A stretch of 64,000 nucleotides of DNA from a virus. Numbering within the stretch: position 1 is the first letter of the stretch; each line of letters starts with the position of its first letter. Location of the stretch: IMG/VR virus record IMGVR_UViG_3300045988_085140; one strand, given 5' to 3'. The translations under genes and the position numbers were made by a program. The notes below the pieces were generated by a model. That model searched no databases, was not told the origin of the DNA, and saw only the letters and a program-made list of their open reading frames with translations. This document shows, in pieces, positions 1 to 64,000 of this stretch.

Positions 1-607
1 ATTTTTTTTCGTAGTGGCAAAAGTCTGGACACCAGCCATCGTTAAGATACTTGGCGATGTTCTGCAACTTGATGAAAGCAGCTACATGTTTTGCCTGAGC
101 CATGCTAGTGCAGTTGTTAAGGTCGTTATAGTTATATTCATCTGAATATAGATAGTTGCTTTTCTTATCACCAAGCCAGTATGTTTTCTTGTCCAAGAAC
201 AACTCCTTGCAAATATCATCATAAGTGATAGGCTTGCCTTCCCCTGCATCAGTAGAATTCTCGTCTCCTTCAATCTTCTGACGAACCATCAACTTACCTT
301 CCTCATCGAAGAAGAACTGGAGGTTATCAGGGATAGGGTACTCTACTGCCGAACCATCAGCAGGAATGCGCAACTTAGATAAGGTTGCCTTTCCGTTATT
401 GATGTTGGTAACGTCCTGATTGCTGATGCCTTCTGCATGAATATCAGGAGTCTCTTCCTCGGCAATCTCTGCCATCTTCTTGGCAATCATGTCTACACCT
501 TTGCCAACGATTGCTCCGAAAAGCATCTGTGCAAATGGTGGTAACTCTGGGGTGCTGTTGAGCTGACGATTACGTCTGTTGTTGCGCTTGTTGTTTCTAC
601 GTTTCAT
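1..607 (-). CDS. hypothetical protein, C-terminus beyond window edge
   Basis: ATG at 607-605 lies 2 nt after the stop of the upstream gene. Hand translation is open down to position 2 (202 codons, MKRRNNKRNNRRNRQLNSTPELPPF...). It is absent from the ORF track only because no stop lies in the window. Confidence 0.55.
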   Translation of the reverse strand, partial: MKRRNNKRNNRRNRQLNSTPELPPFAQMLFGAIVGKGVDMIAKKMAEIAEEETPDIHAEGISNQDVTNINNGKATLSKLRIPADGSAVEYPIPDNLQFFFDEEGKLMVRQKIEGDENSTDAGEGKPITYDDICKELFLDKKTYWLGDKKSNYLYSDEYNYNDLNNCTSMAQAKHVAAFIKLQNIAKYLNDGWCPDFCHYEKK

Positions 608-608
608 A

Positions 609-1046
609 TCAACTATAATTTTGTAAAATGTTATTAAACTCGTCTTCTGTAACACCATCTGCATAGAGTATCGTGAGGATGGTGTCTAAGACTCTACTAT
701 ATACTTCATTGAAGGCTGGCTCATCCATCTTGGCGAAGGAGATAGACTTGGCTCGCTCCAAGAACTTCTGTCCGTTGAGGTCGTAAAGCGGTTCGCTGAA
801 TCCTGATGTTATCAGAAGTTGCTCACGGAATGTGTCTATCGAGCGTAGGTTTATGCGCTGCTGCTCGGTAAGACAATCCCATGCTGCTCTGATAAGGGCG
901 AAGAACTTGCGATGGAACTTCACGTTTCTTGGACGGACGATGTTCGCCTTTACGATGGAATCAACCTTTATCTTTTTCATTTCCTCGTAATCATCATCCG
1001 TGTAGGGGCGAAGACCAGTGGAGGTTCTTACTAGATGAATTTCCAT
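609..1046 (-). CDS. DUF1367-like phage protein
   Basis: 145 aa. RPRNVKFHRKFFALI and SISFAKMDEPAFNEVY match my recollection of DUF1367 phage proteins. Tightly packed in the recombination operon. Confidence 0.55.
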   Translation of the reverse strand: MEIHLVRTSTGLRPYTDDDYEEMKKIKVDSIVKANIVRPRNVKFHRKFFALIRAAWDCLTEQQRINLRSIDTFREQLLITSGFSEPLYDLNGQKFLERAKSISFAKMDEPAFNEVYSRVLDTILTILYADGVTEDEFNNILQNYS

Positions 1047-1056
1047 ACCTTATATA

Positions 1057-1548
1057 TTATTGGTTTGGGGCAGGGAAGGGAAGACCCTGCTGCTGACCAC
1101 CTGCATATTGAGCGTTCTGCTGAATAGGTTGACCGCTTGCATTAACCTGAGGGGGAAAAGTCTGCATCTGCTGCTGAATAGGTGCTGGCTGAGGTGGATA
1201 GTTGGTTGCTTGCTGCTGAGGAACCTGACCTATCTGACTCTGTACCATCTGTCCCTGCTGCTGCCCATTTGGTCTTTCCACCTTCCAGCAGTCTAACTGA
1301 TTGAACCATCGTCCGTCTCTAGACTGATGTGCCTTCAATCCGATGTTGGCGGTGATGATTTCGCCTACCTGAATGCCGAACTGCTGAATCTTGTCAGAAC
1401 CGTAAACTTGGATAACGGCTCTTGAAGGGTACTGCTGGTTCAACTCTTCAATGACATACTCTTGGGAACTCCATTGGGTTCCGTTTTGGGAAGTTCCCAT
1501 TTGAACTTGCCCTGCTGCAATAATTTTACCAGTAAACTTTACGTTCAT
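1057..1548 (-). CDS. DUF3127-type putative ssDNA-binding protein
   Basis: 163 aa. N-terminal OB-like region ending ...DGRWFNQLDCWKVE is typical of Bacteroidota DUF3127, followed by a Q/P-rich tail. Sits beside the exonuclease and Erf. Confidence 0.55.
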   Translation of the reverse strand: MNVKFTGKIIAAGQVQMGTSQNGTQWSSQEYVIEELNQQYPSRAVIQVYGSDKIQQFGIQVGEIITANIGLKAHQSRDGRWFNQLDCWKVERPNGQQQGQMVQSQIGQVPQQQATNYPPQPAPIQQQMQTFPPQVNASGQPIQQNAQYAGGQQQGLPFPAPNQ

Positions 1549-1556
1549 ATCTATAC

Positions 1557-2480
1557 TTAATTAAGTTTGATTCTTATTGATGGCTTGGTGGTCGTTTCCT
1601 TTAGATAGTGCTCGTAGTGGTCAGGCTCCGTGTCCTTGAACAGCTTCGTGTCGAAGGTCTTCTTGGTGGTAGCTGCCACATAAGAGTAAGAACCGATGTT
1701 GGTCTTGATGGATTTCTGCTTGTTGGCTTCCATCATCTTCATCATCTGCTCCTTCAAATCATCCTGCTTGATTTTCAGGGCATCCATACGAGCGGTTATC
1801 AATCTGTACTCCTGCTCTAGTGCTGAGAACTGCTCAGGAACTTCCACCTTATACTGATAGTCTGTATCATCAGCGAGATAAGCGTTGATTAAATCGTCAA
1901 TCTGATAATCTGCTACCCTAGGTAGTGGCTGGAACTTGCTCTGTCCGTTCTTGAACCACATACAAACAATCTCCTTCACCTTCAAGTCAGGATTCTGCTC
2001 CTCGAACCATTTGGCATAGATTGATAGCTGGAGCGATACGTTGTCGTAGTGAAGGGTGGCGGTGGTCTTGTAGTCTACCAGATAGATGTTGCCTTCGCTG
2101 TCGGCAAAGATTCCATCAATGGCAGATGCGAAGTTCTCACCATCTGTAACAAGATACTCGGATGCGACATAGTGTAAACCGAATGAGACTAGCATGCTAT
2201 GGAAGGCTTGAAGCTCTTCTGTAGGGTTCGGGTACTTCTTGATGTCTGCATCGAAGATAGAGCAGAAGGTTTCAAACGTATTGTGGATAAGACCTCCTCG
2301 TTCTGCTGCCTTCATCAATACCGATTCAGGAATGTTCTTGTAGGTGTCGGGGAAGGCTTTCTTGATGAGCGTTCCTGTCACTCCTTTCAGTTCCTTCTCG
2401 CCGAGGAAGTACTGATGAGACTCCTCAATGAATGTAATCTTTGGCACATTCAGAGTGATTTTCTTTGTTGCTGCTGTCAT
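1557..2480 (-). CDS. PD-(D/E)XK (RecB/Cas4-like) exonuclease
   Basis: 307 aa. Signature IDGIF ... LVDYKT ... LQLSIYA (D, D/ExK, QxxxY). Immediately downstream of erf as a recombination pair. Confidence 0.7.
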   Translation of the reverse strand: MTAATKKITLNVPKITFIEESHQYFLGEKELKGVTGTLIKKAFPDTYKNIPESVLMKAAERGGLIHNTFETFCSIFDADIKKYPNPTEELQAFHSMLVSFGLHYVASEYLVTDGENFASAIDGIFADSEGNIYLVDYKTTATLHYDNVSLQLSIYAKWFEEQNPDLKVKEIVCMWFKNGQSKFQPLPRVADYQIDDLINAYLADDTDYQYKVEVPEQFSALEQEYRLITARMDALKIKQDDLKEQMMKMMEANKQKSIKTNIGSYSYVAATTKKTFDTKLFKDTEPDHYEHYLKETTTKPSIRIKLN

Positions 2481-2481
2481 A

Positions 2482-3090
2482 TTATTGTATACCTAATTGT
2501 TTCTTCTTGGCTGATACTGCTTGCATGAACTGAGCGTTAGAGCAGAGCGGCTGGTAATGCTGAATTACCCACAACAGATTGCCCTTACTAACGCATCTGC
2601 TCAGGTAAGCCAATCCTTCGTTCAGGTCGCTCGGGTGGTACTGAGGGGATGCTGACTGCTGGGCGGTTGGCTGCTGAGTCTGTGTCTGTTGCTGCGCTTC
2701 CTGATGCTGCCCATCGTTGGTGGTATCAGAATCAGCATTATCATCAATAGCAAAGAGACCGTTGAGAGCATACTTTCGGGCGTAAGATGAGGATGCTCCA
2801 GTAATCTGACTGCCATCCATACCTTTCTTGCTTTCCTCTTCTCTAGCCCAACCAGTTGTTGTTTCACACTCGCCATTCTCGTTCTTGATTGTAGCAGTTG
2901 CCTTCACGTAGATGCGGTTGCCTATCAAGACTACATCATCGGTGATGATGAGCGTACATTTCTGCTTGGCGAGTAAAGGCTTAACAGCTTCCAAGATGTC
3001 CTCAGCCTTGCGATACTTGTAGCCACCGAATTTATTGAACTGACTCTTCGGGGCTTTGAGTTCCGATTGAATTGCCATAAGTTCTTTCAT
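2482..3090 (-). CDS. erf: ERF-family single-strand annealing protein
   Basis: 202 aa, colinear with P22 Erf as I recall it: FNKFGGYKYRKAEDILEAVKPLL, YVKATATI, GASSSYARKYALNGLFAIDD. Confidence 0.85.
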   Translation of the reverse strand: MKELMAIQSELKAPKSQFNKFGGYKYRKAEDILEAVKPLLAKQKCTLIITDDVVLIGNRIYVKATATIKNENGECETTTGWAREEESKKGMDGSQITGASSSYARKYALNGLFAIDDNADSDTTNDGQHQEAQQQTQTQQPTAQQSASPQYHPSDLNEGLAYLSRCVSKGNLLWVIQHYQPLCSNAQFMQAVSAKKKQLGIQ

Positions 3091-3111
3091 ACCTTATATG
3101 TATTTAAGTTG

Positions 3112-3228
3112 TTATTGATACTTCCATTCATAGTGGCTGCATCTGTAGCCACCATCTGGGTTCTTATTCGGATTGTCACACATGGTCAAGAAGATACAAT
3201 CGTGACAACTGTTTGCTTTATATCTCAT
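3112..3228 (-). CDS. small Cys-rich hypothetical protein (38 aa)
   Basis: Hand-translated MRYKANSCHDCIFLTMCDNPNKNPDGGYRCSHYEWKYQ*. First ORF after the terminator, upstream of erf. Too short for the ORF track. Confidence 0.3.
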   Translation of the reverse strand: MRYKANSCHDCIFLTMCDNPNKNPDGGYRCSHYEWKYQ

Positions 3229-3250
3229 ATTGTATGGTTTGAAATGTTCA

Positions 3251-3285
3251 AATAAAAAACCCCACGGTTCTCACGAATGGTGGGG
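3251..3285 (-). terminator. rho-independent terminator (minus-strand sense)
   Basis: CCCCAC (3260-3265) pairs with GTGGGG (3280-3285) around a 14-nt loop. On the minus strand it is followed by TTTTTTATTT. Confidence 0.6.
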
Positions 3286-3862
3286 AGAATGAATTTTATT
3301 TTAGTTTAACCTGAGCGGTCGCTACCGCATCGCAAATGTAATCTGTATGGTAAATTTTAATATGTCAATATTTGCAATTTCCTTTAGAAAAGGAGGGGCA
3401 GTAAAATGAATATGATAAAAACAGCCACCTCCGTGGAGCGACATCTATACAATCTTGCCGGATGCTGAATCGCTCCTTGGTTCCCTTCTGCATTTATGGA
3501 GGCTTAGGACTCCCAGCACTAGTAATCGCACATATTGTAATATATCTGATTTCTATAAAATAACCAATTATAACTATTGAACCGAATAGAAAAAAGAAAG
3601 CGTGCTGGCTGCATTAGAACCGATTTGTAGTTGTGCGCTCCTACCTTTAGATGCTACCTTATTATATAAGGGTCACGGCATCAGGTCTGCTTCTTCACAA
3701 GTGAACTCCAAGTTTTTCCAAATTCCACCTATCAGGTGTATGTACTCGCTTGCCACTTCCACGTCTAAGCACCATCTGTGGTTAATGATGCTCCTTTTGG
3801 GTACGTGTACCTCTCTAGGAAGGTTTATCCTATCCGATATAAAGCCTTGGAATCGGGCTATA

Positions 3863-3941
3863 TGGGGCGCAAGGTGGGACTCGAACCCACGACCTCGAAG
3901 GCTCATAAACCTTCATACTCTACCAATTGAGTTACTTGCGC
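3863..3941 (-). tRNA. phage tRNA with encoded CCA and an 8-nt anticodon loop (identity unresolved)
   Basis: Reverse complement is GCGCAAG-TA-ACTC-AATTGGTA-GAGT-A-(T)GAAGG-TTTATGAG-CCTTC(G)-AGGTC-GTGGG-TTCGAGT-CCCAC-CTTGCGC-C-CCA. Acceptor, D and T arms are canonical. The anticodon arm is 3 nt too long. Confidence 0.7.
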
Positions 3942-4112
3942 TGGGTAAAAACTTAAAACATGTAAAATTATAACGACTAAAGTTATAGTGGAGACTGGGA
4001 GTAGCAAACTCCAAAAAACCTCTGCTGTTTTCAATGACTGAAAGATTATAAGACTTAACACATTAATAACTTAATACTTAACTATTCTTGTGAGGTTCAA
4101 TCTCCATATATC

Positions 4113-4205
4113 TTACTTGCCTACCTCATTGAAGTAGGAGTGAATTTCCTTAACGGCAACAGCGATAGTGATTACGCTAGCTACCAACATTACATCTGCT
4201 ATCAT
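4113..4205 (-). CDS. small hydrophobic peptide (30 aa)
   Basis: Hand-translated MIADVMLVASVITIAVAVKEIHSYFNEVGK*. Lies 13 nt after the upstream stop. Confidence 0.25.
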   Translation of the reverse strand: MIADVMLVASVITIAVAVKEIHSYFNEVGK

Positions 4206-4217
4206 AAGTTTATCTGT

Positions 4218-4499
4218 TTAATGGGTAAAACAATAGGCTGCTGCCTCTGATTTCAACTCTGCCATGCTCTTTCTGCGGTTCTGAGTCATCCACTCTTCCA
4301 ACTCGCTCTTCTTGAAGTAGAGTCGGTTGACGTTTGGTTTATAGCAAGGAATGATGCGGTTCCTGACGTTCTCTCTCACTCCTCTAACCGTCATGCCAAG
4401 AATGATTGCAGCTTCATTAATGTTGAGCACATTCTTTGCAGCTATGAGCGAATACTGCTCTATGCGGTCTAGCTGCTCCTTAATCTCTTTGTCTATCAT
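4218..4499 (-). CDS. excisionase/AlpA-type helix-turn-helix protein
   Basis: LNINEAAIILGMTVRGVRENVRNRIIPCYKPNVNRLYFKKSELEEWM fits the MerR-like Xis HTH pattern. The table start 4532 is GTG. The ATG at 4499 lies 2 nt after the upstream stop. Confidence 0.6.
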   Translation of the reverse strand: MIDKEIKEQLDRIEQYSLIAAKNVLNINEAAIILGMTVRGVRENVRNRIIPCYKPNVNRLYFKKSELEEWMTQNRRKSMAELKSEAAAYCFTH

Positions 4500-4500
4500 A

Positions 4501-5394
4501 TCAGTTGAATTTGATGGTTTGTTGACTGGCACTAGCTGCCTTGGCTGGCTCTGTTCTACCAGTGCCCTTATCGCTGGGAGTGTTCTCCTGCTCTATCAAG
4601 GGGAGAATGCCCTTCGCTTTGAGTGATTCATATAGGAAGATTCTTCCTTTCGTTGTCCACTCGGTGTTGTACTTCACATCGTGCCGACCATCACTCCTTA
4701 CGATTTCTACTGCTCTGCTGTGAACATATCCACCTTCTAGGAATTGTGCAAATAATATCCATTTACCTCTTACCTTGTGTTGGATTCTCATAGACTCCAA
4801 CTCCTTGTTGAGTCTCATGGCAGTCATGCCGTAGTCCTGAGCAATCTGAGTAACGGTCATGGTGGCATTACTCTGCAAGATTTTGTCGTAGTAGCTAACC
4901 TTAGGCAGCATTTCGGTAATCTTGTTGCCAAGTTCCATGTTCGCCTTGCTGATAGTGAGGATTTGTTCCTGCTGCTTCTTATTTTCCAAAGCTAGCTGCT
5001 GTTTCTCTTCCTCAGCCTTGACCAGAGATTTGAGAGCTTCGAGATAGTTCTGAGGAACGGATGGATTGGATTGTTCAATCTGTCTCTTCATAGCGTTGAA
5101 GGCTTCGATGTATTTCAGTTTGAACTCCATCGCCTTCTTGCCATTGAATCCCATCGCCAGCAGAGTGAAACCATCTTGATTCATAATGAACATAGGATAA
5201 CTCTGTTTGTTCTGCTCGTTGATGTAGGTCGTTTCTTCAAACATCGGGGTCTCGTCGTTTTTAACGATACCCACTTGAAGTATCTTCCTTATCGCTTTGA
5301 GAACATTATCATGAGGTTTCTCAAAGACCTCGGCAACCAGTTTACTATTTGTTAGGGGTTGGTTACCTTCACCTCTATAAACGATTTCATTCAT
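4501..5394 (-). CDS. Rha-family regulator / antirepressor with KilAC-like C-terminal domain
   Basis: N-terminus LTNSKLVAEVFEKPHDNVLKAIRKI ... MNQDGFTLLAMGFNGKKAMEFKLKYIEAFN is Phage_pRha-like. C-terminus MTVTQIAQDYGMTAMRLNKEL ... KGRIFLYE is KilAC-like. Confidence 0.75.
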   Translation of the reverse strand: MNEIVYRGEGNQPLTNSKLVAEVFEKPHDNVLKAIRKILQVGIVKNDETPMFEETTYINEQNKQSYPMFIMNQDGFTLLAMGFNGKKAMEFKLKYIEAFNAMKRQIEQSNPSVPQNYLEALKSLVKAEEEKQQLALENKKQQEQILTISKANMELGNKITEMLPKVSYYDKILQSNATMTVTQIAQDYGMTAMRLNKELESMRIQHKVRGKWILFAQFLEGGYVHSRAVEIVRSDGRHDVKYNTEWTTKGRIFLYESLKAKGILPLIEQENTPSDKGTGRTEPAKAASASQQTIKFN

Positions 5395-5413
5395 ATTGCC
5401 TCCTTTTTTATTA

Positions 5414-5611
5414 TTAAAGGAACACTACCTTGTCTGCCTTAACACCTCCGAACTCATTCAGGGCATCATTCCTGATGTCTTCGGCTTGCTTGCTCTGACT
5501 TCTAAAACCTAGAGCGTTGTAGATGGTTTCCCTTCGGCATCCATATCGCTCAGCAAGTTTTTTACGTCCTTCGGGCGAAACTTTGATAATTTTTATCTTT
5601 TTTGCTTGCAT
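5414..5611 (-). CDS. small Cro-like HTH regulator
   Basis: 65 aa, basic, with LAERYGCRRETIYNALGF. First gene of the leftward operon, divergent from the CI-like gene. Confidence 0.45.
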   Translation of the reverse strand: MQAKKIKIIKVSPEGRKKLAERYGCRRETIYNALGFRSQSKQAEDIRNDALNEFGGVKADKVVFL

Positions 5612-5671
5612 ATCTTAATTTTTTATTGTACTTTTGCTTCTAATAATTAAGCAACTTGTTGTTTACGAGTG

Positions 5672-5679
5672 CAAAGGTA
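5672..5679 (-). promoter_or_regulatory. -7 box TACCTTTG of the leftward (lytic-side) promoter
   Basis: Matches the Bacteroidota TAnnTTTG consensus on the minus strand. Lies ~60 nt upstream of ATG 5611 and directly abuts the inverted repeat. Confidence 0.5.
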
Positions 5680-5682
5680 GTC

Positions 5683-5718
5683 ATTTCTTGCTAATTCGCC
5701 AAATTTTTAGCAAGAAAT
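5683..5718. promoter_or_regulatory. candidate operator: perfect 12-bp inverted repeat
   Basis: ATTTCTTGCTAA (5683-5694) and TTAGCAAGAAAT (5707-5718) with a 12-nt spacer. Lies between the divergent Cro-like and CI-like genes. Confidence 0.5.
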
Positions 5719-5766
5719 TATTAACCGATTATGAATAATTAAGTATGATTTATAAATGTAAAATGT

Positions 5767-6168
5767 ATGGAAGTAACTATTTATCAGCGAATTATGCTAA
5801 TTTTAGAGGACAAGCAAGTATCGGTTAATGCTCTATCAAAGTTAGTCGATATGTCTCAAACTACCCTTAATACTCAGTTGAATGGTGAGCGTACTTTGTC
5901 TGCAAACGTTGTTGCCAAGGTTCTTGTAGCTTATCCTGACGTGTCTGCTGAGTGGTTGATGCGTGGGGTAGGTACTATGTATAGCAACCAAGATGCAGAT
6001 GATTCATCTTATATGGTTGCTGAGACTCCTCATCATGAAGAACCTAAGATAGAAGAGTCTCATCAGGATGATTCCGTCTGGAAGGCGAAGTACGAAGAGT
6101 TAGAGAAACGCTATGACCAGCTATTGTCTATCTTGGGCGGTGGCATGAGACAAGCAAATGTTGGATAA
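5767..6168 (+). CDS. CI-like phage repressor (HTH)
   Basis: 133 aa. VSVNALSKLVDMSQTTLNTQLNG ... VSAEWLMRGVGTMY fits the phage CI-repressor HTH pattern. Divergent arrangement. Confidence 0.7.
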   Translation: MEVTIYQRIMLILEDKQVSVNALSKLVDMSQTTLNTQLNGERTLSANVVAKVLVAYPDVSAEWLMRGVGTMYSNQDADDSSYMVAETPHHEEPKIEESHQDDSVWKAKYEELEKRYDQLLSILGGGMRQANVG

Positions 6169-6184
6169 TTAAAATGTGGTAGGT

Positions 6185-6688
6185 ATGAAGTATTGTGCAT
6201 ATCTTATTGTTCTTTTTACTCTTTGTTCTTGTGGAGACAAATATTTGAGAAAAAGAGTCAATACTTTAGAAAAGGAAGTTGATACCCTTAGAAATGAGAT
6301 AGCCATATACAAGGGAATGGAGAGGGACGTTAGGTCTAGAGATTTAGACGATTTAGTGTTTTATATCTCTTCAAATCCTAAATATTACCATTATTATTCT
6401 GATTGTGCAGGGCTTACGGTTGGAAGTGGTAAGGTTGAATCTATAAGATTAGAAGAAGCTATAGATAAAGGTAAGGTTTCTTGTTCTATTTGTGACGAAA
6501 ATAAGCAAATCTATTATGGTCGCAAAGATGAATCAGAGTCAGTATATATATGTACAGGAGAAACTTCTACCAAGTATCATAGCGACCCTGATTGCCGTGG
6601 TCTCTCTCGCTGCTCAGGAGAAATAGAAGAGGTAAGCGAGGAGGAAGCTGAGGATATGGGCAGAACACCTTGCAAGATATGTTATTAA
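6185..6688 (+). CDS. lipoprotein with two YHxxxDCxGL...CxxC modules
   Basis: Signal plus lipobox LFTLCSC. Repeats are YYHYYSDCAGL..VSCSICDE and KYHSDPDCRGL..TPCKICY. Table start 6176 is GTG; the first ATG is at 6185. Confidence 0.6.
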   Translation: MKYCAYLIVLFTLCSCGDKYLRKRVNTLEKEVDTLRNEIAIYKGMERDVRSRDLDDLVFYISSNPKYYHYYSDCAGLTVGSGKVESIRLEEAIDKGKVSCSICDENKQIYYGRKDESESVYICTGETSTKYHSDPDCRGLSRCSGEIEEVSEEEAEDMGRTPCKICY

Positions 6689-6702
6689 TTAAATTGTGAG
6701 AT

Positions 6703-7128
6703 ATGAAAAAGATTTTATGTTTTATGATGTTTATCTTGCTGCTTGTATCATGTAGCAAGGATTCTGGTGAGGAAGTTGGGCTGACTTCAAACTATATAGA
6801 GGTTGCTGGAGTCAGACATCAGATTGATAAATTCACGATTGAGAACGAAACCTATTTTCGTATAGGCTCCAAGAAGGATGGGACTTATATTTCTTTCGGT
6901 TATACTTGGTACAAAGTACCGATTGGCGAAAAGGTATATTTCGTTGAGACAGACGAGTATTTGGATTATTTTGAGTTGGTGGATAGTTACAGAAAATGCG
7001 ACTTAACAGATGGTTCTTCTGATAGTTTTTACTTAATAAAGAAGAATGGTGATAAGTATATCGTTAATATATATATAGGTTCGTCTAGATATAAGACGAT
7101 TGTACATTATGAAGGAAAAATGATATAA
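6703..7128 (+). CDS. lipoprotein, hypothetical (moron)
   Basis: MKKILCFMMFILLLVSCSKD is a classic Bacteroidota lipoprotein signal. Lies between the repressor and the integrase. Confidence 0.6.
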   Translation: MKKILCFMMFILLLVSCSKDSGEEVGLTSNYIEVAGVRHQIDKFTIENETYFRIGSKKDGTYISFGYTWYKVPIGEKVYFVETDEYLDYFELVDSYRKCDLTDGSSDSFYLIKKNGDKYIVNIYIGSSRYKTIVHYEGKMI

Positions 7129-7132
7129 AGAA

Positions 7133-7164
7133 AAGGCATCGGGAATAAATCTCGGTGCCTTTTC
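7133..7164. terminator. bidirectional terminator hairpin
   Basis: AAGGCATCGGG (7133-7143) pairs with CTCGGTGCCTT (7151-7161), including 2 G-U pairs, then TTT. A-run upstream. Sits between convergent genes. Confidence 0.6.
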
Positions 7165-7166
7165 TG

Positions 7167-8324
7167 TTACTTATCGAAGAACTTATCAATCAGCCCCATC
7201 GCCTCATCCTTCTTCTTATCCACAATCTTAGCATATATCTCAGTAGTGGATATTCGGGAGTGACCGAGTAGCTTGCTGGTGGTGTATATGTCGGCTCCAA
7301 GCGTGAGCATCATGGTGGCGAAGGTGTGCCGAGCGGTATGGAAGGATATATTCTTCTTGATTCCTGCTGCCTTCGCCCATACCTTAATATGATAGTTGAT
7401 GTTTGGCTGCTGGCATAGTTCATAGAATACCAGTTCGTCATCCGTCTTTTCAGGCAACCATTTCATCGCCTCGTTGGATAGCTGATAGCTTACTACTCGC
7501 TGAGTCTTCTCCATCGTTTTGGTCAGGCGGTAGGATGATGTTCCGTCAGTATTCTTCACCTCTTCAATATCGCTCCATTTCAGCTTCCTGATGTCCGAGA
7601 TACGTAGACCCGAAAAACATGAGAACATAAATGCTTGTTTGGTATGCTTGCTGTAGCATTCTGTTGCAGCCAGTTTCTTCACCTCCTCAATATCTAGGTA
7701 TACTCGCTCGCTCTCAGGAGACCCGAACTTATAGCTTGGGTCTATGAGCGATAGGGGATTCATCTGAATGATGCCATCACGGACAGCCTGATTCAGAACC
7801 GTACCAAAGCAAGTAAGGTACACCTTCTTGGTTATTTCGCTGAACGGCTGCCCACCTCTCTTGGTGGCAGTCCTCAGATACTCTATCCACTTCATGCAAA
7901 ACTTCTTGTCTATGTCGACCATCTTGGTAGACTCGCCACAAAACTTCATGATATGCTTCTTCACATTCTCAATGGTCTTGCTGGATTCGTCCGACCTACT
8001 TGCCTTCTGCTTGGCAACCTTCACGATGTCTAGCCATTCTACCAAGCGCATGTTCTTGTTACTGCTGAATACTCCTGCCTTTCGGTTCTTCAAGTCGAGA
8101 ACCCTCTGAGCCTTGATGATATTCGCACTAGCCATCGTCTCAGCATTCTTCGCCCTCGCCTTCGCTCTTTCTCTGCCAACCTCTGGGATGAGGTATAGCT
8201 TTAGAAATTCATAACTCCTCTTTCCGTCCATATAGATGTCCAGATAGATACTCTTGTTTCCGTTGGCAAGTTCCTTGAATCTGATAGTGACTGGCTCCTT
8301 TTCGATTGTTTTCTTCCTTCCCAT
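7167..8324 (-). CDS. int: tyrosine recombinase / phage integrase
   Basis: C-terminus FHTARHTFATMMLTLGADIYTTSKLLGHSRISTTEIYAKI carries the R..H..R..Y catalytic set. Table start 8378 is TTG. The ATG at 8324 (MGRKKTIEKEP) is more likely. Confidence 0.85.
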   Translation of the reverse strand: MGRKKTIEKEPVTIRFKELANGNKSIYLDIYMDGKRSYEFLKLYLIPEVGRERAKARAKNAETMASANIIKAQRVLDLKNRKAGVFSSNKNMRLVEWLDIVKVAKQKASRSDESSKTIENVKKHIMKFCGESTKMVDIDKKFCMKWIEYLRTATKRGGQPFSEITKKVYLTCFGTVLNQAVRDGIIQMNPLSLIDPSYKFGSPESERVYLDIEEVKKLAATECYSKHTKQAFMFSCFSGLRISDIRKLKWSDIEEVKNTDGTSSYRLTKTMEKTQRVVSYQLSNEAMKWLPEKTDDELVFYELCQQPNINYHIKVWAKAAGIKKNISFHTARHTFATMMLTLGADIYTTSKLLGHSRISTTEIYAKIVDKKKDEAMGLIDKFFDK

Positions 8325-8385
8325 AAGCCTACATTTATTAATCTGCTGCAAAGATAAGCAATTTTTTGTTACTCGCAAATTTTCG

Positions 8386-8402
8386 GTAACAAAATAGTAA
8401 CA
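8386..8402 (+). repeat. 17-bp direct repeat copy 1 (candidate integrase arm site)
   Basis: GTAACAAAATAGTAACA is identical to 8632-8648. A partial copy GTAACAAAATA lies at 8695-8705 and an inverted TTTTGTTAC at 8364-8372. Confidence 0.45.
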
Positions 8403-8631
8403 AAACTACAACATATCTATTGTATACCTACCTGTCATGTATTATACGGATAATTATTTTTTCGTATAAATAAAATGTTGATAACCAAGCAGGTAGGTGT
8501 ATAATAGATATACAAAAGGAGTACTTTCACAAGCACTCCTTCTCATATTATACAAAAACATTATGAATGCTTATTTGAACCTTGTAACCTATTGATAGTC
8601 AATACTATTAGAAATGGTCTGTTTTTATCGA

Positions 8632-8648
8632 GTAACAAAATAGTAACA
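8632..8648 (+). repeat. 17-bp direct repeat copy 2
   Basis: GTAACAAAATAGTAACA, a perfect match to 8386-8402. Lies in the 600-bp AT-rich non-coding region next to int. Confidence 0.45.
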
Positions 8649-8830
8649 TAAAAGAGTTAAAGAAACTAAATCGCTTGTTTTGCTCGCTACAAAGGTAACA
8701 AAATAAACTTGAATGCCCAATATACTTTAACCTACTTTAACTTTGTAATCATTTGTATATCTACTGCACACCAAGCGTATACCTAAAATCTGAATATCTT
8801 ACAGATTAACGAATTACATATTTTTTCACA

Positions 8831-8862
8831 TTTGGTAGTTTCAAAAATTATTTCTATCTTTG
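8831..8862 (+). promoter_or_regulatory. Bacteroidota-type promoter (TTTG -33 / TATCTTTG -7)
   Basis: TTTG at 8831-8834 and TATCTTTG at 8855-8862 with a 20-nt spacer. Upstream of the 8981 operon. Confidence 0.55.
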
Positions 8863-8980
8863 CATCGTCAATGTTGCAGATTGGCTGGATAAAGTAGTCC
8901 TCCTTTCAAGGCGTAAGCCTACAAGATATGAGTCCCTTAGTTCTTGCTGCAACCAAGACTTTAGGACTCTTTTTTATGTT

Positions 8981-9784
8981 ATGCAGTATATAAATGTAAC
9001 CATAGAACTTTTGAAAGCATACTCTTCAAGTAAGAGCATGAAGGAACTTCTTGCTGTTGCTATTTGGATAAAGATGCAGCATAGCAATTCTGTAATGTGG
9101 AATGTTACGGAATACAAATTGAGGAAAGGATTACATATTGGTAAACCAAAAGCAGAAAGACTTATTCAAGACATGAAAGATGATGCTTTGTTTTCGGTAG
9201 ACGGAAACAAGGTTATTGTCTCTTCGTTCCGTGACAATACGATAAAGTGGACTCGAAAGGGTCGTGAGTATCGTGGTGCTATGGTATGTAAGTTTGAGGT
9301 AAAAGATTATACCTTGAAGGAATTATTCAATCTTATAAACGAGAAACTTTTTGAATTTCAGATTTGTGCTGCCGAGCATAAGGACTGTTGTATGAAAGCA
9401 CCTGAGGGTGAAAAGGTCGGTGCCAAAGGTAAAGCTATCACAATAAAGCAATTTCAGAAGGCTCTCAATACAAGTAGTAGTTCTGTTTCGAGAATAAAGA
9501 AAAGACTTATTGCCAGTGGTAAGATTAATTCTACTCTTGCCGAGAAACATTCCTTTGACATCAGGAATGAGGAAGAAACGAAGAGAACTTTGTTGAGAAC
9601 GAGAAAATCCAAGGCAGACTTTATTGTCGGCACTCTTGGATTTGTAGTCCTTGCTTGTACTTACTCTATCGCTAATAGGGCGGTGACCGATGGATTCAGG
9701 CATCTTATCTATGGCAAGCAGAGTGAAAAGGTTATTCAGAGAGACATGAGTATTGGAGGAATCCCTGACGGATTTTTCTGTTAA
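8981..9784 (+). CDS. hypothetical protein, possible winged-helix DNA-binding
   Basis: 267 aa. ITIKQFQKALNTSSSSVSRIKKRLIASGKI looks HTH-like. First gene of the accessory operon. Confidence 0.5.
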   Translation: MQYINVTIELLKAYSSSKSMKELLAVAIWIKMQHSNSVMWNVTEYKLRKGLHIGKPKAERLIQDMKDDALFSVDGNKVIVSSFRDNTIKWTRKGREYRGAMVCKFEVKDYTLKELFNLINEKLFEFQICAAEHKDCCMKAPEGEKVGAKGKAITIKQFQKALNTSSSSVSRIKKRLIASGKINSTLAEKHSFDIRNEEETKRTLLRTRKSKADFIVGTLGFVVLACTYSIANRAVTDGFRHLIYGKQSEKVIQRDMSIGGIPDGFFC

Positions 9785-9792
9785 TTGCTTAG

Positions 9793-10554
9793 ATGTTTGT
9801 TTTGGTAACCTACATTGAAAGAAAGAAAATATATAATAAACAATTAGTTATGGATAAACCTACTTATGAGAAGTTCAAGAGATATTGTATATCGAAGAAC
9901 TATGGAACAGATGAGTACATCAAGAGTCTTTATGATTATCTTGATGAAAGGAAGTGGAAGAAGGCAAATGGAGTGGAACCAGTAAACTGGATGATTCTCA
10001 CAGATGCTAACTTTGGTGTGTTCAACGCTAAAGGTAAATTCTCTAGAGCAATCAGAGAAAAATTGGCTGAAAAGTCGGAAAATTTCGACCCAGTTGAGCC
10101 ATTTCCTGATAATGGCATGAACTATGTGGCTTATACGGATGGAAGTTGTGACAACCGTTCCAAGTATAAGGCAGGAGGTTCTGCTTACATCGTATTGAAG
10201 GATGGAGAGATTGTCAAGATGAAGAATCATGGCAGACTACAGACAACAAACAATCGTATGGAATTGCTTGCTATCATTAGTGCAGCTAAGTCTTGTCCAG
10301 ATGGTGCTTATCTTGATATTTATACGGATAGCCAGTACTGCATACTTGTGTTGGGGAAGAGTACTCCACCAATGAAGAATCCTGACCTCTATGAGTTGTA
10401 CAAGAAATGCTCTGCTCATTTGGCAGGAGTTCGTTTTCACTGGGTGAAAGGTCACAATGGTGACAAGTACAACGAAATGGTTGATAGCTTGGCTTATGGC
10501 GCATATTGCGACATTTGTGAACAATATAACATCGAGAAATCGAAAAGACATTAA
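9793..10554 (+). CDS. rnhA: RNase HI with ~110-aa N-terminal extension
   Basis: YTDGSC ... NNRMELLAI ... IYTDSQY ... KGHNGDKYNEMVDSLA gives the canonical D-E-D-(H)-D RNase H set. Confidence 0.8.
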   Translation: MFVLVTYIERKKIYNKQLVMDKPTYEKFKRYCISKNYGTDEYIKSLYDYLDERKWKKANGVEPVNWMILTDANFGVFNAKGKFSRAIREKLAEKSENFDPVEPFPDNGMNYVAYTDGSCDNRSKYKAGGSAYIVLKDGEIVKMKNHGRLQTTNNRMELLAIISAAKSCPDGAYLDIYTDSQYCILVLGKSTPPMKNPDLYELYKKCSAHLAGVRFHWVKGHNGDKYNEMVDSLAYGAYCDICEQYNIEKSKRH

Positions 10555-10565
10555 AATTTTGGCTT

Positions 10566-10946
10566 ATGGAACTTGATATGTTGATTAGAAGTGCCCTGAG
10601 TGATGCCCAGTGGTTAATTGCTAAGGGTGGCACGGATAGGGCAGAAGTCCTGAATCGTGTGCTGGGTAAGATTGATAATGTCCTGAAAGAACTGGATGGG
10701 GTAGAACTCATTGGCCTCAACAAGGTGTGGCATCAGGCGAAAGATGTTATGCCACCAAGAATTTATGGCGGCAATCATGCAGACTTGCTGTGTGTGCATC
10801 AGTTCAAGCCTACTTCTCATCCTCATCTTACTCACGAAGAGAACTGCCCTGAGTTTGAGGAGTATCTTAAAGCGAGTCCGAATGACTGGTGGTGTAGAAC
10901 TGGGGATTTGTTGAAGAAGGAACATCGTGAACTTTATTGGAGATAG
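10566..10946 (+). CDS. hypothetical protein
   Basis: 126-aa ORF with an ATG start, in the operon. No motif recognised. Confidence 0.5.
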   Translation: MELDMLIRSALSDAQWLIAKGGTDRAEVLNRVLGKIDNVLKELDGVELIGLNKVWHQAKDVMPPRIYGGNHADLLCVHQFKPTSHPHLTHEENCPEFEEYLKASPNDWWCRTGDLLKKEHRELYWR

Positions 10947-10971
10947 ATATATTAATTTAAATTATTTAATT

Positions 10972-11541
10972 ATGTGTGAAAAAACAAGTAGTATGTCAAT
11001 GTATATTGGCACAAAAGTAGTTATGGCAATGCCTATGACTATGACAGAAGCACAGAAGGTGCTAGGTAGAGAAATTAAGCCAGCAACCGTTGAGGAAGAT
11101 GGCTACTTAGTAGGGTATAAGAACGGATATACGTCTTGGTCTCCTAAGAGTGTGTTTGATGATGCTTATCGTAAACTTGTCGGAATGGATTTTGGTAAGG
11201 TTATTGAGGCATTGAAGTCTGGTCTTGCGGTAAGACGCAAGGGATGGAATGGCAAAGGTATGTTTGTAGTCAAACAGATTCCTTCTCATATTGAAGGCGG
11301 CATCATTCCTACGATGCAGTCGCTGCCTCAGTCAGCTAAGGATATTCTGCTGAGCCGTGAGAATGCGCACATTGATTATACCAATCAGATGTTGATTATC
11401 AATCCTGATGGTCGTGCAGATTCTTGGGTTCCTTCTTCATCTGATGTTTTTGCTGAGGACTGGGAGCTTGTTGTAACCGAAGATGGTTGGGATTCTTTCC
11501 CTAATTGTGCAGTTCCTTCTGATTCTCCTATTGAAGATTAG
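10972..11541 (+). CDS. DUF2829-domain protein (family of Thoeris inhibitor Tad2)
   Basis: FGKVIEALKSGLAVRRKGWNGKGMFVV ... PDGRADSWVPSSSDVFAEDWELV matches the DUF2829 pattern. Also has the N-terminal GYLVGYKNGYTSWSPKSVFDDAY module. Table start 10927 is GTG; ATGs lie at 10972 and 10993. Confidence 0.65.
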   Translation: MCEKTSSMSMYIGTKVVMAMPMTMTEAQKVLGREIKPATVEEDGYLVGYKNGYTSWSPKSVFDDAYRKLVGMDFGKVIEALKSGLAVRRKGWNGKGMFVVKQIPSHIEGGIIPTMQSLPQSAKDILLSRENAHIDYTNQMLIINPDGRADSWVPSSSDVFAEDWELVVTEDGWDSFPNCAVPSDSPIED

Positions 11542-11543
11542 TA

Positions 11544-11825
11544 ATGACTAGTTCATCTGCTGAATACTACAGAACGCACCCATCAGCTAGGGCACGGAAG
11601 GCTTCCTACGATACTAATTTCGAGTCTTCTCCTGCTCAGAAGGCTAAGCGTAGGGAGTTGGCTCGTTACAACGCTGCCCACGATAAGAAGTATGGGGCAG
11701 CTTCTCGCAAGGGTATGGATGCTAGCCATACGAAATCAGGAATTAGGTATAAACCATCATCGGTGAATCGTGGTTCCAAGACGGATATGGCTGGGGATAG
11801 AAGAGCGAGAGGTGGTCGCTGTTAG
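11544..11825 (+). CDS. small basic hypothetical protein
   Basis: 93 aa, R/K-rich, ATG start 3 nt after the previous stop. Confidence 0.5.
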   Translation: MTSSSAEYYRTHPSARARKASYDTNFESSPAQKAKRRELARYNAAHDKKYGAASRKGMDASHTKSGIRYKPSSVNRGSKTDMAGDRRARGGRC

Positions 11826-11837
11826 TGAATAAAAAAG

Positions 11838-11865
11838 AATAGGGAGTGCTCACGCATTCCCTATT
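11838..11865. terminator. bidirectional terminator hairpin
   Basis: AATAGGGAGTGC pairs with GCATTCCCTATT (12 bp, one G-U) around loop TCAC. Flanked by an A-run upstream and a weak T-run downstream. Sits between convergent genes. Confidence 0.55.
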
Positions 11866-11942
11866 TCGTTATCCTAACAATCTTAAAACCTATAAACCAA
11901 AAACCTATGAAAAAAACAAACGTTCTTCTTATGAATTATATT

Positions 11943-12251
11943 TTATCCTTCCTCTTCTGACATCTGTCTCAACTTCTCGGTGAGGGCATTGTGAACCTCA
12001 CGCTTATCGTCAAGAGTGACGGTCTGTAGCTTAGGGCAGTTAAACTCTAGTATCTTGATGAAAGTTGATACCTTGTCCTTCGGCTCACACTTATACCATG
12101 CAGCCATGAAGTCTTCCCAAGCCTCTCTAGAAAAGTCAGCACACAACTCACGAAACTCCTTTGTGATAGGAGACTCGTAACCTTTCTGTTTACCTCCAGT
12201 CTTTGCTCTACCTTTCTCGAACTGACCTTTTGTATTTCTATCTGCTGCCAT
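11943..12251 (-). CDS. small basic protein, possibly DNA-binding / small-terminase-like
   Basis: MAADRNTKGQFEKGRAKTGGKQKG has a K/G-rich N-terminus. The table start 12293 would place the -7 box inside the ORF, so ATG 12251 is preferred. Has its own motif promoter. Confidence 0.45.
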   Translation of the reverse strand: MAADRNTKGQFEKGRAKTGGKQKGYESPITKEFRELCADFSREAWEDFMAAWYKCEPKDKVSTFIKILEFNCPKLQTVTLDDKREVHNALTEKLRQMSEEEG

Positions 12252-12270
12252 TGTCTTAACTATTTTGGTG

Positions 12271-12313
12271 CAAAGATAGTAATTTGTTGGCAAACGGAAA
12301 CTTTATCCGTTAA
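12271..12313 (-). promoter_or_regulatory. late-type promoter: TTAACGGATAA element + 24 nt + TATCTTTG
   Basis: On the minus strand GGATAA is at 12308-12303 and the -7 box at 12278-12271. The gap is exactly 24 nt. Confidence 0.6.
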
Positions 12314-12326
12314 CTTACCACCTAAA

Positions 12327-12369
12327 TAAACGGATAAAATACGAATCTCGGATGGTATCTGTATCTTTG
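12327..12369 (+). promoter_or_regulatory. late-type promoter: TAAACGGATAAAA + 24 nt + TATCTTTG
   Basis: GGATAA at 12332-12337 and TATCTTTG at 12362-12369. Mirror partner of the minus-strand promoter. Drives the operon that includes the giant ORF. Confidence 0.6.
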
Positions 12370-12400
12370 TACCATTATTAATAATTAAATTTTCATATAT

Positions 12401-13060
12401 ATGATAGGTGCATTAATAGGTGCTGGGCTTGGGCTTGCAAGCAGTATTGCTGGCGGTATAGCTAACCGCAAGGCGAGACGTAAGCAGGAGCAGATGATTG
12501 CCCAGCAACAGAGAGAAAATCAGGCATGGTATGACAGAACATACAATACCGACCCGACCAAGCGTGCTGATACGGTTCGCTTGCTCACACAGATGCAGGA
12601 GCAGATTAAGAACCGCAACAAGGCTGCCAAGGGTAGACAAGCGGTAATGGGCGGTACGGATGATTCCACTACTGCGGTGAAGGAGGCAAACAACAAGACT
12701 CTTGCTGATACTACCTCACAGATTGTAGCTGCAAATGATGCCCGAAAGGATAACATCGAGCAGCAGTATATGAACAGAAAGAATCAGTTGCAGAACCAGC
12801 AGATGGGTATGGAAGCTGAGAAGGCTGCTGATACTGCCAATGCGGTTGCAGGTGTGGCTGGTACAGCTGCAAACATCGCTGCATCACTTGATAGTGGTGC
12901 TGGTAAGAGTAAGGTGGCTCGTCCTAACGTGGAAATGCCTACCGATGCAGAAATGGCTAAGTTGGATGCAAAGGTGGGTGCGGCTCCTACCCAGCAGCAA
13001 GTAGTGAATGATTTGAACAATATGATTGGTGACAATGCGCCAAAGAAGATTAAAGCATAG
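12401..13060 (+). CDS. Gly-zipper membrane-anchored protein (putative internal/ejection protein)
   Basis: N-terminus MIGALIGAGLGLASSIAGGIANRKARRK, then a Q/N/A-rich region. First gene of the giant-ORF operon. Confidence 0.5.
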   Translation: MIGALIGAGLGLASSIAGGIANRKARRKQEQMIAQQQRENQAWYDRTYNTDPTKRADTVRLLTQMQEQIKNRNKAAKGRQAVMGGTDDSTTAVKEANNKTLADTTSQIVAANDARKDNIEQQYMNRKNQLQNQQMGMEAEKAADTANAVAGVAGTAANIAASLDSGAGKSKVARPNVEMPTDAEMAKLDAKVGAAPTQQQVVNDLNNMIGDNAPKKIKA

Positions 13061-13063
13061 CCT

Positions 13064-14251
13064 ATGAAAGCATCAGATATGTTACGAAACAACAATGGCT
13101 TGAAGACTACACAGAGTGTGCTCAACAAGCAGCAGAGTGGGGTGGATGCCGCTCAGAAGGTGGCACAGACTCAGGCTCCAGTCTTCACCCAGCAGCAACT
13201 TGATGCGGCTGGAAAGAAGGTTGACCAGATGAATGCTGCTACTCCCACCGATGATGCTATGAAGGCGGCTAGGGCTAAGACTATCGCTACACAGCAAGCC
13301 ATCGCCAATGGGGTGGACGTGAATCAGGGAGTGCCTAGTGATGAGGAGGATAAACCATCTGTCCCTATCGTGAAGAAGGAAGAGCCTAAACCTCAGCCTA
13401 AGCAGTTGTCTTATGCTGATATGTATAAGATGCTGAATCCTGAACTGAATGAGACTGCTGATCAGAAGGCGAACCGAGAGAAGAAGGAACGTACCAAGGC
13501 TCGTATCGCAGCTCTGGGTGATGGTCTCCGTGCGCTATCCAATATCTACTTTGCTACAAAAGGTGCAAAGGTGGTACACAATCCTGAGTCGGATATGACT
13601 AAGGCGGTGAATAAACGCAAGGCATATATGGATGAGCAGAGAGAAAAGAATCGGGCATTATGGCTGGCTGGGTATCAGAGGGCACTCGCTCTTGATGAGG
13701 AAAAAAGAAAGAATAACCTGACTCTCGCTGAACTGGTGAGGTATCACGATATGCAGAACGAAATCAACAAGGTGAAGAATGGCCAAGGGCAGCAGAGAAT
13801 TGACCAAGGTAACAGAAGACTTGAACTTAGTGAGTTGAAATATACCAATGATGCCGAGTATAAGGATAATCAGTTGAAGATTAAGAAGATGCTTGCTGAT
13901 GGTCAGATAAGCCATTGGGCTGCTCAGGATGCACTTGCTAGACTGCGAGAAGGACGAATTTCTAATAAGGCTCAGAAATCTTCTGGCGGTAATCAAACTA
14001 CTGCTGGTTATTGGTATGAGTACTACGACCTGATGGACACTCCTGAGGGGCAGAAGAAGATTAATGAACTTAAAAGAAAGTTGAGAATCAAGAATGTTAC
14101 TCAGACTAACGTGAGATATATTATGGATAGATTGAAAGGAAGAAGTAGTTCTGCTGGAGGTGGTAAACCGTCTGGTGGCGGCAAGCATACAACACATAAG
14201 GCTGGCGGTTCTTCGGCTGGTGGCAAGAAGAAGACTGGCGTAAAATGGTAA
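13064..14251 (+). CDS. coiled-coil K/Q-rich protein with Gly-rich basic tail
   Basis: 395 aa. C-terminus SSAGGGKPSGGGKHTTHKAGGSSAGGKKKTGVKW. Lies between the Gly-zipper protein and the giant ORF. Confidence 0.5.
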   Translation: MKASDMLRNNNGLKTTQSVLNKQQSGVDAAQKVAQTQAPVFTQQQLDAAGKKVDQMNAATPTDDAMKAARAKTIATQQAIANGVDVNQGVPSDEEDKPSVPIVKKEEPKPQPKQLSYADMYKMLNPELNETADQKANREKKERTKARIAALGDGLRALSNIYFATKGAKVVHNPESDMTKAVNKRKAYMDEQREKNRALWLAGYQRALALDEEKRKNNLTLAELVRYHDMQNEINKVKNGQGQQRIDQGNRRLELSELKYTNDAEYKDNQLKIKKMLADGQISHWAAQDALARLREGRISNKAQKSSGGNQTTAGYWYEYYDLMDTPEGQKKINELKRKLRIKNVTQTNVRYIMDRLKGRSSSAGGGKPSGGGKHTTHKAGGSSAGGKKKTGVKW

Positions 14252-14291
14252 CAGAATTGGTAACAAGAATTTGGTAACAAACATATATATC

Positions 14292-17200
14292 ATGGCAGAA
14301 AGACCATTATACACTTTATACAAGAATCTGAAAGCACAGAACTATGATGTGCCTGATGATTACAATAAGTTTGAGAGTGCTCTGACAAGAGACGGAAAAG
14401 GTGGTGCGGATAACAGACATGCTATCTACGAGAACTTGAAGGCTCAGAACTTTGATGTTCCATCAACTTATGAGCGTTTTTACTCTGCACTCTTTGAACC
14501 ACGTAGTAAGACTTCATCTAGAGCGAAGGGCGGTAGTGTTCCTATGAGTGCTGCTGACCGTGCTCGTTTCTCTGCTGGGGCAGCAGCTATCTCGGCTAGT
14601 GCTCAGCAGACAATGAACAATGCTGGCAGATACAACAGACTGAAACAACGCAAGCAGAAACAGCAGAAGGATTTCGGTCGTGTGAACTTGGGTACACATC
14701 AGACTCCTTATGGTGGTGATGCAAACAATGTTGTGAAGGATGATTTTGCTTACAATCCTGAGACTGGCAAGACTGGCGCATACGTTACATCGGACAATGA
14801 GAATGTTTATTCTCTTCCTGAAGCTGAGCAGAAACAAGCTATTCTTGACCAGCAAAACAATGCATATCAGGAAGCGGTAGATACTGGTGAGATACCATCT
14901 GCCTTTGATGTTCGTGACAAGAAAGGTAACTATGACTTGCAGGATAACATCGGCAAGAATGGAACCTACCTTACTGAGGAAGGTGCTCAAAAGCAGTTTG
15001 ACAAGAAATTGGCTGATGCCTATGCCCGAAAGAAGGAGATTGAAGCTCTTATCGCTGAGGATAATCGCCAACACGGAAATCCTTTGCTCTCTTATGGTGC
15101 TAGTATCGGTGCAAGTAACGGAAGAACTGCTGAGCAGAGTGACTATAGAAATAAGTTGGCAACCTCTCTTTCTCTGGTTACTGAGCAGATTGGAGCGCTT
15201 GAAGCGGTGAAACAATATCCTACAAGTAGCTGGGGTGAGGATGCCTTGAAGGCTCTTGACAATACTGCATTTACTGCAAAAACATGGGATTTCGGTCTGA
15301 CTGACTTCGCTATCATGGGGCAGATGGAACGTATCAAGACAAAGATGGATAACAATATTCCTCTCTCTGGTTCTGATAAGATGCTCCTGAAGAGTAAACT
15401 TGGTGCGGATGCTGCTACGGCTATCGAAGATGAGAAGATGGGTAACGTCTATCGTTGGACGAAAATTGCAGGGAAGAGTCTCCCATTTATGGCTGACTTC
15501 TTCCTGACTGGCGGTTATGGTGGTATTACCAAGGGCATCAGTCGTGGAGCCTTGAAATTTGCTGCTAAACGTGGCATGGGCAAGGTGAGTGCTGCCATCT
15601 TGAAGAATACTGGTATCGTGGCTGGCGATGTTATCGGCTCGTATGCAATGGCTGGAACTGAGCAAGCGTTGAAGACTGGTGCTGACATCATGCAGCGACA
15701 TCTTGGTAATCTGTATCAGGATGAGAAGGGTGATTATAAGTTTGGTACTTTCGATGAGAATGGAAATCTTCTGCATGAGGGTGGTGAGTCTATTGGTACT
15801 GCTCTCTATAAGGGTATGACCTCTGCTATGGTAGAGAACTATACAGAAAAACTTTTCGGTCACAACTATGGTATCAAGAAGGGTGCTGTCAACTTCATGG
15901 AGAAACATGGTATGAATGCTTCTGCTGAGTTCTTCAAGAATATCGGCAAGAGTGGATGGTACACCAATTCCAAGAAGTGGATGGAGAAGTTCGGTATCAA
16001 TGGTTTCGCTGAGGAAGTGATGGAGGAGGAAATTGGTATTCCTCTTCATGCCCTGCTGGATGGTGAAGGTAAGGTGAGCGACCTTCTTGATGCTAAGCAG
16101 CAACTCGACATCATCGGTGGTATGGCTATCTCGGTCGGTTCTATGTATGCGATGGGTGCTGGCTCCCGACCAGTAAAAGGTATCTACAATCGTGCTCAGT
16201 ACTACCGATTCCGCAACAAGGTGAACGTGGCTGATAGTGATGCAGAGAACCTTATGGGCGATAACTGGGCAGACATCAAGGATAAGATAGACAACGCAAC
16301 TAATGAGCAGATGGGTAGTGTGCTGGCTGATATTCTCAGACAGAGAGATACCATGACCAAGGAACAGATTAATGCTGCTGTTAACTATGGTGTAAACCTG
16401 ATGAAGATGCGTGGCTACAATATTGCCAAGACTGCTGAAATGAATGCCAAGGAGATTACCAACGAACCAACAACACCTGAGGAGCAGCATCAGGCAGATA
16501 TTGACAACGCTTATTCTGAGGGGCATGATGCTGATGATGCAGATAAGCATGATATTCAGATTCAGCAGGAAGACCAGATGAAGACTCTTGCAGCAGCATT
16601 GGGTATCTCTGAGCAGCAGTTATCAGCCATGAGCGATGAGGAACTGGAATCCCTGACTGGGCAGGATGATAAACTTGACCAAGCTATCTATGACTACCAG
16701 TTGTCTTCTGCCCGATACCAAGGTGTGGTTGATGATGCACAAGATAAGGTTGACCTCGCTGCACATCAGGCAGAACAGAGAGTTGATATGTACACAGACC
16801 AGAGTCGTGGTTCTGTTCGTAACGCTACTATCAAAGCATCAGGCGGCTTGGAAGACTATGGTGTATATATTATCAGTGGTAATATTGCTACTCATGATGA
16901 TGGCTCCATTGATGTAAGCAATAGCGATGATATGATTCTCTATTATGACCCGACAACCAATAGCGTTGAACATGCTGATGCGTTGATGGTCGCTGAACTG
17001 GGTGAAGAACTACCTGCTGATGATGTGAAGGCTCAGGCGGTATCTGATGCTAAAGAGAATGCTATCAAGGAAGTGGCTGGCATCATTGATGGAACCGTTG
17101 AAGTTGGCTCCCAGTTCAATGTGACTGATACTGATGGTACTGAACATACCTATGAAGTGTTGGCTGACTATGGTGATGGTACTGCTGCTATTTCTATAGA

Positions 17201-20200
17201 TGGTAACGTGGTGGAGAATCCTTATTCGCTTGCAGACTTGCAGCAGATGAAAGACTTGGAAGACCAGAAGAGACTGGAAGCTGCCAAGGCTGAGCGTGAG
17301 CAGATGGAGAAAGAACGTGCTGCTCAGCAGAATCAGGAGACTGAGCAGACTCAACCTTCATTTGACTTCAATCAGATTCTCAATGATAATGGTAACGTGG
17401 TGCTCGTTGATGTGCTCGACAAGGATGGTAATACCAAATACCCTGACTCTAGATTATTCCTTATCCGTGATGCTGGTGCTAAAGCTAAGGTAGTTGAGTT
17501 GAAGAGTGATGGTACTCTTGTTCCTCATGCTGTGAACAAAGAAGATGTGGCTACAATCTCTTCTATGTCGCTCGATGAATACAAACAAGCTATGCCTGAA
17601 TCCTCAATGATTGAGGATAATAGTGGAGAGAATAGAGGTGAGATAGAGGTGGAAGCTCCGACAATAGAGGGCGAGGTCGCGGCTCCTGTTAATGAGGTCG
17701 CGGCTCCTGAATCTGCTGAGACTCCTGCAACTGAGCAGACTCCTGCTGCTCCTGCCATTACTCTTGAAGATGGAACCATCGTGCCTATGCTGGAGGATGG
17801 CAATCCTGACTTCTCGAAGCTGACTGCCGCACAGACTGCTGAGCTATATGATAATCAGTTTGGTGAGGATGCAGATAGTATCGTATCTGGATATGTGTCT
17901 GATGCAAAGAAGGCACTCGACAAGGCTAGCAACATGACCGTGAAGGGCAAGACTTTCGTGGAACAGAAGGCTGCTAAGGATGCCAAGGAGAAGGCTATTG
18001 CTGATGCTAAGGCGGCTTATGACTCTGCTATCGCTATCCGTGATGCTTATAATGAGCGACAACTTGCCAAGGTGGAAGATACTGCTGAGGGTAGAAAGGA
18101 ACTCATTGAGAAGGCAAGAAGAAAGTTCGCTCGCTTGAAGAGTGCGGTGAAGGATGATGCTGAGGCGGTGGCTCAAATCTATAAGGAGACGGTTGGAACT
18201 CTGCTGCATCGTCTGTATGATGGTACTGGCATTGACGTGACAGATACGATTCCGCTTACTGCCGAGGAGTATGTGGCTAGTAACCTCGGTGCTCACTCTC
18301 TCAACTATGAGGGAACAGAGACAAGTAAGGGCGTTAAGCAGGAGACTGGATTGAGTAGAGAAGACTTTGCCAAGACTCAGTTGCTCGCTGCTGATGGCAA
18401 TGGAACTACTATTGATGAGCTCGTTCATAGTCTGTGGGAGAATCGTCCATCCAACCTTGAATCACTAGACACTCAGGATATTCGTAATGCTCTTATCAGT
18501 GTACTCAATAGCGGTTTCAAGGCATCGGAAGCAAGGAATTTTGTTGAAAATATTCGCATTGCTCAGGCAGAGAACATACTTGAAGAGCAGAAACGTGCTC
18601 AGGAGAATGCAGCCTATGCTGAGCAGCACAAGGCTGAGCAAGAGGCCGAGTTGAAGGCGAAGTCGGATGAAAAGGCTGAGTTGAAGGCGAAGTCAGAAGC
18701 GAAGTCGGATAATGAATCGGATAATAAATCTGATGATTTGTCTAATGAAACGGATAATGATAAGATAAATGACAATATAAATGATAATATAAATGTTCCT
18801 GAGGATGCTACTGATGAGAATCCTTTAGGCGCAGAGCGTGATGAATCTGACCTTCCTTTCTCTACCAAGGAGAATGGCAAGCAGCAGACAACTGCCGAGC
18901 GTGCTGCTGACGTAGAGAAGAATAAGGTGGATGATATGAAGGTCGTTGACAATATCGTGGGCGAGAAGACTCGCAAGGCTTTCGAGAGACTGGCTAAGAT
19001 GATGGGTGCTAACATTCAATGGCAGTACTCAGACAAGTTGGGTAACGGCTGGATTCAGGAGACTACGGATGCCGATGGCAACGTTCATCGTACAATTTTC
19101 ATCACTCTTGACTCTTCTATCACGGAAGGTGCTCAGTTTATCTTCGGTCACGAAATGACTCACCAAATCAAGAACCTGAACCCTGCTGCATACAATGAGT
19201 TGACTCAGCTTGTGCTTGATACCTATGGCTCTGATGCCTTCGACAAGGCGGTAGATGAGACTATGCAGAGATATTCCGATGCAGGATTCTCTGGACGTGC
19301 TAGAGATTACTATGCTGAGGAGGTTGTTGCTGATGCGGTAGGCGAAATGATTCGTGACCTCAACTTGGCTCATACTCTCGCCATGAAGATGTCTCATCCT
19401 CTGCTCGCTGCTATCCATGAGATATTACAGAAGATTAAGTTGGCATTCTTTGGTACTGAGTATAGCGATGTGACCAAGAACATCATCCGCTCCATTGAAC
19501 AAGCATACGTGAAGACTGCCAATGGTCAGGTGACAAACTCCGAGACTGGCGAAGATGTTTCATTCTCTCTACGTCAAAAGCCTGAACCTAAGAAGAAGGG
19601 TATCGGATATAAGGTATTTGTGCTAAAGGATGGTAAACTCTATCCTCCGATGGTAGCGAACCCTGACGGTGCAGAAACCCCAGTCGGTGTGTGGCTCGAT
19701 GCTGATGCGGCTCCTATTGCTGGAGAAAGCAAGACTGGCAGACCTCAGGTTAAGCAGGGCGGTAAGGGAACACAAGGGGGTAGCGGTAAGCTAGCCTATA
19801 GACCAGGCTGGCATCTTGGTGTCGTGCCTTACGCTATCCAGTTCAATCGCAAGGATGCTGAGGGCAACAAGACTCTCTTCCCAAAGAACTTCGTTTTCGC
19901 TGAGGTGGAGTATGCTGCTGATGTAGATTATCAGGAGGAAGCTCGCCAAGAGGGTATCAATCCATCGGGCAAGTATCAGCATTCATTGGCTGGCTTGAAA
20001 CATCTGCCTACTGATGGATATTATATGTATCGTACCAACCCGAACCCTGAGACTGACCCTTGGGTGATTACTGGTGCGATGAAGGTGAACCGTATCTTGA
20101 CCAGAGCAGAGCAAGCGGAACTTGTGAAGAACGCTGGTCGTGAACCTCAGCAGATTCAGGAGGGCGATATTGTTACTGATGATGTCGTGAACAGCATCAA

Positions 20201-23200
20201 TCAGGAGATAGCTGATGCTCCTAAGTTCTCGTTGAAGGATAATCAGGAGAATCCTCTGAATCAGGATGGTACTTTGAAACTGGATAAGATTAAGTCCGTT
20301 GATGAATTGACGGATGAAGACTTCACTAGTGCCTTTCGTAATGTAGAGCTTCCTGCTATACCAAAGAATGTGGATGCTGCTATAGGGGCAAACGGAAAGC
20401 CTATTGTTATCAAGAAGAATATTTTTGAGAAGAATTGGAATGCTCACAAGTTTACTCCTGCTGAAAGCAAAAAGGTATTGAATGATGCTTTATACAATAC
20501 TGATTTAGTAAGGCACACACAGCCAACAAAGAAGCCTAACCATTGGGTTGCAATCAAGTTGGATGATAAAAGTCCTATCACCGTGTTGGAAGTAAACGAC
20601 AACAAGAATAATGTTGAAGTTGTTGGTTGGTATACACTTGATGAAAGAAATCTTGGGAGAATAAAAAGACAAGCTGAACGAAATGGCGGCGAACTCATTA
20701 TGTTAACTCCTAAAGATGATAAGGTGGAAAGCCTTTCCACTCCTCCGCTCAGCTCTGCTGCAAATATAATCAATTCTTTTGAAACTACCAAGGAAAATGG
20801 CGAAAAAGTTGATGTTGAGGGCACAAAATTCTCATTGAAAGATGAAGAATACCTGAAAGCGGTGGAAGATGGCAATATGGAAAAGGCTCAGAAGATGGTG
20901 AATGAAGCTGCTGATGCTGCTGGCTATTCTACAGATTCCAGCTATCAAGGTACATCTGCCTTCAATGGTGCTGCACCTTGGGGTAATGGTTACTTCTTGA
21001 CAAAGGACGAACGCAAGGAGGCATGGGATAATGGCGAGTTTGAAGGTGAATCAACTCTTGGTGATTATATCAATGATGATATTGATGGCGGCAACTTGGA
21101 GGAGTTGACTAATGCCGCATCTTATCGTGCAGCTGACCCTATGCGTAAGGAGGCTATTGATAACGTTCGTAATGCTATTCAGAAGAAAGCTAAGACTATT
21201 ACAATGTATCGTAGTGTTCCTTCTGATGTGAAGGAAGGTTCTTTCCGAAATGGTGACTGGGTTACTCCAAGTCGTGCTTATGCTGTTGATAATGCAAAAT
21301 TGCATGGATGGGGTGACGATTACAACATCATCGAACAAAAAGTTCCTGTTGATGATGTGTGGTTTGATGGCAACGATATTGCAGAATGGGGCTATGGTCG
21401 TGAGGAAGATTATATCAATGATACAGACTTCGCCTATAAGAACAGCAAGAACAACAAAAAGTTGCTTGATGCCGTTACCTATGATGATAATGGTAATGTG
21501 ATTCCTTTGTCTCAGAGATTCAATGAGAAGAATAAGGATGTGCGTTTCTCTTTGAAGGATGAAAAAACTCTTGCAGGAGTGCATAACATTACTGAGGAGA
21601 AACTGAGAAAGGCTTTGAAGCTGGGTGGCTTTGCCAATCCTTCTTTAGCTGTAATTGATACCAACAAGACTGGTCACGACAACTTTGGAGAGATTTCCTT
21701 CATCGCTCCTTCTGCCCTTTTGGATAAGCGTACTGGCAATACTGGTGGTACATGGATAACTGATGCCTATACTCAGCGTTATCCTTCCGTAGAGCGAGAA
21801 ATGAGCGAAAAGGGGTATCGGAAGTTTGAAGACTGGGTTGATAGCCTTGATTACCCAAGTGGAGCTAAGGCTGAGATTGAGAGACAGGCAAAGGATGCCC
21901 TAAGTGACAATAATGCTCCTGCTTGGGAGTTGATGTACTTGAAGGAAAAGGGTATTGATATTAAGGAGTATGATTCAAGAATTGATTATCGCTGGAAAGA
22001 GATTATCAGTGACCATCCTACTGCCGAGGATATTTTGAATAGTATGAAGACTGACCCTGAACTGAATGAAAAGGTTACAAGTCTGGCTAAGCATGCCATC
22101 ATCCATCCTACTTGGGAAAAGGTTTCTTTGGAGGTGAGAAGAAAGATGTATAAGGAGACTGGCGTTAAGGCTAGCCCTATCAATCCACAAGTAAGAAAAC
22201 AGACTAAGGAAATCTTTGAGCGTGACTATGCGCCAACCTTGCTTAACAAGGACGGCAGTCCAAGAAAAAAAGATGTGAAGAAGGTTGTTGAGGATATTGT
22301 GAAGGAACATAAAGATACCAAGAAGTATGACTTCTATCTGTCTAAGGTGAAGGCTAGTAATTACGTCAACAAGAATGGTCTTTATGATGATTACATCAGA
22401 TGGCAGGAGAACAAACTGGATGAGTTCGGAACGAAGAACCGTATCTTCCGTGGCTATACTAGGGATGGTTCCCGAAAGTATGTGCCTGAGACTCTTGAAA
22501 ATGTTTCAAAGGCTATGAGGGAAGAAGCAGATGGGCAGACCAATGGAAGCGAATATACCTCGTTTGGTAGCTTTATCGCAAAGTTGGCTAGTCGTGTTGA
22601 TTCTACAGACGAAATGCGTGCCAACAAGGATAAGTTGTCTTCTAATAAGGATAAGGAAGAATTTTACGAGAAATGGAGTGATGTTTATTATGACCTTGCC
22701 AAGTTCTTGTATAATGATGTGTTCTATGGTGAGCAGAGACTTCACGATATTGTATTGCAGTCTGACCCTAAGAAGTATGCCAAGAAAGAATATGGCATTA
22801 CCCTTACTCCTACCTTCATGAAGAAACTGGATGCCTTGAAGAATGCAGTACAGACAGAGTTGAAGAGTGCGTACTTTGAGACTAAGTACAACAGACCTCT
22901 CCGTCTAAACGAGTTTGCTGCTGCTGTGGTTCCTGATAACTTGGGCAAAGATGTACGCAAGGGTATAGAGAATGCTGGCTTACCAATGTATGACTACGAC
23001 CCGAATAAGGAAGGTGACCGCAGTCGTGCTTTCAATGAAGCTATCAATAGTAGCGACAATATCCGGTTCTCTCTCGCTGGTGTGCGTGGTGCGGCTGCTG
23101 CTGACAAGGCAGAGGAGCGTAATGCTCGTATGGATAATCTCTCCGTGGCTCGCAAGATGGAAGAAGAGAAGAAAGATGCCAAGGCTATCAAGATGGCTAC

Positions 23201-26200
23201 TGGATGGGAGCGTGGTGCTGATGGCAAGTGGAGATACGAAATGCCTGATGCCAAGATAAAGGACACGATGGACGTAGGCGGTGGACACATCGTTAAGCGT
23301 TACGAGGATGATATGCTCTGGAATGGCGGCAAACTATTTGATGTGATTGATGCACCTGAATTATTTAAGGCTTATCCTCAGTTGAAGGGTGTTCGTATTG
23401 ATACGGATGCCATTATGAACGATATGCCTTCACATGGTGAATATGATTCAAAAACCAACACCATAACCATTCATGCTGATGAGTTGAAATATATGAATGA
23501 CATATTGAATCACGAGATTCAGCATGCTATTCAAGGTATTGAGGGATTTGCCACTGGAGGTAGTCCTACAACTATTAGAGGTGAAGTCAAGAAGAGGTTT
23601 AATGAGGTCACAAAACAGATTAAGCAGCTACGAGCAGAAGGTAAGGAAGATGAGGCGAAGGCTCTCATAGAGAAGAACAGAGGTCTTTATGATGCCTACA
23701 TGAAGAATGATGATTTCAATAGCTACAAGTCACTTGCTGGCGAGGTGGAGGCAAGAAATGTGCAGGAAAGAATGAACATGACTCCTGAGGAGAGAAGAAA
23801 AACTCTCGCTGAATCTACTGAGGACGTGGCTCGTAAAGACCAGATTTTCTTGGGTGTGGGTGATGTGTCCTTCTCCCTCCGTGATATGGCTGACGGAAAG
23901 GAGAGTGGGGCGGCAGATATGGCTGAGGATTTGAAGAGTCTGAACACTCCTGATGAGGTGGATGATGCTATCAAGACTGCTATTGAGGATATGCCGAGCG
24001 GCTGGAAGATGGCTAACAAGAAGATGATTCATATTGCTCAGGCTCTGGGCGAGAATCGCAAGGCAGAGATTGCTGGCGAGGAACCTAAATTCTCCCTGAA
24101 GGATGGCACTCTCATTAAGGCTGGAACATACTTTAGCGGTGGCGGTCTTGTTGAGGAAGGCTTGAAGGGTATCATCGACCCAGTGGTGGCAGTGGAGTAT
24201 GATGAGAAGATAAGCGGCGTATATCGCAACAATTTCGGGCAGCACATCGTTACTGCTGATGTTCGTGATGTTGACCCTAAGGAGTTGGTTAAGCAGATAG
24301 ATGGCGAGGTGGAGTACTTCCATGCCAGCCCAGTCTGCAAGAACTACTCTCAGGCAAAGAGTAACCATGCTGAGGTGGAACTTGACAAGGAGACTGCTGC
24401 TAGTACTGCCGAGTTTATCAATGCTATTAAGCCAAAGGTTGTGACCATTGAGAACGTGAAGGGATATAAGGATTCCGAAGCGATGAAGACTATCACCGAT
24501 GCTCTGGATGCCAACGGCTATACTTGGGATGCAGATGTGTATAATGCTGCTGACTATGGCGGCTACACAAACCGAGAGAGATTGATTGTCCGTGCGGTTC
24601 GTGATGGTAAACTTCCTGCCAAGCCTGAGAAGATGGCACGCAAGAGCGGATGGTATGAAGCTGTGGCTGATATTATCCCGACCTTGACAGAGAAGAAGAA
24701 TGGTGTGGCTCCTTGGATGGATATTCGCTTGAAGGCTGATGGCATTGACTGGAGAAACATTGACAAGCCATTGTATGTGATGGGTAGTGCCTATGCTGAC
24801 GGCAAGGTCCCTCATGCCTTCGCTGATGAACTGCTGCCAACACTCAGAACGAAGAGTGGTGATGTGATTGTGATGCCTGATGGTAAGGTATATCGTGCCA
24901 TGGGAAGAGTGCTCGCAAGAGTATCAGGAGTGAGCGATGATTACAAGATGCCATTCTCCGAGAACCTGAGCCATATCATCATCGGCAACGGAATCCCTAC
25001 CCAGTTGACGGAACATGTGATTGCTCCTCTGCTTACTGGCTCTGACCCTAAGTTTAGCATCCGTACCTATCATGGTACTGGTGCTAGCTTTGACAAGTTC
25101 GATTTCAGCCACATGGGTGAAGGCGAAGGTTCACAAGCATTTGGATGGGGTGGTTATGTTACTAACTCTAAGGATATTGCTGAGGACTACACAAGACGTG
25201 CCAAGATAAGGAAAGATAATGACGGTTTTGAATTTGTGACAGATATGTCTGCCAATAACAAAGATATGGTAAGACAATATATCTATAAATATAAAGATGT
25301 AAACAAGGGATTGGATGCTATGAGAAAAGACCTTTCTTCTGCTCTAGAAATGTTCCCTGATGATGATGATTTAAAGGAACTTAGCAATATTCTTGCAAAG
25401 AAGAATGAGGAAATAGCTGTTCCTGATAATATTGCTTATCTTTATGATGTGGATATTCCTGATGATAATGGAGATTATCTTGACTGGGAGAATAAACTGA
25501 AAAAATCTCATTTGAATAAGGTAAATAAGGAGTTGGTTAGAATAGGCAAGGAGCCTATTGAGACCATTTATCCAAGTCGTGTTGATGGTAAGGTAAGAGG
25601 TCAAGACTTGTATGATGAACTTTCCTCTATGCTTGGTTCTAAAGAAGCAGCTAGTAAGTTGTTAAGTGATGCTGGCTTTGTTGGAATCAAGTACCCTGCT
25701 GGAACCATTTATGGCGGTGCAGAGGAAGGCGATTACAACTATGTGATATTCGATGAGACCAATGCCAATATCGTGGGTAATACCCGATTCTCCTTGCGCT
25801 ATGACCAGTTTGAGCACGACCTGAACCAGTGGAAGAAGGATAATAATCTGCCAAAGGATGCTCAGAGGCCAACCATCCCACAACGCAACGCTGGTGAGAG
25901 TGCCGTTGACTTCCTGAGGAGAGTGGACGAGTACCGCAAACAGATGGCTCTGTGGAAGACTGCTCCAACCTACGAGCAGCATCTTCTAAGTGATGATACT
26001 GCCCTTGGAGAGTTCAACCGAGAGTTGCAGCGTGGTTCTGTTCTGAAACGTATCGCCTTCCAAGATAGTATGCTGGCTATCCGCAAGGCTCAGGAAGCTA
26101 TCATGAAGGAAGTGGGTGTTGACCGTCTGAACATGGCTGAGGATGCCTATACTGCCGAGAACCGCAGTCACGGCAAGGGAAAGAACGAGTTTGAGGAATA

Positions 26201-29200
26201 CAATAATGAGTTCTTGCAGCCATTGAGAAAGGCTTATCATCAGATGAAGAAGATACTGGGTGACAGCTATGATAATGTCCGTATCTACATGATGGCTAAG
26301 CATGGCTTGGAGCGTGATTCTCAGATGGCTTTCAAAAAGTCTCTGGAAGCTGACTATGAGGACGTGGCTCAGAGAAGTGCAGCATATAAGGCTTACAAAG
26401 GCGATATGAACCGTATCATCAATGATAGCGACTTGGAGTTTGGTAGAGTAGACTTCACTACTTGGAGACAGAGAGACAATGCACTCAGGGCGAAATATTC
26501 TCCATCTTATATGAACTATCGCTACGACAAGAATGGTATTGCCTACGATTACTCAGGTTTGTCTGCTCTCTTTGACGGCTCAGACTTTGAGGAAGCTGCC
26601 TACAAACTGGTAAAGGATATTGAGGATAAGTATGTAACCGAGACTCACAACCTCTGGGATGCAACGAATGCGGCTACCAAGAAGATTCTCCGTGATGGCT
26701 ATAAGGCTGGCATGATGAGCAAAGATACTTATCAGTATGTGCGTGATATGTATAGCCATTATATTCCTCTCCGTGGCTGGTATGGCACTACTGCCGACCA
26801 AGTATGGGACTATATTGGTGGTGGAAAGGGTGCGTTCAATCAGACCTTGAAGAAGGCACACGGACGAACCTCTATCGCTGATGACCCTATCGCCTACATC
26901 GAGAATATGGCAGAGAGTGGAATCCTGCTGAACAACAAGAACTGGGTGAAACAACACCTGATGCTCTTGGCTCAGAATCATCCAACTTCCCTGCTGACCC
27001 TGAGCAAGGCTTGGTATGTGAAGAGTACGGATGCCAACGGCAACGAGGAGTGGATTCCTGCTACACCTCAGATTACTTCTCAGATGGATAGCAATCAGGT
27101 GAAGGCTGCCATTGATGCTTTCGAGAAGAAGATGGAGCAGATGGCTCAGGCTGGCGATGCTACTCAGAAGAGAGACGGATTGAACATAGCCTATCCTCAG
27201 ACTCACAGCGAGGAGAGAGAACATGAGGTGCGAGTGATGAAGGATGGCGAGGAATATGTTATCTATGTGAATGGTGACCCTCAGTTGGCTCAGGCGATGA
27301 ATAATACCAGAGCACACCGAGTAAGAGAGATTCAGAGCGGTAAACTTGATAGGGCTGCTGCTTGGTTGGGCAGAAAGATGGCTGCTGCCTATACCAGTCT
27401 TTCACCTCTCTTCATTCCTTCCAACTACTTCCGAGACCTGACCATGACGCTGGCATCTACAGCTATCCGTGAGGATGCAAAGTACAACTATCTGCTCAGA
27501 AAGAATCTGGCTACCTCTTGGAATCTCGGATTCATGCTGAGAGATTTTCAGAACGGAAAGTTGAGAGATAAGGTAAACAACGGAAACGCTACACCAAAGG
27601 AACAGATGTTCTATGACTTCATGATGAATGGTGGTGAAACTGGCTTTGTCTCTTCGCTTGACGTGGAAGACTTGAAGAAGAAATTCAAGAACGACTTGAA
27701 GGATTTGGATAGATGGAAGGCGAACCCAGTAAAGGTAGGACATACCATTATGGATAGCATTGAGTTCCTGAACAGAGCAATTGAGGATAGTAACCGATTT
27801 GCGGTTTACATGACCTCCATTCAATATGGGCGTTCTATTGATGAGGCTGTGAATGATGCCAAGAATGTAACATTGAACTTCAACCGCAAGGGTACTGGCG
27901 AATATGGCTGGCAGATGATTAGAAACCTCTATCTCTTCATCAACCCAGCAGTACAGAGTTTGCAGACTTTGGGTGCGCTTGCTAAGCATCATCCATTCAA
28001 GTTCACGGCTGTTACTGCATCGTGGTTGGCGAGTGGTGTACTGGTTCCTATCGTTAACGCTGCCCTGATGAGTATGTTGGGTGGTGATGATGATAAGGAT
28101 AAGTACTGGCAGTTCACCAAGTGGGATAGAAGAAACAACCTGATTATGTGGGTTCCGTTTACTCATGAGTATGTGAAGATTCCGCTTGCTCAGGAGTTCC
28201 GTGCCTTCTATGGAATAGGCGATATGATTGCATCTAAGATGATGGGTGGCGAGTTGGCTGAGGAAAGTTGGAGCCAGTATGCAGAAGATTTGCTCGGTCA
28301 GGTAGTGGATATGCTTCCGCTTGACCCTACTGGCTATGATGGCAATATTGCTGTCAGTCTGATGCCGAATGCTATTCGACCAGTCTTTGAGTTGGCTTTC
28401 AATGTTGACTTCACTGGCAAGCCATTATTCAAGGACACAGAGTACAACAAGTATGACCCTAACTTTACCAAGGCATACGTGGGCACTCCTGATTGGTTGG
28501 TTCGTGCATCAAGGATGGTTAACTCAATCGGAAACGACTATCCAGATGTGCAGCAGAACAGCATTGATGCTTTCGGTGACCCAAGATACAATCTGAATAA
28601 CCCTGCTGTGGTTGACCATGTATTGTCTTCTTATCTCGGTGGTGCTTACACCATGGGCAGTCAGGTGCTCGGTTTGCTTACCAAGTCGCTCAATGACCCG
28701 AAGGAAATTAAGGTGGCTGATATTCCATTATTCAGTAAGTTCGTCAGCAATCCTGATGATAGACCGGTTACTAAGAAACAAGGTGATGAGTTCTGGAATA
28801 TGAAGGAGAACCACGACCGTGCAGCCAATACCCTGAGCAAGTTGAAGAAACAAGCTAAGGTGGATGGCGATTACTCAATGCTGGAGCGGTTCTACGGCTC
28901 AGAGGAGTATAAGAAGTACAAGCAGGATGATGTGAAGGTGAAGAAGTATGAGGAAGACAAGAAGAAGGAACGTGCTGAGGAGAGTGGGGAGGAGTATAGA
29001 CCTCACAAGTTGAATGCCGAGGATATATACAAGGCTCATGCTACTCCGAAGGATGATTTCGAGGACTTGAAGCTGAAACAACTCTACACCAAACTGAACG
29101 GATTCAAGACTTCCTATGACCTCTTGGTTGATACGGCTCCTAGTCAGAGCGATGGCTACTACAACAACAACAAGGCTGCCATTGATGCCATTGACGAGAT

Positions 29201-29378
29201 TTCCCTTGACAAGCAGGAGATTTCCGAGTTGAAGAAAGGTTTCTTGGATGATGGCAAGGATGCCTACAACGCTGAGGACATGAAGCAGATTCGTGACCTG
29301 AGAAAGAAGATTCTTTCCGTGCTGGAGAAGGCTAACAAGGTAGTTGTGGCTAACCAGAAGGCAAAGGCTAAGAAGTAA
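14292..29378 (+). CDS. giant polyvalent (multi-effector) virion-type protein, ~5028 aa
   Basis: Single uninterrupted frame. Table start 14271 is TTG; the first ATG is at 14292. Contains HEMTH (19149-19163), HEIQH (23511-23525), a complete C5-MTase motif set (24105-25052), Gly-rich hydrophobic segments and acidic low-complexity linkers. Confidence 0.85.
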   Translation: MAERPLYTLYKNLKAQNYDVPDDYNKFESALTRDGKGGADNRHAIYENLKAQNFDVPSTYERFYSALFEPRSKTSSRAKGGSVPMSAADRARFSAGAAAISASAQQTMNNAGRYNRLKQRKQKQQKDFGRVNLGTHQTPYGGDANNVVKDDFAYNPETGKTGAYVTSDNENVYSLPEAEQKQAILDQQNNAYQEAVDTGEIPSAFDVRDKKGNYDLQDNIGKNGTYLTEEGAQKQFDKKLADAYARKKEIEALIAEDNRQHGNPLLSYGASIGASNGRTAEQSDYRNKLATSLSLVTEQIGALEAVKQYPTSSWGEDALKALDNTAFTAKTWDFGLTDFAIMGQMERIKTKMDNNIPLSGSDKMLLKSKLGADAATAIEDEKMGNVYRWTKIAGKSLPFMADFFLTGGYGGITKGISRGALKFAAKRGMGKVSAAILKNTGIVAGDVIGSYAMAGTEQALKTGADIMQRHLGNLYQDEKGDYKFGTFDENGNLLHEGGESIGTALYKGMTSAMVENYTEKLFGHNYGIKKGAVNFMEKHGMNASAEFFKNIGKSGWYTNSKKWMEKFGINGFAEEVMEEEIGIPLHALLDGEGKVSDLLDAKQQLDIIGGMAISVGSMYAMGAGSRPVKGIYNRAQYYRFRNKVNVADSDAENLMGDNWADIKDKIDNATNEQMGSVLADILRQRDTMTKEQINAAVNYGVNLMKMRGYNIAKTAEMNAKEITNEPTTPEEQHQADIDNAYSEGHDADDADKHDIQIQQEDQMKTLAAALGISEQQLSAMSDEELESLTGQDDKLDQAIYDYQLSSARYQGVVDDAQDKVDLAAHQAEQRVDMYTDQSRGSVRNATIKASGGLEDYGVYIISGNIATHDDGSIDVSNSDDMILYYDPTTNSVEHADALMVAELGEELPADDVKAQAVSDAKENAIKEVAGIIDGTVEVGSQFNVTDTDGTEHTYEVLADYGDGTAAISIDGNVVENPYSLADLQQMKDLEDQKRLEAAKAEREQMEKERAAQQNQETEQTQPSFDFNQILNDNGNVVLVDVLDKDGNTKYPDSRLFLIRDAGAKAKVVELKSDGTLVPHAVNKEDVATISSMSLDEYKQAMPESSMIEDNSGENRGEIEVEAPTIEGEVAAPVNEVAAPESAETPATEQTPAAPAITLEDGTIVPMLEDGNPDFSKLTAAQTAELYDNQFGEDADSIVSGYVSDAKKALDKASNMTVKGKTFVEQKAAKDAKEKAIADAKAAYDSAIAIRDAYNERQLAKVEDTAEGRKELIEKARRKFARLKSAVKDDAEAVAQIYKETVGTLLHRLYDGTGIDVTDTIPLTAEEYVASNLGAHSLNYEGTETSKGVKQETGLSREDFAKTQLLAADGNGTTIDELVHSLWENRPSNLESLDTQDIRNALISVLNSGFKASEARNFVENIRIAQAENILEEQKRAQENAAYAEQHKAEQEAELKAKSDEKAELKAKSEAKSDNESDNKSDDLSNETDNDKINDNINDNINVPEDATDENPLGAERDESDLPFSTKENGKQQTTAERAADVEKNKVDDMKVVDNIVGEKTRKAFERLAKMMGANIQWQYSDKLGNGWIQETTDADGNVHRTIFITLDSSITEGAQFIFGHEMTHQIKNLNPAAYNELTQLVLDTYGSDAFDKAVDETMQRYSDAGFSGRARDYYAEEVVADAVGEMIRDLNLAHTLAMKMSHPLLAAIHEILQKIKLAFFGTEYSDVTKNIIRSIEQAYVKTANGQVTNSETGEDVSFSLRQKPEPKKKGIGYKVFVLKDGKLYPPMVANPDGAETPVGVWLDADAAPIAGESKTGRPQVKQGGKGTQGGSGKLAYRPGWHLGVVPYAIQFNRKDAEGNKTLFPKNFVFAEVEYAADVDYQEEARQEGINPSGKYQHSLAGLKHLPTDGYYMYRTNPNPETDPWVITGAMKVNRILTRAEQAELVKNAGREPQQIQEGDIVTDDVVNSINQEIADAPKFSLKDNQENPLNQDGTLKLDKIKSVDELTDEDFTSAFRNVELPAIPKNVDAAIGANGKPIVIKKNIFEKNWNAHKFTPAESKKVLNDALYNTDLVRHTQPTKKPNHWVAIKLDDKSPITVLEVNDNKNNVEVVGWYTLDERNLGRIKRQAERNGGELIMLTPKDDKVESLSTPPLSSAANIINSFETTKENGEKVDVEGTKFSLKDEEYLKAVEDGNMEKAQKMVNEAADAAGYSTDSSYQGTSAFNGAAPWGNGYFLTKDERKEAWDNGEFEGESTLGDYINDDIDGGNLEELTNAASYRAADPMRKEAIDNVRNAIQKKAKTITMYRSVPSDVKEGSFRNGDWVTPSRAYAVDNAKLHGWGDDYNIIEQKVPVDDVWFDGNDIAEWGYGREEDYINDTDFAYKNSKNNKKLLDAVTYDDNGNVIPLSQRFNEKNKDVRFSLKDEKTLAGVHNITEEKLRKALKLGGFANPSLAVIDTNKTGHDNFGEISFIAPSALLDKRTGNTGGTWITDAYTQRYPSVEREMSEKGYRKFEDWVDSLDYPSGAKAEIERQAKDALSDNNAPAWELMYLKEKGIDIKEYDSRIDYRWKEIISDHPTAEDILNSMKTDPELNEKVTSLAKHAIIHPTWEKVSLEVRRKMYKETGVKASPINPQVRKQTKEIFERDYAPTLLNKDGSPRKKDVKKVVEDIVKEHKDTKKYDFYLSKVKASNYVNKNGLYDDYIRWQENKLDEFGTKNRIFRGYTRDGSRKYVPETLENVSKAMREEADGQTNGSEYTSFGSFIAKLASRVDSTDEMRANKDKLSSNKDKEEFYEKWSDVYYDLAKFLYNDVFYGEQRLHDIVLQSDPKKYAKKEYGITLTPTFMKKLDALKNAVQTELKSAYFETKYNRPLRLNEFAAAVVPDNLGKDVRKGIENAGLPMYDYDPNKEGDRSRAFNEAINSSDNIRFSLAGVRGAAAADKAEERNARMDNLSVARKMEEEKKDAKAIKMATGWERGADGKWRYEMPDAKIKDTMDVGGGHIVKRYEDDMLWNGGKLFDVIDAPELFKAYPQLKGVRIDTDAIMNDMPSHGEYDSKTNTITIHADELKYMNDILNHEIQHAIQGIEGFATGGSPTTIRGEVKKRFNEVTKQIKQLRAEGKEDEAKALIEKNRGLYDAYMKNDDFNSYKSLAGEVEARNVQERMNMTPEERRKTLAESTEDVARKDQIFLGVGDVSFSLRDMADGKESGAADMAEDLKSLNTPDEVDDAIKTAIEDMPSGWKMANKKMIHIAQALGENRKAEIAGEEPKFSLKDGTLIKAGTYFSGGGLVEEGLKGIIDPVVAVEYDEKISGVYRNNFGQHIVTADVRDVDPKELVKQIDGEVEYFHASPVCKNYSQAKSNHAEVELDKETAASTAEFINAIKPKVVTIENVKGYKDSEAMKTITDALDANGYTWDADVYNAADYGGYTNRERLIVRAVRDGKLPAKPEKMARKSGWYEAVADIIPTLTEKKNGVAPWMDIRLKADGIDWRNIDKPLYVMGSAYADGKVPHAFADELLPTLRTKSGDVIVMPDGKVYRAMGRVLARVSGVSDDYKMPFSENLSHIIIGNGIPTQLTEHVIAPLLTGSDPKFSIRTYHGTGASFDKFDFSHMGEGEGSQAFGWGGYVTNSKDIAEDYTRRAKIRKDNDGFEFVTDMSANNKDMVRQYIYKYKDVNKGLDAMRKDLSSALEMFPDDDDLKELSNILAKKNEEIAVPDNIAYLYDVDIPDDNGDYLDWENKLKKSHLNKVNKELVRIGKEPIETIYPSRVDGKVRGQDLYDELSSMLGSKEAASKLLSDAGFVGIKYPAGTIYGGAEEGDYNYVIFDETNANIVGNTRFSLRYDQFEHDLNQWKKDNNLPKDAQRPTIPQRNAGESAVDFLRRVDEYRKQMALWKTAPTYEQHLLSDDTALGEFNRELQRGSVLKRIAFQDSMLAIRKAQEAIMKEVGVDRLNMAEDAYTAENRSHGKGKNEFEEYNNEFLQPLRKAYHQMKKILGDSYDNVRIYMMAKHGLERDSQMAFKKSLEADYEDVAQRSAAYKAYKGDMNRIINDSDLEFGRVDFTTWRQRDNALRAKYSPSYMNYRYDKNGIAYDYSGLSALFDGSDFEEAAYKLVKDIEDKYVTETHNLWDATNAATKKILRDGYKAGMMSKDTYQYVRDMYSHYIPLRGWYGTTADQVWDYIGGGKGAFNQTLKKAHGRTSIADDPIAYIENMAESGILLNNKNWVKQHLMLLAQNHPTSLLTLSKAWYVKSTDANGNEEWIPATPQITSQMDSNQVKAAIDAFEKKMEQMAQAGDATQKRDGLNIAYPQTHSEEREHEVRVMKDGEEYVIYVNGDPQLAQAMNNTRAHRVREIQSGKLDRAAAWLGRKMAAAYTSLSPLFIPSNYFRDLTMTLASTAIREDAKYNYLLRKNLATSWNLGFMLRDFQNGKLRDKVNNGNATPKEQMFYDFMMNGGETGFVSSLDVEDLKKKFKNDLKDLDRWKANPVKVGHTIMDSIEFLNRAIEDSNRFAVYMTSIQYGRSIDEAVNDAKNVTLNFNRKGTGEYGWQMIRNLYLFINPAVQSLQTLGALAKHHPFKFTAVTASWLASGVLVPIVNAALMSMLGGDDDKDKYWQFTKWDRRNNLIMWVPFTHEYVKIPLAQEFRAFYGIGDMIASKMMGGELAEESWSQYAEDLLGQVVDMLPLDPTGYDGNIAVSLMPNAIRPVFELAFNVDFTGKPLFKDTEYNKYDPNFTKAYVGTPDWLVRASRMVNSIGNDYPDVQQNSIDAFGDPRYNLNNPAVVDHVLSSYLGGAYTMGSQVLGLLTKSLNDPKEIKVADIPLFSKFVSNPDDRPVTKKQGDEFWNMKENHDRAANTLSKLKKQAKVDGDYSMLERFYGSEEYKKYKQDDVKVKKYEEDKKKERAEESGEEYRPHKLNAEDIYKAHATPKDDFEDLKLKQLYTKLNGFKTSYDLLVDTAPSQSDGYYNNNKAAIDAIDEISLDKQEISELKKGFLDDGKDAYNAEDMKQIRDLRKKILSVLEKANKVVVANQKAKAKK
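18648..18795 (+). repeat. low-complexity coding repeats (AELKAKS x2, NDNI x2)
   Basis: GAGTTGAAGGCGAAGTC occurs at 18648-18664 and 18678-18694, followed by a D/N/K/S-rich tract. A similar 16-nt repeat GAGGTCGCGGCTCCTG occurs at 17673-17688 and 17694-17709. Confidence 0.7.
18930..19562 (+). other. zincin-like HExxH module 1 inside the giant ORF
   Basis: ...TIFITLDSSITEGAQFIFGHEMTHQIKN...YAEEVVADAVGEM. Bounded upstream by the D/N/K/S low-complexity linker and downstream by the first FSLR motif. Confidence 0.5.
23079..23870 (+). other. zincin-like HExxH module 2 inside the giant ORF
   Basis: ATGWERGADGKWRYEMPD ... ILNHEIQHAIQGIEGFA ... SLAGEVEARNVQER. Lies between FSLA (23067) and FSLR (23871). 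Confidence 0.5.
24105..25052 (+). other. C5-cytosine DNA methyltransferase module inside the giant ORF
   Basis: YFSGGGL (motif I), VAVEYD (II), HASPVCKNYS (IV, Cys codon 24336-24338), TIENVKG (VI), TNRERLIVRA (VIII), IIGNGIP (X). Confidence 0.75.
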
Positions 29379-29391
29379 TACATATATGACT

Positions 29392-29422
29392 ATCCCCTGA
29401 AAGTGCTATGCTTTCGGGGGAT
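29392..29422 (+). terminator. hairpin terminator after the giant ORF
   Basis: ATCCCCTGAAAG pairs with CTTTCGGGGGAT (12 bp, one G-U) around a 7-nt loop. The T-run is weak. Confidence 0.45.
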
Positions 29423-29622
29423 AATTGCTTTCAATCTGAAACTTTTTACCCCTTTTTCTTGTGTGAATCTATCAATCTGTAAGTATTTACAAGGTTTAAC
29501 TTTTAAAGTTGTGTACAAATGTAGCTATTTCCTAATTTATTATTATATTTGCCACCTCTAAGATTTTTTATTAAATAAGTAAAAGAACCTCAATCATATA
29601 AACTTTTAGAAAACAATGGCTT

Positions 29623-30105
29623 ATGAGAAAAGAAGAAGACGAAGACCAACGGGTCAGGAATTTGTTTAGAGAGATAACTAAGTTACTCCCTGAACGCAGC
29701 AAGATTAAGACGGACTTGCTTTATTTCAAGTATGCGCCTATATTGGTCATGCTTTTCAGATGGTATAGTGTATCTCAGTTCTACGACAGCAAGATGGAGA
29801 TAACGCTGTGGTATGAAGAGAACGAGGAACCTATCTGGTTCTTCTACTTCATCACTTACATTCTTTACCCGATTTCTCTTTGGAAAGGTCAGGTACTGCA
29901 CAGATTGTGCGTGGAGTGGAGAATACCGCTCTTATATGCAGCAGGAGTCAACGTAATACACATCATGTTCGGCTCTATCGTTATCACAAACAATATGTAC
30001 TATTGTGATATGTTCCTGATTACAATCATTTTAATTTTATATACTTATGTCGCAATTAGTAAATTACAGCATCATCGAAGCTGGACTTCGTGCTCTCGCA
30101 GATAA
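29623..30105 (+). CDS. multi-pass membrane protein, hypothetical
   Basis: 160 aa with several hydrophobic segments (IWFFYFITYILYPISLW, MFLITIILILYTYVAI). In an AT-rich island after the giant ORF. Confidence 0.4.
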   Translation: MRKEEDEDQRVRNLFREITKLLPERSKIKTDLLYFKYAPILVMLFRWYSVSQFYDSKMEITLWYEENEEPIWFFYFITYILYPISLWKGQVLHRLCVEWRIPLLYAAGVNVIHIMFGSIVITNNMYYCDMFLITIILILYTYVAISKLQHHRSWTSCSRR

Positions 30106-30418
30106 GGCACATGAATCAGCAGTTGCCCAAGCAGAGGGCAAGCCTATCCCTTGCGGTCTGTCTGAAGGAGATATGGAACTTGTGGAACTTCTTACTGCCA
30201 TGATGAATGATACACAAGCCAACAAGGGATGGTGCGCTCACGAAATGGGCAAGTCTATCTCATCCTTCGAGAAGTATGTTCACGATGGCAAGATACCCGA
30301 AGGCATCCATGACCAGTTCGGGCATGAAAAGAAGTGGAATAAGTCGCTCATCCGATACTTTGCCAACAAGAAGGCTTTCTTCCGCAAGCTATCACGAAAG
30401 TATGGAATAAACCTCTAG
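30047..30418 (+). CDS. hypothetical protein, possible HTH regulator
   Basis: 123 aa. GWCAHEMGKSISSFEKYVHDGKIPEG looks HTH-like. Overlaps the previous ORF by 59 nt. Confidence 0.4.
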   Translation: MSQLVNYSIIEAGLRALADKAHESAVAQAEGKPIPCGLSEGDMELVELLTAMMNDTQANKGWCAHEMGKSISSFEKYVHDGKIPEGIHDQFGHEKKWNKSLIRYFANKKAFFRKLSRKYGINL

Positions 30419-30562
30419 AAGTAGCTACACATTTTATATATATAGGAGAGACCCAATCGCCCCTCCTGTATATTTATGACCTTTTCCGTAACCATAAATC
30501 TTTGCTCATCAAACACTTATATAATCTTTTACGAGTTTATCTATCTCTATCCATATTATTCG

Positions 30563-30570
30563 TATCTTTG
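30563..30570 (+). promoter_or_regulatory. -7 box TATCTTTG
   Basis: Consensus TAnnTTTG ~60 nt upstream of ATG 30629. No GGATAA element is present. Confidence 0.45.
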
Positions 30571-30628
30571 TGCTCGTAACGTTACGTAGTATTAATAAAT
30601 TAATGTTTAACAAAAGATTCAGGATAAT

Positions 30629-31573
30629 ATGGAAAGTAAAACGTATGTATTCGGAAATGAAGGCTCCACATCTAACAATGGGATGCTCGGTCTTCTTGCG
30701 CCTCTGCTCCAGAAGCAGGGTGTTGACCCAAATGTCCTTCTTGCCATGAAGGGAAACAATGGTTTCGGTGGCGAAGGTGGATGGTTCATGTGGGTAATCT
30801 TCCTTTTCTTCCTCATGGGCTGGGGAGGTAACGGCTGGGGAGGTTTCGGCAATAATGGTCGTGGTGGTCTCGCTAACGAGATTAACAATGATTATGGTCG
30901 TGGTCTCCTGATGGATGCCATCGGTGGCAACCGCAATGCACTCAGCAATTTGGCTACCCAGTTGAACTGCACCGAAGGTCAGATTCAGAGTGCCATTTCT
31001 GCCTTGATCTCTCAGGTTCAGAGTGTAGGTAATCAGGTGGGTATGAGCGGTATGCAGACTATCAATGCCTTGCAGCAGGGTAATATGCAGATTGCTCAAC
31101 AGATTGCCAACTGCTGCTGCGAGAACCGCATGGCTATCTGCCAGCAGACTGGAACCTTGCAGAATGCCATCAACAATGTAGCTAATGGTCAGGAGCGTGG
31201 CTTCGCCAATGTAGCTTACGAGACTCAGAGACAAACTTGTGACTTGCACAACGCTATCAAGGATAGCACTCAGACCATCGTTGACGGACAAAAGCAAGCT
31301 GAAATGAGAGAGTTACAGAACAAGATTGATGCTCTTCGTGAAGAGAACAGCACCTTCAAGTCTTCTGCTATGACCTCTCAGATTGTGGGTCAGGCTGTGG
31401 CTCCTATCAATCAGGTATTGGCTGGCTTGCAGAACGAGGTGGCTGGTATCAAGTGTAAGTTGCCTGAGACCATTACTACTCCTTATAGCCCATTTACTGC
31501 GGTTCCTAACTGCGTGGCTTATCAGGCTGGCTTGTATGGTTTGAATGCTGCTAACAACGGATTCTGGGGTTAA
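30629..31573 (+). CDS. Gly/Trp-rich membrane-anchored Q/N-rich protein (virion or envelope-acting)
   Basis: 314 aa. GGEGGWFMWVIFLFFLMGWGGNGWGGFGNNGRGG, then Q/N-rich heptad-like repeats with QIANCCCENRMAICQQ. Ends NNGFWG. Confidence 0.6.
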   Translation: MESKTYVFGNEGSTSNNGMLGLLAPLLQKQGVDPNVLLAMKGNNGFGGEGGWFMWVIFLFFLMGWGGNGWGGFGNNGRGGLANEINNDYGRGLLMDAIGGNRNALSNLATQLNCTEGQIQSAISALISQVQSVGNQVGMSGMQTINALQQGNMQIAQQIANCCCENRMAICQQTGTLQNAINNVANGQERGFANVAYETQRQTCDLHNAIKDSTQTIVDGQKQAEMRELQNKIDALREENSTFKSSAMTSQIVGQAVAPINQVLAGLQNEVAGIKCKLPETITTPYSPFTAVPNCVAYQAGLYGLNAANNGFWG

Positions 31574-31588
31574 AGAAAGGAGGCTGCT

Positions 31589-31933
31589 ATGTTTTGGTTA
31601 AGACCATATACAAGGGTGAATCGTAATGGTTCGGCAGCTATCGCTTCTACGGGCGTGGTTGTGAACACCAACAATGTTGTTTTCTCGTTCAAAAACCACG
31701 CCTTCCTGAATGCCAGCTACAGAGGAACGATTTTCGTAAACCTGATGCAGGCTATTCCGACTGGAACGACTGGTACGCTGCCTATCCTTTTCGAGACCAA
31801 CGGAAGTACTCAGGCTGTGACCAAGTATAATGGCGCACCATTGACGGTTGCAGACGTGCAGGGAACTGGTGTTTATCAGTTCTGGTTTGAGAGAGATACT
31901 AACACCCTACAGATGATGTCGGGTATTGTTTAA
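31589..31933 (+). CDS. hypothetical small beta-rich protein
   Basis: 114 aa. AGGAGG lies 8 nt upstream of the ATG. In the operon. Confidence 0.55.
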   Translation: MFWLRPYTRVNRNGSAAIASTGVVVNTNNVVFSFKNHAFLNASYRGTIFVNLMQAIPTGTTGTLPILFETNGSTQAVTKYNGAPLTVADVQGTGVYQFWFERDTNTLQMMSGIV

Positions 31934-31960
31934 CAAGAATAGATAATAGGAGATTACATT

Positions 31961-32461
31961 ATGTTTCAAGGTTTAAGAACTAACTCTTTGTTCTATGTCC
32001 TAGACAAGGGCGAGAACCCGAACTTGCGAATCGGTCAGGTGGTTTCAGTAAGCAATCCTCAGACGAAATATCCTACCTTTAACAACGGCTTTACTCCTCA
32101 GCCTATGGAGACCGTAGTGGACGTGAAGGTGAAGCTGGGTGACGAGGAAGTGGATTTCAAGCAACTGCCAGCAAACGGACAGATAGCGAACGACAAGAAC
32201 CTTGTGGTTAGCGACAATAAGGATGCCATGAGTACTGAGGTGGATGCCATGCTGAGGCAATCCAAGGCGATACTGGAGAGCGTAGATTACAACAAGAGGG
32301 TAGTAGAATCTTGTGAGGGAATGCTACAGAAACTCAACCCACAGATAGCCAAGGAGAAGGAACAGACCGAGAAAATCAATAAACTGGAAGGTAAAGTTTC
32401 AGGAATTGAGGGCAAGATTGACAAGATGATGGGATGGCTTCAACAGACCATGAGCAAGTAA
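31961..32461 (+). CDS. hypothetical protein with C-terminal coiled coil
   Basis: 166-aa ORF with an ATG start, in the operon. Confidence 0.55.
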   Translation: MFQGLRTNSLFYVLDKGENPNLRIGQVVSVSNPQTKYPTFNNGFTPQPMETVVDVKVKLGDEEVDFKQLPANGQIANDKNLVVSDNKDAMSTEVDAMLRQSKAILESVDYNKRVVESCEGMLQKLNPQIAKEKEQTEKINKLEGKVSGIEGKIDKMMGWLQQTMSK

Positions 32462-32493
32462 TCTCCTATCTATTCACTTAAAATCATAAGATT

Positions 32494-32775
32494 ATGGTAA
32501 TGATTGAGATTACAGAAGATAAGTTCGATGATTTGTATGACAACATCGAGTCTATGCTTGGTTTTGGCAGCAAGGCTATGTCTTGTCTGAAAAAGATGAA
32601 GCAGGAGCGTATGGGTGAGCGTATGCCTGATTATCGTGACGATTGGAGAAGAGAACGTGAGGAACGTGAAGAGCGTGAGAACAGACGTAGATTCAACAAC
32701 GTGAACGATGATTGGAACTACCCGAACCGCTATGGTGAAAGAGGTGGTGGCGGCTACAATGGTGGCGGTCGCTAG
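32494..32775 (+). CDS. hypothetical R/E-rich protein with Gly-rich tail
   Basis: 93 aa. DDWRREREEREERENRRRF...GERGGGGYNGGGR. Confidence 0.5.
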   Translation: MVMIEITEDKFDDLYDNIESMLGFGSKAMSCLKKMKQERMGERMPDYRDDWRREREEREERENRRRFNNVNDDWNYPNRYGERGGGGYNGGGR

Positions 32776-32812
32776 TGTTTAACTTGGGAGTTTTGGTAGC
32801 GACATTTATGTC

Positions 32813-33271
32813 GTGACCAGACTCCCTTTAATATTCAGTAATATGGGAAAATGCAGAATGCCATTGGATATGTATGACCTCAAACCTGAGGGAATGGTTT
32901 CTTATCTCAGATACAATGGCTATCATTTCAGCAAGAAGATGTGCGAGTGGGCGGTGAGCCTGATGTATAAGTATGACCCTTCCTCCAAGCGTGATGTAAG
33001 TGTCTCGTTTTGGGATAAGGAGAAGGTGGATGCCTTGCTGCTTGGTCAGGGTGTAGAGGTGAAGAATAAGATAGGCTACGACCATGTATATGTGGCGAAT
33101 ATGGCGAGGGCTGACTTCTACAAGTCTTCCATCAAGGATGAGGAGCAACTAGCCCAGTTTATCAAGGATATGGTGGATGATGCCGACCAGAAGGATGGTT
33201 TTATCTTTAACAGATTTTATGCCGACTGCTGCCATAATGGTGTACCTATTCCTTGGGAAGATGTGTTATGA
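32813..33271 (+). CDS. hypothetical protein
   Basis: 152-aa ORF. Table start is GTG. In-frame ATGs at 32843 and 32858 are plausible real starts. Confidence 0.5.
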   Translation: MTRLPLIFSNMGKCRMPLDMYDLKPEGMVSYLRYNGYHFSKKMCEWAVSLMYKYDPSSKRDVSVSFWDKEKVDALLLGQGVEVKNKIGYDHVYVANMARADFYKSSIKDEEQLAQFIKDMVDDADQKDGFIFNRFYADCCHNGVPIPWEDVL

Positions 33272-33648
33272 TGAGAAGAGTGATACAGCTTCCGAAGTAC
33301 GATTGGAGCATAGTATGTTTCATAGGTTATCAGCCGCCTGATGCCAATGAGATATGCCATGCTCTTTCGGATATTGGCTGCAACGGAAATCCGTTATCGG
33401 AAGCTTACGAACATCTAACCAAGGAGAGTGTGGATAGGGGGCTTACCTATTCCAACCTATCAGAAAGAAGGAGTGTTCTTGCCATTGGGGAGTGTGAATC
33501 TGATGGCAGCATCATCAACACCATCGGTCATGAGCTTCTTCATGTGGTAGCGCATATCTGTGAGCAGGATGGAATAGATATGCTTAGCGAGGAACCATGC
33601 TATATGATGGGGAGTTTATGTGAGAAGTTCTTCAAGGTGTATGATTAA
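33268..33648 (+). CDS. small HExxH (zincin-like) protein
   Basis: TIGHELLHVVAHICEQDG. The ATG at 33268 overlaps the previous stop (ATGA). Table start 33253 is TTG. Confidence 0.5.
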   Translation: MMRRVIQLPKYDWSIVCFIGYQPPDANEICHALSDIGCNGNPLSEAYEHLTKESVDRGLTYSNLSERRSVLAIGECESDGSIINTIGHELLHVVAHICEQDGIDMLSEEPCYMMGSLCEKFFKVYD

Positions 33649-33674
33649 TGTTGTTTTTACTTGGTGCATAAGAA

Positions 33675-33700
33675 AAGGGTGAATCTTTCGACTCACCCTT
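33675..33700. terminator. bidirectional terminator
   Basis: AAGGGTGA pairs with TCACCCTT around a 10-nt loop, followed by TATTTTT, with an A-run upstream. Sits between convergent operons. Confidence 0.6.
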
Positions 33701-33726
33701 TATTTTTAATATTTCATTTATAACCT

Positions 33727-34983
33727 TTAGGAAAGCTGAGTACCATCCATGTTTACCCATGAAGAGCCATCCCATATAATTAACTTTCCTAAAGAGGTGT
33801 CTTTAAAAATATAACCTATCTGTACACCTGATGGTCTTTCTTCTGTTGTACCTTTTTTCTTGGCGTCAGCCGGATTTCCATTTGCATCTATCCATTTTCC
33901 ATTTCCATTACTCCATATTGGCATTTGTAAAGTTTTATCAAAATACATATAACCAGCCAAAGCATCAGAAGGTCTATTCTCTGTAAGACAAGCATTATTT
34001 GATACCTCTAAAAGATAATAGTTATCTTTGTCTTTTCTGCCATAACAAAAAATAAGACGTCCAGGTAAATTTTTAAATGCATAAAAGCAATTAGTTCTTC
34101 CATACTTCTTAATATCATCTAAACTAGAAATATAAACTATATTTTCTAAATGGTATGGAATAACATATACTAGAGTTTGCTTATGATTCACTTCATCTTT
34201 ACTCCATAAAAGGAAATAATAATTCCCATAAACATTATTTATATCTCTAGTACCTTCGTGATAAAATGCTATTGTTATTGGTTGTACTGCATCTGTCAAA
34301 TCATATCCTATATTGTCAATATATGGTATATCTTTTTTATTAGCATCAATAGCTTGTGTTACATATCCATTGCTTTGGTCGATGTATAAATACTTAATAT
34401 TTTTAGTATAAAACGTAAATGATTTTACAAATCCAGAACCTATACTTACAATTGCGTTATTACCATTATAAGGAATAATACAAGGTGTATTCAAGCTCTT
34501 GTAATCGTTTTGATAATGTTGTCCCTTAATTACTTGAACATTTTCTTTTAAAACCTCTTTTGGGTCAAAATAAAAATTATTTTGAACTTGATATGAAGTT
34601 TCGTTAGAAAATACAAGAACTTTACACCCAACACATTGTGTCATATAGATACCATACTCACGCTTGCCATCTTCAGTTTGCTCATAACCAATAACAAGTG
34701 TAAATGGTTTTCCAAAAAGATGCACATTACTATAGATGATTTTCCATTCATAGTCTTTATTTATCTTATAATCACTACTATTATTATATGCCCCGACCTG
34801 TAATAGTGTAGCATCTGAATTTATTGAAATACCTTCAGTAGTATATGTATTATTGTGACCAGTTAGTACTAAAATAGAAAATGTTGATAATGGACCTGTT
34901 ATTGAAAATAGTTTCAAATATTTTGTTCCATCATCAGCAGCACTAACTGAATTAACCATAAATGATTGTATCGCTGATTCCAT
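33727..34983 (-). CDS. tail fibre / receptor-binding protein (AT-rich)
   Basis: 418 aa. The C-terminus carries two copies of a Bacteroides-phage fibre-tip-like motif: YMYFDKTLQMPIWSNGNGKWIDANG and GYIFKDTSLGKLIIWDGSSWVNMDG. Confidence 0.6.
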   Translation of the reverse strand: MESAIQSFMVNSVSAADDGTKYLKLFSITGPLSTFSILVLTGHNNTYTTEGISINSDATLLQVGAYNNSSDYKINKDYEWKIIYSNVHLFGKPFTLVIGYEQTEDGKREYGIYMTQCVGCKVLVFSNETSYQVQNNFYFDPKEVLKENVQVIKGQHYQNDYKSLNTPCIIPYNGNNAIVSIGSGFVKSFTFYTKNIKYLYIDQSNGYVTQAIDANKKDIPYIDNIGYDLTDAVQPITIAFYHEGTRDINNVYGNYYFLLWSKDEVNHKQTLVYVIPYHLENIVYISSLDDIKKYGRTNCFYAFKNLPGRLIFCYGRKDKDNYYLLEVSNNACLTENRPSDALAGYMYFDKTLQMPIWSNGNGKWIDANGNPADAKKKGTTEERPSGVQIGYIFKDTSLGKLIIWDGSSWVNMDGTQLS

Positions 34984-34987
34984 ATTA

Positions 34988-36667
34988 TTAAATATTTAAA
35001 AAATAATTATATAAGGAGTCTAATGCTCCTTTAGAAAAGTTACTATAATAATCTCTATATTTACCAAAACATTCTATATACCACATACAAATATCTTTAA
35101 TTCCATTTGTTTTGGCAGCATAGAATACAGTATCAAAGAAGCATTTTGTGAATATAAAATCCTTATCAATATTTATTGTTTCGAATTTGTTTCCAATTTG
35201 ATAATCAACAGGATTTAAAGAATTTTCATAGAATGGCATACATCCTGCTTCTGTAAAAGTTAATTCTTTATTATAAAGAGAATAACCATTAAAATAATTT
35301 TCTGCACGAGTTTTTAATACATTATCAAAAGTAGTCCTTTCCTTCAAATACGGTATTTTAGGATAATAATTTTTACCAATTATGTCAAGTTCATCTAATA
35401 ATATTTTATTTATTATTGATGGTGAATAATTGGTTGAAACACCTACTTTTTTCCCATAGCTATGTACTATATTAGCTATACTTACAAGTATACTTGCATC
35501 TTCTTGTTTAGAAACATTAGTTGTATTTTCATTTGATATATAAACATGTTTTATGCTCTGATATTTTTCAATTAGAGGAATAACATTTTTTATAAACAAA
35601 GAAACATAATTACTTCTATTCTTCTCTGTTATACTTGTATGAAGTTTTATATCTGTTATATTTATTTTATATTTTTCTATTAGTCTAATTTGCTCGTCAA
35701 TAGGAAGAGAATTATTAGAAACCACCCACTGAAAATCATTGAAACCTAAATTCCTTGCAGGCTCTAAAAGTTGGACAATATTAGTTTCGTTATTAACAAA
35801 TGCTAAATTTGTATAGAAATGCAATGAACGATTTATTATATCTAACTTTGTAGTAGCTTCTTTTCCATCTATAAAGCATTTTCCAACAAACTCAATATTA
35901 CTAAAGTTTTTCTTTGTACATCTTTCCAAATCAATTTTGAACGATGCTAGTCTTCCATTCCTCAACATACCCCCTTCAAACTTCAAGATACAATTATCAG
36001 GAATGATAATCTCATTACCATCTAAATCAAAGTCATACCGAATCTCATAGATAGTATTAGACTGATTCATCATAATTGGCATTAGGATATTTCGAAGCTC
36101 CTTCTTAGTACTATCAGTAATTGAACATGACGCACCAGTGCTAACTGCACTAAAAGATGATGGTGAGGAGACGTCACCACCAAACTTGCGAGTAATATTA
36201 ATCGTTGAAGCATCTTTTGATACTTCATACTCTGTCATGGTTGCAGAAAGTTTTGCGGCAATCTTGTCAGCAACTTTATCCGTTGTGGTATCTGTTGATG
36301 CTACGACATCTACGTGGTTTTCTATACCATTGATGATGAAAGATATGTAACCATCTGATGTTGGAACAGATGATACTACTATTTTTGTTACAGCAAGAGA
36401 GACTGGTTTGATATTCTTACGTAGAATCTTGTAGCCCTTACCGCTGAAATTCTGAGGGGAATAGGAACGGTCGGCAAATTTTGTCACAGAACGTCCGTTA
36501 TCATCGAATGACCTAGTAAGGTCTTCTTCGTCAACGGGAGATAGAGAAGAAACCTCTTGGTTGATTTCCTCCTGCATCTTGCCTAGTTTCTTGTCATATA
36601 TATTATCTGAATTTGCTAACCTTTTGTCTTTTCTTGAAGATTCTAGCGTACTACCTAATTTTACCAT
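34988..36667 (-). CDS. tailspike-like protein with probable glycan-degrading C-terminal domain
   Basis: 559 aa. N-terminus FADRSYSPQNFSGKGYKILRKNI ... IYEIRYDFDLDGNEIIIPDNCILKFEGGMLRNG resembles phage tailspike/pectate-lyase-like proteins. The C-terminal half is AT-rich. Confidence 0.55.
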   Translation of the reverse strand: MVKLGSTLESSRKDKRLANSDNIYDKKLGKMQEEINQEVSSLSPVDEEDLTRSFDDNGRSVTKFADRSYSPQNFSGKGYKILRKNIKPVSLAVTKIVVSSVPTSDGYISFIINGIENHVDVVASTDTTTDKVADKIAAKLSATMTEYEVSKDASTINITRKFGGDVSSPSSFSAVSTGASCSITDSTKKELRNILMPIMMNQSNTIYEIRYDFDLDGNEIIIPDNCILKFEGGMLRNGRLASFKIDLERCTKKNFSNIEFVGKCFIDGKEATTKLDIINRSLHFYTNLAFVNNETNIVQLLEPARNLGFNDFQWVVSNNSLPIDEQIRLIEKYKINITDIKLHTSITEKNRSNYVSLFIKNVIPLIEKYQSIKHVYISNENTTNVSKQEDASILVSIANIVHSYGKKVGVSTNYSPSIINKILLDELDIIGKNYYPKIPYLKERTTFDNVLKTRAENYFNGYSLYNKELTFTEAGCMPFYENSLNPVDYQIGNKFETINIDKDFIFTKCFFDTVFYAAKTNGIKDICMWYIECFGKYRDYYSNFSKGALDSLYNYFLNI

Positions 36668-36669
36668 AT

Positions 36670-37671
36670 TTATTTAGCTTTTATTGTATAAGTATTGTCA
36701 CCAGCAATAAGTGGGTCTGAATTATAATAATATAATGCACCAATAATCGTTTCGTGGAAATCAGCTTCTATGTTTCCTTGAATGAATTGTAATGGAGTGT
36801 CTGAAATAAACCAAACTACATCGTTTTCATCTGTTGTAGTAACCGTTATCGTCTGATTGACCAAAGAAGTATTACTTCCGTTCAGTACAGATAGGTCTAA
36901 TTCGTTTGCATCTGATAAAGATGATGCACCATACATATTCTTTGCACCGATTGTAACAAAAGCAGTTGCTTTATATATTTTTCCGTTCATCGTGACTATG
37001 ATATGGAAAGCGTATGAACCTACTTGTGAACGTGAAACATTGGCTGACGTATCTGTTGTCTTAGGTTCAATGACATTACTTCCGTCAATAATCTTAATAT
37101 TGTCGGGAATAGTATCAATACCATTCTTCCTAATTTGCCATGAGAGTTTAATGGTGTGTTCTGTTCCATCATAAGCAATAACAGAAGGTGACGCTTCCAG
37201 ATATACATTTGTATCGTCCACATCAGCATCATTCTGATTGTTCAGTTCTATCCAGTACTTCGCATTGTACATACCTCCCATTTCACCCTCTACGATACCG
37301 AGAGGAATATGTGACTTTCCATTTCGCTCCACGATACGGAAAAGGCGGTGCTCGATGCTACAGATGTCGTTTCCGTTGTACTTGCCACGAATGGTAATGC
37401 CATATAACCCTTCCTCTAGAAATGGTGGGAACTTGACACAAATATCACTCGGCTCTACTTCACTATTATTTGTTCCGCTCTGAACAAAAGGCATTTTTGC
37501 TACACACTCTCCAAAGGCATCAGTAAGGTGTACTTCTAGATTACTGATGGCAGCCACGTCAATATCTTCCAACATCTGCTTATTCTTGCTGATGTAGGCT
37601 TTCTGAAGCTTGATGAAAAGGTCGAAGCTGTTACCTTTAACAATCTTATAAATATCCATATACGTATACAT
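36670..37671 (-). CDS. tail-associated structural protein (Ig-like?)
   Basis: 333 aa. First gene of the minus-strand fibre cassette, behind a motif promoter. Confidence 0.5.
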   Translation of the reverse strand: MYTYMDIYKIVKGNSFDLFIKLQKAYISKNKQMLEDIDVAAISNLEVHLTDAFGECVAKMPFVQSGTNNSEVEPSDICVKFPPFLEEGLYGITIRGKYNGNDICSIEHRLFRIVERNGKSHIPLGIVEGEMGGMYNAKYWIELNNQNDADVDDTNVYLEASPSVIAYDGTEHTIKLSWQIRKNGIDTIPDNIKIIDGSNVIEPKTTDTSANVSRSQVGSYAFHIIVTMNGKIYKATAFVTIGAKNMYGASSLSDANELDLSVLNGSNTSLVNQTITVTTTDENDVVWFISDTPLQFIQGNIEADFHETIIGALYYYNSDPLIAGDNTYTIKAK

Positions 37672-37684
37672 TATTAATAATAGA

Positions 37685-37727
37685 CAAAGATAGGCAGAAA
37701 TTTCTCCACCTATCTTTTATCCGTTTA
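37685..37727 (-). promoter_or_regulatory. late-type promoter: TAAACGGATAAAA + 24 nt + TATCTTTG
   Basis: On the minus strand GGATAA is at 37722-37717 and the -7 box at 37692-37685. ATG at 37671. Confidence 0.6.
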
Positions 37728-37744
37728 TTTAGGGCAGAAAAATT

Positions 37745-38050
37745 TTAGATTAAGCCCTTCCATCTGAGAAATTTGCGCTTTCGGCTGCGCTTTCCCTTCT
37801 CACTCTTGCAGTTGGTATGGTAGACACAATCCTTGAAGAGGTCTCTGACCTTCATGTCGCTGTCTACCAGTTTGGTTTTCTTGAATGCCTCGAAGAGTGA
37901 GCGATTCATAATCATGAGGTTGCCCTTCTGCGTAGGAAGAACATAGAAGATTTCACCATTGTTCTTCTTAGATGCGTAGTCTGCCTTAGCCGTAGCTTGG
38001 CGGTACATAATTTCGCACTTGATGCGCTTAAAAATCTTTGTTACTTTCAT
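37745..38050 (-). CDS. hypothetical basic protein
   Basis: 101-aa ORF downstream of terL with an ATG start. Confidence 0.5.
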   Translation of the reverse strand: MKVTKIFKRIKCEIMYRQATAKADYASKKNNGEIFYVLPTQKGNLMIMNRSLFEAFKKTKLVDSDMKVRDLFKDCVYHTNCKSEKGKRSRKRKFLRWKGLI

Positions 38051-38074
38051 AATCGTAATTATTATTGTTTGAAA

Positions 38075-40219
38075 CTATATGATGGTTGCTGCCGAAACAG
38101 AAACCTTTCTTCTCATTACTCTTGCCTGAATGGAAATCATCTTAGGCATTTCCATTTCATTGAAACAGATGTGGAGTCCGATGGCTCTAGTCATGAGCAA
38201 ATCATCGTGCTTTCCGTCTGCTGCCTCGTATACGGTTCCGTTCTTCTCGTATGTGAGATATTCATCTAAGCATCTATCGTCTCGCTCTACATAGAGTTGT
38301 TCACGGATAACCTGAACCAATACTGAGATAACCATTGGCTTGGTTGCCACGTTGGTATGGAATCCGTACTTCACTGGAACCTTATTCTTGATGTCTGATT
38401 CACTCTGCTTGCGTGCATAGAGGTTGTCGTATACGTCCTTGATTTGATTCAGGATGAACTCAGACTGGTCACCACCTTCCAAGATGTGCTCCTTGTCTTT
38501 CGTCTCCAAGGTGTTGGATTCAATCACCAACAGAGCATCGTTGTAGTATTTGGCTATCTGAGCCGCCTTCCATGCCAGCAAGTCCATATCAATATGCCCA
38601 TACCATTGGGCTACCACATACGGCTTGCCACCTTCCATCATCCAATAGCGGTCGAAGACACAGATAACAGACCAGTCGGCATTCTTGCTACGTCCACCAA
38701 TATCCACTACGACCAGATAGCGGTTTATCACCTTGCAATCATCAAAGGTCTCAGGCTTGCTCCATATCCACAACTGCCCCTGCTTGTCTTCACAGAATCG
38801 GACATTCTGCATACACTTCTTGCCCTTGTAGCCATCACCATAAACATCACCGATGAACTTAGGTGCTCGGCATCCCTTGCGGAACTTGTCAACCTTGTCT
38901 TCGGCAAACACCTTGGCTCCTGAATGCTTGAATGCTTCAATATCATCGGTAGGGTAGCCAGCAGCCATATCGGCATGGTCGGTGAACTTCCTGCGCTCGG
39001 CAATATACCAGTTGATGGCTTCGAGTGGAGCACCAAGCGTCCATAACTTCCAAAGATAGGTGCATGGCTCCTCTCGGTCGGACATCGTATTGGTATTGTT
39101 GCGGTTCTCATATAGCCATTTGGCAAACTCTACCTTCTGTTTCTTGCTTTCAAATTCAAGATGATACATATCGTATATCTCGTACCAAGGAACAAAGAAT
39201 GGCTCAAACTGAGATTCACCTTTGACTGCTGCAAGCCACTCCTTATGGAAGAAGTTACCAGTACCATTGGCGGTGGATTCATAGGCAATCATCGTGTATG
39301 GTCGATACAAGATACCATTTGTTGCATTCTGTACTACCTCCTCAGGAGATTTACCATCTGTCTTTTTCCACAAACCCACCTCGGAAAGGTGTACCAAGTT
39401 GTAGTCTTCACCATTGGCTGACAATGGTCGTTCCATGGAACCCACCTTAATTTTGCAGAATCGCTGAGGAACCTTCTTTACGTTGCCTGATGTTCCCACT
39501 CCAACAAACTTCGGCTCGTTCTCAGAGAATGCTTCTCCCATTTCGTAGAGAAACTTGGTCGGGAAGTTTTTCAGAGCTTCCTCGAACATACCACGGATGG
39601 TCTCTGCTGTGTCCTTGACCTGAGCCACGATGAGCGAGTTGAGACCCTTCTGCCACATGAGTTGCAGCCAGAGGAAGTACATCTGGATAACCGTAGAACC
39701 TCCCCATTGTCGGGCTTTCAGCAGGATGAGACGGATAGGGCGATTCTTCTTTCTTCGCTCCTCCAGCCACCTGAGCAGTCTGCGCTGCGGTCTTCTGAGC
39801 ACAAAACGGAAGGGGAGACCTCCACCTTTCGGCTTGATATAGATGAATGTGGCGAAGAAGAAGAAAGGGTCGTGTTTCATCCTGATGCGAGTGAACTGCT
39901 CCACCAGTTGCTCCATTTCTTCCTCTAGATTGTACGGCTCGTCTATATCCTTGTGCAGTTCCTCGATTACAGCCTTGCAACTACCAAACTCGATGAGCAT
40001 CTTGACGAGCGGAATCTTCTTCATGGAAACTGGAAGCTGCTGTCTCTGAATCGGGAAATCAGGAAGGAAGAGCAGGAATCGCTTATCTCCACAACCTTCA
40101 CCCTTGATAGGATTGAAAGGTGTGTTGATTTCCTTGATTCGTTTCTCGTTCTCTTTCAGGATGCCCAGTACATGTTTGTCTACAGCATCAGTCAGTTTGG
40201 CGGTTACTTGTCTTGGCAT
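38075..40219 (-). CDS. terL: terminase large subunit
   Basis: Walker-A-like LLKARQWGGSTV. C-terminal RNase-H-like nuclease motifs VVVDIGGRSKNADWS and DGKHDDLLMTRAIG. Table start 40291 is TTG; the ATG at 40219 (MPRQVTAKL) is preferred. Confidence 0.85.
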   Translation of the reverse strand: MPRQVTAKLTDAVDKHVLGILKENEKRIKEINTPFNPIKGEGCGDKRFLLFLPDFPIQRQQLPVSMKKIPLVKMLIEFGSCKAVIEELHKDIDEPYNLEEEMEQLVEQFTRIRMKHDPFFFFATFIYIKPKGGGLPFRFVLRRPQRRLLRWLEERRKKNRPIRLILLKARQWGGSTVIQMYFLWLQLMWQKGLNSLIVAQVKDTAETIRGMFEEALKNFPTKFLYEMGEAFSENEPKFVGVGTSGNVKKVPQRFCKIKVGSMERPLSANGEDYNLVHLSEVGLWKKTDGKSPEEVVQNATNGILYRPYTMIAYESTANGTGNFFHKEWLAAVKGESQFEPFFVPWYEIYDMYHLEFESKKQKVEFAKWLYENRNNTNTMSDREEPCTYLWKLWTLGAPLEAINWYIAERRKFTDHADMAAGYPTDDIEAFKHSGAKVFAEDKVDKFRKGCRAPKFIGDVYGDGYKGKKCMQNVRFCEDKQGQLWIWSKPETFDDCKVINRYLVVVDIGGRSKNADWSVICVFDRYWMMEGGKPYVVAQWYGHIDMDLLAWKAAQIAKYYNDALLVIESNTLETKDKEHILEGGDQSEFILNQIKDVYDNLYARKQSESDIKNKVPVKYGFHTNVATKPMVISVLVQVIREQLYVERDDRCLDEYLTYEKNGTVYEAADGKHDDLLMTRAIGLHICFNEMEMPKMISIQARVMRRKVSVSAATII

Positions 40220-40683
40220 AGCGGTGCATTTAGATAACCCCACAACAGACCAAGTACATAGCAATAGATGTGGACTCCAACTGCCATGCAAGGGAAGAAG
40301 ATTCCAACACAGATATATAGGAGAATGGTGAGATTGTATCTTACCTTATTCTCCACGTATGGGGCGATAAAGCCCATGTAAGCATAGATAAATCCGCTGA
40401 GACCGATGATTGGTAGGGGAGAGGTGAATGGATAGCTGATGGCTATGAGATAGAATGCCACCAAGTGACCGATGCCACAAGGGATGGCTCGGTAGCATTG
40501 ATGGAAGACATATAGGTTGATGGCTGCATGAAAGATATTCTGATGAAAGAAAGGGTAGCTTAGTCGGTTCTGAATAGAACAATCGTCAAAGAGACCCATG
40601 CCATCATATCCAAGAAAAGTGATACACATTATTATAATGTACCCAGCATAAAGCGCAATCTTCTCTTTCGTCTCTCGTAGCAT
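40204..40683 (-). CDS. rhomboid-family intramembrane serine protease homologue
   Basis: 159 aa with ~6 hydrophobic helices. FHAAIN (HxxxN), IGLSGFIYAYMGF (GxSG, very like GlpG GLSGVVYALMGY) and VGVHIYCYVLGLLWG (H..G...G). Confidence 0.7.
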   Translation of the reverse strand: MLRETKEKIALYAGYIIIMCITFLGYDGMGLFDDCSIQNRLSYPFFHQNIFHAAINLYVFHQCYRAIPCGIGHLVAFYLIAISYPFTSPLPIIGLSGFIYAYMGFIAPYVENKVRYNLTILLYICVGIFFPCMAVGVHIYCYVLGLLWGYLNAPLCQDK

Positions 40684-41087
40684 CTTTGCTTCTCCTCCTT
40701 TCTCACCCTGCTAAGAATTACGTGTATGCTTTGAGGAGTCAAATAGAAACTGGGTGCTTTTTCAGCACATACACGTTTGATAATATCCATATTACTGAGA
40801 TATGGCTCATTACTCTTATGAATCTGGAATCGTCTGAAAATCTCCTGATACATTTCCTTTCGGGTAGGAATCATGTTATCAAGAGGTTTTCCTTTCAGTA
40901 AGTCTAATATGACTATATAAGCACGGTCTTCTGAAACCCAAAATCTTCTGCTCGGAGATTGGGCTAGCTTTTCCTCAATCTCTGAGAGTCTGATATTGTC
41001 TCTTACATTAATAATTTCTTTGTAAGCCCTCAATAAATCAGCATCACGTTCCTCTATAAAATAGCATCGTGAATCCTTATATTTCAT
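40632..41087 (-). CDS. hypothetical protein, candidate small terminase by position
   Basis: 151 aa with a basic C-terminus RKEEKQRCYERRKRRLRF. First gene of the packaging operon. Positional evidence only. Confidence 0.35.
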   Translation of the reverse strand: MKYKDSRCYFIEERDADLLRAYKEIINVRDNIRLSEIEEKLAQSPSRRFWVSEDRAYIVILDLLKGKPLDNMIPTRKEMYQEIFRRFQIHKSNEPYLSNMDIIKRVCAEKAPSFYLTPQSIHVILSRVRKEEKQRCYERRKRRLRFMLGTL

Positions 41088-41098
41088 ATCTGACCCTG

Positions 41099-41106
41099 CA
41101 AATATA
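41099..41106 (-). promoter_or_regulatory. -7 box TATATTTG of the packaging operon
   Basis: Consensus TAnnTTTG on the minus strand, 12 nt upstream of ATG 41087. A degenerate AATCGGATGC lies 21 nt further upstream. Confidence 0.45.
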
Positions 41107-41145
41107 CAAAAAAGTATTGAATTAGTCGCATCCGATTAGATTAAA

Positions 41146-41188
41146 TTAACGGATAAAAGATGAAAATCGGAAAAAAGCATTAATTTTG
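41146..41188 (+). promoter_or_regulatory. late-type promoter: TTAACGGATAAAA + 24 nt + TAATTTTG
   Basis: GGATAA at 41151-41156 and the -7 box at 41181-41188. Drives the scaffold-capsid-portal operon. Confidence 0.6.
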
Positions 41189-41219
41189 GGCATTGATTTA
41201 TAACTATACACATATATAT

Positions 41220-42035
41220 ATGGACGAAAATACAAATATTGAGCAGAATGCTGGTGCTACAAAACAGCAAGATACCAAGACCAAGAGAGACTTGGCTTTG
41301 GAGCGTTTGAAGACCCGCCACCCTGATACGGAGTATGCGGATGATGAAGCTATGTATGGAGCCATCAACGATGATTATGATGCTGACCAGAAGGCTTTGC
41401 AGGGTTATAAGGATAATGAAAAGGCGATGGGCGATTGGCTGGGTAGTGACCCTGAGGCGGCTACCTTCCTTCAAGCGATGAAGGCTGGCAAGAGTCCTTA
41501 CGCTGAGTTGATTCGTACTCATGGCGAGGATGCCATTGATTACTATTCAGACCCTGACAATGCGGATGAGATTGCATCGGCTCAGTCGGAGTTCTTGCAG
41601 AATGCTGCCAACGGCAAGAAATTGCAGGAGGAGTATGACAAGAACATGCCTTCCAGTTATGAGGTGTTCGACAAGTTGGAAGAGAAGTATGGAGAGGAAG
41701 CTGTGAACGATGCTATCGACCAGTGCTTTCAGACAATGCGCAATGTGGTGACTGGCAAGTTTACAGAGGAAATGATTACTGCTTTTATCAAGGCTAAGAA
41801 CCATGATACCGATGTGGCTGATGCAGCCCATGAAGGTGAGGTTCGTGGCAAGAACAGCAAGCACGTCAAGAATCTTGAACTGAGAAAGAAGGGCGATGGT
41901 ACTGCTGACCTTGATTCTGCCAATGCAGAGACCAAGCAGACGGATAACCAGCCTGACTTTGGTGCAGTAGGAAGAGCAGCACGTAGGGGTAACATCTGGG
42001 AGCGTGGCAACGAGAAGAGAACACGCATTAGATAA
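41220..42035 (+). CDS. scaffolding-like protein
   Basis: Acidic, helical, no Cys, directly upstream of the capsid gene. Table start 41193 (TTG) falls within about 5 nt of the -7 box (41181-41188), at or upstream of the expected transcription start. ATG at 41220 (MDENTNIEQ). Confidence 0.5.
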   Translation: MDENTNIEQNAGATKQQDTKTKRDLALERLKTRHPDTEYADDEAMYGAINDDYDADQKALQGYKDNEKAMGDWLGSDPEAATFLQAMKAGKSPYAELIRTHGEDAIDYYSDPDNADEIASAQSEFLQNAANGKKLQEEYDKNMPSSYEVFDKLEEKYGEEAVNDAIDQCFQTMRNVVTGKFTEEMITAFIKAKNHDTDVADAAHEGEVRGKNSKHVKNLELRKKGDGTADLDSANAETKQTDNQPDFGAVGRAARRGNIWERGNEKRTRIR

Positions 42036-42086
42036 TTCGACAATGTGAAAAGATAATATATAATGTTTAATTAATTTAGGATAACA

Positions 42087-43625
42087 ATGAAGAAAAGTAC
42101 ATTTAATCGGCTGCTTTCCGTCTTCCTGATGGTTATGGCAGTTATTTTTGGAGTGAATGGTCAGGTTATCATGGCTGAGGCGGCTCTGCCTGATGGCGGT
42201 ACGACCGAGAGTGGTCATGCTGCTGAGGCAGGTGGGGCTGCTGCTGCCGATGATGCTGGCAATGGCGGTGCGGCTCGTCAGGATGATGGTATCGCTACTG
42301 AGGGAAAAGGTCGTGAGCACTTTAACGAGAATGGTACTGAGTTCTATGAGAACGACATCAACGACAAGATTACCAAGATTCGTCCGATGGCTACTCCAGT
42401 TGACCAGATTTCACGCTATGCGACAACCAAGTCTGCTAGTTCGTTTGTAGTTGAGTATTGGAGTATCGGTACACGCCCTATCAAGACAACCGTCAAGGAG
42501 GCGACCGTGGAGAGTACTGGTACATCTATGGTATTGAAGGTAGAAGACCCTGAAATGTTTACGCTGGATGATACCATCCGAGTGGTAGGTGTTAAGGCGA
42601 TTACCAATTATGAAGGTAAGGCTTATACAGACCTTACCGATGAGCCTACTCCAGACTTGGAACTTTGCGTTTGCGGTAAGGACACAGAGGGTTTCCCAAT
42701 CGTGTTTGCCGTAAACGGTAAGTTGGTAAAGAAACAGGCTATCGGTATTCCTGCCTTGAAGAATGGTCAGAAACTTATCCGTATGGCTAAGAGTTGCGGT
42801 GAGTTGGACGTACAGACTGGTCGTTTCAACAACCTTCCAGATTCTGATATTCAGTACTGCCAGAACTTCATGATTCAGGTTGAGGAGAGTACCTTCAACA
42901 AGATTGCTGCTAAGAGAGTAGATTGGGACTTCTCAGACATTGAGGAGGATAGCATCTACGATATGCGCCTTGCGATGGAGGGTACTTATCTCTTCGGTGA
43001 TATGGCTTGTATCAAACATACTACCAAGAACAACTCTGCCCAGTGGTTTACCAAGGGTATTTGGTGGATGGCTGGTAAGGATATTGAGGTAGGTCATGTT
43101 GCTACTGCTGACGATATTAAGAAGGGCTACGGCAAGAATGAACGAGTGATTACTGATTTGGAATTGGTTGACATTTCAAAGGACTTGTTTGTTGGTACTG
43201 GTATCGGCAACAAGCGCAAGGTGATTATCGCTGGTTCTGCCTTCGTGAGTGCATTCAGTAAGATTGACTCTGACAAGTTCCGCTTGAAGGACACCGTAGA
43301 GGTTTGGAATTTGAAGTTCAAGAGTTGGGAGACTGACTTCGGTGAGGTACTGATGATTCACTCTGAGTTGTTTGACCTCTTTGATATGAGTGATTGCGGC
43401 TTCGCCCTTGACCCTGAGTTCTTGGTTAAGCGAGTACACTTGTCTTGGACTCGAAACGTGCTCGACTTGAAGAAGGCTGGCATCCGTAACACCGATGCAG
43501 TAGTTATTCAGGAGGTAGCTTGTCTGTACTTGAAGTACCCTAAGGCACACGCTCGTATGCGCCTTGCTGCGGTTTCTGCAACAGATAGCCCTTCTGATAC
43601 AGAGGTAACCAAGGCTGCTGCCTAA
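42087..43625 (+). CDS. major capsid protein (HK97-fold type) with long N-terminal extension
   Basis: 512 aa, between the scaffold-like gene and a strong terminator. ITKIRPMATPVDQISRY...VVEYWSIGTRP resembles phage MCP N-arm regions. Confidence 0.65.
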   Translation: MKKSTFNRLLSVFLMVMAVIFGVNGQVIMAEAALPDGGTTESGHAAEAGGAAAADDAGNGGAARQDDGIATEGKGREHFNENGTEFYENDINDKITKIRPMATPVDQISRYATTKSASSFVVEYWSIGTRPIKTTVKEATVESTGTSMVLKVEDPEMFTLDDTIRVVGVKAITNYEGKAYTDLTDEPTPDLELCVCGKDTEGFPIVFAVNGKLVKKQAIGIPALKNGQKLIRMAKSCGELDVQTGRFNNLPDSDIQYCQNFMIQVEESTFNKIAAKRVDWDFSDIEEDSIYDMRLAMEGTYLFGDMACIKHTTKNNSAQWFTKGIWWMAGKDIEVGHVATADDIKKGYGKNERVITDLELVDISKDLFVGTGIGNKRKVIIAGSAFVSAFSKIDSDKFRLKDTVEVWNLKFKSWETDFGEVLMIHSELFDLFDMSDCGFALDPEFLVKRVHLSWTRNVLDLKKAGIRNTDAVVIQEVACLYLKYPKAHARMRLAAVSATDSPSDTEVTKAAA

Positions 43626-43661
43626 AAGCAGGTAGAATTGCAAATTATTCATTAAATAGTG

Positions 43662-43693
43662 AGGGGTGTGGGCACTAGCCCCATCCCTTTTTT
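43662..43693 (+). terminator. rho-independent terminator after the capsid gene
   Basis: AGGGGTGTGGGC pairs with GCCCCATCCCT (one bulge), followed by TTTTTT. Confidence 0.65.
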
Positions 43694-43722
43694 AGTAACA
43701 CTTATATAAATAAGGTATAATC

Positions 43723-44130
43723 ATGTTTAATAAATATCAAGCAGGTACTGATTTGGCATTCAGCGTTATTGTAGGTGATGAGCGAATGCGTATTGTTTTT
43801 GAGGGTAAGACCATGGGAAGTAGTGTCTATATGACAAGAGACCCGAAGGTACAGAAGGCTATCGAGTCTCATTATTGGTTCAACGACAAGTTCTTCTTGG
43901 TGGAGAGTGTTGACGAGAAGAAGGAAGCTGCGGAAGCCAAGAAGAAGGCTGCTGCCAAGGCAAAGAAGAAAGTGGCTGACGAGAAGAAGACCCACGTAGT
44001 GACAGACGTTGAGGATGCCAAGGACTATCTGGCTGAGACCTATGGTGTGAGCCGTTCCAAGATGAAGACCAAGGAAGACATCTTGGCGATTGCTAAAGAA
44101 AATGGTGTTGAACTAGAAGGTTTAGAGTAA
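43723..44130 (+). CDS. hypothetical head-associated protein with K/A-rich linker
   Basis: 135 aa. EKKEAAEAKKKAAAKAKKKVADEKK is a histone-H1-like tract, followed by a HeH-like C-terminus KEDILAIAKENGVEL. Confidence 0.5.
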   Translation: MFNKYQAGTDLAFSVIVGDERMRIVFEGKTMGSSVYMTRDPKVQKAIESHYWFNDKFFLVESVDEKKEAAEAKKKAAAKAKKKVADEKKTHVVTDVEDAKDYLAETYGVSRSKMKTKEDILAIAKENGVELEGLE

Positions 44131-44780
44131 TGGTAGAATATGCTGTATCTGATTTAGTGAAAGAGGTGAAGGTGCTCTTGGATAGAAACCAAGAGTCTGC
44201 TGGCTTGCTGGCTCCTGACGATTCTGATACACTCTCGCAAGCAGAACTTATTGAGAGTAAAATCGTAGATGCAGCAAGAATCATTCTTTCGGATGCTCCT
44301 GAGGTGGAAGGTACTTCGTGTAAGAATGCTGTAACGTGGACGGATAGCAACGGCTATTACGTGGGTAAGATGGTTTTGCCTACCGATATGCTGAGAATAC
44401 TTTCTGTGAAGGCAGAAGGCTGGAACCGTCCTGCTGAAATCATTTCAGAGAGTGATGATGCCTACAAGTATCAGAACTGCAAATATGGAGTTAGGGGAAA
44501 TCCTGAGCGACCGATTGCGGCTATCGTGCATACGGCTAACGGCAAGAGTATCGAACTATATACCAGCACAAAGCAGGATGCTACGTTGGCATTCATCTAC
44601 GTTCAGGTTCCATCTATCACTACCGAACAGAAAATCAGTCTGCCTTCCGTCCTGAAAGATTCCATCTTATACATGGCTGGCTATCTTACTTGTATCAGCC
44701 TTGGCGATACCGATACTGCAAGCGGATTCCTTGGAGTGGCTAGAAAGTTGGCACATATTGTTGAACCTACAACATCATAA
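44130..44780 (+). CDS. hypothetical head/connector protein
   Basis: 216 aa. TAATG overlap with the previous gene. Lies between the capsid and portal genes. Confidence 0.5.
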   Translation: MVEYAVSDLVKEVKVLLDRNQESAGLLAPDDSDTLSQAELIESKIVDAARIILSDAPEVEGTSCKNAVTWTDSNGYYVGKMVLPTDMLRILSVKAEGWNRPAEIISESDDAYKYQNCKYGVRGNPERPIAAIVHTANGKSIELYTSTKQDATLAFIYVQVPSITTEQKISLPSVLKDSILYMAGYLTCISLGDTDTASGFLGVARKLAHIVEPTTS

Positions 44781-44783
44781 ATT

Positions 44784-46820
44784 ATGGCAAAGAAGAAAGA
44801 TGAAACCAAACTGCTATCGTTGAGTAGGGTACTTGACAAGGAAGAACTGGATAGCGTGAAGGCATCCAAGAACCGATTTGACAAGCCTTACGAGCGTGCC
44901 TTCTCTATCTTGCTGGAGGCTCAACGATACTATAACAACATGGATAACTTCCGAAAGCGAAGACTGAGAAACAAGCGATACTGCTATGGAGACCAGTGGG
45001 GCGATACCATTGAGTTCAAAAGCAAGTGTGGCTTTACTAAGCGTATCAGAGAGGAAGACTATATCCGTGAGCAGGGTAGCGAACCATTGAAGAACAACCT
45101 TATCAGAAGATTGGTGAAGAATGTACTGGGTGTATATCGCTCCCAGAGCAAGGAACCAACATGCAACGCTAGAGATAAGGATGAAAAGCGATATGGCGAG
45201 ACCATGAGCGTGGTGCTGCAATGTAACCGACAACTGAACCGAGAGACGGAACTGGATGCACGAACCATGGAAGAGTTCCTGATAAGCGGTGCTGCTATCT
45301 ATAAGAAAAAGTATGGATGGCGAAGAGGTAGGTTGGATTGTTGGACGGACTACGTGAACCCGAACAATTTCTTCATAGACAACAATATGATGGATTTCCG
45401 TGGTTGGGACGTGAGTTGCTTGGGTGAGGTACATGACATTACCATCGGCAACGTACTGAGAGAGTTTGCCAAGTCTCCTGCTGAAGCTAGGAAGTTGAAG
45501 GAAATATACCGGTTAGCGGCTAACCGAGATTTCGTGATTGCAGACTGCACTCAGCGATTCGGTGAGTTCGACCCTAAGACTATCGACTTTATGAATCCTG
45601 CCAACCCTTCGCTCTGCCGAGTGATTGAGGTTTGGCGCAAGGAGAGTAAGCCAAGGTACCGATGCCACGACTACAACAATGGCGATGATTTCAAGATTGA
45701 TATTGAGGATAAGGCTGATATTGTAGATGCAGAGAACAGAGACAGAATCAGACGAGGTATGGCTGCTGGCATGCTGGAAGAGGATATTCCTCTGATTGAT
45801 GCCGAGTGGTTTATGGATGATTACTGGCATTTCTACTATCTTTCTCCTTTCGGTGATATTCTGAGAGAAGGCGAGACCCCTTATGCTCATGGTGAGCATC
45901 CGTACTGCTTTAAGTTCTATCCGTTCATTGATGGTGAGATACACAGCTTCGTGGAAGATGTGATAGACCAGCAGAGATACGTGAACCGACTTATCACGAT
46001 GTATGACTTCATCATGAGGGCGAGTGCCAAGGGTGTGCTGCTCTGTCCTGAGGATTGTCTTCCTGATGATATGAGTTGGGATGATTTCTGCGATGAGTGG
46101 AGTAGATTCAATGGTGTGGTGAGATACAAGCCAAACAAGAGCGGTCAGGTTCCTCAGCAAGTGGTGAATAACTCTACGAACATCGGTATCGGTGATTTGC
46201 TCAGCTATCAGTTGAAGTTCTTTGAGGATATATCGGGAGTGAACGGAGCATTGCAAGGTAAACCAGGAGTATCAGGTACGAGCGGTTCGCTCTATGCACA
46301 GCAGACACAGAATGCTACCATGTCGCTGCTTGATATATTGGAGACATTCAGCCAGTTCATCATTGATGGTGCTTACAAGACCGTGAAGAATATGCAGCAG
46401 TACTATGACGTGGCTCGTAACTTCAATATCGTGGGTAGGGCAGGACAGATTGTACACTACGACCCTAAGAAGATACGAGACGTTGAGTTTGACATCAACA
46501 TCACGGAAAGTACGGCTACTCCTGTATACAGACAGATGGCAAATGAGTTCCTTATGACCTTATGGCAGAATCAGGCTATCACGCTGGAGCAGTTGTTGCA
46601 AGTAGGAGATTTCCCATTTGGAGAGGAGTTGTTGCAATCGGTTGCATCCAACCAGCAAGCCATTCAGAATGGTGAGACTCCACAAGGATTCTCTCCTCAG
46701 CTTCAAGCCCAAGTTGCTCAGGCATCACAGAGCAATCCGAAGGCTCAGGCGATGTTGCAGCAGATGATGAGCGGTCAGGGAGTGAGTCCTGACGGACAGA
46801 ACCCACCGCTTGCTGCTTAG
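44784..46820 (+). CDS. portal protein
   Basis: 678 aa in the head module. RYCYGDQWGD and overall size fit, and the Q-rich C-terminal tail is portal-like. Assignment by position and general resemblance. Confidence 0.65.
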   Translation: MAKKKDETKLLSLSRVLDKEELDSVKASKNRFDKPYERAFSILLEAQRYYNNMDNFRKRRLRNKRYCYGDQWGDTIEFKSKCGFTKRIREEDYIREQGSEPLKNNLIRRLVKNVLGVYRSQSKEPTCNARDKDEKRYGETMSVVLQCNRQLNRETELDARTMEEFLISGAAIYKKKYGWRRGRLDCWTDYVNPNNFFIDNNMMDFRGWDVSCLGEVHDITIGNVLREFAKSPAEARKLKEIYRLAANRDFVIADCTQRFGEFDPKTIDFMNPANPSLCRVIEVWRKESKPRYRCHDYNNGDDFKIDIEDKADIVDAENRDRIRRGMAAGMLEEDIPLIDAEWFMDDYWHFYYLSPFGDILREGETPYAHGEHPYCFKFYPFIDGEIHSFVEDVIDQQRYVNRLITMYDFIMRASAKGVLLCPEDCLPDDMSWDDFCDEWSRFNGVVRYKPNKSGQVPQQVVNNSTNIGIGDLLSYQLKFFEDISGVNGALQGKPGVSGTSGSLYAQQTQNATMSLLDILETFSQFIIDGAYKTVKNMQQYYDVARNFNIVGRAGQIVHYDPKKIRDVEFDINITESTATPVYRQMANEFLMTLWQNQAITLEQLLQVGDFPFGEELLQSVASNQQAIQNGETPQGFSPQLQAQVAQASQSNPKAQAMLQQMMSGQGVSPDGQNPPLAA

Positions 46821-46850
46821 TTTATAACTTATAGTTAATAGTTTATAGTT

Positions 46851-47072
46851 ATGATTGCAGACAAACCAAGTGACAAGGAATGGTATGGCAATGGGAAACC
46901 TGATGCCAGCCAAGGTGGCAACCCGAATGGTGGTGTTGCTTCAGAGACCCAAGGTAGGGAGAATAAGCCAGAACTTTACGAGAATGACGTTATCGGAAAG
47001 GTGGCGAAACGCAAGAAAAGCGACATCTGGACGAGGGGTGGAGAGAAGAGAACCAGATTTAAGGACGAATAA
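46851..47072 (+). CDS. small basic protein sharing motifs with the MCP N-arm and the scaffold C-terminus
   Basis: 73 aa. SETQGRENKPELYENDVIGKVAK resembles MCP ATEGKGRE..EFYENDINDKITK. DIWTRGGEKRTRF resembles scaffold NIWERGNEKRTRI. Confidence 0.55.
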   Translation: MIADKPSDKEWYGNGKPDASQGGNPNGGVASETQGRENKPELYENDVIGKVAKRKKSDIWTRGGEKRTRFKDE

Positions 47073-47167
47073 AGAAAGGAGGTGTTTTTATCGTAACTGT
47101 ATTTGTCTGATATTCAGATAGCTACAGAAATATCTACGAGTTTATGGTGCTGCGTTTAAGATATTCG

Positions 47168-47175
47168 TATCTTTG
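47168..47175 (+). promoter_or_regulatory. -7 box TATCTTTG
   Basis: Consensus box 30 nt upstream of ATG 47206. No GGATAA element is present. Confidence 0.45.
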
Positions 47176-47205
47176 CAACATCATAAACTTTTAATTTGTA
47201 TAGGT

Positions 47206-47691
47206 ATGAATTTCGTAGATTTCGTAGAAAAGTATCAGCAGGAAATGGCTCCTGAACAGATGTTGGCTATAGCTAAGGCAGTCGGCAAGTATCTCTCATG
47301 CAAGTTGAGCGATGTGGAGGAGCATCATCTTTGTGCGATGGTGTATGGTGTGTTGAGCGAAGAGCATTTTGATAAGCACTTTGCCGATGATGCTATCAGC
47401 AAGATGTGGTATGAGGATGCTGACGGAACCAAGCACATGGCTCCCTTCTTCTCGGACGATGAGATAAGAGAAGCCTTTGACAAGCATCAGGATGATATTT
47501 CTGACTATACCATCTATGACTTGGCGGTAACTATGAATCTGCTGAGGAGTGACCATCATCTTCTGCTGGAGCGATATAGCAATGATGCAGAGGAGTTGAA
47601 GGAAATGGTGGTTTTGATGGCTATCGAGTATCTGCAAGACCCTGACTGCTTGCATCCTACCAGCAAAATATGGCACACAATAAACGGATAA
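47206..47691 (+). CDS. hypothetical protein
   Basis: 161 aa from the ATG (MNFVDFVEKYQ). Table start 47173 is a TTG inside the -7 box. The stop codon is part of the next promoter element (AAC GGA TAA). Confidence 0.55.
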   Translation: MNFVDFVEKYQQEMAPEQMLAIAKAVGKYLSCKLSDVEEHHLCAMVYGVLSEEHFDKHFADDAISKMWYEDADGTKHMAPFFSDDEIREAFDKHQDDISDYTIYDLAVTMNLLRSDHHLLLERYSNDAEELKEMVVLMAIEYLQDPDCLHPTSKIWHTING

Positions 47692-47723
47692 AGTAACTAA
47701 TTGGGAATCATTTCTTATCTTTG
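47681..47723 (+). promoter_or_regulatory. late-type promoter: TAAACGGATAAAG + 24 nt + TATCTTTG
   Basis: GGATAA at 47686-47691 and the -7 box at 47716-47723. Drives the lysis cassette. Confidence 0.6.
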
Positions 47724-47753
47724 CATATTATTAATAATATATAAATATAAGAT

Positions 47754-48017
47754 ATGACTCCAAATGTACGTGAAGGATTGCAATATGGTGCAGCTATAGG
47801 AATGCTAGTGAGTGGTGTTGTACTCACCTTCCTATCATTCTTTCTCGACAATTATGTGGTGTCTGATGGTGTGCTGTGGTATGTCAGTCAGACATTGGTT
47901 TACTCTGGAGCAATATTCGGGGTAAACGTTTATTTCAAGACAAAACTAGGCAACTTTGAGAGCAAGGTGAAGGATGAACTCGCAAGTATGCTGAAACAAG
48001 TGAAGGAGGGCAAGTAA
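47754..48017 (+). CDS. holin (two TM segments)
   Basis: 87 aa with two hydrophobic helices and a charged C-terminus. Immediately upstream of the endolysin. Confidence 0.65.
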   Translation: MTPNVREGLQYGAAIGMLVSGVVLTFLSFFLDNYVVSDGVLWYVSQTLVYSGAIFGVNVYFKTKLGNFESKVKDELASMLKQVKEGK

Positions 48018-48018
48018 T

Positions 48019-48567
48019 ATGAAGGTAACAAGAGAACAGATTTTGGCTATTATGCCGAATGCCAAGGATAAGATGGATGCGTTTCTTCCTTATATCAATG
48101 GCTATGCTGAGGTGTTCCATATTGATACTCCTAAGCGAATGGCTCATTTCTTGGCTCAAATTGCACATGAAAGTGGTGAACTGAGATACACCAAGGAACT
48201 CGGCAACAAGGACTACTTCCATAGGTATGATGTGGGCAAGTTGAAGAACATGCTCGGCAACCTTAAAGATGGTGATGGCTACAAGTATCGGGGTAGGGGA
48301 TTGATTCAGATTACTGGCAGAGCCAACTATCAGGCTTATCAGAACAGCAAGTATTGCACTGGTGACATCATGGAGAATCCTCAGTTGCTGGAGCTTCCGC
48401 TAGGAGCAACGAAGAGTGCTATGTGGTGGTGGTGGAAACATGACCTGAACAAACTGGCTGATAGTGATAGTTTCGTGGCTATTACCAAGACAATCAATGG
48501 TGGAACCAACGGCTTGAAATCAAGACGAAAGTTTCTTACAAGAGCAAAGAAGGTCTTTAATGTTTAG
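48019..48567 (+). CDS. endolysin, GH19 chitinase-like muramidase
   Basis: MAHFLAQIAHESGELRYTKE ... YRGRGLIQITGRANY is a hallmark of GH19-type phage lysins. Confidence 0.85.
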   Translation: MKVTREQILAIMPNAKDKMDAFLPYINGYAEVFHIDTPKRMAHFLAQIAHESGELRYTKELGNKDYFHRYDVGKLKNMLGNLKDGDGYKYRGRGLIQITGRANYQAYQNSKYCTGDIMENPQLLELPLGATKSAMWWWWKHDLNKLADSDSFVAITKTINGGTNGLKSRRKFLTRAKKVFNV

Positions 48568-48570
48568 CCT

Positions 48571-49038
48571 ATGAAAGTAAAATGGTACGATACTGATTTT
48601 TGGCAAGTAGCACTCTACGTGATTGGTATCTTGCTGGTGGCTTTTCTTCTGTCGGGATGCAAGACAAAATACGTCCCGATGGAAAAAGTTATATGTCGGG
48701 ACGTAGTAAAACACGATACGCTGCATACTTCTGACAGCGTTTTTGTGCGTGATTCCATCTTTCTCAGACAGAAGGGAGATACTTGCTTTCTTGACCGATG
48801 GCATGAGAAGAGCATTTATAAAAATGTGTATAAGGTGAAGGTGGATTCCTTCCTGAAAAGAGATTCCATCCCAGTTCCCTACCCAGTTGAAAAACAACTC
48901 TCCAAGTGGGAGCAGTTTCAGTTGAAATATGCAGTATGGTCATTTTTGGCACTCTGCATGCTGTTAATCGTATTAGGCTATAAACTCTATAAAAAGATAA
49001 AGAATGGCAAATTTCACATTGACAATCACGAAAAGTGA
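48571..49038 (+). CDS. unimolecular-spanin-like lipoprotein
   Basis: N-terminal lipobox LLSGC plus a C-terminal TM segment WSFLALCMLLIVLGYKLY. Directly after the endolysin. Confidence 0.55.
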   Translation: MKVKWYDTDFWQVALYVIGILLVAFLLSGCKTKYVPMEKVICRDVVKHDTLHTSDSVFVRDSIFLRQKGDTCFLDRWHEKSIYKNVYKVKVDSFLKRDSIPVPYPVEKQLSKWEQFQLKYAVWSFLALCMLLIVLGYKLYKKIKNGKFHIDNHEK

Positions 49039-49453
49039 CATCTATGAGGAGGTGGCAAAGACTACTGCCTACATAGGAGGAAAGAACTTGGATAAAAACG
49101 GAAAAAGTCTGTATGACCAAGTGTTTGTGACGGAAGCTGATAGAGAAATGCTGGAAGGCTTTTGGGAAGATTCCATTGATGATGTTTCCGTAGCCTTGGA
49201 GAGTATTCTTGTATGGAAGAAGTGTGACTCAGGCAGCAACGAGGTCTTTGGTCTGAGAGTAAGCAGCCTTTTTAATGAGAGTTTATTTAAGACCTTAGAA
49301 TCAACGGTTTTTAGTTATGTAGTCAACAAAATAGTAGCAGAATGGTGCTCAGTAGTCTATAAAGATAAGGTGGAAGATTATCTCTCCAAGGCAAACGTTT
49401 TGCTGCTAAAGATTGACGCAATCATTTATACACGTAAAAGACCAACAAGATAG
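49004..49453 (+). CDS. hypothetical protein
   Basis: 149-aa ORF with an ATG start. Overlaps the spanin-like gene by 35 nt. Confidence 0.5.
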   Translation: MANFTLTITKSDIYEEVAKTTAYIGGKNLDKNGKSLYDQVFVTEADREMLEGFWEDSIDDVSVALESILVWKKCDSGSNEVFGLRVSSLFNESLFKTLESTVFSYVVNKIVAEWCSVVYKDKVEDYLSKANVLLLKIDAIIYTRKRPTR

Positions 49454-49464
49454 GAGGATAGGAT

Positions 49465-50013
49465 ATGAGGTATTGTAATAAAGGATATAAAGTGATGATA
49501 GAGTTGGAAAAGAATGAGTTGGTATATGACATCAAGAATACTGCTTTTTCTTTTGCTGATTCTTATTCCAAGCAGAAAGGTATAGATGCAAAACAATTAA
49601 AGAATGTGTTTGACGTATCAGAGGAAGGAAACCGAGATAAGTTAGCAAGGATTCTAGACTCAGCAGTAGAGGATTGCAGAGAAATGCTTTTCCGTTTCAC
49701 CAAGGTGGAAATGCTCGGTGGCGGCTTTGATTCCAACGAGTGGGAAGAGTGTATAGGTTCGCCTACCAACGAGGAGGATGCCTACTACTTGGCGATGAGG
49801 ATGCCGCAAGGTTTTTCTAAGACAAGTGTACATACCATGACCGTCTACTTGCATGACTATATCGTGAACCAATGCCTTTATGAATGGTTAATGATTGTGT
49901 TTCCTGATGGTGCTGATAGATTCTGGGCACTGGCTGAGGATAAGAAACAGAAGATTAAGGATGCAAGCAACCGCTCGGCTGTTAGAGCAAGAATCGCTTT
50001 GCATCCATTTTAA
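49465..50013 (+). CDS. hypothetical protein
   Basis: 182-aa ORF with GGAGGA upstream of the ATG. Confidence 0.5.
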   Translation: MRYCNKGYKVMIELEKNELVYDIKNTAFSFADSYSKQKGIDAKQLKNVFDVSEEGNRDKLARILDSAVEDCREMLFRFTKVEMLGGGFDSNEWEECIGSPTNEEDAYYLAMRMPQGFSKTSVHTMTVYLHDYIVNQCLYEWLMIVFPDGADRFWALAEDKKQKIKDASNRSAVRARIALHPF

Positions 50014-50043
50014 ATGATTAGTCGTTTAAGGCTAAGATAAAGC

Positions 50044-50086
50044 AAGGGAAGCTATCCATCACGGACTGCTTCCCTTTATTTTTTAT
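50044..50086. terminator. rho-independent terminator between convergent operons
   Basis: AAGGGAAGC (50044-50052) pairs with GCTTCCCTT (50068-50076), followed by TATTTTTT. Confidence 0.65.
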
Positions 50087-50111
50087 ATAGCAAAAAAATA
50101 TTTATCTAAGT

Positions 50112-50954
50112 TTATGTTCCACTAGACGTGGACTCCTGCTTGGTAGTTACCGAACCAGTAACAGCAGCATTAATATTGATACTCTCAGGCAAGGTCTTGA
50201 CATTTACGTCTGTAGCAGCCAGCTTCAATCCGTTCTTCTGCTGGTCGGCATACTGATTCTTATCCTGAGCGATAAAGTTGTTGATAGCTGTAGCTATGTT
50301 GTAGAGCAGTTTATCGGTGTCGCTGCTGAGAGAATCAGAATCAACTGATGCGTACTTGTTGTTCTCAACGGTTGCCGATGTTGTCTCCTTCTCACGATAA
50401 AGAACAGCCTGATTGATGAACTCCTGAGCAAACAAGAATGACTTGCTTACAAGTTGCTTAATCTTGGTGTTGTCTATATTGAGCGGATTTTCATACTTCT
50501 GTAGCATAGCCTGCAAGCAACTTGCGGCTACTTCTTCTCTAGGCTGTAGGGTAGCGATTGAGAAGATTTCCTCTTCTTTGCCGCTTTCCTCTGTTCCACC
50601 TGTCTCTGATGCGGTAGATATTCCGTATTTAGGGAATGGGCGAGCATTTGATGTTCCATCAGATGAGGTTTCTCTGACGAGTTTAGTGCCAGTTGTTTTT
50701 GTGATGTTGGAGTCTACAATATAGGCAACACCTACTTTAGTTTTATTCAGATTATAGAGATTTCCGTCTGAGTCGAAATAGAACAACTGGTATAAGTTGT
50801 TGTTGAATATCACATATCCCATGTACATATTTGTACCTAAAGGATAAATGTTGATACATGTGGATAGAACTATCTTGTCATCTATTTTCGTTCCCAAGGA
50901 TGCACCTTGCTCAACCTTGTATTTATCGAAGTCGGTTAATGTATATTCTGCCAT
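50112..50954 (-). CDS. virion structural protein, hypothetical
   Basis: 280 aa, downstream of the 973-aa structural gene. S/T-rich C-terminus. Confidence 0.5.
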   Translation of the reverse strand: MAEYTLTDFDKYKVEQGASLGTKIDDKIVLSTCINIYPLGTNMYMGYVIFNNNLYQLFYFDSDGNLYNLNKTKVGVAYIVDSNITKTTGTKLVRETSSDGTSNARPFPKYGISTASETGGTEESGKEEEIFSIATLQPREEVAASCLQAMLQKYENPLNIDNTKIKQLVSKSFLFAQEFINQAVLYREKETTSATVENNKYASVDSDSLSSDTDKLLYNIATAINNFIAQDKNQYADQQKNGLKLAATDVNVKTLPESININAAVTGSVTTKQESTSSGT

Positions 50955-50956
50955 AA

Positions 50957-53878
50957 TTATCTGAGTTTATTTTGTAATCTTGTTTGGAATTCTGTAGATA
51001 GTGCGCTGATAGATTCTTTTGGGGCAAGATTGCCCATAAGCGCAAGCCTGAAATATTTGTATGGCGAACCGACAAGGTTTCTGAGATACATATTTACAGA
51101 AGAACCAACGTAATACCAATTAGCTAAATCATTACTTCCAAACAGAACCGTTTCACACTTTCCTGCCTGAATGCTGCTGAAATATCCTCTTGTAATGCAA
51201 TCGAACATGGTCTTATAGGCATCCTGACCAAGCGTTAAAGGACGGCTAGATAGGAAGAATGGAACATTCTCTGTTGGCTCCTTCACATACACATCGAGTA
51301 TGTTTCCTGCTTTGTCTGTAGCGTATGACTCTGGATATATGTTTACTCGCTTGTTGAAGACATTGTGCATGGTTCCCCACATCTTGCTTTTCAAAGAGTA
51401 AACGTAAGCATAAGTATAGTTTGGGTTGAACACTATGATACGGCTATCGTAATAGTCGTAAATCATATCAGCTTCTTCGAGATACTTACGGAAACGGACA
51501 TACTTCACATCTGACTCAGGAATATTACCTAGTGCAAGGAGTTTATTCGGATAGGTCTTATCCTTTGTTGAATGTGAATAAATGGATAGAAAATCGAAAG
51601 GATAATCATCCAGTACATCGGTAAGACAAACAGACTCTCTTCCTTGCTGCATCATGATTCCTCGCTCTGTCGGGAACAGAACTGCATCATCAATCTGCAA
51701 AATGCCTTTAGGGTTGGAGCAAATTTCACGTAAAGCTGGTTGTCGTGACTGATATGTTCCTGTATCAGTCAACATGACTACCCATACACCTTCATCGGTG
51801 AATGCGTATATTGGAGCATCACCAAATTGACCTTCGCTGATTGGTCGGGTGTTGGCGGCTAGTGCGCTGATGATAGAAGAACCTACCTGAACAGAATTTG
51901 CTGCTGGGAATACCAAAGGATTCTCGGCTTCGCTAACCTTTATGACGTTTGGATGCTGTGTGATATATTTTTGGCTCACGACATTACTTAAAGCAGCATC
52001 GTATTCTTCCTTGGTTATCTCTGTGAAGTCACCTGTATCTATTGGTGTGTTGTCCCAATAATATGAAGATGAAATGACCGTTCCACCTTGATTTCCAAAA
52101 CTACCACCTCCATTACTTCCTGCTCTCGTTGTTCCACCTGATGAATCCTTTTTAAGGAGTTTATGGCGGTATATTTGCATGAAAGCAGGAAGACCAGCAT
52201 CATCGTGATATAGGTACATGTAATCAGACAACTCAGCTTTTTCTTCTTCTGTAGGCGCATCAACTCTTCCTCCAAAACCTTGATTATCCAAAGAACCAGA
52301 AGATTGTCTATCAACTGCGATAGGAGTGGTACGATTCTTACTGATATTGATATAGTAAGACATACCGAATGTATCGGAAGGCTTTAAACTTACCCTCTTG
52401 GAATAATACTTGTCATACTTCGGTAAGTGAAAATAGATAGTCATTGCCGTAGCAAGCGTGTTGGGATATGCCAAGATAGGGCAGATAGGATATTGCAGTT
52501 TCCCCTTGTGGTATATATCTCGTTTGATGCTATTTTCGCTGATGCTTACCTTGAAGACTGCATCGCAAATATAATCGGTGGTAGCGGTGCTACTAGTTGC
52601 AACATCTACATACTCATTTAGGCATAGCTGTGCATTTGAAATTTTTCTCTTGGAGAAAATATCTGTATCGAAAGCATTATAGATGGTCTTCTTTACGTTT
52701 CCTATATGCAATCGGTTGTTGTATGTTATAGAGCACTTGCCTCCAAAAGTGTCTCGCTTGAAGTCTGCCAAAGAAATACTTTCTCCTGTCTGTAAAACTC
52801 GTTTGAGTTGTATATCTGTGCCTAGCTTTTCCTTGCTGATACTGGCACTTAGATAGAAGGATTTGTTTTCAAACGACTGATAAATATCTTCCTCTGACAA
52901 ATATTGGAAGGCATCACAATTCACACCTGATGCCATTTTGTTATTCCAAAGAAAACAATTATTTCGTGAAATACCTCTAGTTCTTTTTTCTGTATCAATA
53001 AAAGATTCAGGCTGGGACAGATAAACATCTACACCAAGAATAAGGTCTTCCAAGCCTTCGGGTATATCCATGCTGACATTTATGGTGTGGGTGTGAAGAC
53101 TTGTGCTTGTGCCTACAGATTTCTTTTCCTGATACCAGATAAACTTATTGAATGATGTTTCAGGCGCAAGGATGAATGGATTTGATATATTTATGTGTGA
53201 GGTTCCATCATATAACTTGATAGCCAATACTCCAAAAACTGTATATTTGAAGTACTCCTTGCCTTTTTCGTTTAGTCGTTTGTTGATAAGTGAATCAAAT
53301 GCGTTGAATATGATAGATGCGCCTTTGAGAGAAGTATCTACGTTATTATTAAAGTGTCTGTTCGTCTCAAAAGCATTATCCCAATCATCGCCAAGGTTGA
53401 TTGATACATCACATTTATCAGACTTAACATTGGTGATTGTTGCACTATATCTAAGTGAAGAAAGGTCGAAACTTGTGTAGTTGCTACCTTTCCAATATGC
53501 GTACATTGTTTTCTCGTCACCTATGAAACATAAGATATTGCCAACTGCTGTGACGGCATTGACGTGGAATCCGTTGAGGTTGATGGTGTTCTTGGTTCCG
53601 TCTCCACTTTTCTCTAGCCAGTACCAAGTATCATCTGATTTACGGATGATGTAGTGAGAGTGAATCGTTTCATCGTGTGTTACCTTATGAACCAGTTCTA
53701 TTGTGTCTCCTGAATCCAGCGTGATGTTCTGCTCTACTACTACTGGCTGGTGAATAGGGTGGAGTGCCCCATCCTCGTTGATGAGGTTGAGGCAGGTTGC
53801 CAACTCCCCATCCTGACAATCGTAGTCGGATGGAGAGTGGGTAAGCCCTTTGAGTATTACTTCTTGTCTTGTTGCCAT
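50957..53878 (-). CDS. large virion structural protein (tail/nozzle-type)
   Basis: 973 aa. N-terminus LKGLTHSPSDYDCQDGELATCLNLINEDGALHPI resembles podovirus tail-tube/stabilisation proteins. Assignment mostly by size and context. Confidence 0.5.
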   Translation of the reverse strand: MATRQEVILKGLTHSPSDYDCQDGELATCLNLINEDGALHPIHQPVVVEQNITLDSGDTIELVHKVTHDETIHSHYIIRKSDDTWYWLEKSGDGTKNTINLNGFHVNAVTAVGNILCFIGDEKTMYAYWKGSNYTSFDLSSLRYSATITNVKSDKCDVSINLGDDWDNAFETNRHFNNNVDTSLKGASIIFNAFDSLINKRLNEKGKEYFKYTVFGVLAIKLYDGTSHINISNPFILAPETSFNKFIWYQEKKSVGTSTSLHTHTINVSMDIPEGLEDLILGVDVYLSQPESFIDTEKRTRGISRNNCFLWNNKMASGVNCDAFQYLSEEDIYQSFENKSFYLSASISKEKLGTDIQLKRVLQTGESISLADFKRDTFGGKCSITYNNRLHIGNVKKTIYNAFDTDIFSKRKISNAQLCLNEYVDVATSSTATTDYICDAVFKVSISENSIKRDIYHKGKLQYPICPILAYPNTLATAMTIYFHLPKYDKYYSKRVSLKPSDTFGMSYYINISKNRTTPIAVDRQSSGSLDNQGFGGRVDAPTEEEKAELSDYMYLYHDDAGLPAFMQIYRHKLLKKDSSGGTTRAGSNGGGSFGNQGGTVISSSYYWDNTPIDTGDFTEITKEEYDAALSNVVSQKYITQHPNVIKVSEAENPLVFPAANSVQVGSSIISALAANTRPISEGQFGDAPIYAFTDEGVWVVMLTDTGTYQSRQPALREICSNPKGILQIDDAVLFPTERGIMMQQGRESVCLTDVLDDYPFDFLSIYSHSTKDKTYPNKLLALGNIPESDVKYVRFRKYLEEADMIYDYYDSRIIVFNPNYTYAYVYSLKSKMWGTMHNVFNKRVNIYPESYATDKAGNILDVYVKEPTENVPFFLSSRPLTLGQDAYKTMFDCITRGYFSSIQAGKCETVLFGSNDLANWYYVGSSVNMYLRNLVGSPYKYFRLALMGNLAPKESISALSTEFQTRLQNKLR

Positions 53879-54300
53879 GTGCTCGAATTTAAGTTTGGTC
53901 GCATGATTTCATAAAAAGGTTCGCCTTTGGCTGACTTGCGTGGGATGCAAGTCAGGCGAACCATTCTGTTGAGAGGAAGGTTGTACTCATCAAGGATGGC
54001 GGTGATGGAAGGGTAGTCACTTCTGAAACCTACCTTCTTATGCTCCTGATTGAACTGAAGCTGAGCGAAGGCGGTGTTGGCTTTGCGAAGTTCTTCCCAG
54101 TCCTCACGCATGCAGAATCCGTATGTACCTCTTTCAGATAACCTGAACACGAAGATGGAATTGTCTGTTCGCTCCTTCTGCATGATGTGGTCGTAGATGC
54201 CCTTGGAGAGCGTGACCGAATTGGCTCTTCCGTCCAGTACCACAAAATCGTTGCGGTGTCTGAAACCATTGACTTTATCTATTAAATACTTGAATTTCAT
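53857..54300 (-). CDS. hypothetical protein, first gene of the leftward structural operon
   Basis: 147 aa with an ATG 5 nt downstream of the -7 box region. Overlaps the next gene by 22 nt. Confidence 0.5.
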   Translation of the reverse strand: MKFKYLIDKVNGFRHRNDFVVLDGRANSVTLSKGIYDHIMQKERTDNSIFVFRLSERGTYGFCMREDWEELRKANTAFAQLQFNQEHKKVGFRSDYPSITAILDEYNLPLNRMVRLTCIPRKSAKGEPFYEIMRPNLNSSTWQQDKK

Positions 54301-54304
54301 GTTG

Positions 54305-54347
54305 CAAATATAATATGAAAAGTGATAAAATGGATATTATCCGTTAA
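54305..54347 (-). promoter_or_regulatory. late-type promoter: TTAACGGATAAT + 24 nt + TATATTTG
   Basis: On the minus strand GGATAA is at 54342-54337 and the -7 box at 54312-54305. The element contains the stop of the upstream gene (AAC GGA TAA). Confidence 0.6.
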
Positions 54348-54600
54348 CTTTGTCTTTCCGCTTGGGTCTACCATTGCGGTTGCCATACTTGGTGATGATG
54401 GCAGATGCTCGCTCTGAGCGGTAACAGCCACATGATTTGGTTCGTCCGTCACGAAGAGCAGCACCTAGAACCGTACAACCTCTGCCACAATCACATTTGC
54501 ATATCCAGAACGCACCATGCTGGTGGTTCTCTTTATCAGATTTTCGGCAGACGAGTAATCTGCCGAAACGCTGTCCAGTAAGGTCTATCAACTTTCCCAT
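54337..54600 (-). CDS. zinc-ribbon protein (LxGxRFGRLxV...WxCxCDCG...SCGC family)
   Basis: MGKLIDLTGQRFGRLLVCRK...FWICKCDCGRGCTV...TKSCGCYRSE. The ATG at 54600 directly follows the upstream stop; the table start is further upstream. Confidence 0.55.
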   Translation of the reverse strand: MGKLIDLTGQRFGRLLVCRKSDKENHQHGAFWICKCDCGRGCTVLGAALRDGRTKSCGCYRSERASAIITKYGNRNGRPKRKDKVNG

Positions 54601-54601
54601 A

Positions 54602-54898
54602 CTACTTCTCTGCCATTTTCTTTGCCTCTTCAACTGATACTGGCTTTCCGCTAAGAGGAATGCGGAAGTCGAACTTAGAACGGAAACCATAATAGCCTAC
54701 GAAATCGAAGCTCTGTTTCATACGCTCGTCTGTGGTGATGTACTTCTTGTAAGCCTTCACCTCCTTCTCTGAGCGGTAGATGGTAGAGTTGACGAAGTAG
54801 GAACTGGTTCCCTTGTTAGCGATAACTGCAATAAAGAACTGCTTACCAAGGAACTTTTCCTTGATACGCTGAATGATTGAAATTTTCTTTGTATTCAT
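54602..54898 (-). CDS. hypothetical protein
   Basis: 98-aa ORF with an ATG start. Confidence 0.5.
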   Translation of the reverse strand: MNTKKISIIQRIKEKFLGKQFFIAVIANKGTSSYFVNSTIYRSEKEVKAYKKYITTDERMKQSFDFVGYYGFRSKFDFRIPLSGKPVSVEEAKKMAEK

Positions 54899-54952
54899 AT
54901 ATAAAATTTGATTAATTATTAAGAAGAATGCAGATAGGCTGCACTCTTAAAA

Positions 54953-55144
54953 CTATTCGATTCCACAAGATACGATACCATCTTCTTTGTTGATACCTCG
55001 GAAGTGCTCGCATCGCTGGCAAGCAAGGCTACCTACATATAGTATTTCGTTGGTGTACTTGCCTTGGATGCCGAATGGGCAGGGAGTTATGTACTCGAAG
55101 TGCCCACCGACATATTCGTTAACGATATATTTAGGATTCTTCAT
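54953..55144 (-). CDS. small Cys-containing protein
   Basis: 63 aa. ATGA overlap with the ThyX-like stop. Confidence 0.5.
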   Translation of the reverse strand: MKNPKYIVNEYVGGHFEYITPCPFGIQGKYTNEILYVGSLACQRCEHFRGINKEDGIVSCGIE

Positions 55145-55713
55145 TGGTTGCTTTGGTATGTTTCAAGATTTTTGTAGAATTTTCTTATGATGGGAAACAT
55201 GCTTATCTTATCTCTGCCACATGATTTCGGCTCAGTGCAGAAACCTCTATAAACACATTGAGGAACACAAGCGGATGCAAGCAAAGGTTCAATTCGTGCC
55301 ACCTCGTCAAGAACCTTATACCACACCTCTCTCGTCTCCTCGGATGCCTTGTTGCAGAGTCTCAACTTCGAGATATTGATAATCTCCTGAGCATTGAGGG
55401 ATAGCTGCAAGTTGACCAAATCATCCTGACGCATATCGTGACGTGATACCTTGGAGCCAGTAATATCTGGTCGTGATGTGGAGACGAATGGCTGTGCATG
55501 AACATGGCGAACAAAGTGATTGCTCACCCAATATGGTATGCCATACATCTTAATATCGAACTCCAATTCTCTGAGCGGTGAATGCTCGCTGAGAATCATC
55601 TGTTTCTTAAACTCATCGCTAGGCTCATGTCCCAGCGGTTCCTTACCTTGTGTGAACCGAGCAGCATCCACAACTCGCTGCCAGTCCGTTACTCTTTTGA
55701 TTTCTATTTTCAT
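55141..55713 (-). CDS. thyX: ThyX-like (flavin-dependent thymidylate synthase fold), divergent active-site motif
   Basis: VVDAARFTQGKE, LSEHSPLRELEFDIKMYGIPYWVSNHFVRH and NAQEIINISKLRLCNKAS parallel ThyX blocks. RHRx7S is replaced by RHVHAQPFVSTSR. Confidence 0.6.
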   Translation of the reverse strand: MKIEIKRVTDWQRVVDAARFTQGKEPLGHEPSDEFKKQMILSEHSPLRELEFDIKMYGIPYWVSNHFVRHVHAQPFVSTSRPDITGSKVSRHDMRQDDLVNLQLSLNAQEIINISKLRLCNKASEETREVWYKVLDEVARIEPLLASACVPQCVYRGFCTEPKSCGRDKISMFPIIRKFYKNLETYQSNQ

Positions 55714-55808
55714 AATCTATTTTACTTTCGTGAATAATATCCTATTATAAACCCTATAGCAGTCGTACAAGAAAAAAGAAAAATGTCAAATAACAATTCA
55801 GCCATAAG

Positions 55809-56177
55809 CTATTCCTCCTTTCCGCTATCCACATCATTCTCTCCAAGAATATCTTTGATTTCCTTTTCGATGAACTCATCAGAAGCTAGTTCCTTAAGAA
55901 GTTCATCTATATCAGGTAACTTTGCATCAACTCCGTCTTCTTGATTTTTGGAGGCAACATATTCCTTTAGTGCTTTTACCCATGAACTATTAGCCATATC
56001 TGCCAATGAATCCTTTTTGCTTTCATAGGCTTTCTTCAACTCTCCGTTGTCACGGAAATATCTGAGCACTTCCGTCAAAGAGAGAATAAAGTTCTTTTCA
56101 GCAATCGGGTTACTCTTTGCCTCTTCCAGTTTTAGCATCAGGAAGAGTAATGATGCATGTAATTTTGTTTTGTCCAT
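55809..56177 (-). CDS. acidic hypothetical protein
   Basis: 122-aa ORF. Confidence 0.5.
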   Translation of the reverse strand: MDKTKLHASLLFLMLKLEEAKSNPIAEKNFILSLTEVLRYFRDNGELKKAYESKKDSLADMANSSWVKALKEYVASKNQEDGVDAKLPDIDELLKELASDEFIEKEIKDILGENDVDSGKEE

Positions 56178-56179
56178 AA

Positions 56180-56461
56180 CTATTCTTCGTTACATAAAGT
56201 TTCTACTACCTTTGTTCTTGTGGTTTTTGTTGCAGGGTCATATTCGTTATGAATAGCTTTTGCCACACCTTTTTTGTTGGTAAAATAAACAACTCTGCCA
56301 CCATCATAGAAACGATATACGGTTATACCATCCACAACAAAAAGCTTCTCTACTTTAATTTCATTAATAGAGTCTGATGTTGGAACATTAATTCCTTTGT
56401 TCTCGTTGCAAGAAACGAGCAGGAATATAACCGATACAAATAATAATATAATCTTCTTCAT
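56180..56461 (-). CDS. small lipoprotein
   Basis: MKKIILLFVSVIFLLVSCNENKG (lipobox). Confidence 0.55.
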   Translation of the reverse strand: MKKIILLFVSVIFLLVSCNENKGINVPTSDSINEIKVEKLFVVDGITVYRFYDGGRVVYFTNKKGVAKAIHNEYDPATKTTRTKVVETLCNEE

Positions 56462-56464
56462 ACG

Positions 56465-56821
56465 CTACTTCTTTTTATCCAGCCATTGCATAACATTATA
56501 ATAGGAAACATCTTTATACGACCTTAATGTTACATCAAAATTGCCATCTTTAAAATAATCAGATAAATCACCTCTCCAATAACCATTTATGAGTTTCTCT
56601 CGTATGATACTTGCAGTTTCATTAATACAACGCTTAATGAGTTTCTGCTGCTCCGCATTCTTGTTGTAATGAAGAAGCGAACATGATGCTCGTTTGAGCC
56701 ATTTCCACCACTTTGATTTGAACTTCTTTACTTCTATCCTTTCGGGAAGTTCCTCTCTTTTCGTGTGCATATCAATGAGCTTGTTATACTCTTCTATGCT
56801 AATTGTTATTTGTCTTTCCAT
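56465..56821 (-). CDS. hypothetical protein
   Basis: 118-aa ORF. Confidence 0.5.
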   Translation of the reverse strand: MERQITISIEEYNKLIDMHTKREELPERIEVKKFKSKWWKWLKRASCSLLHYNKNAEQQKLIKRCINETASIIREKLINGYWRGDLSDYFKDGNFDVTLRSYKDVSYYNVMQWLDKKK

Positions 56822-56824
56822 AAG

Positions 56825-57016
56825 CTATTCTTCTTTAAGTTCTACTGTCTCATCTTTCCAAGATAATTCTCTTCCGATGAGTTTTTTAATGCTACCTTTA
56901 GGTATTTCTATACATTTGCAAGAACCATAATCGTCTATTCAGCTATATACAGATTTGTGAGGCTCTGTTTCAAATATAAGTTCTGTACCAAAACTATTAA
57001 CACATACCCATGCCAT
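56825..57016 (-). pseudogene. small early gene interrupted by in-frame TGA (codon 26 of 63)
   Basis: MAWVCVNSFGTELIFETEPHKSVYS*IDDYGSCKCIEIPKGSIKKLIGRELSWKDETVELKEE*. TGA at 56941-56939. GGAGGA precedes the ATG. Confidence 0.5.
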
Positions 57017-57018
57017 AT

Positions 57019-57165
57019 CTATTCCTCCTTATCTTTTATTTTCTTAATCTCATTGTATAATTCCATAAGTTGCTTCTTGTCAACCCATACATCTTTGTCG
57101 GGGTCAATGAAGAAACCATATATAGAATACAATTCACCCTTGTCGTGTTTGTGTATTTGAATCAT
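57019..57165 (-). CDS. small hypothetical protein (48 aa)
   Basis: Hand-translated MIQIHKHDKGELYSIYGFFIDPDKDVWVDKKQLMELYNEIKKIKDKEE*. GGAGGA lies upstream. Confidence 0.4.
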   Translation of the reverse strand: MIQIHKHDKGELYSIYGFFIDPDKDVWVDKKQLMELYNEIKKIKDKEE

Positions 57166-57168
57166 AAT

Positions 57169-57561
57169 CTATTCCTCCGTTTTTACACCGAAAGGAGTAC
57201 CGTCAACAAAGGTGAAATCTTCAAACACTTCCTTAAAAGTACATGTACCCTCATCATAAACTTCGACAAAACTTCTTGAATCTACTTTTTCAATAACGAA
57301 TGCACTACCATTTCTGTCTTTTACCCACCCAAACGGCTGATGCTTTTGCATTTCATTCCAGCATTCTTCTGCGTCCTTGAATGGACGGAACTTTGGTTCT
57401 GGCTTAATTCGGAACTTGAAATTTTTAATCATTCCAATAGGAAAATCTGTAACTTCTCTCCATGCTTTACTTACATCAGTAATACTAGAAAATTCGATAA
57501 TCCTTCCTTCGCCAAACGCCTTAATAAATGGCGATAACTCTGCTGCTTCTTTACGATTCAT
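57169..57561 (-). CDS. hypothetical protein
   Basis: 130 aa from the ATG at 57561 (MNRKEAAELSP). Table start 57567 is TTG. Confidence 0.5.
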   Translation of the reverse strand: MNRKEAAELSPFIKAFGEGRIIEFSSITDVSKAWREVTDFPIGMIKNFKFRIKPEPKFRPFKDAEECWNEMQKHQPFGWVKDRNGSAFVIEKVDSRSFVEVYDEGTCTFKEVFEDFTFVDGTPFGVKTEE

Positions 57562-57563
57562 AA

Positions 57564-57701
57564 TCAATCCTCCAATTCTTTAAGTGCATCCTCAATATTG
57601 CCCATTGCCTTCCAAAGAAGGTTATGCTGAGTAGCACCACCTTTATTGTACTCGTCAAGCTGACTGTATGCTTGACTTAATAATTCCTTAATCTTACTCA
57701 T
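57564..57701 (-). CDS. small helical protein (45 aa)
   Basis: MSKIKELLSQAYSQLDEYNKGGATQHNLLWKAMGNIEDALKELED*. ATGA overlap with the upstream ORF. Confidence 0.4.
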   Translation of the reverse strand: MSKIKELLSQAYSQLDEYNKGGATQHNLLWKAMGNIEDALKELED

Positions 57702-57829
57702 CGCTTATCCTCCTTTTTTCTGTTTCTTTCTATATGCTTTAATTGCGTAATACTTATGTTGCCATATCGTTTATACATACCTTGGAGATATACAATATAG
57801 CCAGCTAATGTTATTTTACTTGCATCCAT
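57698..57829 (-). CDS. small basic protein (43 aa)
   Basis: MDASKITLAGYIVYLQGMYKRYGNISITQLKHIERNRKKEDKR*. Confidence 0.35.
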   Translation of the reverse strand: MDASKITLAGYIVYLQGMYKRYGNISITQLKHIERNRKKEDKR

Positions 57830-57841
57830 ATTCTCTTCTTT

Positions 57842-58003
57842 TTAATCTTTGCTCTCAAGAGCAAGTCCAATTAGAAATAATCCAGAACCTAGAACAATAG
57901 TGCCAAGTTCCCAACATACCGAAAATAGTGCATAAAATAAAGCAAAAAATACTAAAAAAGCACCAACTATTTCACATAAATAAGCCAATTTCTTTATATT
58001 CAT
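57842..58003 (-). CDS. small membrane protein (53 aa, two TM segments)
   Basis: MNIKKLAYLCEIVGAFLVFFALFYALFSVCWELGTIVLGSGLFLIGLALESKD*. Confidence 0.4.
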   Translation of the reverse strand: MNIKKLAYLCEIVGAFLVFFALFYALFSVCWELGTIVLGSGLFLIGLALESKD

Positions 58004-58018
58004 ATTCTCTTCTTTTTA

Positions 58019-58042
58019 CCCTCTCCCTTTTACAGGAGAGGG
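58019..58042. other. GC-rich intergenic hairpin without U-run
   Basis: CCCTCTCC pairs with GGAGAGGG around an 8-nt loop, between 58050..58277 and the 53-aa gene. The leader AAAAAGAAGAGAATATG downstream is repeated at 57829-57845. Confidence 0.4.
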
Positions 58043-58049
58043 TGGTTAG

Positions 58050-58277
58050 TTACTTCTCAGGCATTGCGTCACCATTCAACAAGCCCATATCTGTCAAACG
58101 AGCAGTTAAAGCGAGGTAGTACTTCTTCATACCTAACGACTGCTCATTCATCAATTTAAACTGATAGTCCCCAACTTTCTCACGGAAGCCATCTTTAGCT
58201 AAAGCTGCATTCAACTTTAGCCAACGGTCTTTCAACTCACTATGCTCATCGAGCATTCTTTTCTGATAATCTTCCAT
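58050..58277 (-). CDS. hypothetical helical protein
   Basis: 75-aa ORF. Confidence 0.5.
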   Translation of the reverse strand: MEDYQKRMLDEHSELKDRWLKLNAALAKDGFREKVGDYQFKLMNEQSLGMKKYYLALTARLTDMGLLNGDAMPEK

Positions 58278-58282
58278 ATTAA

Positions 58283-58429
58283 TTATATTTTAGAATGAAT
58301 ATTACTATTTCTATCAATTTCTGCTGGGTCATAACACCCATCTATTCTACACTTTTGCCCTTGCACAGAATATTTACATCTAATATTCTCAAAAACAGGA
58401 CAAGGTGGGTTCTTTCTTTGTTTACCCAT
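58283..58429 (-). CDS. small Cys-rich protein (48 aa)
   Basis: MGKQRKNPPCPVFENIRCKYSVQGQKCRIDGCYDPAEIDRNSNIHSKI*. Confidence 0.35.
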   Translation of the reverse strand: MGKQRKNPPCPVFENIRCKYSVQGQKCRIDGCYDPAEIDRNSNIHSKI

Positions 58430-58460
58430 ATTACTTATATTTATATCCTTTGCAGGATGG

Positions 58461-58613
58461 TTAATAAATCACAACACAATCATCAAATACTGATATACTA
58501 TCAACATTCATGGGGTTCCCATTCTCTTGTGTACCATGAGAATATGGGAAGTTGACTTCCATAGTCTTATCCTCTACCTTTGATAATTCGTTAATTAATT
58601 CTTCTACTGTCAT
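58461..58613 (-). CDS. small hypothetical protein (50 aa)
   Basis: MTVEELINELSKVEDKTMEVNFPYSHGTQENGNPMNVDSISVFDDCVVIY*. Confidence 0.35.
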   Translation of the reverse strand: MTVEELINELSKVEDKTMEVNFPYSHGTQENGNPMNVDSISVFDDCVVIY

Positions 58614-58638
58614 ATTCTATCTATTATGCCCGAAGGCG

Positions 58639-58875
58639 TTAATCACCATATTTATATAATTCTCCTTCACCACTTGAATCATACCCACAACAAGGACAAA
58701 CCCATCCATCTATTATAACGGATTTTTTACACTTAGGGCATAAGCCTCTGACTTTATTAAAACTTTCTAAAGCATATTGGCAAGCTTTCAAATACTCTAA
58801 TTCATCTTCGTCAGCTTGATTATCAATAAGTGCATTATATTCATCCTTATCTAAAACTACAACTTCTAATGCCAT
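58639..58875 (-). CDS. zinc-ribbon protein
   Basis: 78 aa. CPKCKKSVIIDGWVCPCCGYD. Confidence 0.5.
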   Translation of the reverse strand: MALEVVVLDKDEYNALIDNQADEDELEYLKACQYALESFNKVRGLCPKCKKSVIIDGWVCPCCGYDSSGEGELYKYGD

Positions 58876-58876
58876 A

Positions 58877-59257
58877 CTACACCTCCATTTCTGAGTTAAG
58901 TCCTAGACCGAAAAGAAGATGTTGTAAATCAGAAACATTTTCTACAGCTCTTAACCATACAATAGAATTATTTACTACTTTATAAGCAACATAATTAGTA
59001 CTACTTTCACAAAGTCTTATATGATAAGAATCATTAAAATAACCATCTTTATTCTTTTTCCATCCATTCTTCTCCAGAATCTCAGGAGTAAGAGGAATTG
59101 GTTTTATAGCATCCTCTCTAATCCAACCACATTCTCCATCTCTATAATAGAATAATTTAGTACCTTTTAAATAAGAACTTGTAATTCTTATTATTTCTTT
59201 TTTGTGGTTATACACAATATCTCCTGGTATATACTTAGGATTAAAATTTATTACCAT
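58877..59257 (-). CDS. hypothetical protein
   Basis: 126-aa ORF. Confidence 0.5.
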   Translation of the reverse strand: MVINFNPKYIPGDIVYNHKKEIIRITSSYLKGTKLFYYRDGECGWIREDAIKPIPLTPEILEKNGWKKNKDGYFNDSYHIRLCESSTNYVAYKVVNNSIVWLRAVENVSDLQHLLFGLGLNSEMEV

Positions 59258-59258
59258 A

Positions 59259-59492
59259 CTACTTTCCTTTTAAATGTTTGTACTTCTTTATGGCATCCTT
59301 CTTAGAAGCTGCCATAATCTTAACACCCTTGATGGTGAACTCATGCTATGCCTTTGGCTGGCACTTCTGCTTGTCAGACGGAATATTGCCTTTCGGAATA
59401 GCTAACGGTGTACCTCCAAAACACGCAGCGAAGTCACCTATTAGATAATCTAATTCAGTTTGCATTCCAATCATTGATAACAATCCATTCAT
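59259..59492 (-). pseudogene. small early gene interrupted by in-frame TAG (codon 49 of 77)
   Basis: MNGLLSMIGMQTELDYLIGDFAACFGGTPLAIPKGNIPSDKQKCQPKA*HEFTIKGVKIMAASKKDAIKKYKHLKGK*. TAG at 59348-59346. Confidence 0.45.
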
Positions 59493-59497
59493 ACGCT

Positions 59498-59698
59498 TTA
59501 CTCCTTAACTTCTTTGAATATTACATGTTTTCCGTCAGAACGTTCTTCAGGTTCACACAGAAATCCATCACCCCAACCATTATAGGTCGGGTTATAGCAT
59601 GTATCATCATAGCCAAAGAAGCAATCATCACAGCCATTACAAACATCCTGCTCAATAACTTCAAGTGTTACTTTTTCTCCAACTTTAAGTTCTTCCAT
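59498..59698 (-). CDS. Cys-rich small protein, paralogue A
   Basis: MEELKVGEKVTLEVIEQDVCNGCDDCFF...RSDGKHVIFKEVKE. Paralogous to 61149..61334. Confidence 0.55.
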   Translation of the reverse strand: MEELKVGEKVTLEVIEQDVCNGCDDCFFGYDDTCYNPTYNGWGDGFLCEPEERSDGKHVIFKEVKE

Positions 59699-59700
59699 AA

Positions 59701-59862
59701 TCAAAACGCTATTCTAAAATCCTTGCCTTTCAAAGTAGGTCTCTTTTGGAGGACGAACTTCTCTAAATCTTCAAAATCTATCGGGAAGAGCGCACAATAT
59801 TTATACTTTAATGTGCAGATGAATCTTCCGTTGAGCATTATATCAAATACAAATGTTTTCAT
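59701..59862 (-). CDS. small hypothetical protein (53 aa)
   Basis: MKTFVFDIMLNGRFICTLKYKYCALFPIDFEDLEKFVLQKRPTLKGKDFRIAF*. ATGA overlap with the upstream stop and AGGAGG upstream. Confidence 0.4.
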   Translation of the reverse strand: MKTFVFDIMLNGRFICTLKYKYCALFPIDFEDLEKFVLQKRPTLKGKDFRIAF

Positions 59863-60248
59863 TGTTCACCTCCTTCCTTTGGAAGTAAATCACTAATATA
59901 GAGCCAGCTAATAATATCATAATTAGTTCCAATATATTTGAAATCGTAATCATACCATCCAAAATCGTGAAAAGATGATTGTTCTATTCTTTCTTCATCT
60001 TGAAACATCCCATGATTATGATGATAAACAACTCTTACCAAGCATGTTCTATTTTTATCAGGCTTTTCACTAGCAGGATGCCATAAATTCTTCAAGAACT
60101 CATTGATAGCCCACTTAGCACCTTCTTTGAAGCTATCTTTGCCCCTAAGACAAATCATTTCTTCCTCAACCTCGCCACTATTGTATCTAGCATACTCTGT
60201 CTCAATATGCTTATTAGCAGCTTCTTCTATTTTCTTATCGTCTATCAT
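59859..60248 (-). CDS. hypothetical protein
   Basis: 129-aa ORF. Confidence 0.5.
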   Translation of the reverse strand: MIDDKKIEEAANKHIETEYARYNSGEVEEEMICLRGKDSFKEGAKWAINEFLKNLWHPASEKPDKNRTCLVRVVYHHNHGMFQDEERIEQSSFHDFGWYDYDFKYIGTNYDIISWLYISDLLPKEGGEQ

Positions 60249-60250
60249 AA

Positions 60251-60436
60251 TTATCTTCCTTTCTTACTATTTTTATCCAATACCTCTTTAATCTCGAAAT
60301 ATTGAGCCTTTATAAATTTTTCCATCTCTAACTTAGTTATTCTACCAATAACTGAAATAGACCCATCCCTTACAGATACTGAGAAATAATCAGTATTGAT
60401 AAAACTAATGTTAACATCTATGCTTTCATCATTCAT
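60251..60436 (-). CDS. hypothetical protein
   Basis: 61-aa ORF with GGAGGA upstream. Confidence 0.45.
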   Translation of the reverse strand: MNDESIDVNISFINTDYFSVSVRDGSISVIGRITKLEMEKFIKAQYFEIKEVLDKNSKKGR

Positions 60437-60454
60437 ACCTAGTCCTCCATATCT

Positions 60455-61147
60455 TTATTCTTTGCCTAAAAGTTCTTCGTTGCCTATGTAAGGAATGCAC
60501 TCCATGAAGGCAGCACCGCCAACCATTATATGAGCACCTTCTTTATTCTGATAGGCATACTGGAAGAGATTATAAACCTTCATATTGTAGCAAGCTGTGC
60601 TTTTGCAGAGGACATAATCTAATGGCTTGAACTCTGGCTGAGTCTTCTCAATTTCCAAGGTCTCCATGTTCAACTTGCCACCCAGTCTTTTCTCTATTTT
60701 GTGGATATATTCCTGAGCGTCTTCTTTGTTTGCTTTGTTGAACTCAGATGTTTGCATGTAGTTTTCATTCTCTTCAAAGTTATTTATGTTACCCTCATTT
60801 TCCAATAGATAATTCTTACCATGGAAAGTTTTGTAGGTATCATCTTCAAACCCTTCGAAGATAATATGTACACTTCCATCTTTGTGAACTAGGATGTCTC
60901 CTTTCTTCCAACCGAACTTAGACCAGTCTTGCATTTCCTTTGATGGGAATAGCAGTATTTCTGATTCTTTATAAGCTGTATATCTACCATTATATAGAAA
61001 ATCATTTGTTGTGGAATGATGCAGTACATTTATATCATTTCTTGCACCTATATGTGAAAAATATACATCACCATACAAAGGCGAATATAACTTTGTATTT
61101 ACTGGCTTATCCTTTAGAATTTCCGCTACATTAATCTTTGTCTCCAT
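60455..61147 (-). CDS. hypothetical protein
   Basis: 230-aa ORF. Confidence 0.5.
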   Translation of the reverse strand: METKINVAEILKDKPVNTKLYSPLYGDVYFSHIGARNDINVLHHSTTNDFLYNGRYTAYKESEILLFPSKEMQDWSKFGWKKGDILVHKDGSVHIIFEGFEDDTYKTFHGKNYLLENEGNINNFEENENYMQTSEFNKANKEDAQEYIHKIEKRLGGKLNMETLEIEKTQPEFKPLDYVLCKSTACYNMKVYNLFQYAYQNKEGAHIMVGGAAFMECIPYIGNEELLGKE

Positions 61148-61148
61148 A

Positions 61149-61334
61149 TCACTTCACTCTTTTAAATTGAACATTTTTTCCGTCTTTTCTGTCGATTGCG
61201 GCACAACAAATATCTTTGCAGATATTTTCATAAATATTGCTGCTTATCTCGTCAAAGAAGCAACCATTACATTCTTCTGTCTCGCTTTCAACCACCTTTA
61301 AGGTGATTTCTGAGCCAATAGGTAAATCTTCCAT
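61149..61334 (-). CDS. Cys-rich small protein, paralogue B
   Basis: MEDLPIGSEITLKVVESETEECNGCFF...RKDGKNVQFKRVK. Table start 61358 is GTG. The ATG at 61334 follows the upstream stop. Confidence 0.55.
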   Translation of the reverse strand: MEDLPIGSEITLKVVESETEECNGCFFDEISSNIYENICKDICCAAIDRKDGKNVQFKRVK

Positions 61335-61336
61335 AA

Positions 61337-61537
61337 TTAATTCCTCATTATGTGACACTTAACAACCTTGTTTACTGCAAGAGGTTGCGATTTGTTAAAA
61401 TTCTCGATGATATTGCGTTCCATCTGCTCAGGGAAGATGGGTTTGGTGGGCTTTGGAATGTAGATGGTAACTTGTAGCTTGCTGCCATCACTAAAAGTCA
61501 TTAAGCACCTTCTTGAAATCTGTTCTATTCCAAACAT
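61337..61537 (-). CDS. hypothetical protein
   Basis: 66-aa ORF with AGGAGG upstream. Confidence 0.45.
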   Translation of the reverse strand: MFGIEQISRRCLMTFSDGSKLQVTIYIPKPTKPIFPEQMERNIIENFNKSQPLAVNKVVKCHIMRN

Positions 61538-61549
61538 AATTTTATCCTC

Positions 61550-62167
61550 CTAATATTTGCATCCGTGAAGATACGGACGTGATTCGTTATACTTCATTTT
61601 TAACTTGATGTACTCCATCAGGTCGATATTGTGATTGTGGGCGATTGCGAATACCCTCATGAGTATATCCTGAAGGGTATCTGATACAAACCAACTGCAA
61701 GACTCATTATCAACAAACCTACTAAAGTGTCCGTTGAGTCGGTACAAATCTTTTGCGATACTGCCTTTATTGATTGTGTTTTGAACCTTATATTGAATTT
61801 TGGCAACTTCATATTTGTCAGCAAGGCTAGAATCGCTTTTTAGTTTAATCAGCATATTGCTTTTCATCCATCCCAAGAGAGATAAGATACGAATGGCAAT
61901 ATCAGCGAACTCGGATTCAACCGTTCCTTCAAGAGCGTTCTTGTAGGCGGTAGGAATATCTCTGCCCATCTGAATCTCGCTCTCATAGTCTTCGATACTT
62001 CCGTGACGATTTTTGCGGTCTGCCTGAACAGCTTCTGCCATTTCTGTGATGATGAGCATCAATGCGGTTTCTATTTCTGTGCTCTCATTATAAAAACCAT
62101 GCTTGTAGGCATTCTCAAAAGCATCTCCTGCTAAGGATGCCAGTTCTTTCTGCGTTATAATTTTCAT
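61550..62167 (-). CDS. MazG-like all-alpha nucleotide pyrophosphohydrolase
   Basis: ALMLIITEMAEAVQADRK ... SEFADIAIRILSLLGW fits the ExxE...ExxD helical pattern of the MazG/NTP-PPase family. Confidence 0.5.
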   Translation of the reverse strand: MKIITQKELASLAGDAFENAYKHGFYNESTEIETALMLIITEMAEAVQADRKNRHGSIEDYESEIQMGRDIPTAYKNALEGTVESEFADIAIRILSLLGWMKSNMLIKLKSDSSLADKYEVAKIQYKVQNTINKGSIAKDLYRLNGHFSRFVDNESCSWFVSDTLQDILMRVFAIAHNHNIDLMEYIKLKMKYNESRPYLHGCKY

Positions 62168-62182
62168 ATTGTTCTTGATTTA

Positions 62183-62395
62183 TTATTTTCTGATAGTGAA
62201 TGCCATATCGTTGATGGTTCTGCACCAGTTTATCTTGCCTTCTGCGCATAACTCGTTGAGGGTTTGATAAGGATGCTGGAATCCTCTGTTGATGATTTCG
62301 GCTGTGAGGACGTGGGGCGGCACGATGTGGGCAGCTTCACGCTCTGCCTGAATCTCTGCGATGATGGCTAGGATTTTTTCTTTCTCTGTCTTCAT
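62183..62395 (-). CDS. hypothetical protein
   Basis: 70-aa ORF. Confidence 0.45.
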   Translation of the reverse strand: MKTEKEKILAIIAEIQAEREAAHIVPPHVLTAEIINRGFQHPYQTLNELCAEGKINWCRTINDMAFTIRK

Positions 62396-62609
62396 TTGGC
62401 GAAGGTAAAAATGAGACGTGTGTGACTTCGGACTGGAACATTAATAGTTCCCACATTCCGTTCAAGTCTTGTTGATACCACAAGCCATCGTGCATTGTTC
62501 CGATGATTGGGTTGCCTTTGTACCATATTACCATGGTCTTGTGGGTAAACATGGCTTTATGCGCTTTGCTGATACGCTTGCCTATCTTGATATATCCAAA
62601 AATATCCAT
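62337..62609 (-). CDS. hypothetical protein
   Basis: 90-aa ORF. Overlaps the next ORF by 59 nt. Confidence 0.4.
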   Translation of the reverse strand: MDIFGYIKIGKRISKAHKAMFTHKTMVIWYKGNPIIGTMHDGLWYQQDLNGMWELLMFQSEVTHVSFLPSPNEDRERKNPSHHRRDSGRA

Positions 62610-62612
62610 AAG

Positions 62613-64000
62613 CTAGAAGAGTGATAGCTGACCAGTCTTGTCGTGGTAGTGATTCCCTGAAGGGAATATCAGTTCCTCGAACATGGCGGTCAGGCAGTTG
62701 GTTACTATTGAATTTCCTGCTAGGGCATAGAGTTTGCTCTTGCTGATAATGAGTTGACCAGACTTCTCCTTGCTCAGGAGTTTGTCTATGTCAGCTTCGT
62801 GTACTCACATCAGTCGGAAACAATCTCTTGGAGTGTACTTTCTGATTTGGATGGAGTATTTCTTTCCGTTTGGTGCGGTGTGAATGATTTCTTTGTTCAT
62901 GATTGTTACGAATGTCATGTTTGCAGTATCAATGGTTGTCTTGATGGTAGGGGAGATACCTTGCATTACAGATTGGTTGTAGATGTCGAGAACTTGCCCC
63001 CCATATCAGGCTTGACCTTCCCTGATAGGAGTAGGGATTTCATACGTTTTCCTCCAGTTATCATATCTCTTTTACAATTAAGAATAGTGGGATGCAGTTA
63101 CCTCCGTGACCCATAGCAGAATTGAGAGTAGGGGAGATTCCCTTGGTGGAGTAGACTCTGGTCTGCTGCTCTATCCTGCCTTTGATTTGGAGGTTTGCTA
63201 GCTTTATAATTTTGTCGCACATTATAATTTCTTGATGATTAAAACTGCGTTGGCTGCTCTGCCATCGTTATGTATATAGTTGGCAAAACCAGCCTTATAA
63301 TAACTTGTACGGATGGTTCTACTTAAACCATCTACGTCTGAGTTGATGAGGAGTTTTCTGCTTGTAACTTTTTGATTATCAGTACCCCCCCCTAGGGAAA
63401 TGGTCAACACCAAGAAGATTGGCTATGCTGATTCCTGCGCTAAACGATGATGTGATGGTTGGTGAGCATCCATCAGCAGTTTTCGGTATTGCTATCTTCG
63501 GGGTAGAGTTTTTCGATTGATTCATTGATGTCTGCTTTGGTGAGATACTTTTCGAGAAGGGGCTGGGATAGGAAATATTCGGGAGATACGTTGTCTTCCA
63601 AGATGTCCTCAACCGTTGTCTCTAGTTTAATGGGAGAAGGGAAGTGATACTCTGGGTTCGGCTCGTCTTCTGTGCGTAGGATGGAGATAACGAAGATGCG
63701 CTCACGATTCTGAGGGATTCCGTAATCTTTTGCATTCAGTACCTTGTAGAAGGAGGTGTAACCAAAGGAGTCGAGGTCTTTGAGGTATTGGAAGAAGTAC
63801 TTCCTCATCTTATCTGTGAGTAGACCTTTCACGTTCTCTAGCATAACGTATTTTGGTTTCTTGACTGCCAGCATTCTCTTCTCCTGAAAGATAAGGGATG
63901 AGCGTGTGCCGCTTCCTTCCTCTGCTCCTTGGCGAAGTCCTGCATTGGAGAAATCTTGGCAAGGTGAAGACCATGATATGAAGTCGAAGTCGGGAACCTC
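62613..64000 (-). pseudogene. multi-TRD C5-cytosine DNA methyltransferase, fragmented (N-terminus beyond window)
   Basis: Motifs occur in order across five or more frames. SPCQDFSNAG / ENVKGL / QNRERIF are in 63473-64000. Three TRD-like pieces are CSPTITSS, TRVYSTKGISPTLNSAMGHGGN and QGISPTIKTT. RKYTPRDCFRLM-TGA-V comes next, then AGNSIVTN. Confidence 0.75.

Follow-up and report, generated by a model that had tools for sequence, protein, structure and literature searches.

How do temperate phages of Bacteroidales switch on their virion and lysis genes? In the literature we found no account of how such phages control late genes. In the 64,000-nucleotide stretch of viral DNA analysed here (the window), one conserved word, (T/A)AACGGATAA, precedes six virion and lysis operons and lies exactly 24 bases upstream of a host-type -7 box (Table 1). 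We asked what this word does and what reads it.

One word at one spacing before six operons

All six sites given in the preliminary description were at the correct coordinates when checked against the sequence, and pattern counts in the window bore out the fixed spacing claimed for them. GGATAA-N24-TAnnTTTG occurred 6 times (0.04 expected) and WWAACRGATAA-N24-TAnnTTTG also 6 times (0.00 expected); when the distance from GGATAA to the -7 box was scanned from 10 to 40 nt, matches were found only at 24. The top over-represented 10-mer of the window was AACGGATAAA (6 observed versus 0.2 expected under an order-3 Markov model). The shorter 8-mer ACGGATAA had 13 copies, 6 at promoters and 7 without promoter context. 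An earlier scan by eye, which counted 7 copies with a single extra one at 8446-8453, had overlooked six inside genes [17468(-), 18750(+), 36283(-), 38303(+), 41940(+), and 42782(-)], none of which has a -7 box 24 nt downstream. The seven nonpromoter copies exceed the ~1 to 2.2 expected, a mild excess for which we have no explanation.

Table 1. Positions of the six sites, the associated palindrome, and genes discussed as candidate readers
Feature	Position	Strand	Sequence or character	Downstream genes or context
P1	12271-12313	-	TTAACGGATAA (12313-12303), 24-nt spacer, -7 box TATCTTTG (12278-12271)	~102-aa protein (ATG 12251), homologue of BF1-TP2 gp71 (annotated DUF5681) and BKO1-TP3 gp58
P2	12327-12369	+	TAAACGGATAA (12327-12337), 24-nt spacer, -7 box TATCTTTG (12362-12369)	T7 gp14-like internal virion protein (12401), 395-aa protein, 5035-aa giant ORF
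P3	37685-37727	-	TAAACGGATAA, N24, TATCTTTG	333/559/418-aa fibre-like cassette
P4	41146-41188	+	TTAACGGATAA, N24, TAATTTTG	Scaffold-like protein, major capsid protein, two small proteins, portal
P5	47681-47723	+	TAAACGGATAA, N24, TATCTTTG	87-aa protein, endolysin, three more genes
P6	54305-54347	-	TTAACGGATAA-T, N24, TATATTTG, CAAC, ATG of the 147-aa gene	p147, then 973-aa and 280-aa structural proteins
Palindrome	12374-12385		ATTATTAATAAT	Begins at ~+1 of P2
Palindrome	37670-37681		Same 12-mer	P3
Palindrome	47727-47738		Same 12-mer	P5
267-aa ORF	8981-9784
123-aa ORF	30047-30418	+	By eye, C-terminal half resembles an excisionase-type (Xis/HTH_17) helix-turn-helix
p147	53857-54300	-	Basic 147-aa protein	First gene of the P6 operon
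Zinc-ribbon ORF	54337-54597	-	87 aa, CxCxCG...SCGC	Inserted between orf98 and P6
orf98	54602-54898	-	BKO1-TP3 gp31 family homologue	Last conserved gene of the leftward early operon

The genes downstream encode capsid, portal, endolysin, a T7 gp14-like core protein, and large structural proteins, in agreement with the claim that the word is confined to virion and lysis operons; "late" and "promoter" are used here as provisional labels, taken from gene content and geometry. P1 and P2 are arranged back-to-back. At two sites the word overlaps an upstream stop codon as AAC-GGA-TAA, as had been noted: its TAA ends ORF 47173-47691 at P5 and the zinc-ribbon ORF (at 54337) at P6. The palindrome ATTATTAATAAT has 3 exact copies in the window, all at P2, P3, or P5, and 4 matches when one mismatch is allowed (0.44 expected).

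In the Bacteroidota -7 box numbering (T-12/A-11/G-5), transcription starts 4 to 5 nt downstream of the box (PMC6847099), a rule by which the P6 transcript is predicted to be leaderless. With start sites predicted in this way, the 11-mer spans -47 to -37 and the core shared across the phage family, GATAA, lies at ~-41 to -37. All six sites carry the -7 box TAnnTTTG and none has TTTG ~19 to 21 nt upstream of it, P1 having only TTTC there; they share the -7 box of a canonical Bacteroidota primary-sigma promoter and lack its -33 element. The word had been placed at the position of the -33 TTTG. That element is indeed missing from all six sites, but the -47 to -37 span puts the word just upstream of where a -33 TTTG (N19-21) would sit.

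Two early or lysogenic promoters, 5679(-) and 8855(+), have the canonical form TTTG-N20-TAnnTTTG, and inspection agreed with the earlier statement that the promoters at 8855, 30563, and 47168 lack the word. Late-looking functions are also encoded by three operons that lack the word, the TerL-side one (promoter 41106, minus strand) and those at 30563 and 47168, so the word is not the sole late signal. A degenerate version that had been proposed for the packaging operon at promoter 41106 (CGGATGC, 21 nt) was not kept in diverged alleles of that intergenic region and is probably a chance match. The -33 element is weak genome-wide in Flavobacterium (PMC6847099), so its absence alone is no proof of activator dependence.

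Conservation in close and distant relatives

A relative of the portal protein is encoded by 404 IMG/VR stretches; the best 80 of these, at 97 to 100% identity, were fetched by portal homology and not by motif. Among unique alleles of P3 to P6 in the 80 loci, mean per-position entropy was 0.086 bits in the 11-mer TTAACGGATAA and 0.045 bits in the -7 box, compared with 0.53 bits in the spacer and 0.69 bits upstream. The tolerated word variants AACAGATAA, AATAGATAA, and AATGGATAA were always at N24. The entropy values and the invariant N24 support the description of the word as a promoter-linked element held in fixed phase under strong purifying selection. The pattern matched at least 119 IMG/VR stretches, often 2 to 3 times per contig and mostly in 60- to 67-kb human-gut contigs; the phage, a temperate one, is very common in Bacteroidales of the human gut.

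The geometry extends to more distant Bacteroides phages. In BKO1-TP3 and BS-TP4, whose capsid is 59% identical to that of this phage, GTAAAAAGATAA(A/C)-N24-TAnnTT(T/C)G precedes the scaffold/capsid, lysis-side, and giant-ORF operons; this different word in the same N24 geometry defines GATAA as the family-wide core. Homologues of p147 in eight lineages have the promoter AAAAGTTAAAC-N22-(-7 box)-N4-ATG, which amounts to GTTAA-N24 and leaves the geometry unchanged. The words at the same position are AAAGATAA in BKO1-TP3 and BS-TP4 and AACGATAA in BF1-TP2. The word is thus lineage-specific among related phages, as expected of the phage-specific element that had been described, and a phage-specific reader fits this better than the conserved host polymerase does.

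These lineage differences bear on whether the host alone could read the sites, the word serving as an UP-like or extended upstream element for the holoenzyme or as a binding site for DnaA or another host regulator, with late timing set otherwise. Our search found no phage reader, and many Bacteroidota promoters can do without a -33 element (PMC6847099), both of which would suit such a reading. Related phages that infect the same host genus, however, use the other words AAAGATAA and AACGATAA at that position, which argues for coevolving phage readers, and constitutive host-read promoters before lysis genes would be expected to kill the lysogen. The reverse complement of the word, TTATCCGTT, starts with TTATCC like a DnaA box, but it matches TTATCCACA at 6 of 9 positions, beyond the one or two mismatches allowed for a DnaA box, and leaves the CACA half unmatched. 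That half is essential for DnaA binding. Relatives moreover carry TTATCTTT and TTATCGTT. A genome-wide scan for the pattern (15 specified bases, 596 Gb) returned single matches scattered over many phyla, as estimated for chance. We consider recognition by host factors alone quite unlikely.

Class-II geometry and comparison with known systems

The six sites are probably activator-dependent late promoters with class-II geometry, and (T/A)AACGGATAA is most likely the docking site of a late-gene activator. The ordinary -7 box (TAnnTTTG) would be read by host RNA polymerase with its primary sigma factor, and, with the usual -33 TTTG missing, a sequence-specific protein bound to (T/A)(T/A)AAC(G/A)GATAA at ~-47 to -37 would complete promoter recognition. 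This is the class-II activator position, abutting the seat of sigma region 4, and the rigid 24-nt spacing would keep the factor on one helix face and within contact distance of polymerase. Given the predicted start sites, the word matches a class-II site near -41.5 that abuts the -35-type region in fixed phase, with N24 invariant in the window and in relatives. The factor would most likely be phage encoded, as a product of the leftward early operon, which starts in the immunity region, passes across the window ends, and at 54337 leads straight into the sixth late promoter. In a lysogen without the factor, virion and lysis genes would stay silent until induction. We infer in this way a role in transcription initiation, activation rather than repression, the timing, and the identity of the reader.

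The closest parallels are class-II promoters (Mu Mor at Pm; Mu C at Plys, PI, PP, and Pmom; CRP/FNR class II; lambda cI at PRM), which retain a host-type -10-like element, have a poor -35-like element or none, and bind their activator next to or across the -35 region at ~-42. The phage examples also place several dispersed late operons under one word, with the reader expected from an earlier operon. Unlike in the Mu Mor and C systems, the host here is a Bacteroidota bacterium with -33/-7 promoter grammar, and in place of a dyad the conserved half GATAA is asymmetric and the left half varies; no Mor or C homologue was detected in this phage.

The same asymmetry would be compatible with recognition by a phage-encoded alternative sigma factor, or by a pair that appropriates sigma as T4 MotA/AsiA do, with the word standing in for a -35-type element beside a retained -7 box. 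The nonpalindromic GATAA, its strict orientation and fixed spacing, as in sigma-read elements, and the absent -33 TTTG all point that way. T4 middle promoters (MotA box plus AsiA) likewise have a phage-specific upstream word at fixed spacing that replaces the -35 element, with host -10 recognition retained. But the MotA box is centred at -30, 11 to 13 bp from the -10 element, not at -42, whereas the word here ends 24 nt upstream of the -7 box, a position that sets the six sites apart from the T4 class. The spacing (24 nt from GGATAA, 32 nt from ACG) is also 4 to 5 nt longer than the -33/-7 spacer of the window's early promoters (N20). Promoters of the SPO1 gp28 and T4 gp55 type combine a non-host -10-type element with a phage sigma-family gene; here the -7 box is host type. 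No sigma-like protein was found among the ~70 window proteins scanned, a set outside which lie some tiny ORFs and some large structural genes, and no Sigma70_r2/r4, MotA, or AsiA-like domain was detected in that set. Sigma-type recognition is accordingly judged unlikely. The proposal of a late-promoter code read by an activator or sigma-like factor holds as regards a conserved, phage-specific word at virion and lysis operons; its sigma-like alternative found no matching protein among those scanned.

Negative control would require the word to be an operator at which a phage repressor silences otherwise constitutive late promoters. A repressor bound at -47 to -37 could block polymerase, and the palindrome ATTATTAATAAT at ~+1 of three promoters would suit a dimeric repressor. 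The missing -33 element, however, suggests weak intrinsic promoters, and a site held in strict phase with the -7 box speaks more for activation than for occlusion. The inverted repeat TTGCTAA...TTAGCAA, read as the putative operator of the immunity region, has a different sequence, unrelated to the word. We regard repression through the word as very unlikely.

Other phage late-control systems share some features with the activator-dependent arrangement that we favour. In P2 (Ogr), P4 (Delta), and 186 (B), a small activator serves several late operons of a temperate phage, as postulated here, and a small zinc-ribbon ORF adjoins one of our promoters. P2 Ogr binds TGT-N12-ACA dyads centred at -55, which the present sites lack, and the adjacent zinc-ribbon ORF is dispensable, being absent from motif-keeping relatives. 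RinA, ArpU, and LtrC are unrelated small phage proteins that activate packaging, morphogenesis, and lysis operons in Gram-positive temperate phages (PMC3753634, PMC3152322). Their genes lie at the early/late junction, a likeness to the arrangement proposed here, but those phages usually have one late operon and one target promoter, in contrast to the six dispersed promoters with one fixed-geometry word found here; no RinA, ArpU, or LtrC homologue was detected. Lambda Q-type antitermination involves a single late promoter, a Q-binding element between -35 and -10, and a read-through terminator. Here, six promoters are dispersed on both strands with the word upstream of the -33 position, and no terminator-like site stands out in 46000-57000.

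Candidate readers

Three ORFs had been nominated as readers, and only the one at 30047-30418 survives the comparison with relatives. The zinc-ribbon ORF is absent from three loci that keep the motif and a 99% identical portal (L192, L194, and L196) and is ~50% identical in nine others; such variability makes it an unlikely reader. Three loci that retain the divergent P1/P2 pair (L025, L016, and L114) have no 267-aa ORF. The 123-aa ORF occurs with 90% identity or more in 70 of 70 loci and has no Pfam or NCBIfam match; its position, conservation, and weak motif resemblance make it a possible reader. Pfam, PHROGs, and NCBIfam detected no known activator family among the window proteins scanned.

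A further, weak candidate is p147, which is conserved with the motif, heads the sixth operon, and has a faintly B3-like predicted fold. Homologues occupy the equivalent position in BKO1-TP3 (gp32), BS-TP4 (gp28), and six further lineages, always with a member of the BKO1-TP3 gp31 family immediately upstream, and one p147 cluster holds 2,940 member sequences. The AF2 model (pLDDT 75, pTM 0.70) bears a faint resemblance to the B3 DNA-binding fold (B3/EcoRII-N pseudobarrel). Its best-shaped PDB matches, 7et6 (probability 0.77, TM 0.50, E 0.2) and 5os9, were not significant, and its matches in a viral library were all uncharacterised proteins.

A tentative and rather doubtful extension is that p147 (the BKO1-TP3 gp32 family) represents a new family of phage transcription factors that binds asymmetric GATAA at ~-42 and substitutes for -33 recognition by the Bacteroidota primary sigma factor. 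Its synthesis would begin with read-through of the early operon and continue from its own promoter, a conserved, leaderless, slight variant of the others (GTTAA or GGATAAT); the resulting positive-feedback switch would commit the phage to expressing its late genes. If true, this would be the first late-gene switch described for phages of Bacteroidota, and the engineering of Bacteroides or Prevotella would gain a ready-made orthogonal pair of promoter and activator.

The defined 43-bp promoter architecture gives a direct handle for finding the switch protein and a sequence signature with which to annotate late operons and prophage activity in metagenomes. It is also a potentially orthogonal, tightly off/on promoter for synthetic biology in gut Bacteroidales, and the lineage-specific words ACGGATAA, AAAGATAA, and AACGATAA at one position suggest that several mutually orthogonal pairs may exist.

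A putative late-promoter word and its geometry in the window

The window is the nearly complete genome of a temperate phage that infects gut Bacteroidales, encoding, besides a tyrosine integrase and a cI-like HTH protein, a Rha/KilAC protein, ERF and PD-(D/E)XK recombination proteins, NinB, capsid, portal, and endolysin. A 5035-aa giant ORF sits behind the gene of a T7 gp14-like internal virion protein; since the latter opens the P2 operon, the 219-aa/395-aa/5035-aa trio resembles an ejection-protein set of the podovirus type, with the giant ORF as a DarB-like third member. A leftward early operon begins at the immunity region (~5611), crosses the window ends (out at 1, in again at 64000), and stops at 54337; it therefore leads straight into P6, the sixth of the promoters analyzed here. 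A ~1.1-kb stretch of this operon (3100 to 4200) without convincing ORFs contains a tRNA gene (Rfam, 53.8 bits), which ARAGORN reported as of undetermined type with the four-base anticodon "tatg." The signal of a C-5 cytosine methylase is limited to a 133-aa ORF (profile positions 99 to 227 of 324) with more short ORFs nearby; this may reflect a fragmented gene or one cut by the window edge.

The 8-mer form of the putative upstream promoter element (the late word), ACGGATAA, was observed 13 times in the window, compared to ~1 expected occurrence (2.2 under an order-3 Markov model). The preliminary description had reported the word exactly 24 nt upstream of a -7 box (TAnnTTTG) at six late-type operons, and the counts bear this out: GGATAA-N24-TAnnTTTG was found 6 times (0.04 expected) and WWAACRGATAA-N24-TAnnTTTG 6 times (0.00 expected), and a scan of spacings from 10 to 40 nt gave matches at 24 only. 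Virion or lysis operons lie downstream of all six sites (P1 to P6). Four are intergenic and, as described, the other two overlap a stop codon, that of the preceding ORF. The single extra copy noted by eye was an undercount, as six intragenic copies, none with a -7 box, had been overlooked. The observation is confirmed, and its interpretation as a phage-specific late-promoter code is partly supported: word, geometry, and restriction to virion and lysis operons stand, whereas two of the named candidate readers (54337-54597 and 8981-9784) do not.

Features of the window discussed in the text
Feature	Coordinates	Strand
P1	12271-12313	-
P2	12327-12369	+
P3	37685-37727	-
P4	41146-41188	+
P5	47681-47723	+
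P6	54305-54347	-
Second-class promoters, ACGAGTTTAT-N22-TATCTTTG	30531-30570; 47136-47175	+
Perfect palindrome ATTATTAATAAT	12374-12385; 37670-37681; 47727-47738	
Perfect 12-bp palindrome CGTAACGTTACG	30575-30586	
Imperfect 17-bp inverted repeat, TATTGTATACCTACCTG ... CAGGTAGGTGTATAATA	8395-8510	
tRNA gene	3863-3941	-
cI-like HTH protein	5767-6168	
Tyrosine integrase	7167-8378	
ORF with weak MarR-like match	8981-9784	
P2 operon, T7 gp14-like protein first	12401-29378	+
Excisionase-like HTH ORF	30047-30418	
DUF7841 proteins	32813-33271; 47173-47691	
p147	53857-54300	-
Zinc-ribbon ORF	54337-54597	-
orf98	54602-54898	-
C-5 cytosine methylase signal	62750-64000	-
133-aa methylase ORF	63473-63874	

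The spacers of P2 to P5 carry a purine-rich GGA/GAA patch (cGGAt, tGGAg, cGGAa, and gGGAa) at positions 12 to 16. It lies ~12 to 15 nt downstream of GGATAA in these 4 of 6 promoters, recurs in diverged P2 to P5 alleles, and was not found in P1 or P6. The palindrome ATTATTAATAAT, which begins at about +1 of P2, P3, and P5 and is kept in relatives, could be an initial-transcribed or 5′-UTR element or an operator. One extra ACGGATAA copy (8446), in inverted orientation, closely precedes the integrase gene and is enclosed by the imperfect inverted repeat; this region may be attP or an int-regulatory region. The copy is retained in one related locus (L025) and altered to GCTGATAA in another (L016); it therefore probably does not belong to the late-promoter system.

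The word is lacking at the TerL-side operon (promoter 41106, minus strand) and at the operons at 30563 and 47168. The degenerate version previously ascribed to the packaging (TerL-side) promoter is not conserved. We dropped the idea of one bound factor serving the divergent promoters 41106(-) and 41181(+), since by coordinate arithmetic their centers differ by ~15 bp, which is no whole number of helical turns. The second-class promoters serve an operon that starts at 30629 and a single gene, 47206-47691. Upstream of both (30563 and 47168) is TTTT(A/G)CGAGTTTATC, conserved in 70 relatives, whose ACG, like that of ACGGATAA, lies at a distance of 32 nt from the -7 box. Given this second word and the wordless TerL-side promoter, the phage seems to employ at least three promoter classes. 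Both second-class transcription units encode a DUF7841 protein. The palindrome CGTAACGTTACG, 4 nt past the -7 box at 30563 and conserved in 70 relatives, is a possible operator of this class-B promoter.

Conservation in close and distant relatives

No near-identical phage was found in GenBank. The capsid is 59% identical to those of the Bacteroides temperate phages BKO1-TP3 and BS-TP4 and 42% identical to that of BF1-TP2; the paper describing these phages makes no mention of promoters. Portal relatives are encoded in 404 IMG/VR stretches, the best 80 of 404 at 97 to 100% identity, and the family is very common.

P1 to P6 differ in spacers and flanks and so are not copies of one cassette; no Rfam family was found at the six sites. 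Selection was assessed in 80 loci retrieved by portal homology, which avoids ascertainment bias, with P3 to P6 located via their downstream proteins. Mean per-position entropy among unique P3 to P6 alleles was lower in the 11-mer TTAACGGATAA (0.086) and the -7 box (0.045) than in the 24-nt spacer (0.53) and the upstream 25 nt (0.69). Diverged alleles retained the word and its spacing while spacer and flanks were rewritten. The variants tolerated in the 80-locus set (AACAGATAA, AATAGATAA, and AATGGATAA) leave GATAA as the invariant core.

ACGGATAA-N24 was not found in BKO1-TP3 or BS-TP4. These phages carry GTAAAAAGATAA(A/C)-N24-TAnnTT(T/C)G ahead of their scaffold/capsid, lysis-side, and giant-ORF operons. 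Late intergenic regions of BF1-TP2 contain several copies of CCCCATAAC(G/A)ATAAAA in both orientations (L204, 39160-39180; L205, 10995-11060), one at N26 and the others without clear geometry; one copy is just 9 nt ahead of a start codon, so its role may differ from that of an upstream promoter element. BF1-TP2 gp44 is a DnaA C-terminal-domain protein. That phages of a single host genus carry differing words (e.g., ACGGATAA versus AAAGATAA) at one shared position argues for phage-specific readers. Across 185,579 genomes, the matches listed for the pattern were uninformative single ones in unrelated phyla, about what we estimate for chance.

The early/late junction also has a conserved feature. 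In the window lineage and eight BKO1-like lineages, the homologue of p147 (the 147-aa basic protein encoded by the first gene of P6, with one close homologue annotated in Prevotella hominis) is preceded by word-N24-(-7 box)-N4-ATG. The exact 4-nt interval was seen at 54300-54312 in the window, in L326, L328, and L410 to L413, and at 16170-16246 in BKO1-TP3. This fixed arrangement, which holds across two lineages ~33% identical in protein, predicts a leaderless p147 mRNA whose first nucleotide is the A of the ATG. The BKO1-like junction promoter, AAAAGTTAAAC, has GTTAA in place of GATAA and overlaps the end of the gp31 homologue's gene (Val-Lys-Ser-stop); judged by this variant, the junction promoter belongs to the set as a conserved, slightly divergent member. 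No terminators were found flanking the junction.

Candidate readers of the word

A scan of ~70 window proteins revealed no domain of a sigma factor, of Mor/C, Ogr, or RinA-type activators, or of any other known activator. Of the three readers suggested in the preliminary description, the zinc-ribbon ORF (there 54337-54600) was rejected, as it is absent from three relatives that still keep the motif (L192, L194, and L196) and is represented by a ~50% identical allele in nine motif-keeping loci. Its 87-aa product (CxCxCG...SCGC) belongs to a large, unnamed family, one member of which matches the Pfam CapR homology domain; no PDB relative was found. Among near-identical phages, this gene between orf98 and p147 is present, swapped for the ~50%-identical allele, or missing, and by this distribution behaves like a mobile insert. 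Its final codons provide the AAC-GGA-TAA of P6. ORF 8981-9784, within a variable accessory block, was rejected because L025, L016, and L114 lack it and keep P1/P2. The third, ORF 30047-30418, an excisionase-like HTH protein as judged by eye and without a database match, is at least 90% identical in 70 of 70 loci, but no homologue was found in GenBank relatives.

The only small nonstructural early/late-junction proteins that the window shares with BKO1-TP3 and BS-TP4 are orf98 (gp31 family) and p147 (gp32 family), both basic and always adjacent. Although syntenic and basic, orf98 is weakened as a candidate because its sole remote relatives, Listeria-Bacteroides surface repeats, have no DNA-binding fold. 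p147 showed no kinship with the neighboring AbrB-like gp33 of BKO1-TP3 (hhalign probability, 0.4%), and no fused gp33 forms the N terminus of the 973-aa protein of the P6 operon. The AF2 model of p147, of moderate quality with a deeper alignment (pLDDT of 75, against 40 with a shallow one), had no significant match in the PDB; its best-shaped, nonsignificant matches were plant B3 DNA-binding domains. As a candidate reader, p147 is only a lead.

Position relative to polymerase and proposed late control

In Flavobacterium, the -7 box spans T-12 A-11 ... G-5, with transcription starting 4 to 5 nt downstream (PMC6847099). On this numbering, GGATAA occupies -42 to -37 and the 11-mer -47 to -37, centered at ~-42. 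The word had been thought to take the place of the normal -33 TTTG; it lies just upstream of that place, although TTTG is indeed missing there at all six late sites. The early or lysogenic promoters 5679(-) and 8855(+) read TTTG-N20-TAnnTTTG, and the immunity-region inverted repeat, which we read as an operator, is unrelated in sequence to the word.

The lysis genes of a temperate phage must stay off during lysogeny, and the most economical reading is therefore positive control, exerted by a factor that would bind the late promoters at a class-II position. Our literature searches turned up neither this motif nor an account of how temperate phages of Bacteroidales control their late genes. The classical principle, in which an activator or an appropriated sigma factor reads a phage word combined with a host -10-type element, would apply here as well; what goes beyond it is the host grammar, the word itself, the strict 24-nt geometry, and probably a new reader.

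Follow-up and report, generated by a model that had tools for sequence, protein, structure and literature searches.

The gene analysed here encodes a member of a large family of giant phage proteins packaged in virions, a family that has already been described. In phage JC1, gp69 has a length of 4,515 aa, occupies 22% of the genome and ranked second by score in mass spectrometry of virions (PMC9144972). Proteomics found gp47 of phage phi24B in virions, where it is abundant; it is missing from the reconstructions, and a role as an encapsidated ejection protein has been proposed for it (bioRxiv 10.64898/2026.04.10.717836). In PTXU04, gp25 is a fitness-essential gene (PMC11879866).

We analysed a 64,000-nt stretch of viral DNA (the window), whose genomic context is that of a temperate phage related to the Bacteroides phages BKO1-TP3 and BS-TP4. 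It is likely that its giant gene encodes an internal-virion (ejection) protein of a temperate Prevotella/Segatella phage, an LPD38-class polyvalent protein with conserved scaffolds and exchangeable effectors that would be cut at a repeated motif. The coordinates of the gene, its parts and its neighbours are given in Table 1.

Table 1. Features of the giant gene and of the two genes upstream of it. Residues are counted from ATG 14292.
Feature	Residues	Nucleotides	Strand	Basis
Upstream partner 1, T7-gp14-like internal virion protein, 219 aa		12401..13060	+	Pfam T7_gp14
Upstream partner 2, 395 aa, coiled-coil, Gly/Lys-rich tail		13064..14251	+	BLASTP E 7e-15, 1e-13; tblastn
Giant ORF		14271..29378	+	5,035 codons from TTG 14271; 5,028 aa from ATG 14292
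Conserved N-terminal scaffold	1-~1420	14292..18551	+	conservation in relatives
Acidic and D/N/K/S low-complexity linker	~1470-1540	18699..18911	+	translation
M1, zincin-like metallopeptidase module 1	1560-1757	18969..19562	+	HEMTH at 1620, downstream EEVVAD
M2, begins FSLR	1758-1978	19563..20225	+	PHROG 30118 (unknown function), E 2e-33
M3, LPD13 module	1979-2179	20226..20828	+	Pfam LPD13, E 1.6e-41, full profile
M4	2180-2418	20829..21545	+	homologous modules in relatives, 35-88% identity
M5, PBECR5 and extension	2419-2925	21546..23066	+	Pfam PBECR5, E 3.7e-19; PHROG 22978
M6, LPD23 and zincin-like module 2	2926-3193	23067..23870	+	HEIQH at 3074, GEVEARN
M7, short acidic module/linker between two junctions	3194-3266	23871..24089	+	sequence
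M8, C5 cytosine DNA methyltransferase	3267-3587	24090..25052	+	Pfam PF00145, E 2.7e-28; TIGR00675
M9, divergent ART-PolyVal/DUF3990-like module (YHGTG...)	3588-3832	25053..25787	+	partial ART-PolyVal match
Conserved C-terminal scaffold	3833-5028	25788..29375	+	LPD38, PHROG 14770

A single reading frame of 15.1 kb

The frame runs for 15.1 kb without an internal stop, while the other frames are full of stops, and makes up 23.6% of the window, as the initial annotation had stated in describing one uninterrupted frame of almost a quarter of it. The product of the first ATG begins MAERPLYT..., and this is the likely true start because relatives open with the same MAERPLY. The annotation had named frameshifts or stops that split the frame as the finding that would overturn it, and a fusion of ordinary genes by an assembly or sequencing artefact is extremely improbable. 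Some metagenomic relatives are split or truncated (one, L005, into 3,318 and 1,238 aa), and the Segatella copri HDE04 copy stops about 200 aa into the C-terminal region. However, unbroken homologues of 5,137-7,236 aa occur in independent assemblies, relatives of 5,452 and 5,137 aa among them; the ORF of an uncultured Prevotella contig (L003) extends over at least 4,532 aa and runs off the locus edge; and the cultured phages BKO1-TP3 and BS-TP4 carry intact homologues of 5,553 and 5,391 aa. This confirms that the single frame is real.

Long antisense ORFs are also present within the giant gene (for example 14514-16550, 678 aa), and a family search with them gave no matches. They exist because TTA, CTA and TCA are rare in the sense frame, where they account for 55 of 5,028 codons, none of them between 14514 and 16620.

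Conserved scaffolds around a mosaic centre

The C-terminal ~1,190 aa define the family: they match 5,356 cluster representatives, always at the C-terminal end. The best 150 of these 5,356 have a median length of 4,234 aa, and 41 of them, up to 7,236 aa, are longer than the giant protein. The protein had been called exceptionally large, a description that does not survive comparison with these representatives, the BKO1-TP3 and BS-TP4 homologues and JC1 gp69. Since the family is large and already described, the protein is not exceptional, its repeated junction motif apart.

Both ends of the protein are conserved and the centre is mosaic. Relatives that are nearly identical at the ends differ in their central modules: in one (P0121), both scaffolds are 96-97% identical to those of the giant protein, but the central modules and their order are different. 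The C-terminal region aligns to the 'DarB-like' proteins of Bcep22-like phages (E 5e-22) and to an LPD5/LPD38 protein of a Stx phage (E ~1e-22 by tblastn, 2.8e-29 by BLASTP), and the scaffold matches PHROG 14770, a profile of 3,427 positions, with E 1e-145. Pfam LPD38 (E 1.2e-22) covers aa 4603-4813 (nt 28098-28730), after a hydrophobic helix at aa 4579-4597 (nt 28026-28082, Kyte-Doolittle 1.79) that corresponds to the membrane-like segment noted earlier in the ~1190-aa C-terminal region. Modelled with AF2 (pLDDT 70), the C-terminal core finds structural matches among the BFVD models of LPD38 proteins (TM 0.5-0.73), including that of E. coli phage PTXU04 and proteins with LT_GEWL, RelA/SpoT or methylase domains; a PDB search with this scaffold yielded no relative.

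The N-terminal scaffold is 24% identical to BKO1-TP3 gp55 and BS-TP4 gp3, and its aa 400-1000 segment is found in 102 of the best 150 of the 5,356 representatives. It has no Pfam family above cutoff; a weak LPD14 match (aa 546-628, E 0.0013) falls under it. The features that the initial annotation had read from the translation are all present: the NLKAQN[YF]DVP helix is duplicated at aa 12 and 48, Gly-rich hydrophobic stretches lie at aa ~395-470 and 605-625 (Kyte-Doolittle peak 1.29 at aa 605-623), and the acidic and D/N/K/S low-complexity linker follows the scaffold, with degenerate 12-30-nt repeats at 18630-18722.

Central modules

The giant protein carries Pfam matches above threshold to LPD13, PBECR5, LPD23, DNA_methylase and LPD38, and a partial match to ART-PolyVal. 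This supports its assignment to the phage-type polyvalent proteins in the sense of Iyer et al. 2017 (PMC5512222), the architecture proposed in the initial annotation. The accompanying claim that most modules are uncharacterised is partly right: most central modules fall into catalogued families, while LPD13, LPD23 and LPD38 are without known function, and M2, M4, M7 and the N-terminal scaffold are without a Pfam family.

Both HExxH modules recognised earlier are present, as M1 and M6. Across the M1 alignment, HEMTH and EEV.AD do not vary, and the AF2 model (pLDDT 60-87) shows a helix, three strands, the HExxH helix and the Glu helix; M1 thus combines HExxH and a downstream Glu with the secondary-structure order of zincins. 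M1 has no Pfam MPTase match and its moderate-confidence model no PDB match; aligned with M6 by hhalign, it gives a probability of 89% (E 2e-6). M6 consists of LPD23 (aa 2936-2989, E 4.6e-13 and 3e-12) followed by zincin-like module 2, and has a weak match to DUF6782, a putative metallopeptidase family. F116-like Pseudomonas phages carry homologues of M6 within large proteins, some of which are annotated as 'structural protein'.

M3, the module containing IVIKKNIFEKNW...VEVVGWYTLDE, had been likened to Barnase/EndoU-like nucleases. Pfam identifies the module as LPD13 rather than as a recognised BECR nuclease; profile-profile comparisons with MuF_C and PBECR were not significant and had no power, the positive controls having failed too. 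The recognisable barnase/EndoU-type module is instead the PBECR5 predicted RNase of M5 (aa 2422-2560), behind which M5 extends for another ~365 aa of unknown function.

The C5 methyltransferase is complete, as noted before: motifs I (FSGGG), IV (SPVC), VI (ENV), VIII, IX and X all align to M.HaeIII, and M.HhaI also aligns. Motif IV keeps the catalytic Cys with Val in place of the usual preceding Pro, and because of this VC for PC its activity is not assured. M9 matches Pfam ART-PolyVal over its N-terminal ~45 residues only (E 2e-5, 25.7 bits, below the cutoff of 31.2), and its hhalign comparison with the full ART-PolyVal modules of relatives gives a probability of 93% (E 3e-7). For M2, the Pfam search was empty, PHROG 30118 is the sole match and the AF2 prediction (pLDDT ~30) is unusable. 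M4 has no match in Pfam or PHROG searches and no significant hhalign match to ART and MuF_C alignments, and M7 occurs in 2 of the best 150 of the 5,356 representatives.

A conventional tape-measure or tail protein could share the great length, the Gly-rich hydrophobic segments and the coiled-coil-like stretches, and there is a weak Phage_sheath_1C match (E 0.032) that is almost certainly due to chance. We regard this as very unlikely: searches of Pfam, PHROGs and NCBIfam returned no tape-measure family, enzymatic effector modules are present, and the characterised family members come from the short-tailed phages JC1 and phi24B.

Neighbouring genes and virion association

The first upstream partner matches Pfam T7_gp14 over profile positions 1-173 of 187 (E 6.8e-6, 26.6 bits, cutoff 27), and its BKO1-TP3 orthologue (E 6.1e-5) also lies just below the Pfam cutoff. 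Its counterparts in BKO1-TP3 and BS-TP4, with 58-61% identity, likewise lie upstream of the giant gene. The second partner adjoins the giant gene and has homologues placed likewise in both phages; a family search with it gave no match. The three phages thus share a block of a ~219-aa T7-gp14-like gene, a ~395-aa gene and the giant gene, which mirrors gp14-gp15-gp16 of T7, although the searches detected nothing homologous to T7 gp15 or gp16. The T7-gp14-like gene fits an encapsidated ejection role of the giant protein, whose virion association is suggested by analogy with the homologues described in the literature.

Instead of being a virion component, the protein might be produced in the infected cell and act in the cytoplasm as a multi-enzyme polyprotein for anti-defence or host takeover. 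The gene adjoins genes of early/anti-defence type (Tad2-like, 10927-11541; RNase H-like, 9793-10554), and the portal gene lies ~15 kb away in the window. This is improbable, however, as homologues with the same C-terminal region are virion-associated in JC1 (PMC9144972) and in phi24B (bioRxiv 10.64898/2026.04.10.717836), the portal gene directly neighbours the giant gene in BKO1-TP3 and BS-TP4, and the T7-gp14-like gene for an internal virion protein precedes the giant gene in the window.

In the ejection reading, the giant protein would be packaged, as analogy with its homologues suggests, and injected into the host. Both scaffolds would serve encapsidation and leaving the capsid with the DNA, and the exchangeable array between them would act in the newly infected cell. 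There, the methyltransferase may shield incoming DNA from restriction; the other candidate effectors are the PBECR5 RNase, the ART-like module, LPD13, LPD23, the two zincin-like peptidases, M2, M4 and M7.

A repeated junction motif

The giant protein is set apart by a repeated five-residue motif, [KR][FY]S[LIV][KR]. The suggestion to split the protein at FS[LI] proved sound: FS[LI] occurs nine times, always between aa 1758 and 3833, and the nine sites bound eight modules of the centre. The pattern [FY]S[LIV][KR] is matched by eight of these sites (0.46 expected from shuffles) and occurs 598 times in 120 homologues against 17.8 expected. The motif is absent from both scaffolds and has one match only in the other proteins of the window. 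The nine sites use differing synonymous codons and share no common word of at least 10 nt, so that the motif is conserved as peptide and not as DNA. It also coincides with the points at which modules are exchanged: of 344 homology-block endpoints, 59% are at most 8 aa away from a junction, against 6.6% at random.

Carriers of the motif all fall in one clade, where C-terminal identity is at least 50%, while relatives with at most 41% have many modules and no junction motif. M1 is present in 13 of 16 motif-bearing and 0 of 134 motif-free representatives (among the best 150 of 5,356), an association confounded by phylogeny as all carriers are in one clade.

Possible processing at the junctions

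Because the motif occurs only in the clade with M1, we infer that it is a putative self-processing site. The polyprotein would be cut there into ~10 pieces, most likely by M1, the clade-specific module directly before the first site. Autoprocessing of polyvalent proteins by MPTase domains was proposed by Iyer et al. 2017 (PMC5512222). The text of the phi24B preprint, as far as accessible, makes no mention of gp47 fragmentation (bioRxiv 10.64898/2026.04.10.717836).

A possible though doubtful alternative keeps the same family and virion location, with the protein packaged and ejected as one intact chain of ~5,000 residues, like N4 vRNAP. The pentapeptide would then stay uncleaved and act as a conserved structural element of the linker, such as a short strand capping each module or docking it inside the capsid, kept because modules are exchanged along with their linkers. 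N4 vRNAP contains an MPTase domain and is yet packaged uncleaved, and ArdC and TraC1 likewise carry such domains and are transferred uncleaved (Iyer 2017, PMC5512222). The multi-module relatives without the motif indicate that cleavage there is not a general requirement of the family, and homology blocks often start 30-50 aa ahead of the motif (aa 1725, 2874, 3226), which suggests that linker and module move together. Other observations favour cleavage. Unrelated folds (methyltransferase, ART-like, PBECR5, LPD13, zincin) come after the motif, which is therefore not part of any single domain; it lies behind polar stretches of low complexity, as is typical for exposed linkers; its peptide sequence is kept while synonymous codons change; and it is found together with a dedicated zincin module whose end coincides exactly with the first site.

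A single uninterrupted frame

The giant ORF runs without interruption from 14271 to 29378 (+), comprising 5,035 codons when counted from a TTG. Its first ATG is found at 14292 (MAERPLYT...). Close relatives open with identical residues, making this the likeliest start, so that the product is most likely 5,028 aa long, or roughly 0.55 MDa at ~110 Da per residue. Residue numbers are counted from this ATG. The initial annotation had described a single unbroken frame, and long homologues in other genomes support it: relatives reach 5,452 and 5,137 aa, an ORF on an uncultured Prevotella contig extends over at least 4,532 aa, and the cultured Bacteroides phages BKO1-TP3 (PQ571269) and BS-TP4 (PQ571277) carry genes of 5,553 (gp55) and 5,391 aa (gp3). 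The occurrence of independent long homologues in both metagenomic sequences and cultured phages indicates that the single frame is not an artefact. Antisense ORFs of 254–678 aa are present within the gene (14514–16550, 23730–24815 and 27402–28166 (-)), and family searches with them gave no match. They arise because the sense frame seldom uses the codons TTA, CTA and TCA (55 of 5,028 codons).

The features previously read from the sequence were recovered in the protein. The duplicated element NLKAQN[YF]DVP occurs at aa 12 and aa 48, the Gly-rich hydrophobic stretches and the acidic and D/N/K/S linker are all present, the two HExxH motifs are HEMTH at aa 1620 and HEIQH at aa 3074, and the membrane-like segment is a strongly hydrophobic helix at aa 4579–4597. 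FS[LI] occurs nine times, always within aa 1758–3833, and we used these sites to split the protein into modules M1–M9, flanked by conserved N- and C-terminal scaffolds.

Positions of the modules of the giant protein and of neighbouring genes in the window
Feature	Window position (nt)	Protein position (aa)	Assignment
219-aa ORF	12401-13060		T7_gp14-like; directly upstream block of giant gene
395-aa ORF	13064-14251		between 219-aa ORF and giant gene
N scaffold		1-~1420	no family; weak LPD14
Linker		~1470-1540	low complexity
M1		1560-1757	HEMTH and invariant EEV.AD
M2		1758-1978	PHROG 30118, function unknown
M3		1979-2179	LPD13, 1.6e-41 (Pfam)
M4		2180-2418	no family
M5		2419-2925	PBECR5, 3.7e-19, then extension
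M6		2926-3193	LPD23 (4.6e-13) and HEIQH zincin
M7		3194-3266	short, acidic
M8		3267-3587	C5 methyltransferase, 2.7e-28
M9		3588-3832	ART-PolyVal/DUF3990-like, N-terminal part only
C scaffold		3833-5028	LPD38, 1.2e-22; PHROG 14770, 1e-145
Large terminase	38075-40291		
Capsid protein	42087-43625		
Portal	44784-46820		

Catalogued domains in one chain

The matches to LPD13, LPD23, LPD38 and PBECR5 all exceed the Pfam cutoffs. Functionally disparate effectors are encoded in the one ORF: the C5 methyltransferase, the PBECR5 RNase, the ART-PolyVal-like module and two HExxH modules. With many effector and LPD/PBECR catalogue domains in a single phage-encoded chain, the earlier reading of the product as a polyvalent protein is correct. 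The accompanying view that most modules are uncharacterised fails as an overall claim, catalogued families having been found, and survives for M2, of unknown function, and M4, which has no family. The module once likened to barnase is M3 (LPD13); PBECR5, two modules further on, is the one that can be recognised as BECR-type. Comparison of LPD13 with MuF_C, PBECR1 and PBECR5 in hhalign was not significant, in a setting where the positive control (MuF_C against PBECR1) failed too, and neither was that of M4 with the ART and MuF_C alignments. A PDB sequence search with both halves of the protein returned the methyltransferase as its sole match, and NCBIfam added only the dcm superfamily to what the other libraries gave. 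No solved or annotated relative was found for M2, M4, the PBECR5 extension or either scaffold.

The C5 methyltransferase module, annotated initially as complete, is so: aligned to M.HaeIII, M8 has motifs I, IV, VI (ENV), VIII, IX and X and keeps the catalytic Cys (PF00145), with SPVC instead of PPC/FPC in motif IV. Zincin-like metallopeptidases (MPTases) of polyvalent proteins are defined by an N-terminal helix, a three-stranded sheet, the HExxH helix and a second helix with the third-ligand Glu. The predicted structure of M1 follows the zincin order of secondary structures at moderate confidence (pLDDT 60–87), HEMTH and EEV.AD are invariant in its alignment, and hhalign relates it to M6 with a probability of 89%; M1 had no MPTase match in Pfam and no Foldseek match. 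An AF2 model of aa 1540–1990 from a 7-sequence alignment reached a mean pLDDT of 45, with an unusable M2 part, and Foldseek against the PDB found nothing below E 0.38 for it. M9 matches ART-PolyVal (PF18760) over profile positions 8–46 of 140 only, at 25.7 bits for a cutoff of 31.2, and hhalign against full ART modules covered 45 columns.

Conserved ends and an exchangeable centre

The giant protein shares with the BKO1-TP3 and BS-TP4 products only aa ~83–1422 (24% identity) and aa ~3890–4877 (31%); for the central 2,400 aa BLASTP found no match in either at E <= 1e-3. Among the best 150 of 5,356 cluster representatives matching the C-terminal region, the aa 400–1000 region is present in 102 and each central module in 2–36. 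The closest relative, P0121, is 96–97% identical in both scaffolds and differs in the central modules and their order. The module pool of the clade comprises InPase, MuF_C, PBECR1, PBECR2, PBECR3, PBECR5, LPD3, LPD13, LPD23, ART-PolyVal and C5 methyltransferase. Mosaicism of this kind is described by Iyer et al. in their treatment of Helicobacter jhp1044, whose orthologues show ~50 domain combinations (PMC5512222), and it is repeated in the clade of the giant protein.

Abundant gut Bacteroidales phages (with Prevotella/Segatella and Bacteroides hosts) devote about one fifth of their genome to one array of effectors that would be injected. Near-identical phages differ in its content, so host range at the level of strains and resistance to host defences probably depend on the array.

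A 3,342-aa version of the protein is encoded in the complete genome of Segatella copri HDE04 (NZ_CP152346; locus L007, 551–10579). It is 86% identical over aa 1–1982 and ends ~200 aa into the C scaffold; its modules are ordered differently, and it contains seven copies of the junction motif. Opposite-strand ORFs of 1,340, 308 and 717 aa follow, with no Pfam match. This copy could be a decayed prophage or the result of an insertion.

A pentapeptide at the module junctions

The module boundaries carry a recurrent peptide, [KR][FY]S[LIV][KR], placed after polar linkers and before unrelated folds. Its core [FY]S[LIV][KR] was observed 8 times in the giant protein against 0.46 expected, and 598 times in 120 homologues against 17.8 expected. 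The motif was found in neither scaffold, and the other proteins of the window together contain a single match. Within 8 aa of a junction lie 59% of the 344 endpoints of homology blocks against relatives (6.6% at random) and 44% of the 87 unique endpoint positions. A signal for DNA recombination was rejected as the origin of the junction: the nine sites use differing synonymous codons and have no common word of 10 nt or more, which argues for selection on the peptide.

The motif belongs to one part of the family. Copies number 2–13 in representatives whose C-terminal identity is at least 50% and 0–1 in more distant ones; a search of distant relatives for an alternative junction motif, by exact 3-mers and by 4- and 5-mers in a reduced alphabet, found none. 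Among the best 150 of the 5,356 representatives, M1 is present in 13 of 16 motif-bearing proteins and in none of 134 motif-less ones, an association that comes from one clade and is confounded by shared ancestry. M6-type zincins are found in 18 motif-less proteins as well. The end of M1 coincides exactly with the first junction; the segment ...GEDVSFSLRQKPEP shows no variation. Searching for homologues with only M1 as the query gave 12 short fragments.

From these patterns we infer that M1 may process the protein at the junction motif. Cleavage at every one of the nine sites would yield an N-terminal fragment of ~1,757 aa, eight modules of 73–507 aa and a C-terminal fragment of ~1,196 aa. It is possible, though on balance somewhat doubtful, that in the Prevotella-phage clade the giant protein would process itself, with M1, a clade-specific zincin forming the final portion of the N scaffold, recognising [KR][FY]S[LIV][KR] and cutting every module boundary, and that this pair of protease and site would have arisen once within an older family that lacks it. 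If so, any effector flanked by the pentapeptide could be swapped without redesign, and the injected effectors would form plug-and-play cassettes served by a protease matched to its site. Processing of polyvalent proteins by embedded metallopeptidases is proposed in the corresponding passages of Iyer et al. (PMC5512222), which also list MPTase-bearing giants that stay uncleaved, such as the N4 virion RNA polymerase. A conserved junction or cleavage pentapeptide was not found in the main-text passages of that article on linkers and processing. The clade-specific pentapeptide with its dedicated zincin is a modest detail for which we found no description. Explicit junction sites make the autoprocessing hypothesis directly testable: for the general proposal put forward in those passages they supply a prediction of nine sites and ten fragment sizes. 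The motif also offers a simple rule by which such proteins can be divided into modules when their structure and function are screened.

A known family of giant virion proteins

A search with the C-terminal 1,189 aa recovered 5,356 cluster representatives, 1,386 of them at E <= 1e-30, in which the matching region is always C-terminal. The initial annotation considered the protein exceptionally large. The length distribution of the representatives makes its size ordinary for the family: the best 150 of the 5,356 have a median length of 4,234 aa, range up to 7,236 aa and include 41 that exceed the giant protein in length. Full-length relatives were taken from the representative library only, because a homologue database of 5.8 billion sequences, where the giants are present as fragments, gave nothing above ~2,340 aa (no protein longer than ~2,343 aa was returned). 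Such fragment-only listing can make giant genes look rarer or shorter than they really are.

In tblastn the C-terminal region matched 337 phage records, including Bacteroides phages at 31% identity, Ralstonia and Vibrio phages, Burkholderia Bcep22-like phages annotated as 'DarB-like antirestriction' and Stx phages annotated as 'LPD5 domain-containing protein'; megablast of the giant gene against 50,697 phage records gave no match. The LPD38 family is already catalogued in Pfam and PHROGs, GenBank phages contain it, and a very large polyvalent phage protein is known biology that opens no new question. An AF2 model of the C-terminal core from a 33-sequence alignment was mostly helical (pLDDT 70). 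Foldseek against the PDB gave a best E of 0.63 with TM < 0.15, and the core profile found nothing in the PDB. The model matched predicted viral giants in BFVD at TM 0.5–0.73, including PTXU04 gp25 and proteins with lytic transglycosylase, RelA/SpoT, methylase or helicase modules. With the PDB searches empty, the fold is known from predictions only.

By its sequence the giant protein is classed with the LPD38-type giant virion polyvalent proteins of short-tailed phages, two of which, JC1 gp69 and phi24B gp47, have been shown in virions by mass spectrometry. The class includes gp75 of Bcep22 and gp69 of JC1 (Burkholderia phages), gp47 of phi24B and gp35 of Stx2-86 (Stx phages), gp25 of the E. 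coli phage PTXU04, and BKO1-TP3 gp55 and BS-TP4 gp3. They share a homologous C-terminal region of ~750–1,000 aa with LPD38 at the C-terminus, the predicted fold, a very large size (~1/5 of the genome) and, ahead of the C-terminal region, a variable set of enzymatic modules; BKO1-TP3 and BS-TP4 further share the N scaffold, the two upstream genes and portal, capsid and terminase. The central modules are different: the giant protein lacks the LPD5 and LPD1 of the Stx phages, which Stx2-86 gp35 (2,783 aa) combines with MuF_C and LPD38, and the junction motif and the zincin M1 are absent from the listed phages. LPD38 is described as exclusive to polyvalent proteins of the phage type by Iyer et al. 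(PMC5512222).

JC1 gp69 (4,515 aa), which takes up 22% of its genome, scored second-highest when virions were analysed by mass spectrometry, and gp67 and gp68, encoded just upstream of it, are virion-associated (PMC9144972); in the window, two small genes, the 219-aa and 395-aa ORFs, precede the giant gene. The phi24B protein gp47 is abundant in virions and invisible in reconstructions; the role proposed for it is that of an encapsidated ejection protein (bioRxiv 10.64898/2026.04.10.717836). PTXU04 gp25 is needed for phage fitness (PMC11879866). The giant gene is not discussed in the literature on the two cultured Bacteroides phages. Since its homologues are virion-associated and a gp14-like gene lies upstream, the best reading is that the giant protein would be an internal-virion or ejection protein bringing effectors into the cell.

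Other known systems resemble it in part. As in the polyvalent proteins treated by Iyer et al., many disparate domains are joined in one chain with a putative MPTase as hub, proposed autoprocessing and mosaicism, and the domains are those of that catalogue; with the 2–15 domains per protein stated there, the giant protein is near the upper end, and it differs in that its junction is explicit and clade-specific (PMC5512222). The N4 virion RNA polymerase (gp50) is of the giant encapsidated class, injected with the DNA and, in the account of that article, equipped with an MPTase domain (PMC5512222), but the giant protein has no RNA polymerase module and in Foldseek its similarity to mini-vRNAP fell short of significance (E 2.8). 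P1 DarB, the source of the 'DarB-like' label, is a large virion-packaged protein protecting incoming DNA. It is defined in the same article by LPD36, an N6-adenine methyltransferase and an SF2 helicase (PMC5512222), and Pfam, PHROGs and NCBIfam found none of the three in the giant protein. Identity with DarB proper was rejected, as the defining domains are absent and the giant protein has no methyltransferase other than the C5 one; the label reflects analogy, not homology. A tape-measure protein was rejected as well: there was no tape-measure match in Pfam, PHROGs or NCBIfam, and the gene context differs from that of tape-measure genes, which lie between tail chaperone and distal tail genes.

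The phage and the gene neighbourhood

The window represents a temperate phage with an integrase (7167–8378), an Ant-like regulator and an endolysin. Identity to the counterparts in BKO1-TP3 and BS-TP4 is 64% for the portal, 59% for the capsid protein and 58% for the terminase. Close copies of the giant gene are found in Prevotella and Segatella copri genomes, which places the host in the Prevotella/Segatella group. The giant gene is not beside the portal gene.

The 219-aa and 395-aa ORFs keep their order ahead of the giant gene in BKO1-TP3 and BS-TP4. The 219-aa protein matches Pfam T7_gp14 over nearly the full profile at 26.6 bits (E 6.8e-6), and its BKO1-TP3 orthologue does so at 23.4 bits, for a cutoff of 27. 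These near-threshold matches in two orthologues, together with the small-medium-largest gene order, recall T7 gp14-gp15-gp16. T7 gp16 has a lytic transglycosylase domain at its N-terminus; such a module is carried by some relatives with the C-terminal fold of the giant protein and is missing from the giant protein itself. Neither the giant protein and gp16 nor the middle protein and gp15 were matched by Pfam, PDB-sequence, PDB-profile or Foldseek searches.

Three direct copies of (A/T)TGGTAACA, 12–14 nt apart at 14245–14279 (+), fill the 40-nt gap from the stop of the 395-aa ORF to the ATG of the giant gene. Exact TTGGTAACA matches occur twice in the whole window, both in this interval, and the repeats may serve in regulation or in the control of translation. 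A 204-aa ORF at 10927–11541 (+), some 3 kb ahead of the giant gene, resembles the Thoeris anti-defence protein Tad2 (Pfam PF11195, E 4e-20; PHROG 872) and is a separate candidate anti-defence gene.

Three minus-strand ORFs of 418, 559 and 333 aa occupy 33727–37671 (-), where GC falls to 0.27 from ~0.44 elsewhere in the window. They had no Pfam match and only weak PHROG matches ('virion structural protein' and 'tail sheath'). Lying between the giant-gene block and the terminase, the segment has the look of a cassette that was acquired recently.

In BKO1-TP3 and BS-TP4, the genes at 21608–23722 and 20340–22436, annotated as 'tail spike protein', are 58% identical over ~700 aa to the large terminase of the window (PHROG 2) and are probably mis-annotated. 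Each of these phages has a second very large gene of ~2,640 aa (28276–end and 26961–end, respectively), and BS-TP4 gp14 is reported as a target of a diversity-generating retroelement (PMC12694917). ARAGORN called a tRNA-like sequence of undetermined identity at 3863–3941 (-), with a four-base anticodon (tatg); it could be a tRNA of the frameshift-suppressor type or a false call. A 973-aa ORF at 50957–53878 of the window belongs to PHROG 32516.

Follow-up and report, generated by a model that had tools for sequence, protein, structure and literature searches.

A five-residue junction motif delimits the modules of a giant phage polyvalent protein and may mark sites of proteolytic processing

What is the role of a five-residue peptide that recurs nine times in a single phage protein, each time at the border between two unrelated modules? 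The peptide is found in the product of a giant ORF within a viral DNA stretch of 64,000 nucleotides (IMG/VR record IMGVR_UViG_3300045988_085140), which is referred to as the window. Translation of the ORF more likely starts at ATG 14292 (MAERPLY) than at the listed TTG 14271. The giant protein is a phage polyvalent protein as described by Iyer et al. 2017 (PMC5512222): its single chain unites at least two enzymatic or effector domains that are unrelated to each other, and its five Pfam families above cut-off lie in separate units (Table 1). The window also encodes a portal protein, a capsid protein and an adaptor of the SU10 type, a large terminase and an endolysin. Two genes upstream of the giant gene lies a T7 gp14-like gene, and the giant gene thus corresponds in position to gp16 and occupies the ejection-protein slot of a podovirus with the T7 gene order gp14-gp15-gp16. 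The related giants JC1 gp69 (PMC9144972) and phi24B gp47 (bioRxiv 10.64898/2026.04.10.717836) were identified as virion proteins by mass spectrometry. Since these homologs are virion proteins, the giant protein is probably packed in the phage head and injected into the host. The phage is one of Prevotella/Segatella; a prophage of Segatella copri HDE04 is 97% identical.

Table 1. Coordinates of the giant gene, its modules and its upstream neighbours in the window. Units 1 to 8 and the C-terminal scaffold begin with the F codon of the motif copy that opens them.
Feature	Position	Strand	Evidence or remark
T7 gp14-like internal virion / ejection protein gene	12401-13060	+	PF24072, E 6.8e-6, 26.6 bits vs cut-off 27
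gp15-position gene, 395 aa	13064-14251	+	without family match
Giant ORF, polyvalent / ejection protein	14271-29378	+	5,035 aa; LPD13, PBECR5, LPD23, DNA_methylase, LPD38 (Pfam)
N-terminal scaffold, motif-free	14271-18935	+	aa 253-1429 common to Bacteroides phage BKO1-TP3 gp55 (BLASTP 4.9e-46)
Degenerate RFSAG	14565-14579	+	relatives show RFLAG, RFSRN, RPSAH at the same place
MP1, zincin-like metallopeptidase candidate with probably disordered tail	18936-19562	+	HEMTH 19149-19163; EEVVAD 19317-19334
Motif 1, S-FSLR	19560-19574	+	kept after MP1 in distant homologs; pLDDT <50
Unit 1, 221 aa, no assigned function	19563-20225	+	phrog_30118
Motif 2, K-FSLK	20223-20237	+	motif scan
Unit 2, 201 aa, LPD13	20226-20828	+	Pfam E 4e-43, residues 13-150
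Motif 3, K-FSLK	20826-20840	+	motif scan
Unit 3, 239 aa	20829-21545	+	matches C-terminal part of ParB-annotated phrog_2579
Motif 4, R-FSLK	21543-21557	+	motif scan
Unit 4, 507 aa, PBECR5 predicted RNase and unassigned region	21546-23066	+	Pfam E 5.5e-20
Motif 5, R-FSLA	23064-23078	+	motif scan
Unit 5, 268 aa, LPD23 and MP2 HExxH candidate	23067-23870	+	LPD23 E 4e-13; HEIQH 23511-23525; GEVEARN 23739-23759
Motif 6, S-FSLR	23868-23882	+	motif scan; pLDDT <50
Unit 6, 73 aa, helical mini-module	23871-24089	+	always precedes the methylase unit (121 proteins)
Motif 7, K-FSLK	24087-24101	+	motif scan
Unit 7, 321 aa, C5 cytosine DNA methyltransferase	24090-25052	+	Pfam E 2e-30, residues 15-311
Motif 8, K-FSIR	25050-25064	+	motif scan
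Unit 8, 245 aa, ART-PolyVal / DUF3990-like ADP-ribosyltransferase candidate	25053-25787	+	Pfam matches below cut-off
Motif 9, R-FSLR, opens C scaffold	25785-25799	+	last motif ~1,195 aa before C-terminus, 70 relatives
C-terminal scaffold, 1,196 aa, LPD38	25788-29375	+	LPD38 E 8.5e-23; common to 933W L0134, JC1 gp69, Vibrio/Ralstonia phage giants

The giant protein and its relatives are built in a constant order: the N-terminal scaffold is followed by MP1, a motif copy, 5 to 10 cassettes separated by motif copies, a last copy and the C-terminal scaffold, which measures about 1,195 aa. The junction peptide, which is present at every array junction, has the consensus [K/R/S]-[F/Y]-S-[L/I/V]-[K/R/A]; scans of both scaffolds detected no copy, and the motif is restricted to the variable part between them. 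The first-pass annotation had described nine FS[LI][KRA] copies which divide the central part into eight units, and translation of 14271-29378 reproduced the positions of the copies, their flanking residues and all unit lengths exactly. The methylase is indeed located between copies 7 and 8 and HEIQH (aa 3081-3085) between copies 5 and 6. Of the eight units, six have a Pfam or PHROG match; the Pfam domains start 4 to 14 aa downstream of the motif. For unit 8, 10,461 relatives were found in a representative library at E<=1e-3. The degenerate RFSAG is present as described; however, relatives accept an exchange of its serine for leucine. The site is therefore unlike the nine copies and is probably not a working one.

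The motif does not occur by chance. In 2,000 composition-preserving shuffles of the giant protein, 0.24 copies of FS[LI][KRA] were expected and at most three were found, compared to nine in the real sequence (Poisson 6e-12); if a preceding K, R or S is required, the expectation drops to 0.04 (Poisson 5e-19). All FS[LI] tripeptides of the protein are part of motif copies, and the full motif is absent from the other real genes of the window. The motif is also under purifying selection as a peptide and not as DNA. The serine codons of the copies include TCT, TCG, TCA, TCC and AGC, and no self-homology was detected among the units that flank the nine copies. Across 81 genomes, 743 motif instances comprise 84 distinct 15-nt cores, which encode only 11 pentapeptides; the serine is invariant and always preceded by F or Y. 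The entropy of the serine codon in these genomes amounts to 0.32 bits at each of the first two positions and to 1.85 bits at the third, whereas the codons flanking the motif are variable at all three positions. A comparison of 27 unrelated sequence contexts revealed that they only have the five core residues in common.

The exchange of modules between relatives, moreover, takes place exactly at the motif. The expectation that homologs keep it at module borders was strongly borne out: homology blocks between relatives start and stop at the motif, and when positions are counted from the motif F, HSP starts peak at -2 and ends at +3. Within 15 aa of the motif lie 44% of the HSP starts and 66% of the ends, compared to an expected 12.7%. 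The 651 motif-to-motif modules fall into about 26 families with tight length ranges, which are bounded by the motif on both sides, and 121 proteins display 83 architectures, in which 72 different pairs of neighbours occur. Each of the 70 ORFs with a length of 4,000 aa or more contains 6 to 11 copies. No earlier description of the motif was found.

As would be expected of a polyprotein site, one consensus is found at all nine array borders, and we consider it about an even chance (roughly 0.5) that the motif is the site at which the modules are separated by a zinc protease contained in the giant protein itself. According to this proposal, one polypeptide would be threaded out of the capsid and then be cut into anti-defence and takeover enzymes that act independently of each other; the cut would be made within the capsid or, with greater likelihood, inside the host cell. 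The motif would serve as recognition and cleavage site of an in-cis metallopeptidase, in the first place MP1 and possibly MP2. Thermolysin-like zincins typically prefer a bulky hydrophobic residue at P1'; F/Y suits this preference, and the scissile bond is therefore guessed to be [K/R/S]|[F/Y]. In the AF2 model of MP1, motif 1 is part of a linker with pLDDT <50, a proxy for disorder; a weaker AF2 model places motifs 5 and 6 inside such stretches and motif 7 on the border of one. Protease access may be limited by the shortness of some linkers: between the last helix of the methylase and motif 8 there are only about six residues.

The first-pass annotation had proposed the HExxH modules as proteases, and of these the N-terminal one (HEMTH, aa 1627) is favoured. 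Of 70 full-length relatives, 68 have an HExxH no more than 200 aa before their first motif copy. In an alignment reaching down to 22% identity, the H, E, H, E, E and D of HExxH/EExxxD are invariant, and the first motif keeps its serine in more than 90% of the sequences. As modelled by AF2 (pLDDT 76.7), MP1 has a helix, three strands, the HExxH helix and a helix with Glu. This agrees with the zincin-like topology described by Iyer et al. 2017 (PMC5512222), in which an N-terminal helix and three strands precede the HExxH helix and a Glu-bearing helix comes later. In BFVD, MP1 matches polyvalent and MuF-C metallopeptidase-type proteins (E 2e-7) and, weakly, IrrE and SprT; a fold search of the PDB yielded nothing significant, and no peptidase family of Pfam or NCBIfam matched. 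Among polyvalent proteins, 16 of 24 that are motif-rich contain MP1, compared to 3 of 53 that are motif-poor (p=3e-8), an association confounded by shared ancestry, as the N-terminal scaffold and unit 1 are linked to the motif about as strongly. The HEIQH of MP2, by contrast, can be missing in relatives, and among polyvalent proteins it is not associated with the motif; its AF2 model is poor (pLDDT 55), and its only family match, to DUF6782, is weak. Judged from these sequence features, MP1 is the best candidate protease for the motif, with MP2 as a possible second.

Metallopeptidase processing of polyvalent proteins was already proposed by Iyer et al. 2017; a cleavage site or junction motif is not named in the sections of that paper considered here, including the one on peptidases (PMC5512222). 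If the cleavage proposal is true, this eight-year-old hypothesis becomes experimentally approachable, and the HDE04 prophage opens it to a direct test. However, peptidase domains of this kind are also found in N4 vRNAP, ArdC and TraC1, all of which are delivered without being cut (PMC5512222), and this speaks against cleavage. So does the presence of HExxH in motif-less LPD38 giants: 933W, JC1, Dimitile and BKO1-TP3 all possess it, Vibrio D66 being the exception.

The motif could instead remain uncut and act as a handle that binds a common partner, such as the capsid interior or portal, a chaperone that keeps the modules unfolded, or the tail or ejectosome channel, where it would work as a ratchet during the passage of the chain of about 5,000 residues. 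Selection on the peptide, the low-confidence stretches around modelled copies and the ejection-protein position of the gene would all agree with this, as would the uncut delivery of some peptidase-bearing polyvalent proteins and the finding of related giants in virions with no fragments reported (PMC9144972; phi24B preprint). We regard it as rather unlikely, however, since the giants of 933W, JC1 and BKO1-TP3 need the same packaging and ejection and lack the motif, both scaffolds are devoid of it, and copies 73 aa apart here and 32 aa apart in relatives fit spacing handles poorly. A classical secretion tag, which had also been suggested, is unlikely because the peptide is internal and repeated nine times.

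Cleavage by another protease, either a host enzyme after injection or a phage enzyme encoded elsewhere, seems less probable still. The association of MP1 with the motif may merely reflect the clade, MP2 lacks such an association, and the motif-rich proteins P0145, P0126 and P0171, which may be fragments, show no HExxH. On the other hand, the window genes that were tested yielded neither a prohead protease nor any other, the giant gene is the only real gene of the window with the motif, and an HExxH domain precedes the first copy in nearly all full-length relatives.

It is improbable that the motif is a mere scar or convenience of cassette exchange, i.e., an in-frame recombination junction with no role in the mature protein. 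The motif does coincide exactly with the breaks between homology blocks, and the architectures have been extensively reshuffled; however, the 15-nt cores differ at synonymous sites, including TCN and AGC serine codons, and therefore cannot guide homologous recombination. Furthermore, the amino acids are fixed while third positions are saturated, and the serine of the first copy is retained in the most distant homologs aligned. Self-cleavage at the aromatic-serine bond via an N-to-O acyl shift would suit the invariant serine after F or Y but is highly improbable, as the HFS sites of Nup98, PIDD and Unc5CL depend on a His at -1 and on a conserved fold which puts the bond under strain, whereas the motif has K, R or S at this position, mutually unrelated flanks and modelled copies in low-confidence stretches.

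The known systems that come close include the LPD38 giants of 933W/phi24B-like and Bcep22/JC1-like podoviruses and BKO1-TP3 gp55. Their C-terminal scaffolds are homologous to the one described here (24-32% identity), and their genes occupy the same position after small internal-virion genes; BKO1-TP3 shares the N-terminal scaffold as well. The motif is absent from the LPD38 giants of 933W, JC1, Vibrio D66, Ralstonia Dimitile and BKO1-TP3, and no other over-represented punctuation k-mer was detected in the 933W/phi24B-like and Bcep22/JC1-like giants or in BKO1-TP3 gp55; the variants RFS[KR] and RSVRE occur in other lineages. The polyvalent proteins of Iyer et al. likewise combine many unrelated effector domains per chain with a zincin-like HExxH domain (here a candidate) in a late or virion gene context, and they have LPD13, LPD23, LPD38, PBECR5, an ART-PolyVal-like domain and a methylase in common with the giant protein. 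In contrast to what the sections of that paper considered here describe, a defined pentapeptide stands at every cassette border, and this in one sub-lineage only.

Short consensus sites in packaged and ejected proteins are also known from head maturation, where T4 gp21 cleaves at L/I-x-E and the prohead proteases of phiKZ and SPN3US at S/A/G-x-E. These sites are cut by a dedicated prohead protease, of which there is no sign among the window genes tested, and they also occur in capsid and scaffold proteins, whereas the present motif is found in the giant gene only. Viral polyproteins with a repeated protease site, such as those cut by picornavirus 3C (Q|G), potyvirus NIa and nidovirus 3CLpro, resemble the giant protein in that one consensus marks the borders of the products and the protease, here a candidate, is part of the polyprotein. 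However, these are replication and structural proteins of RNA viruses, and the proteases that process them are chymotrypsin-like, whereas the giant protein is accessory cargo of a tailed DNA phage.

The MARTX toxins of Vibrio, in which an in-cis cysteine protease domain (CPD) activated by InsP6 frees the effectors by cutting after Leu in the inter-effector linkers, offer a further parallel. This likeness is an analogy of logic and not membership, as Pfam detects no CPD in the giant protein; the candidate protease is a zincin, the putative cleavage site is a five-residue motif, and delivery would occur by phage ejection instead of secretion. In both cases, however, each junction carries a short linker site, the protease (here a candidate) belongs to the same chain, and conserved N- and C-terminal delivery regions, of which both are conserved here as far as BKO1-TP3 and the C-terminal one as far as 933W and JC1, surround a variable, recombining effector array.

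The giant is encoded by an ORF with TTG as its listed start (see the table below), in place of which the ATG at 14292 (MAERPLY...) is the probable start. Separate units of the protein match LPD13, PBECR5, LPD23, C5 DNA methylase and LPD38 in Pfam, and matches to ART-PolyVal and DUF3990 lie below the Pfam threshold. These are signature domains of the 'polyvalent proteins' described by Iyer et al. 2017 (PMC5512222), and the giant is a new member of this known class. The window holds a podovirus genome with an SU10-type major capsid protein and adaptor, portal, large terminase and endolysin. As a gp14-like gene lies two genes upstream, the giant occupies the position of T7 gp16. Together with its two upstream neighbours, it suggests a gp14-gp15-gp16-like ejectosome module, the third member of which has grown to 5,035 aa. 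Over its C-terminal 1,000 residues, the giant shares homology with those of 933W, JC1/Bcep22 and podoviruses of Vibrio and Ralstonia; with gp55 of the Bacteroides phage BKO1-TP3, it does so in both the N and C regions. JC1 gp69 (PMC9144972) and phi24B gp47 (bioRxiv 10.64898/2026.04.10.717836) were detected in virions by mass spectrometry. Elsewhere in the window, a low-GC stretch overlaps two ORFs with only weak PHROG matches ('virion structural protein', 'tail sheath'); this might be a receptor-binding region that was acquired recently or evolves fast.

Coordinates of the giant gene, its neighbours and related features (nt of the window unless stated otherwise)
Feature	Position	Strand	Remarks
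Giant ORF	14271-29378	+	translation 5,035 aa; listed start TTG
T7 gp14 internal-virion family match	within 12401-14251		two genes upstream of giant; E 6.8e-6, just under Pfam cut-off
395-aa protein without family	within 12401-14251		directly upstream of giant
MP1	HEMTH aa 1627-1631; EEVVAD aa 1683-1688		predicted metal and catalytic residues invariant in alignment
Unit 6	23871-24089		73 aa
N-terminal segment SSRAKGGSVPMSAADRARFSAGAAA	14520-14600		
Unit-5 junction GDRSRAFNEAINSSDNIRFSLAGVRGAAAA	23028-23110		
Low-GC stretch	34001-36000		GC 0.27 vs ~0.44 elsewhere
Two ORFs at low-GC stretch	33727-34983; 34988-36667	minus	
Segatella copri HDE04 locus (L087)	NZ_CP152346.1 1476469-1497758		close relative of giant gene

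Prevotella/Segatella is the probable host: a copy that is 97% identical over unit 1 and the zincin-like candidate MP1, which directly precedes the first motif, is present in the complete chromosome of Segatella copri HDE04 and in Prevotella MAGs. As bacterial chromosomes and MAGs harbour close relatives of the giant gene (L087, L086, L093), a temperate phage is probable. Contigs placed in MAGs of Oscillospiraceae and Akkermansia matched as well, probably owing to binning errors. Among cultured phages, megablast of the giant region gave no match, and tblastn of MP1 and unit 1 found none with this backbone.

Nine copies of FS[LI][KRA], each preceded by K, R or S, had been placed in the giant with F codons from nt 19563 to 25788 by the first-pass annotation; their positions and the lengths of the units between them proved exact. 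All nine FS[LI] tripeptides of the protein lie within the motif. In the shuffled protein, 0.24 copies are expected, or 0.04 when the -1 residue is included, giving Poisson probabilities of 6e-12 and 5e-19 for nine copies, and the other real genes of the window lack the full motif. The degenerate RFSAG noted near the N-terminus is present; however, it is not counted as a working copy because relatives accept RFLAG at its place. In a phmmer search, the N-terminal segment listed in the table aligned with the unit-5 junction, a local similarity. Within the literature open to searching, the motif also appears to be undescribed, as had been supposed; searches for the peptide strings returned unrelated acronyms only.

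The motif is under purifying selection as a peptide. Self-BLAST detected no similarity among the nine units, and the nine DNA copies vary at synonymous sites, with Ser encoded by TCT, TCG, TCA, TCC or AGC. In 120 database homologues, 718 FS[LI][KRA] copies were counted (2.1 per 1,000 aa); [KRS]-[FY]-S-[LIV]-[KRA] is the consensus of the family (F in 721 and Y in 158 cases, Ser essentially invariant), and 27 unrelated flanks (related contexts removed) share only the five core residues. The 743 instances from 80 viral contigs and the window represent 363 distinct 45-nt contexts, and their 84 distinct 15-nt cores encode only 11 pentapeptides. The entropy of the Ser codon is 0.32, 0.32 and 1.85 bits at positions 1, 2 and 3, whereas flanking codons are variable at all positions. 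A peptide that is fixed while its codons are diverse speaks against a DNA-level recombination site, which was rejected.

The motif also coincides with the borders at which modules are exchanged. BLAST alignments of the giant with homologous proteins begin preferentially two residues ahead of F and stop preferentially three residues behind it; a motif lies within 15 aa of 44% of the starts and 66% of the ends, with 12.7% expected. Splitting 121 proteins at the motif yielded 651 internal modules, which group into 26 families, many with identical lengths (e.g., 221, 233, 32 aa), and form 83 architectures and 72 different neighbour pairs. A survey of 70 ORFs with a length of 4,000 aa or more revealed a constant order of N scaffold, HExxH domain, 6-11 motif copies and C scaffold; the HExxH domain precedes the first motif by at most 200 aa in 68 of them, and the C scaffold extends for ~1,195 aa after the last copy. 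One Prevotella MAG carries 16 copies. The proposal that the motif delimits modules thus holds in the homologues analysed. Unit 6 and a 32-aa version of it (module 'B', P0079 aa 1265-1296) are bounded by motifs on both sides, and both contain GW[KQ]xANKKxIHIA. In the 121 proteins analysed, the methylase unit comes next in every case; the module might serve the methylase as a pro-peptide or a regulator. In P0054, P0073 and P0072, the tail 'AFNEAINSSDNIR' in front of a motif is found after two modules, the end of the PBECR5 unit and a variant of the unit carrying MP2 (HEIQH, the second HExxH candidate); VSMMGSR stands in place of the motif behind MP2 in these variants. As the tail is found behind two different modules, an exchanged cassette may carry its upstream linker.

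Processing by their own zincin-like peptidases was proposed for polyvalent proteins by Iyer et al. 2017 (PMC5512222); the peptidase section of that paper and the passages retrieved by term searches name no cleavage site. Cleavage of the motif by an in-cis zincin, chiefly MP1, is the favoured reading, with a probability of about 0.5. The topology in the AlphaFold2 (AF2) model of MP1 (pLDDT 76.7) comprises one helix, three strands, the helix with HExxH and a helix with Glu; the pLDDT is below 50 over residues 197-237, where motif 1 lies. In a viral structure library, the model matched polyvalent and MuF-C proteins with E down to 2e-7 and IrrE and SprT zincins weakly, and a PDB fold search gave no significant match. 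MP1 is present in 16 of 24 motif-rich but only 3 of 53 motif-poor proteins (p=3e-8); however, the N scaffold and unit 1 co-vary with the motif similarly, so this co-occurrence could not be separated from clade history and does not count as independent evidence. MP2 is optional in relatives, without association to the motif; no usable match came from sequence and profile searches in PDB, Pfam and NCBIfam. Its AF2 model (units 5 and 6) is poor (pLDDT 55), and the PDB fold search with it was meaningless.

The main alternative, that the motif is an uncut docking or translocation handle, is considered rather unlikely. Cutting by another protease is less probable still: no prohead protease turned up among the tested genes of the window, where the giant is also the sole real gene with the full motif, so a prohead-protease site was rejected. 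That the motif is a mere recombination scar is improbable given the selection on the peptide and its diverse codons, and HFS-like self-cleavage is highly improbable, as a His at -1 and a conserved fold are absent.

The motif is restricted in its distribution. The 147 representatives (50% clusters) of proteins with the shared ART-like module include 15 with at least three copies of the five-residue motif and 112 with none; a looser four-residue pattern occurs at least four times in 24 proteins. The giants of 933W, JC1, Vibrio D66, Ralstonia Dimitile and BKO1-TP3 contain neither the motif nor another punctuation k-mer. Variants are found at multiple junctions in P0145, P0135 and P0254 ([VI]-RFS-[KR]), in P0129 and P0212 (RSVRE) and in P0173 (RFS[VI]); judged by enriched k-mers and one junction, RFS[VI] also occurs in P0201. 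SSLRSEH, present in seven copies after acidic, proline-rich stretches in P0250 (4,989 aa, representative library), looks from its sequence like a different punctuation peptide of another polyvalent lineage. In an alignment of the MP1 domain, the first motif position is kept down to 22% identity as FSLR, FSIR, LSLRE or RSVRE, with its Ser more than 90% conserved. Among the representative proteins, the five residues before the YHGS start of the ART module are lineage-specific (KFS[LI][KR], [VIL]RE[HQ]R, xLFQx, [VI]RF[SRQ]x). [LIVM]RE[HQ]R and h-h-[FY]-Q, found ahead of ART modules in lineages without the motif, were rejected as general punctuation, because each protein has just one or two of them, as part of the ART module itself.

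In E. coli, the bacterial N-end rule (ClpS/ClpAP, Aat) recognizes L, F, Y and W as primary and R and K as secondary residues. A speculative 'cut-and-timer' extension of in-cis cleavage, to which we give little credence, is that the zincin would cut directly before the aromatic residue, so that the first residue of each freed effector would be F or Y (in the LSLRE and RSVRE lineages, L or R). As these are N-degron residues, activation of an injected nuclease, ADP-ribosyltransferase or methylase would soon be followed by its destruction. FSLK, RFS[KR], RSVRE and SSLRSEH would represent co-evolving protease/site pairs, one per lineage; if true, polyvalent proteins would be phage polyproteins in the full sense.

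Among the cargo proteins of phages and conjugative elements, polyvalent proteins rank with the largest and commonest. Their cutting by their own metallopeptidases into separate effectors has been predicted since 2017 but, to our knowledge, never demonstrated; a strongly selected five-residue junction provides a concrete site and makes this hypothesis directly testable. The motif is also a simple rule for parsing proteins of 5,000-6,000 residues into functional cassettes, which reveals about 20 module families, many without known function, in abundant gut Prevotella/Segatella phages, and its format suggests a natural plug-and-play basis for engineered injected cargo. Functionally, the motif-punctuated giant resembles viral polyproteins and the effector arrays of MARTX; however, the lack of a CPD sets it apart from the MARTX family, and the two features missing for self-cleavage likewise place the motif outside HFS autoproteolysis.
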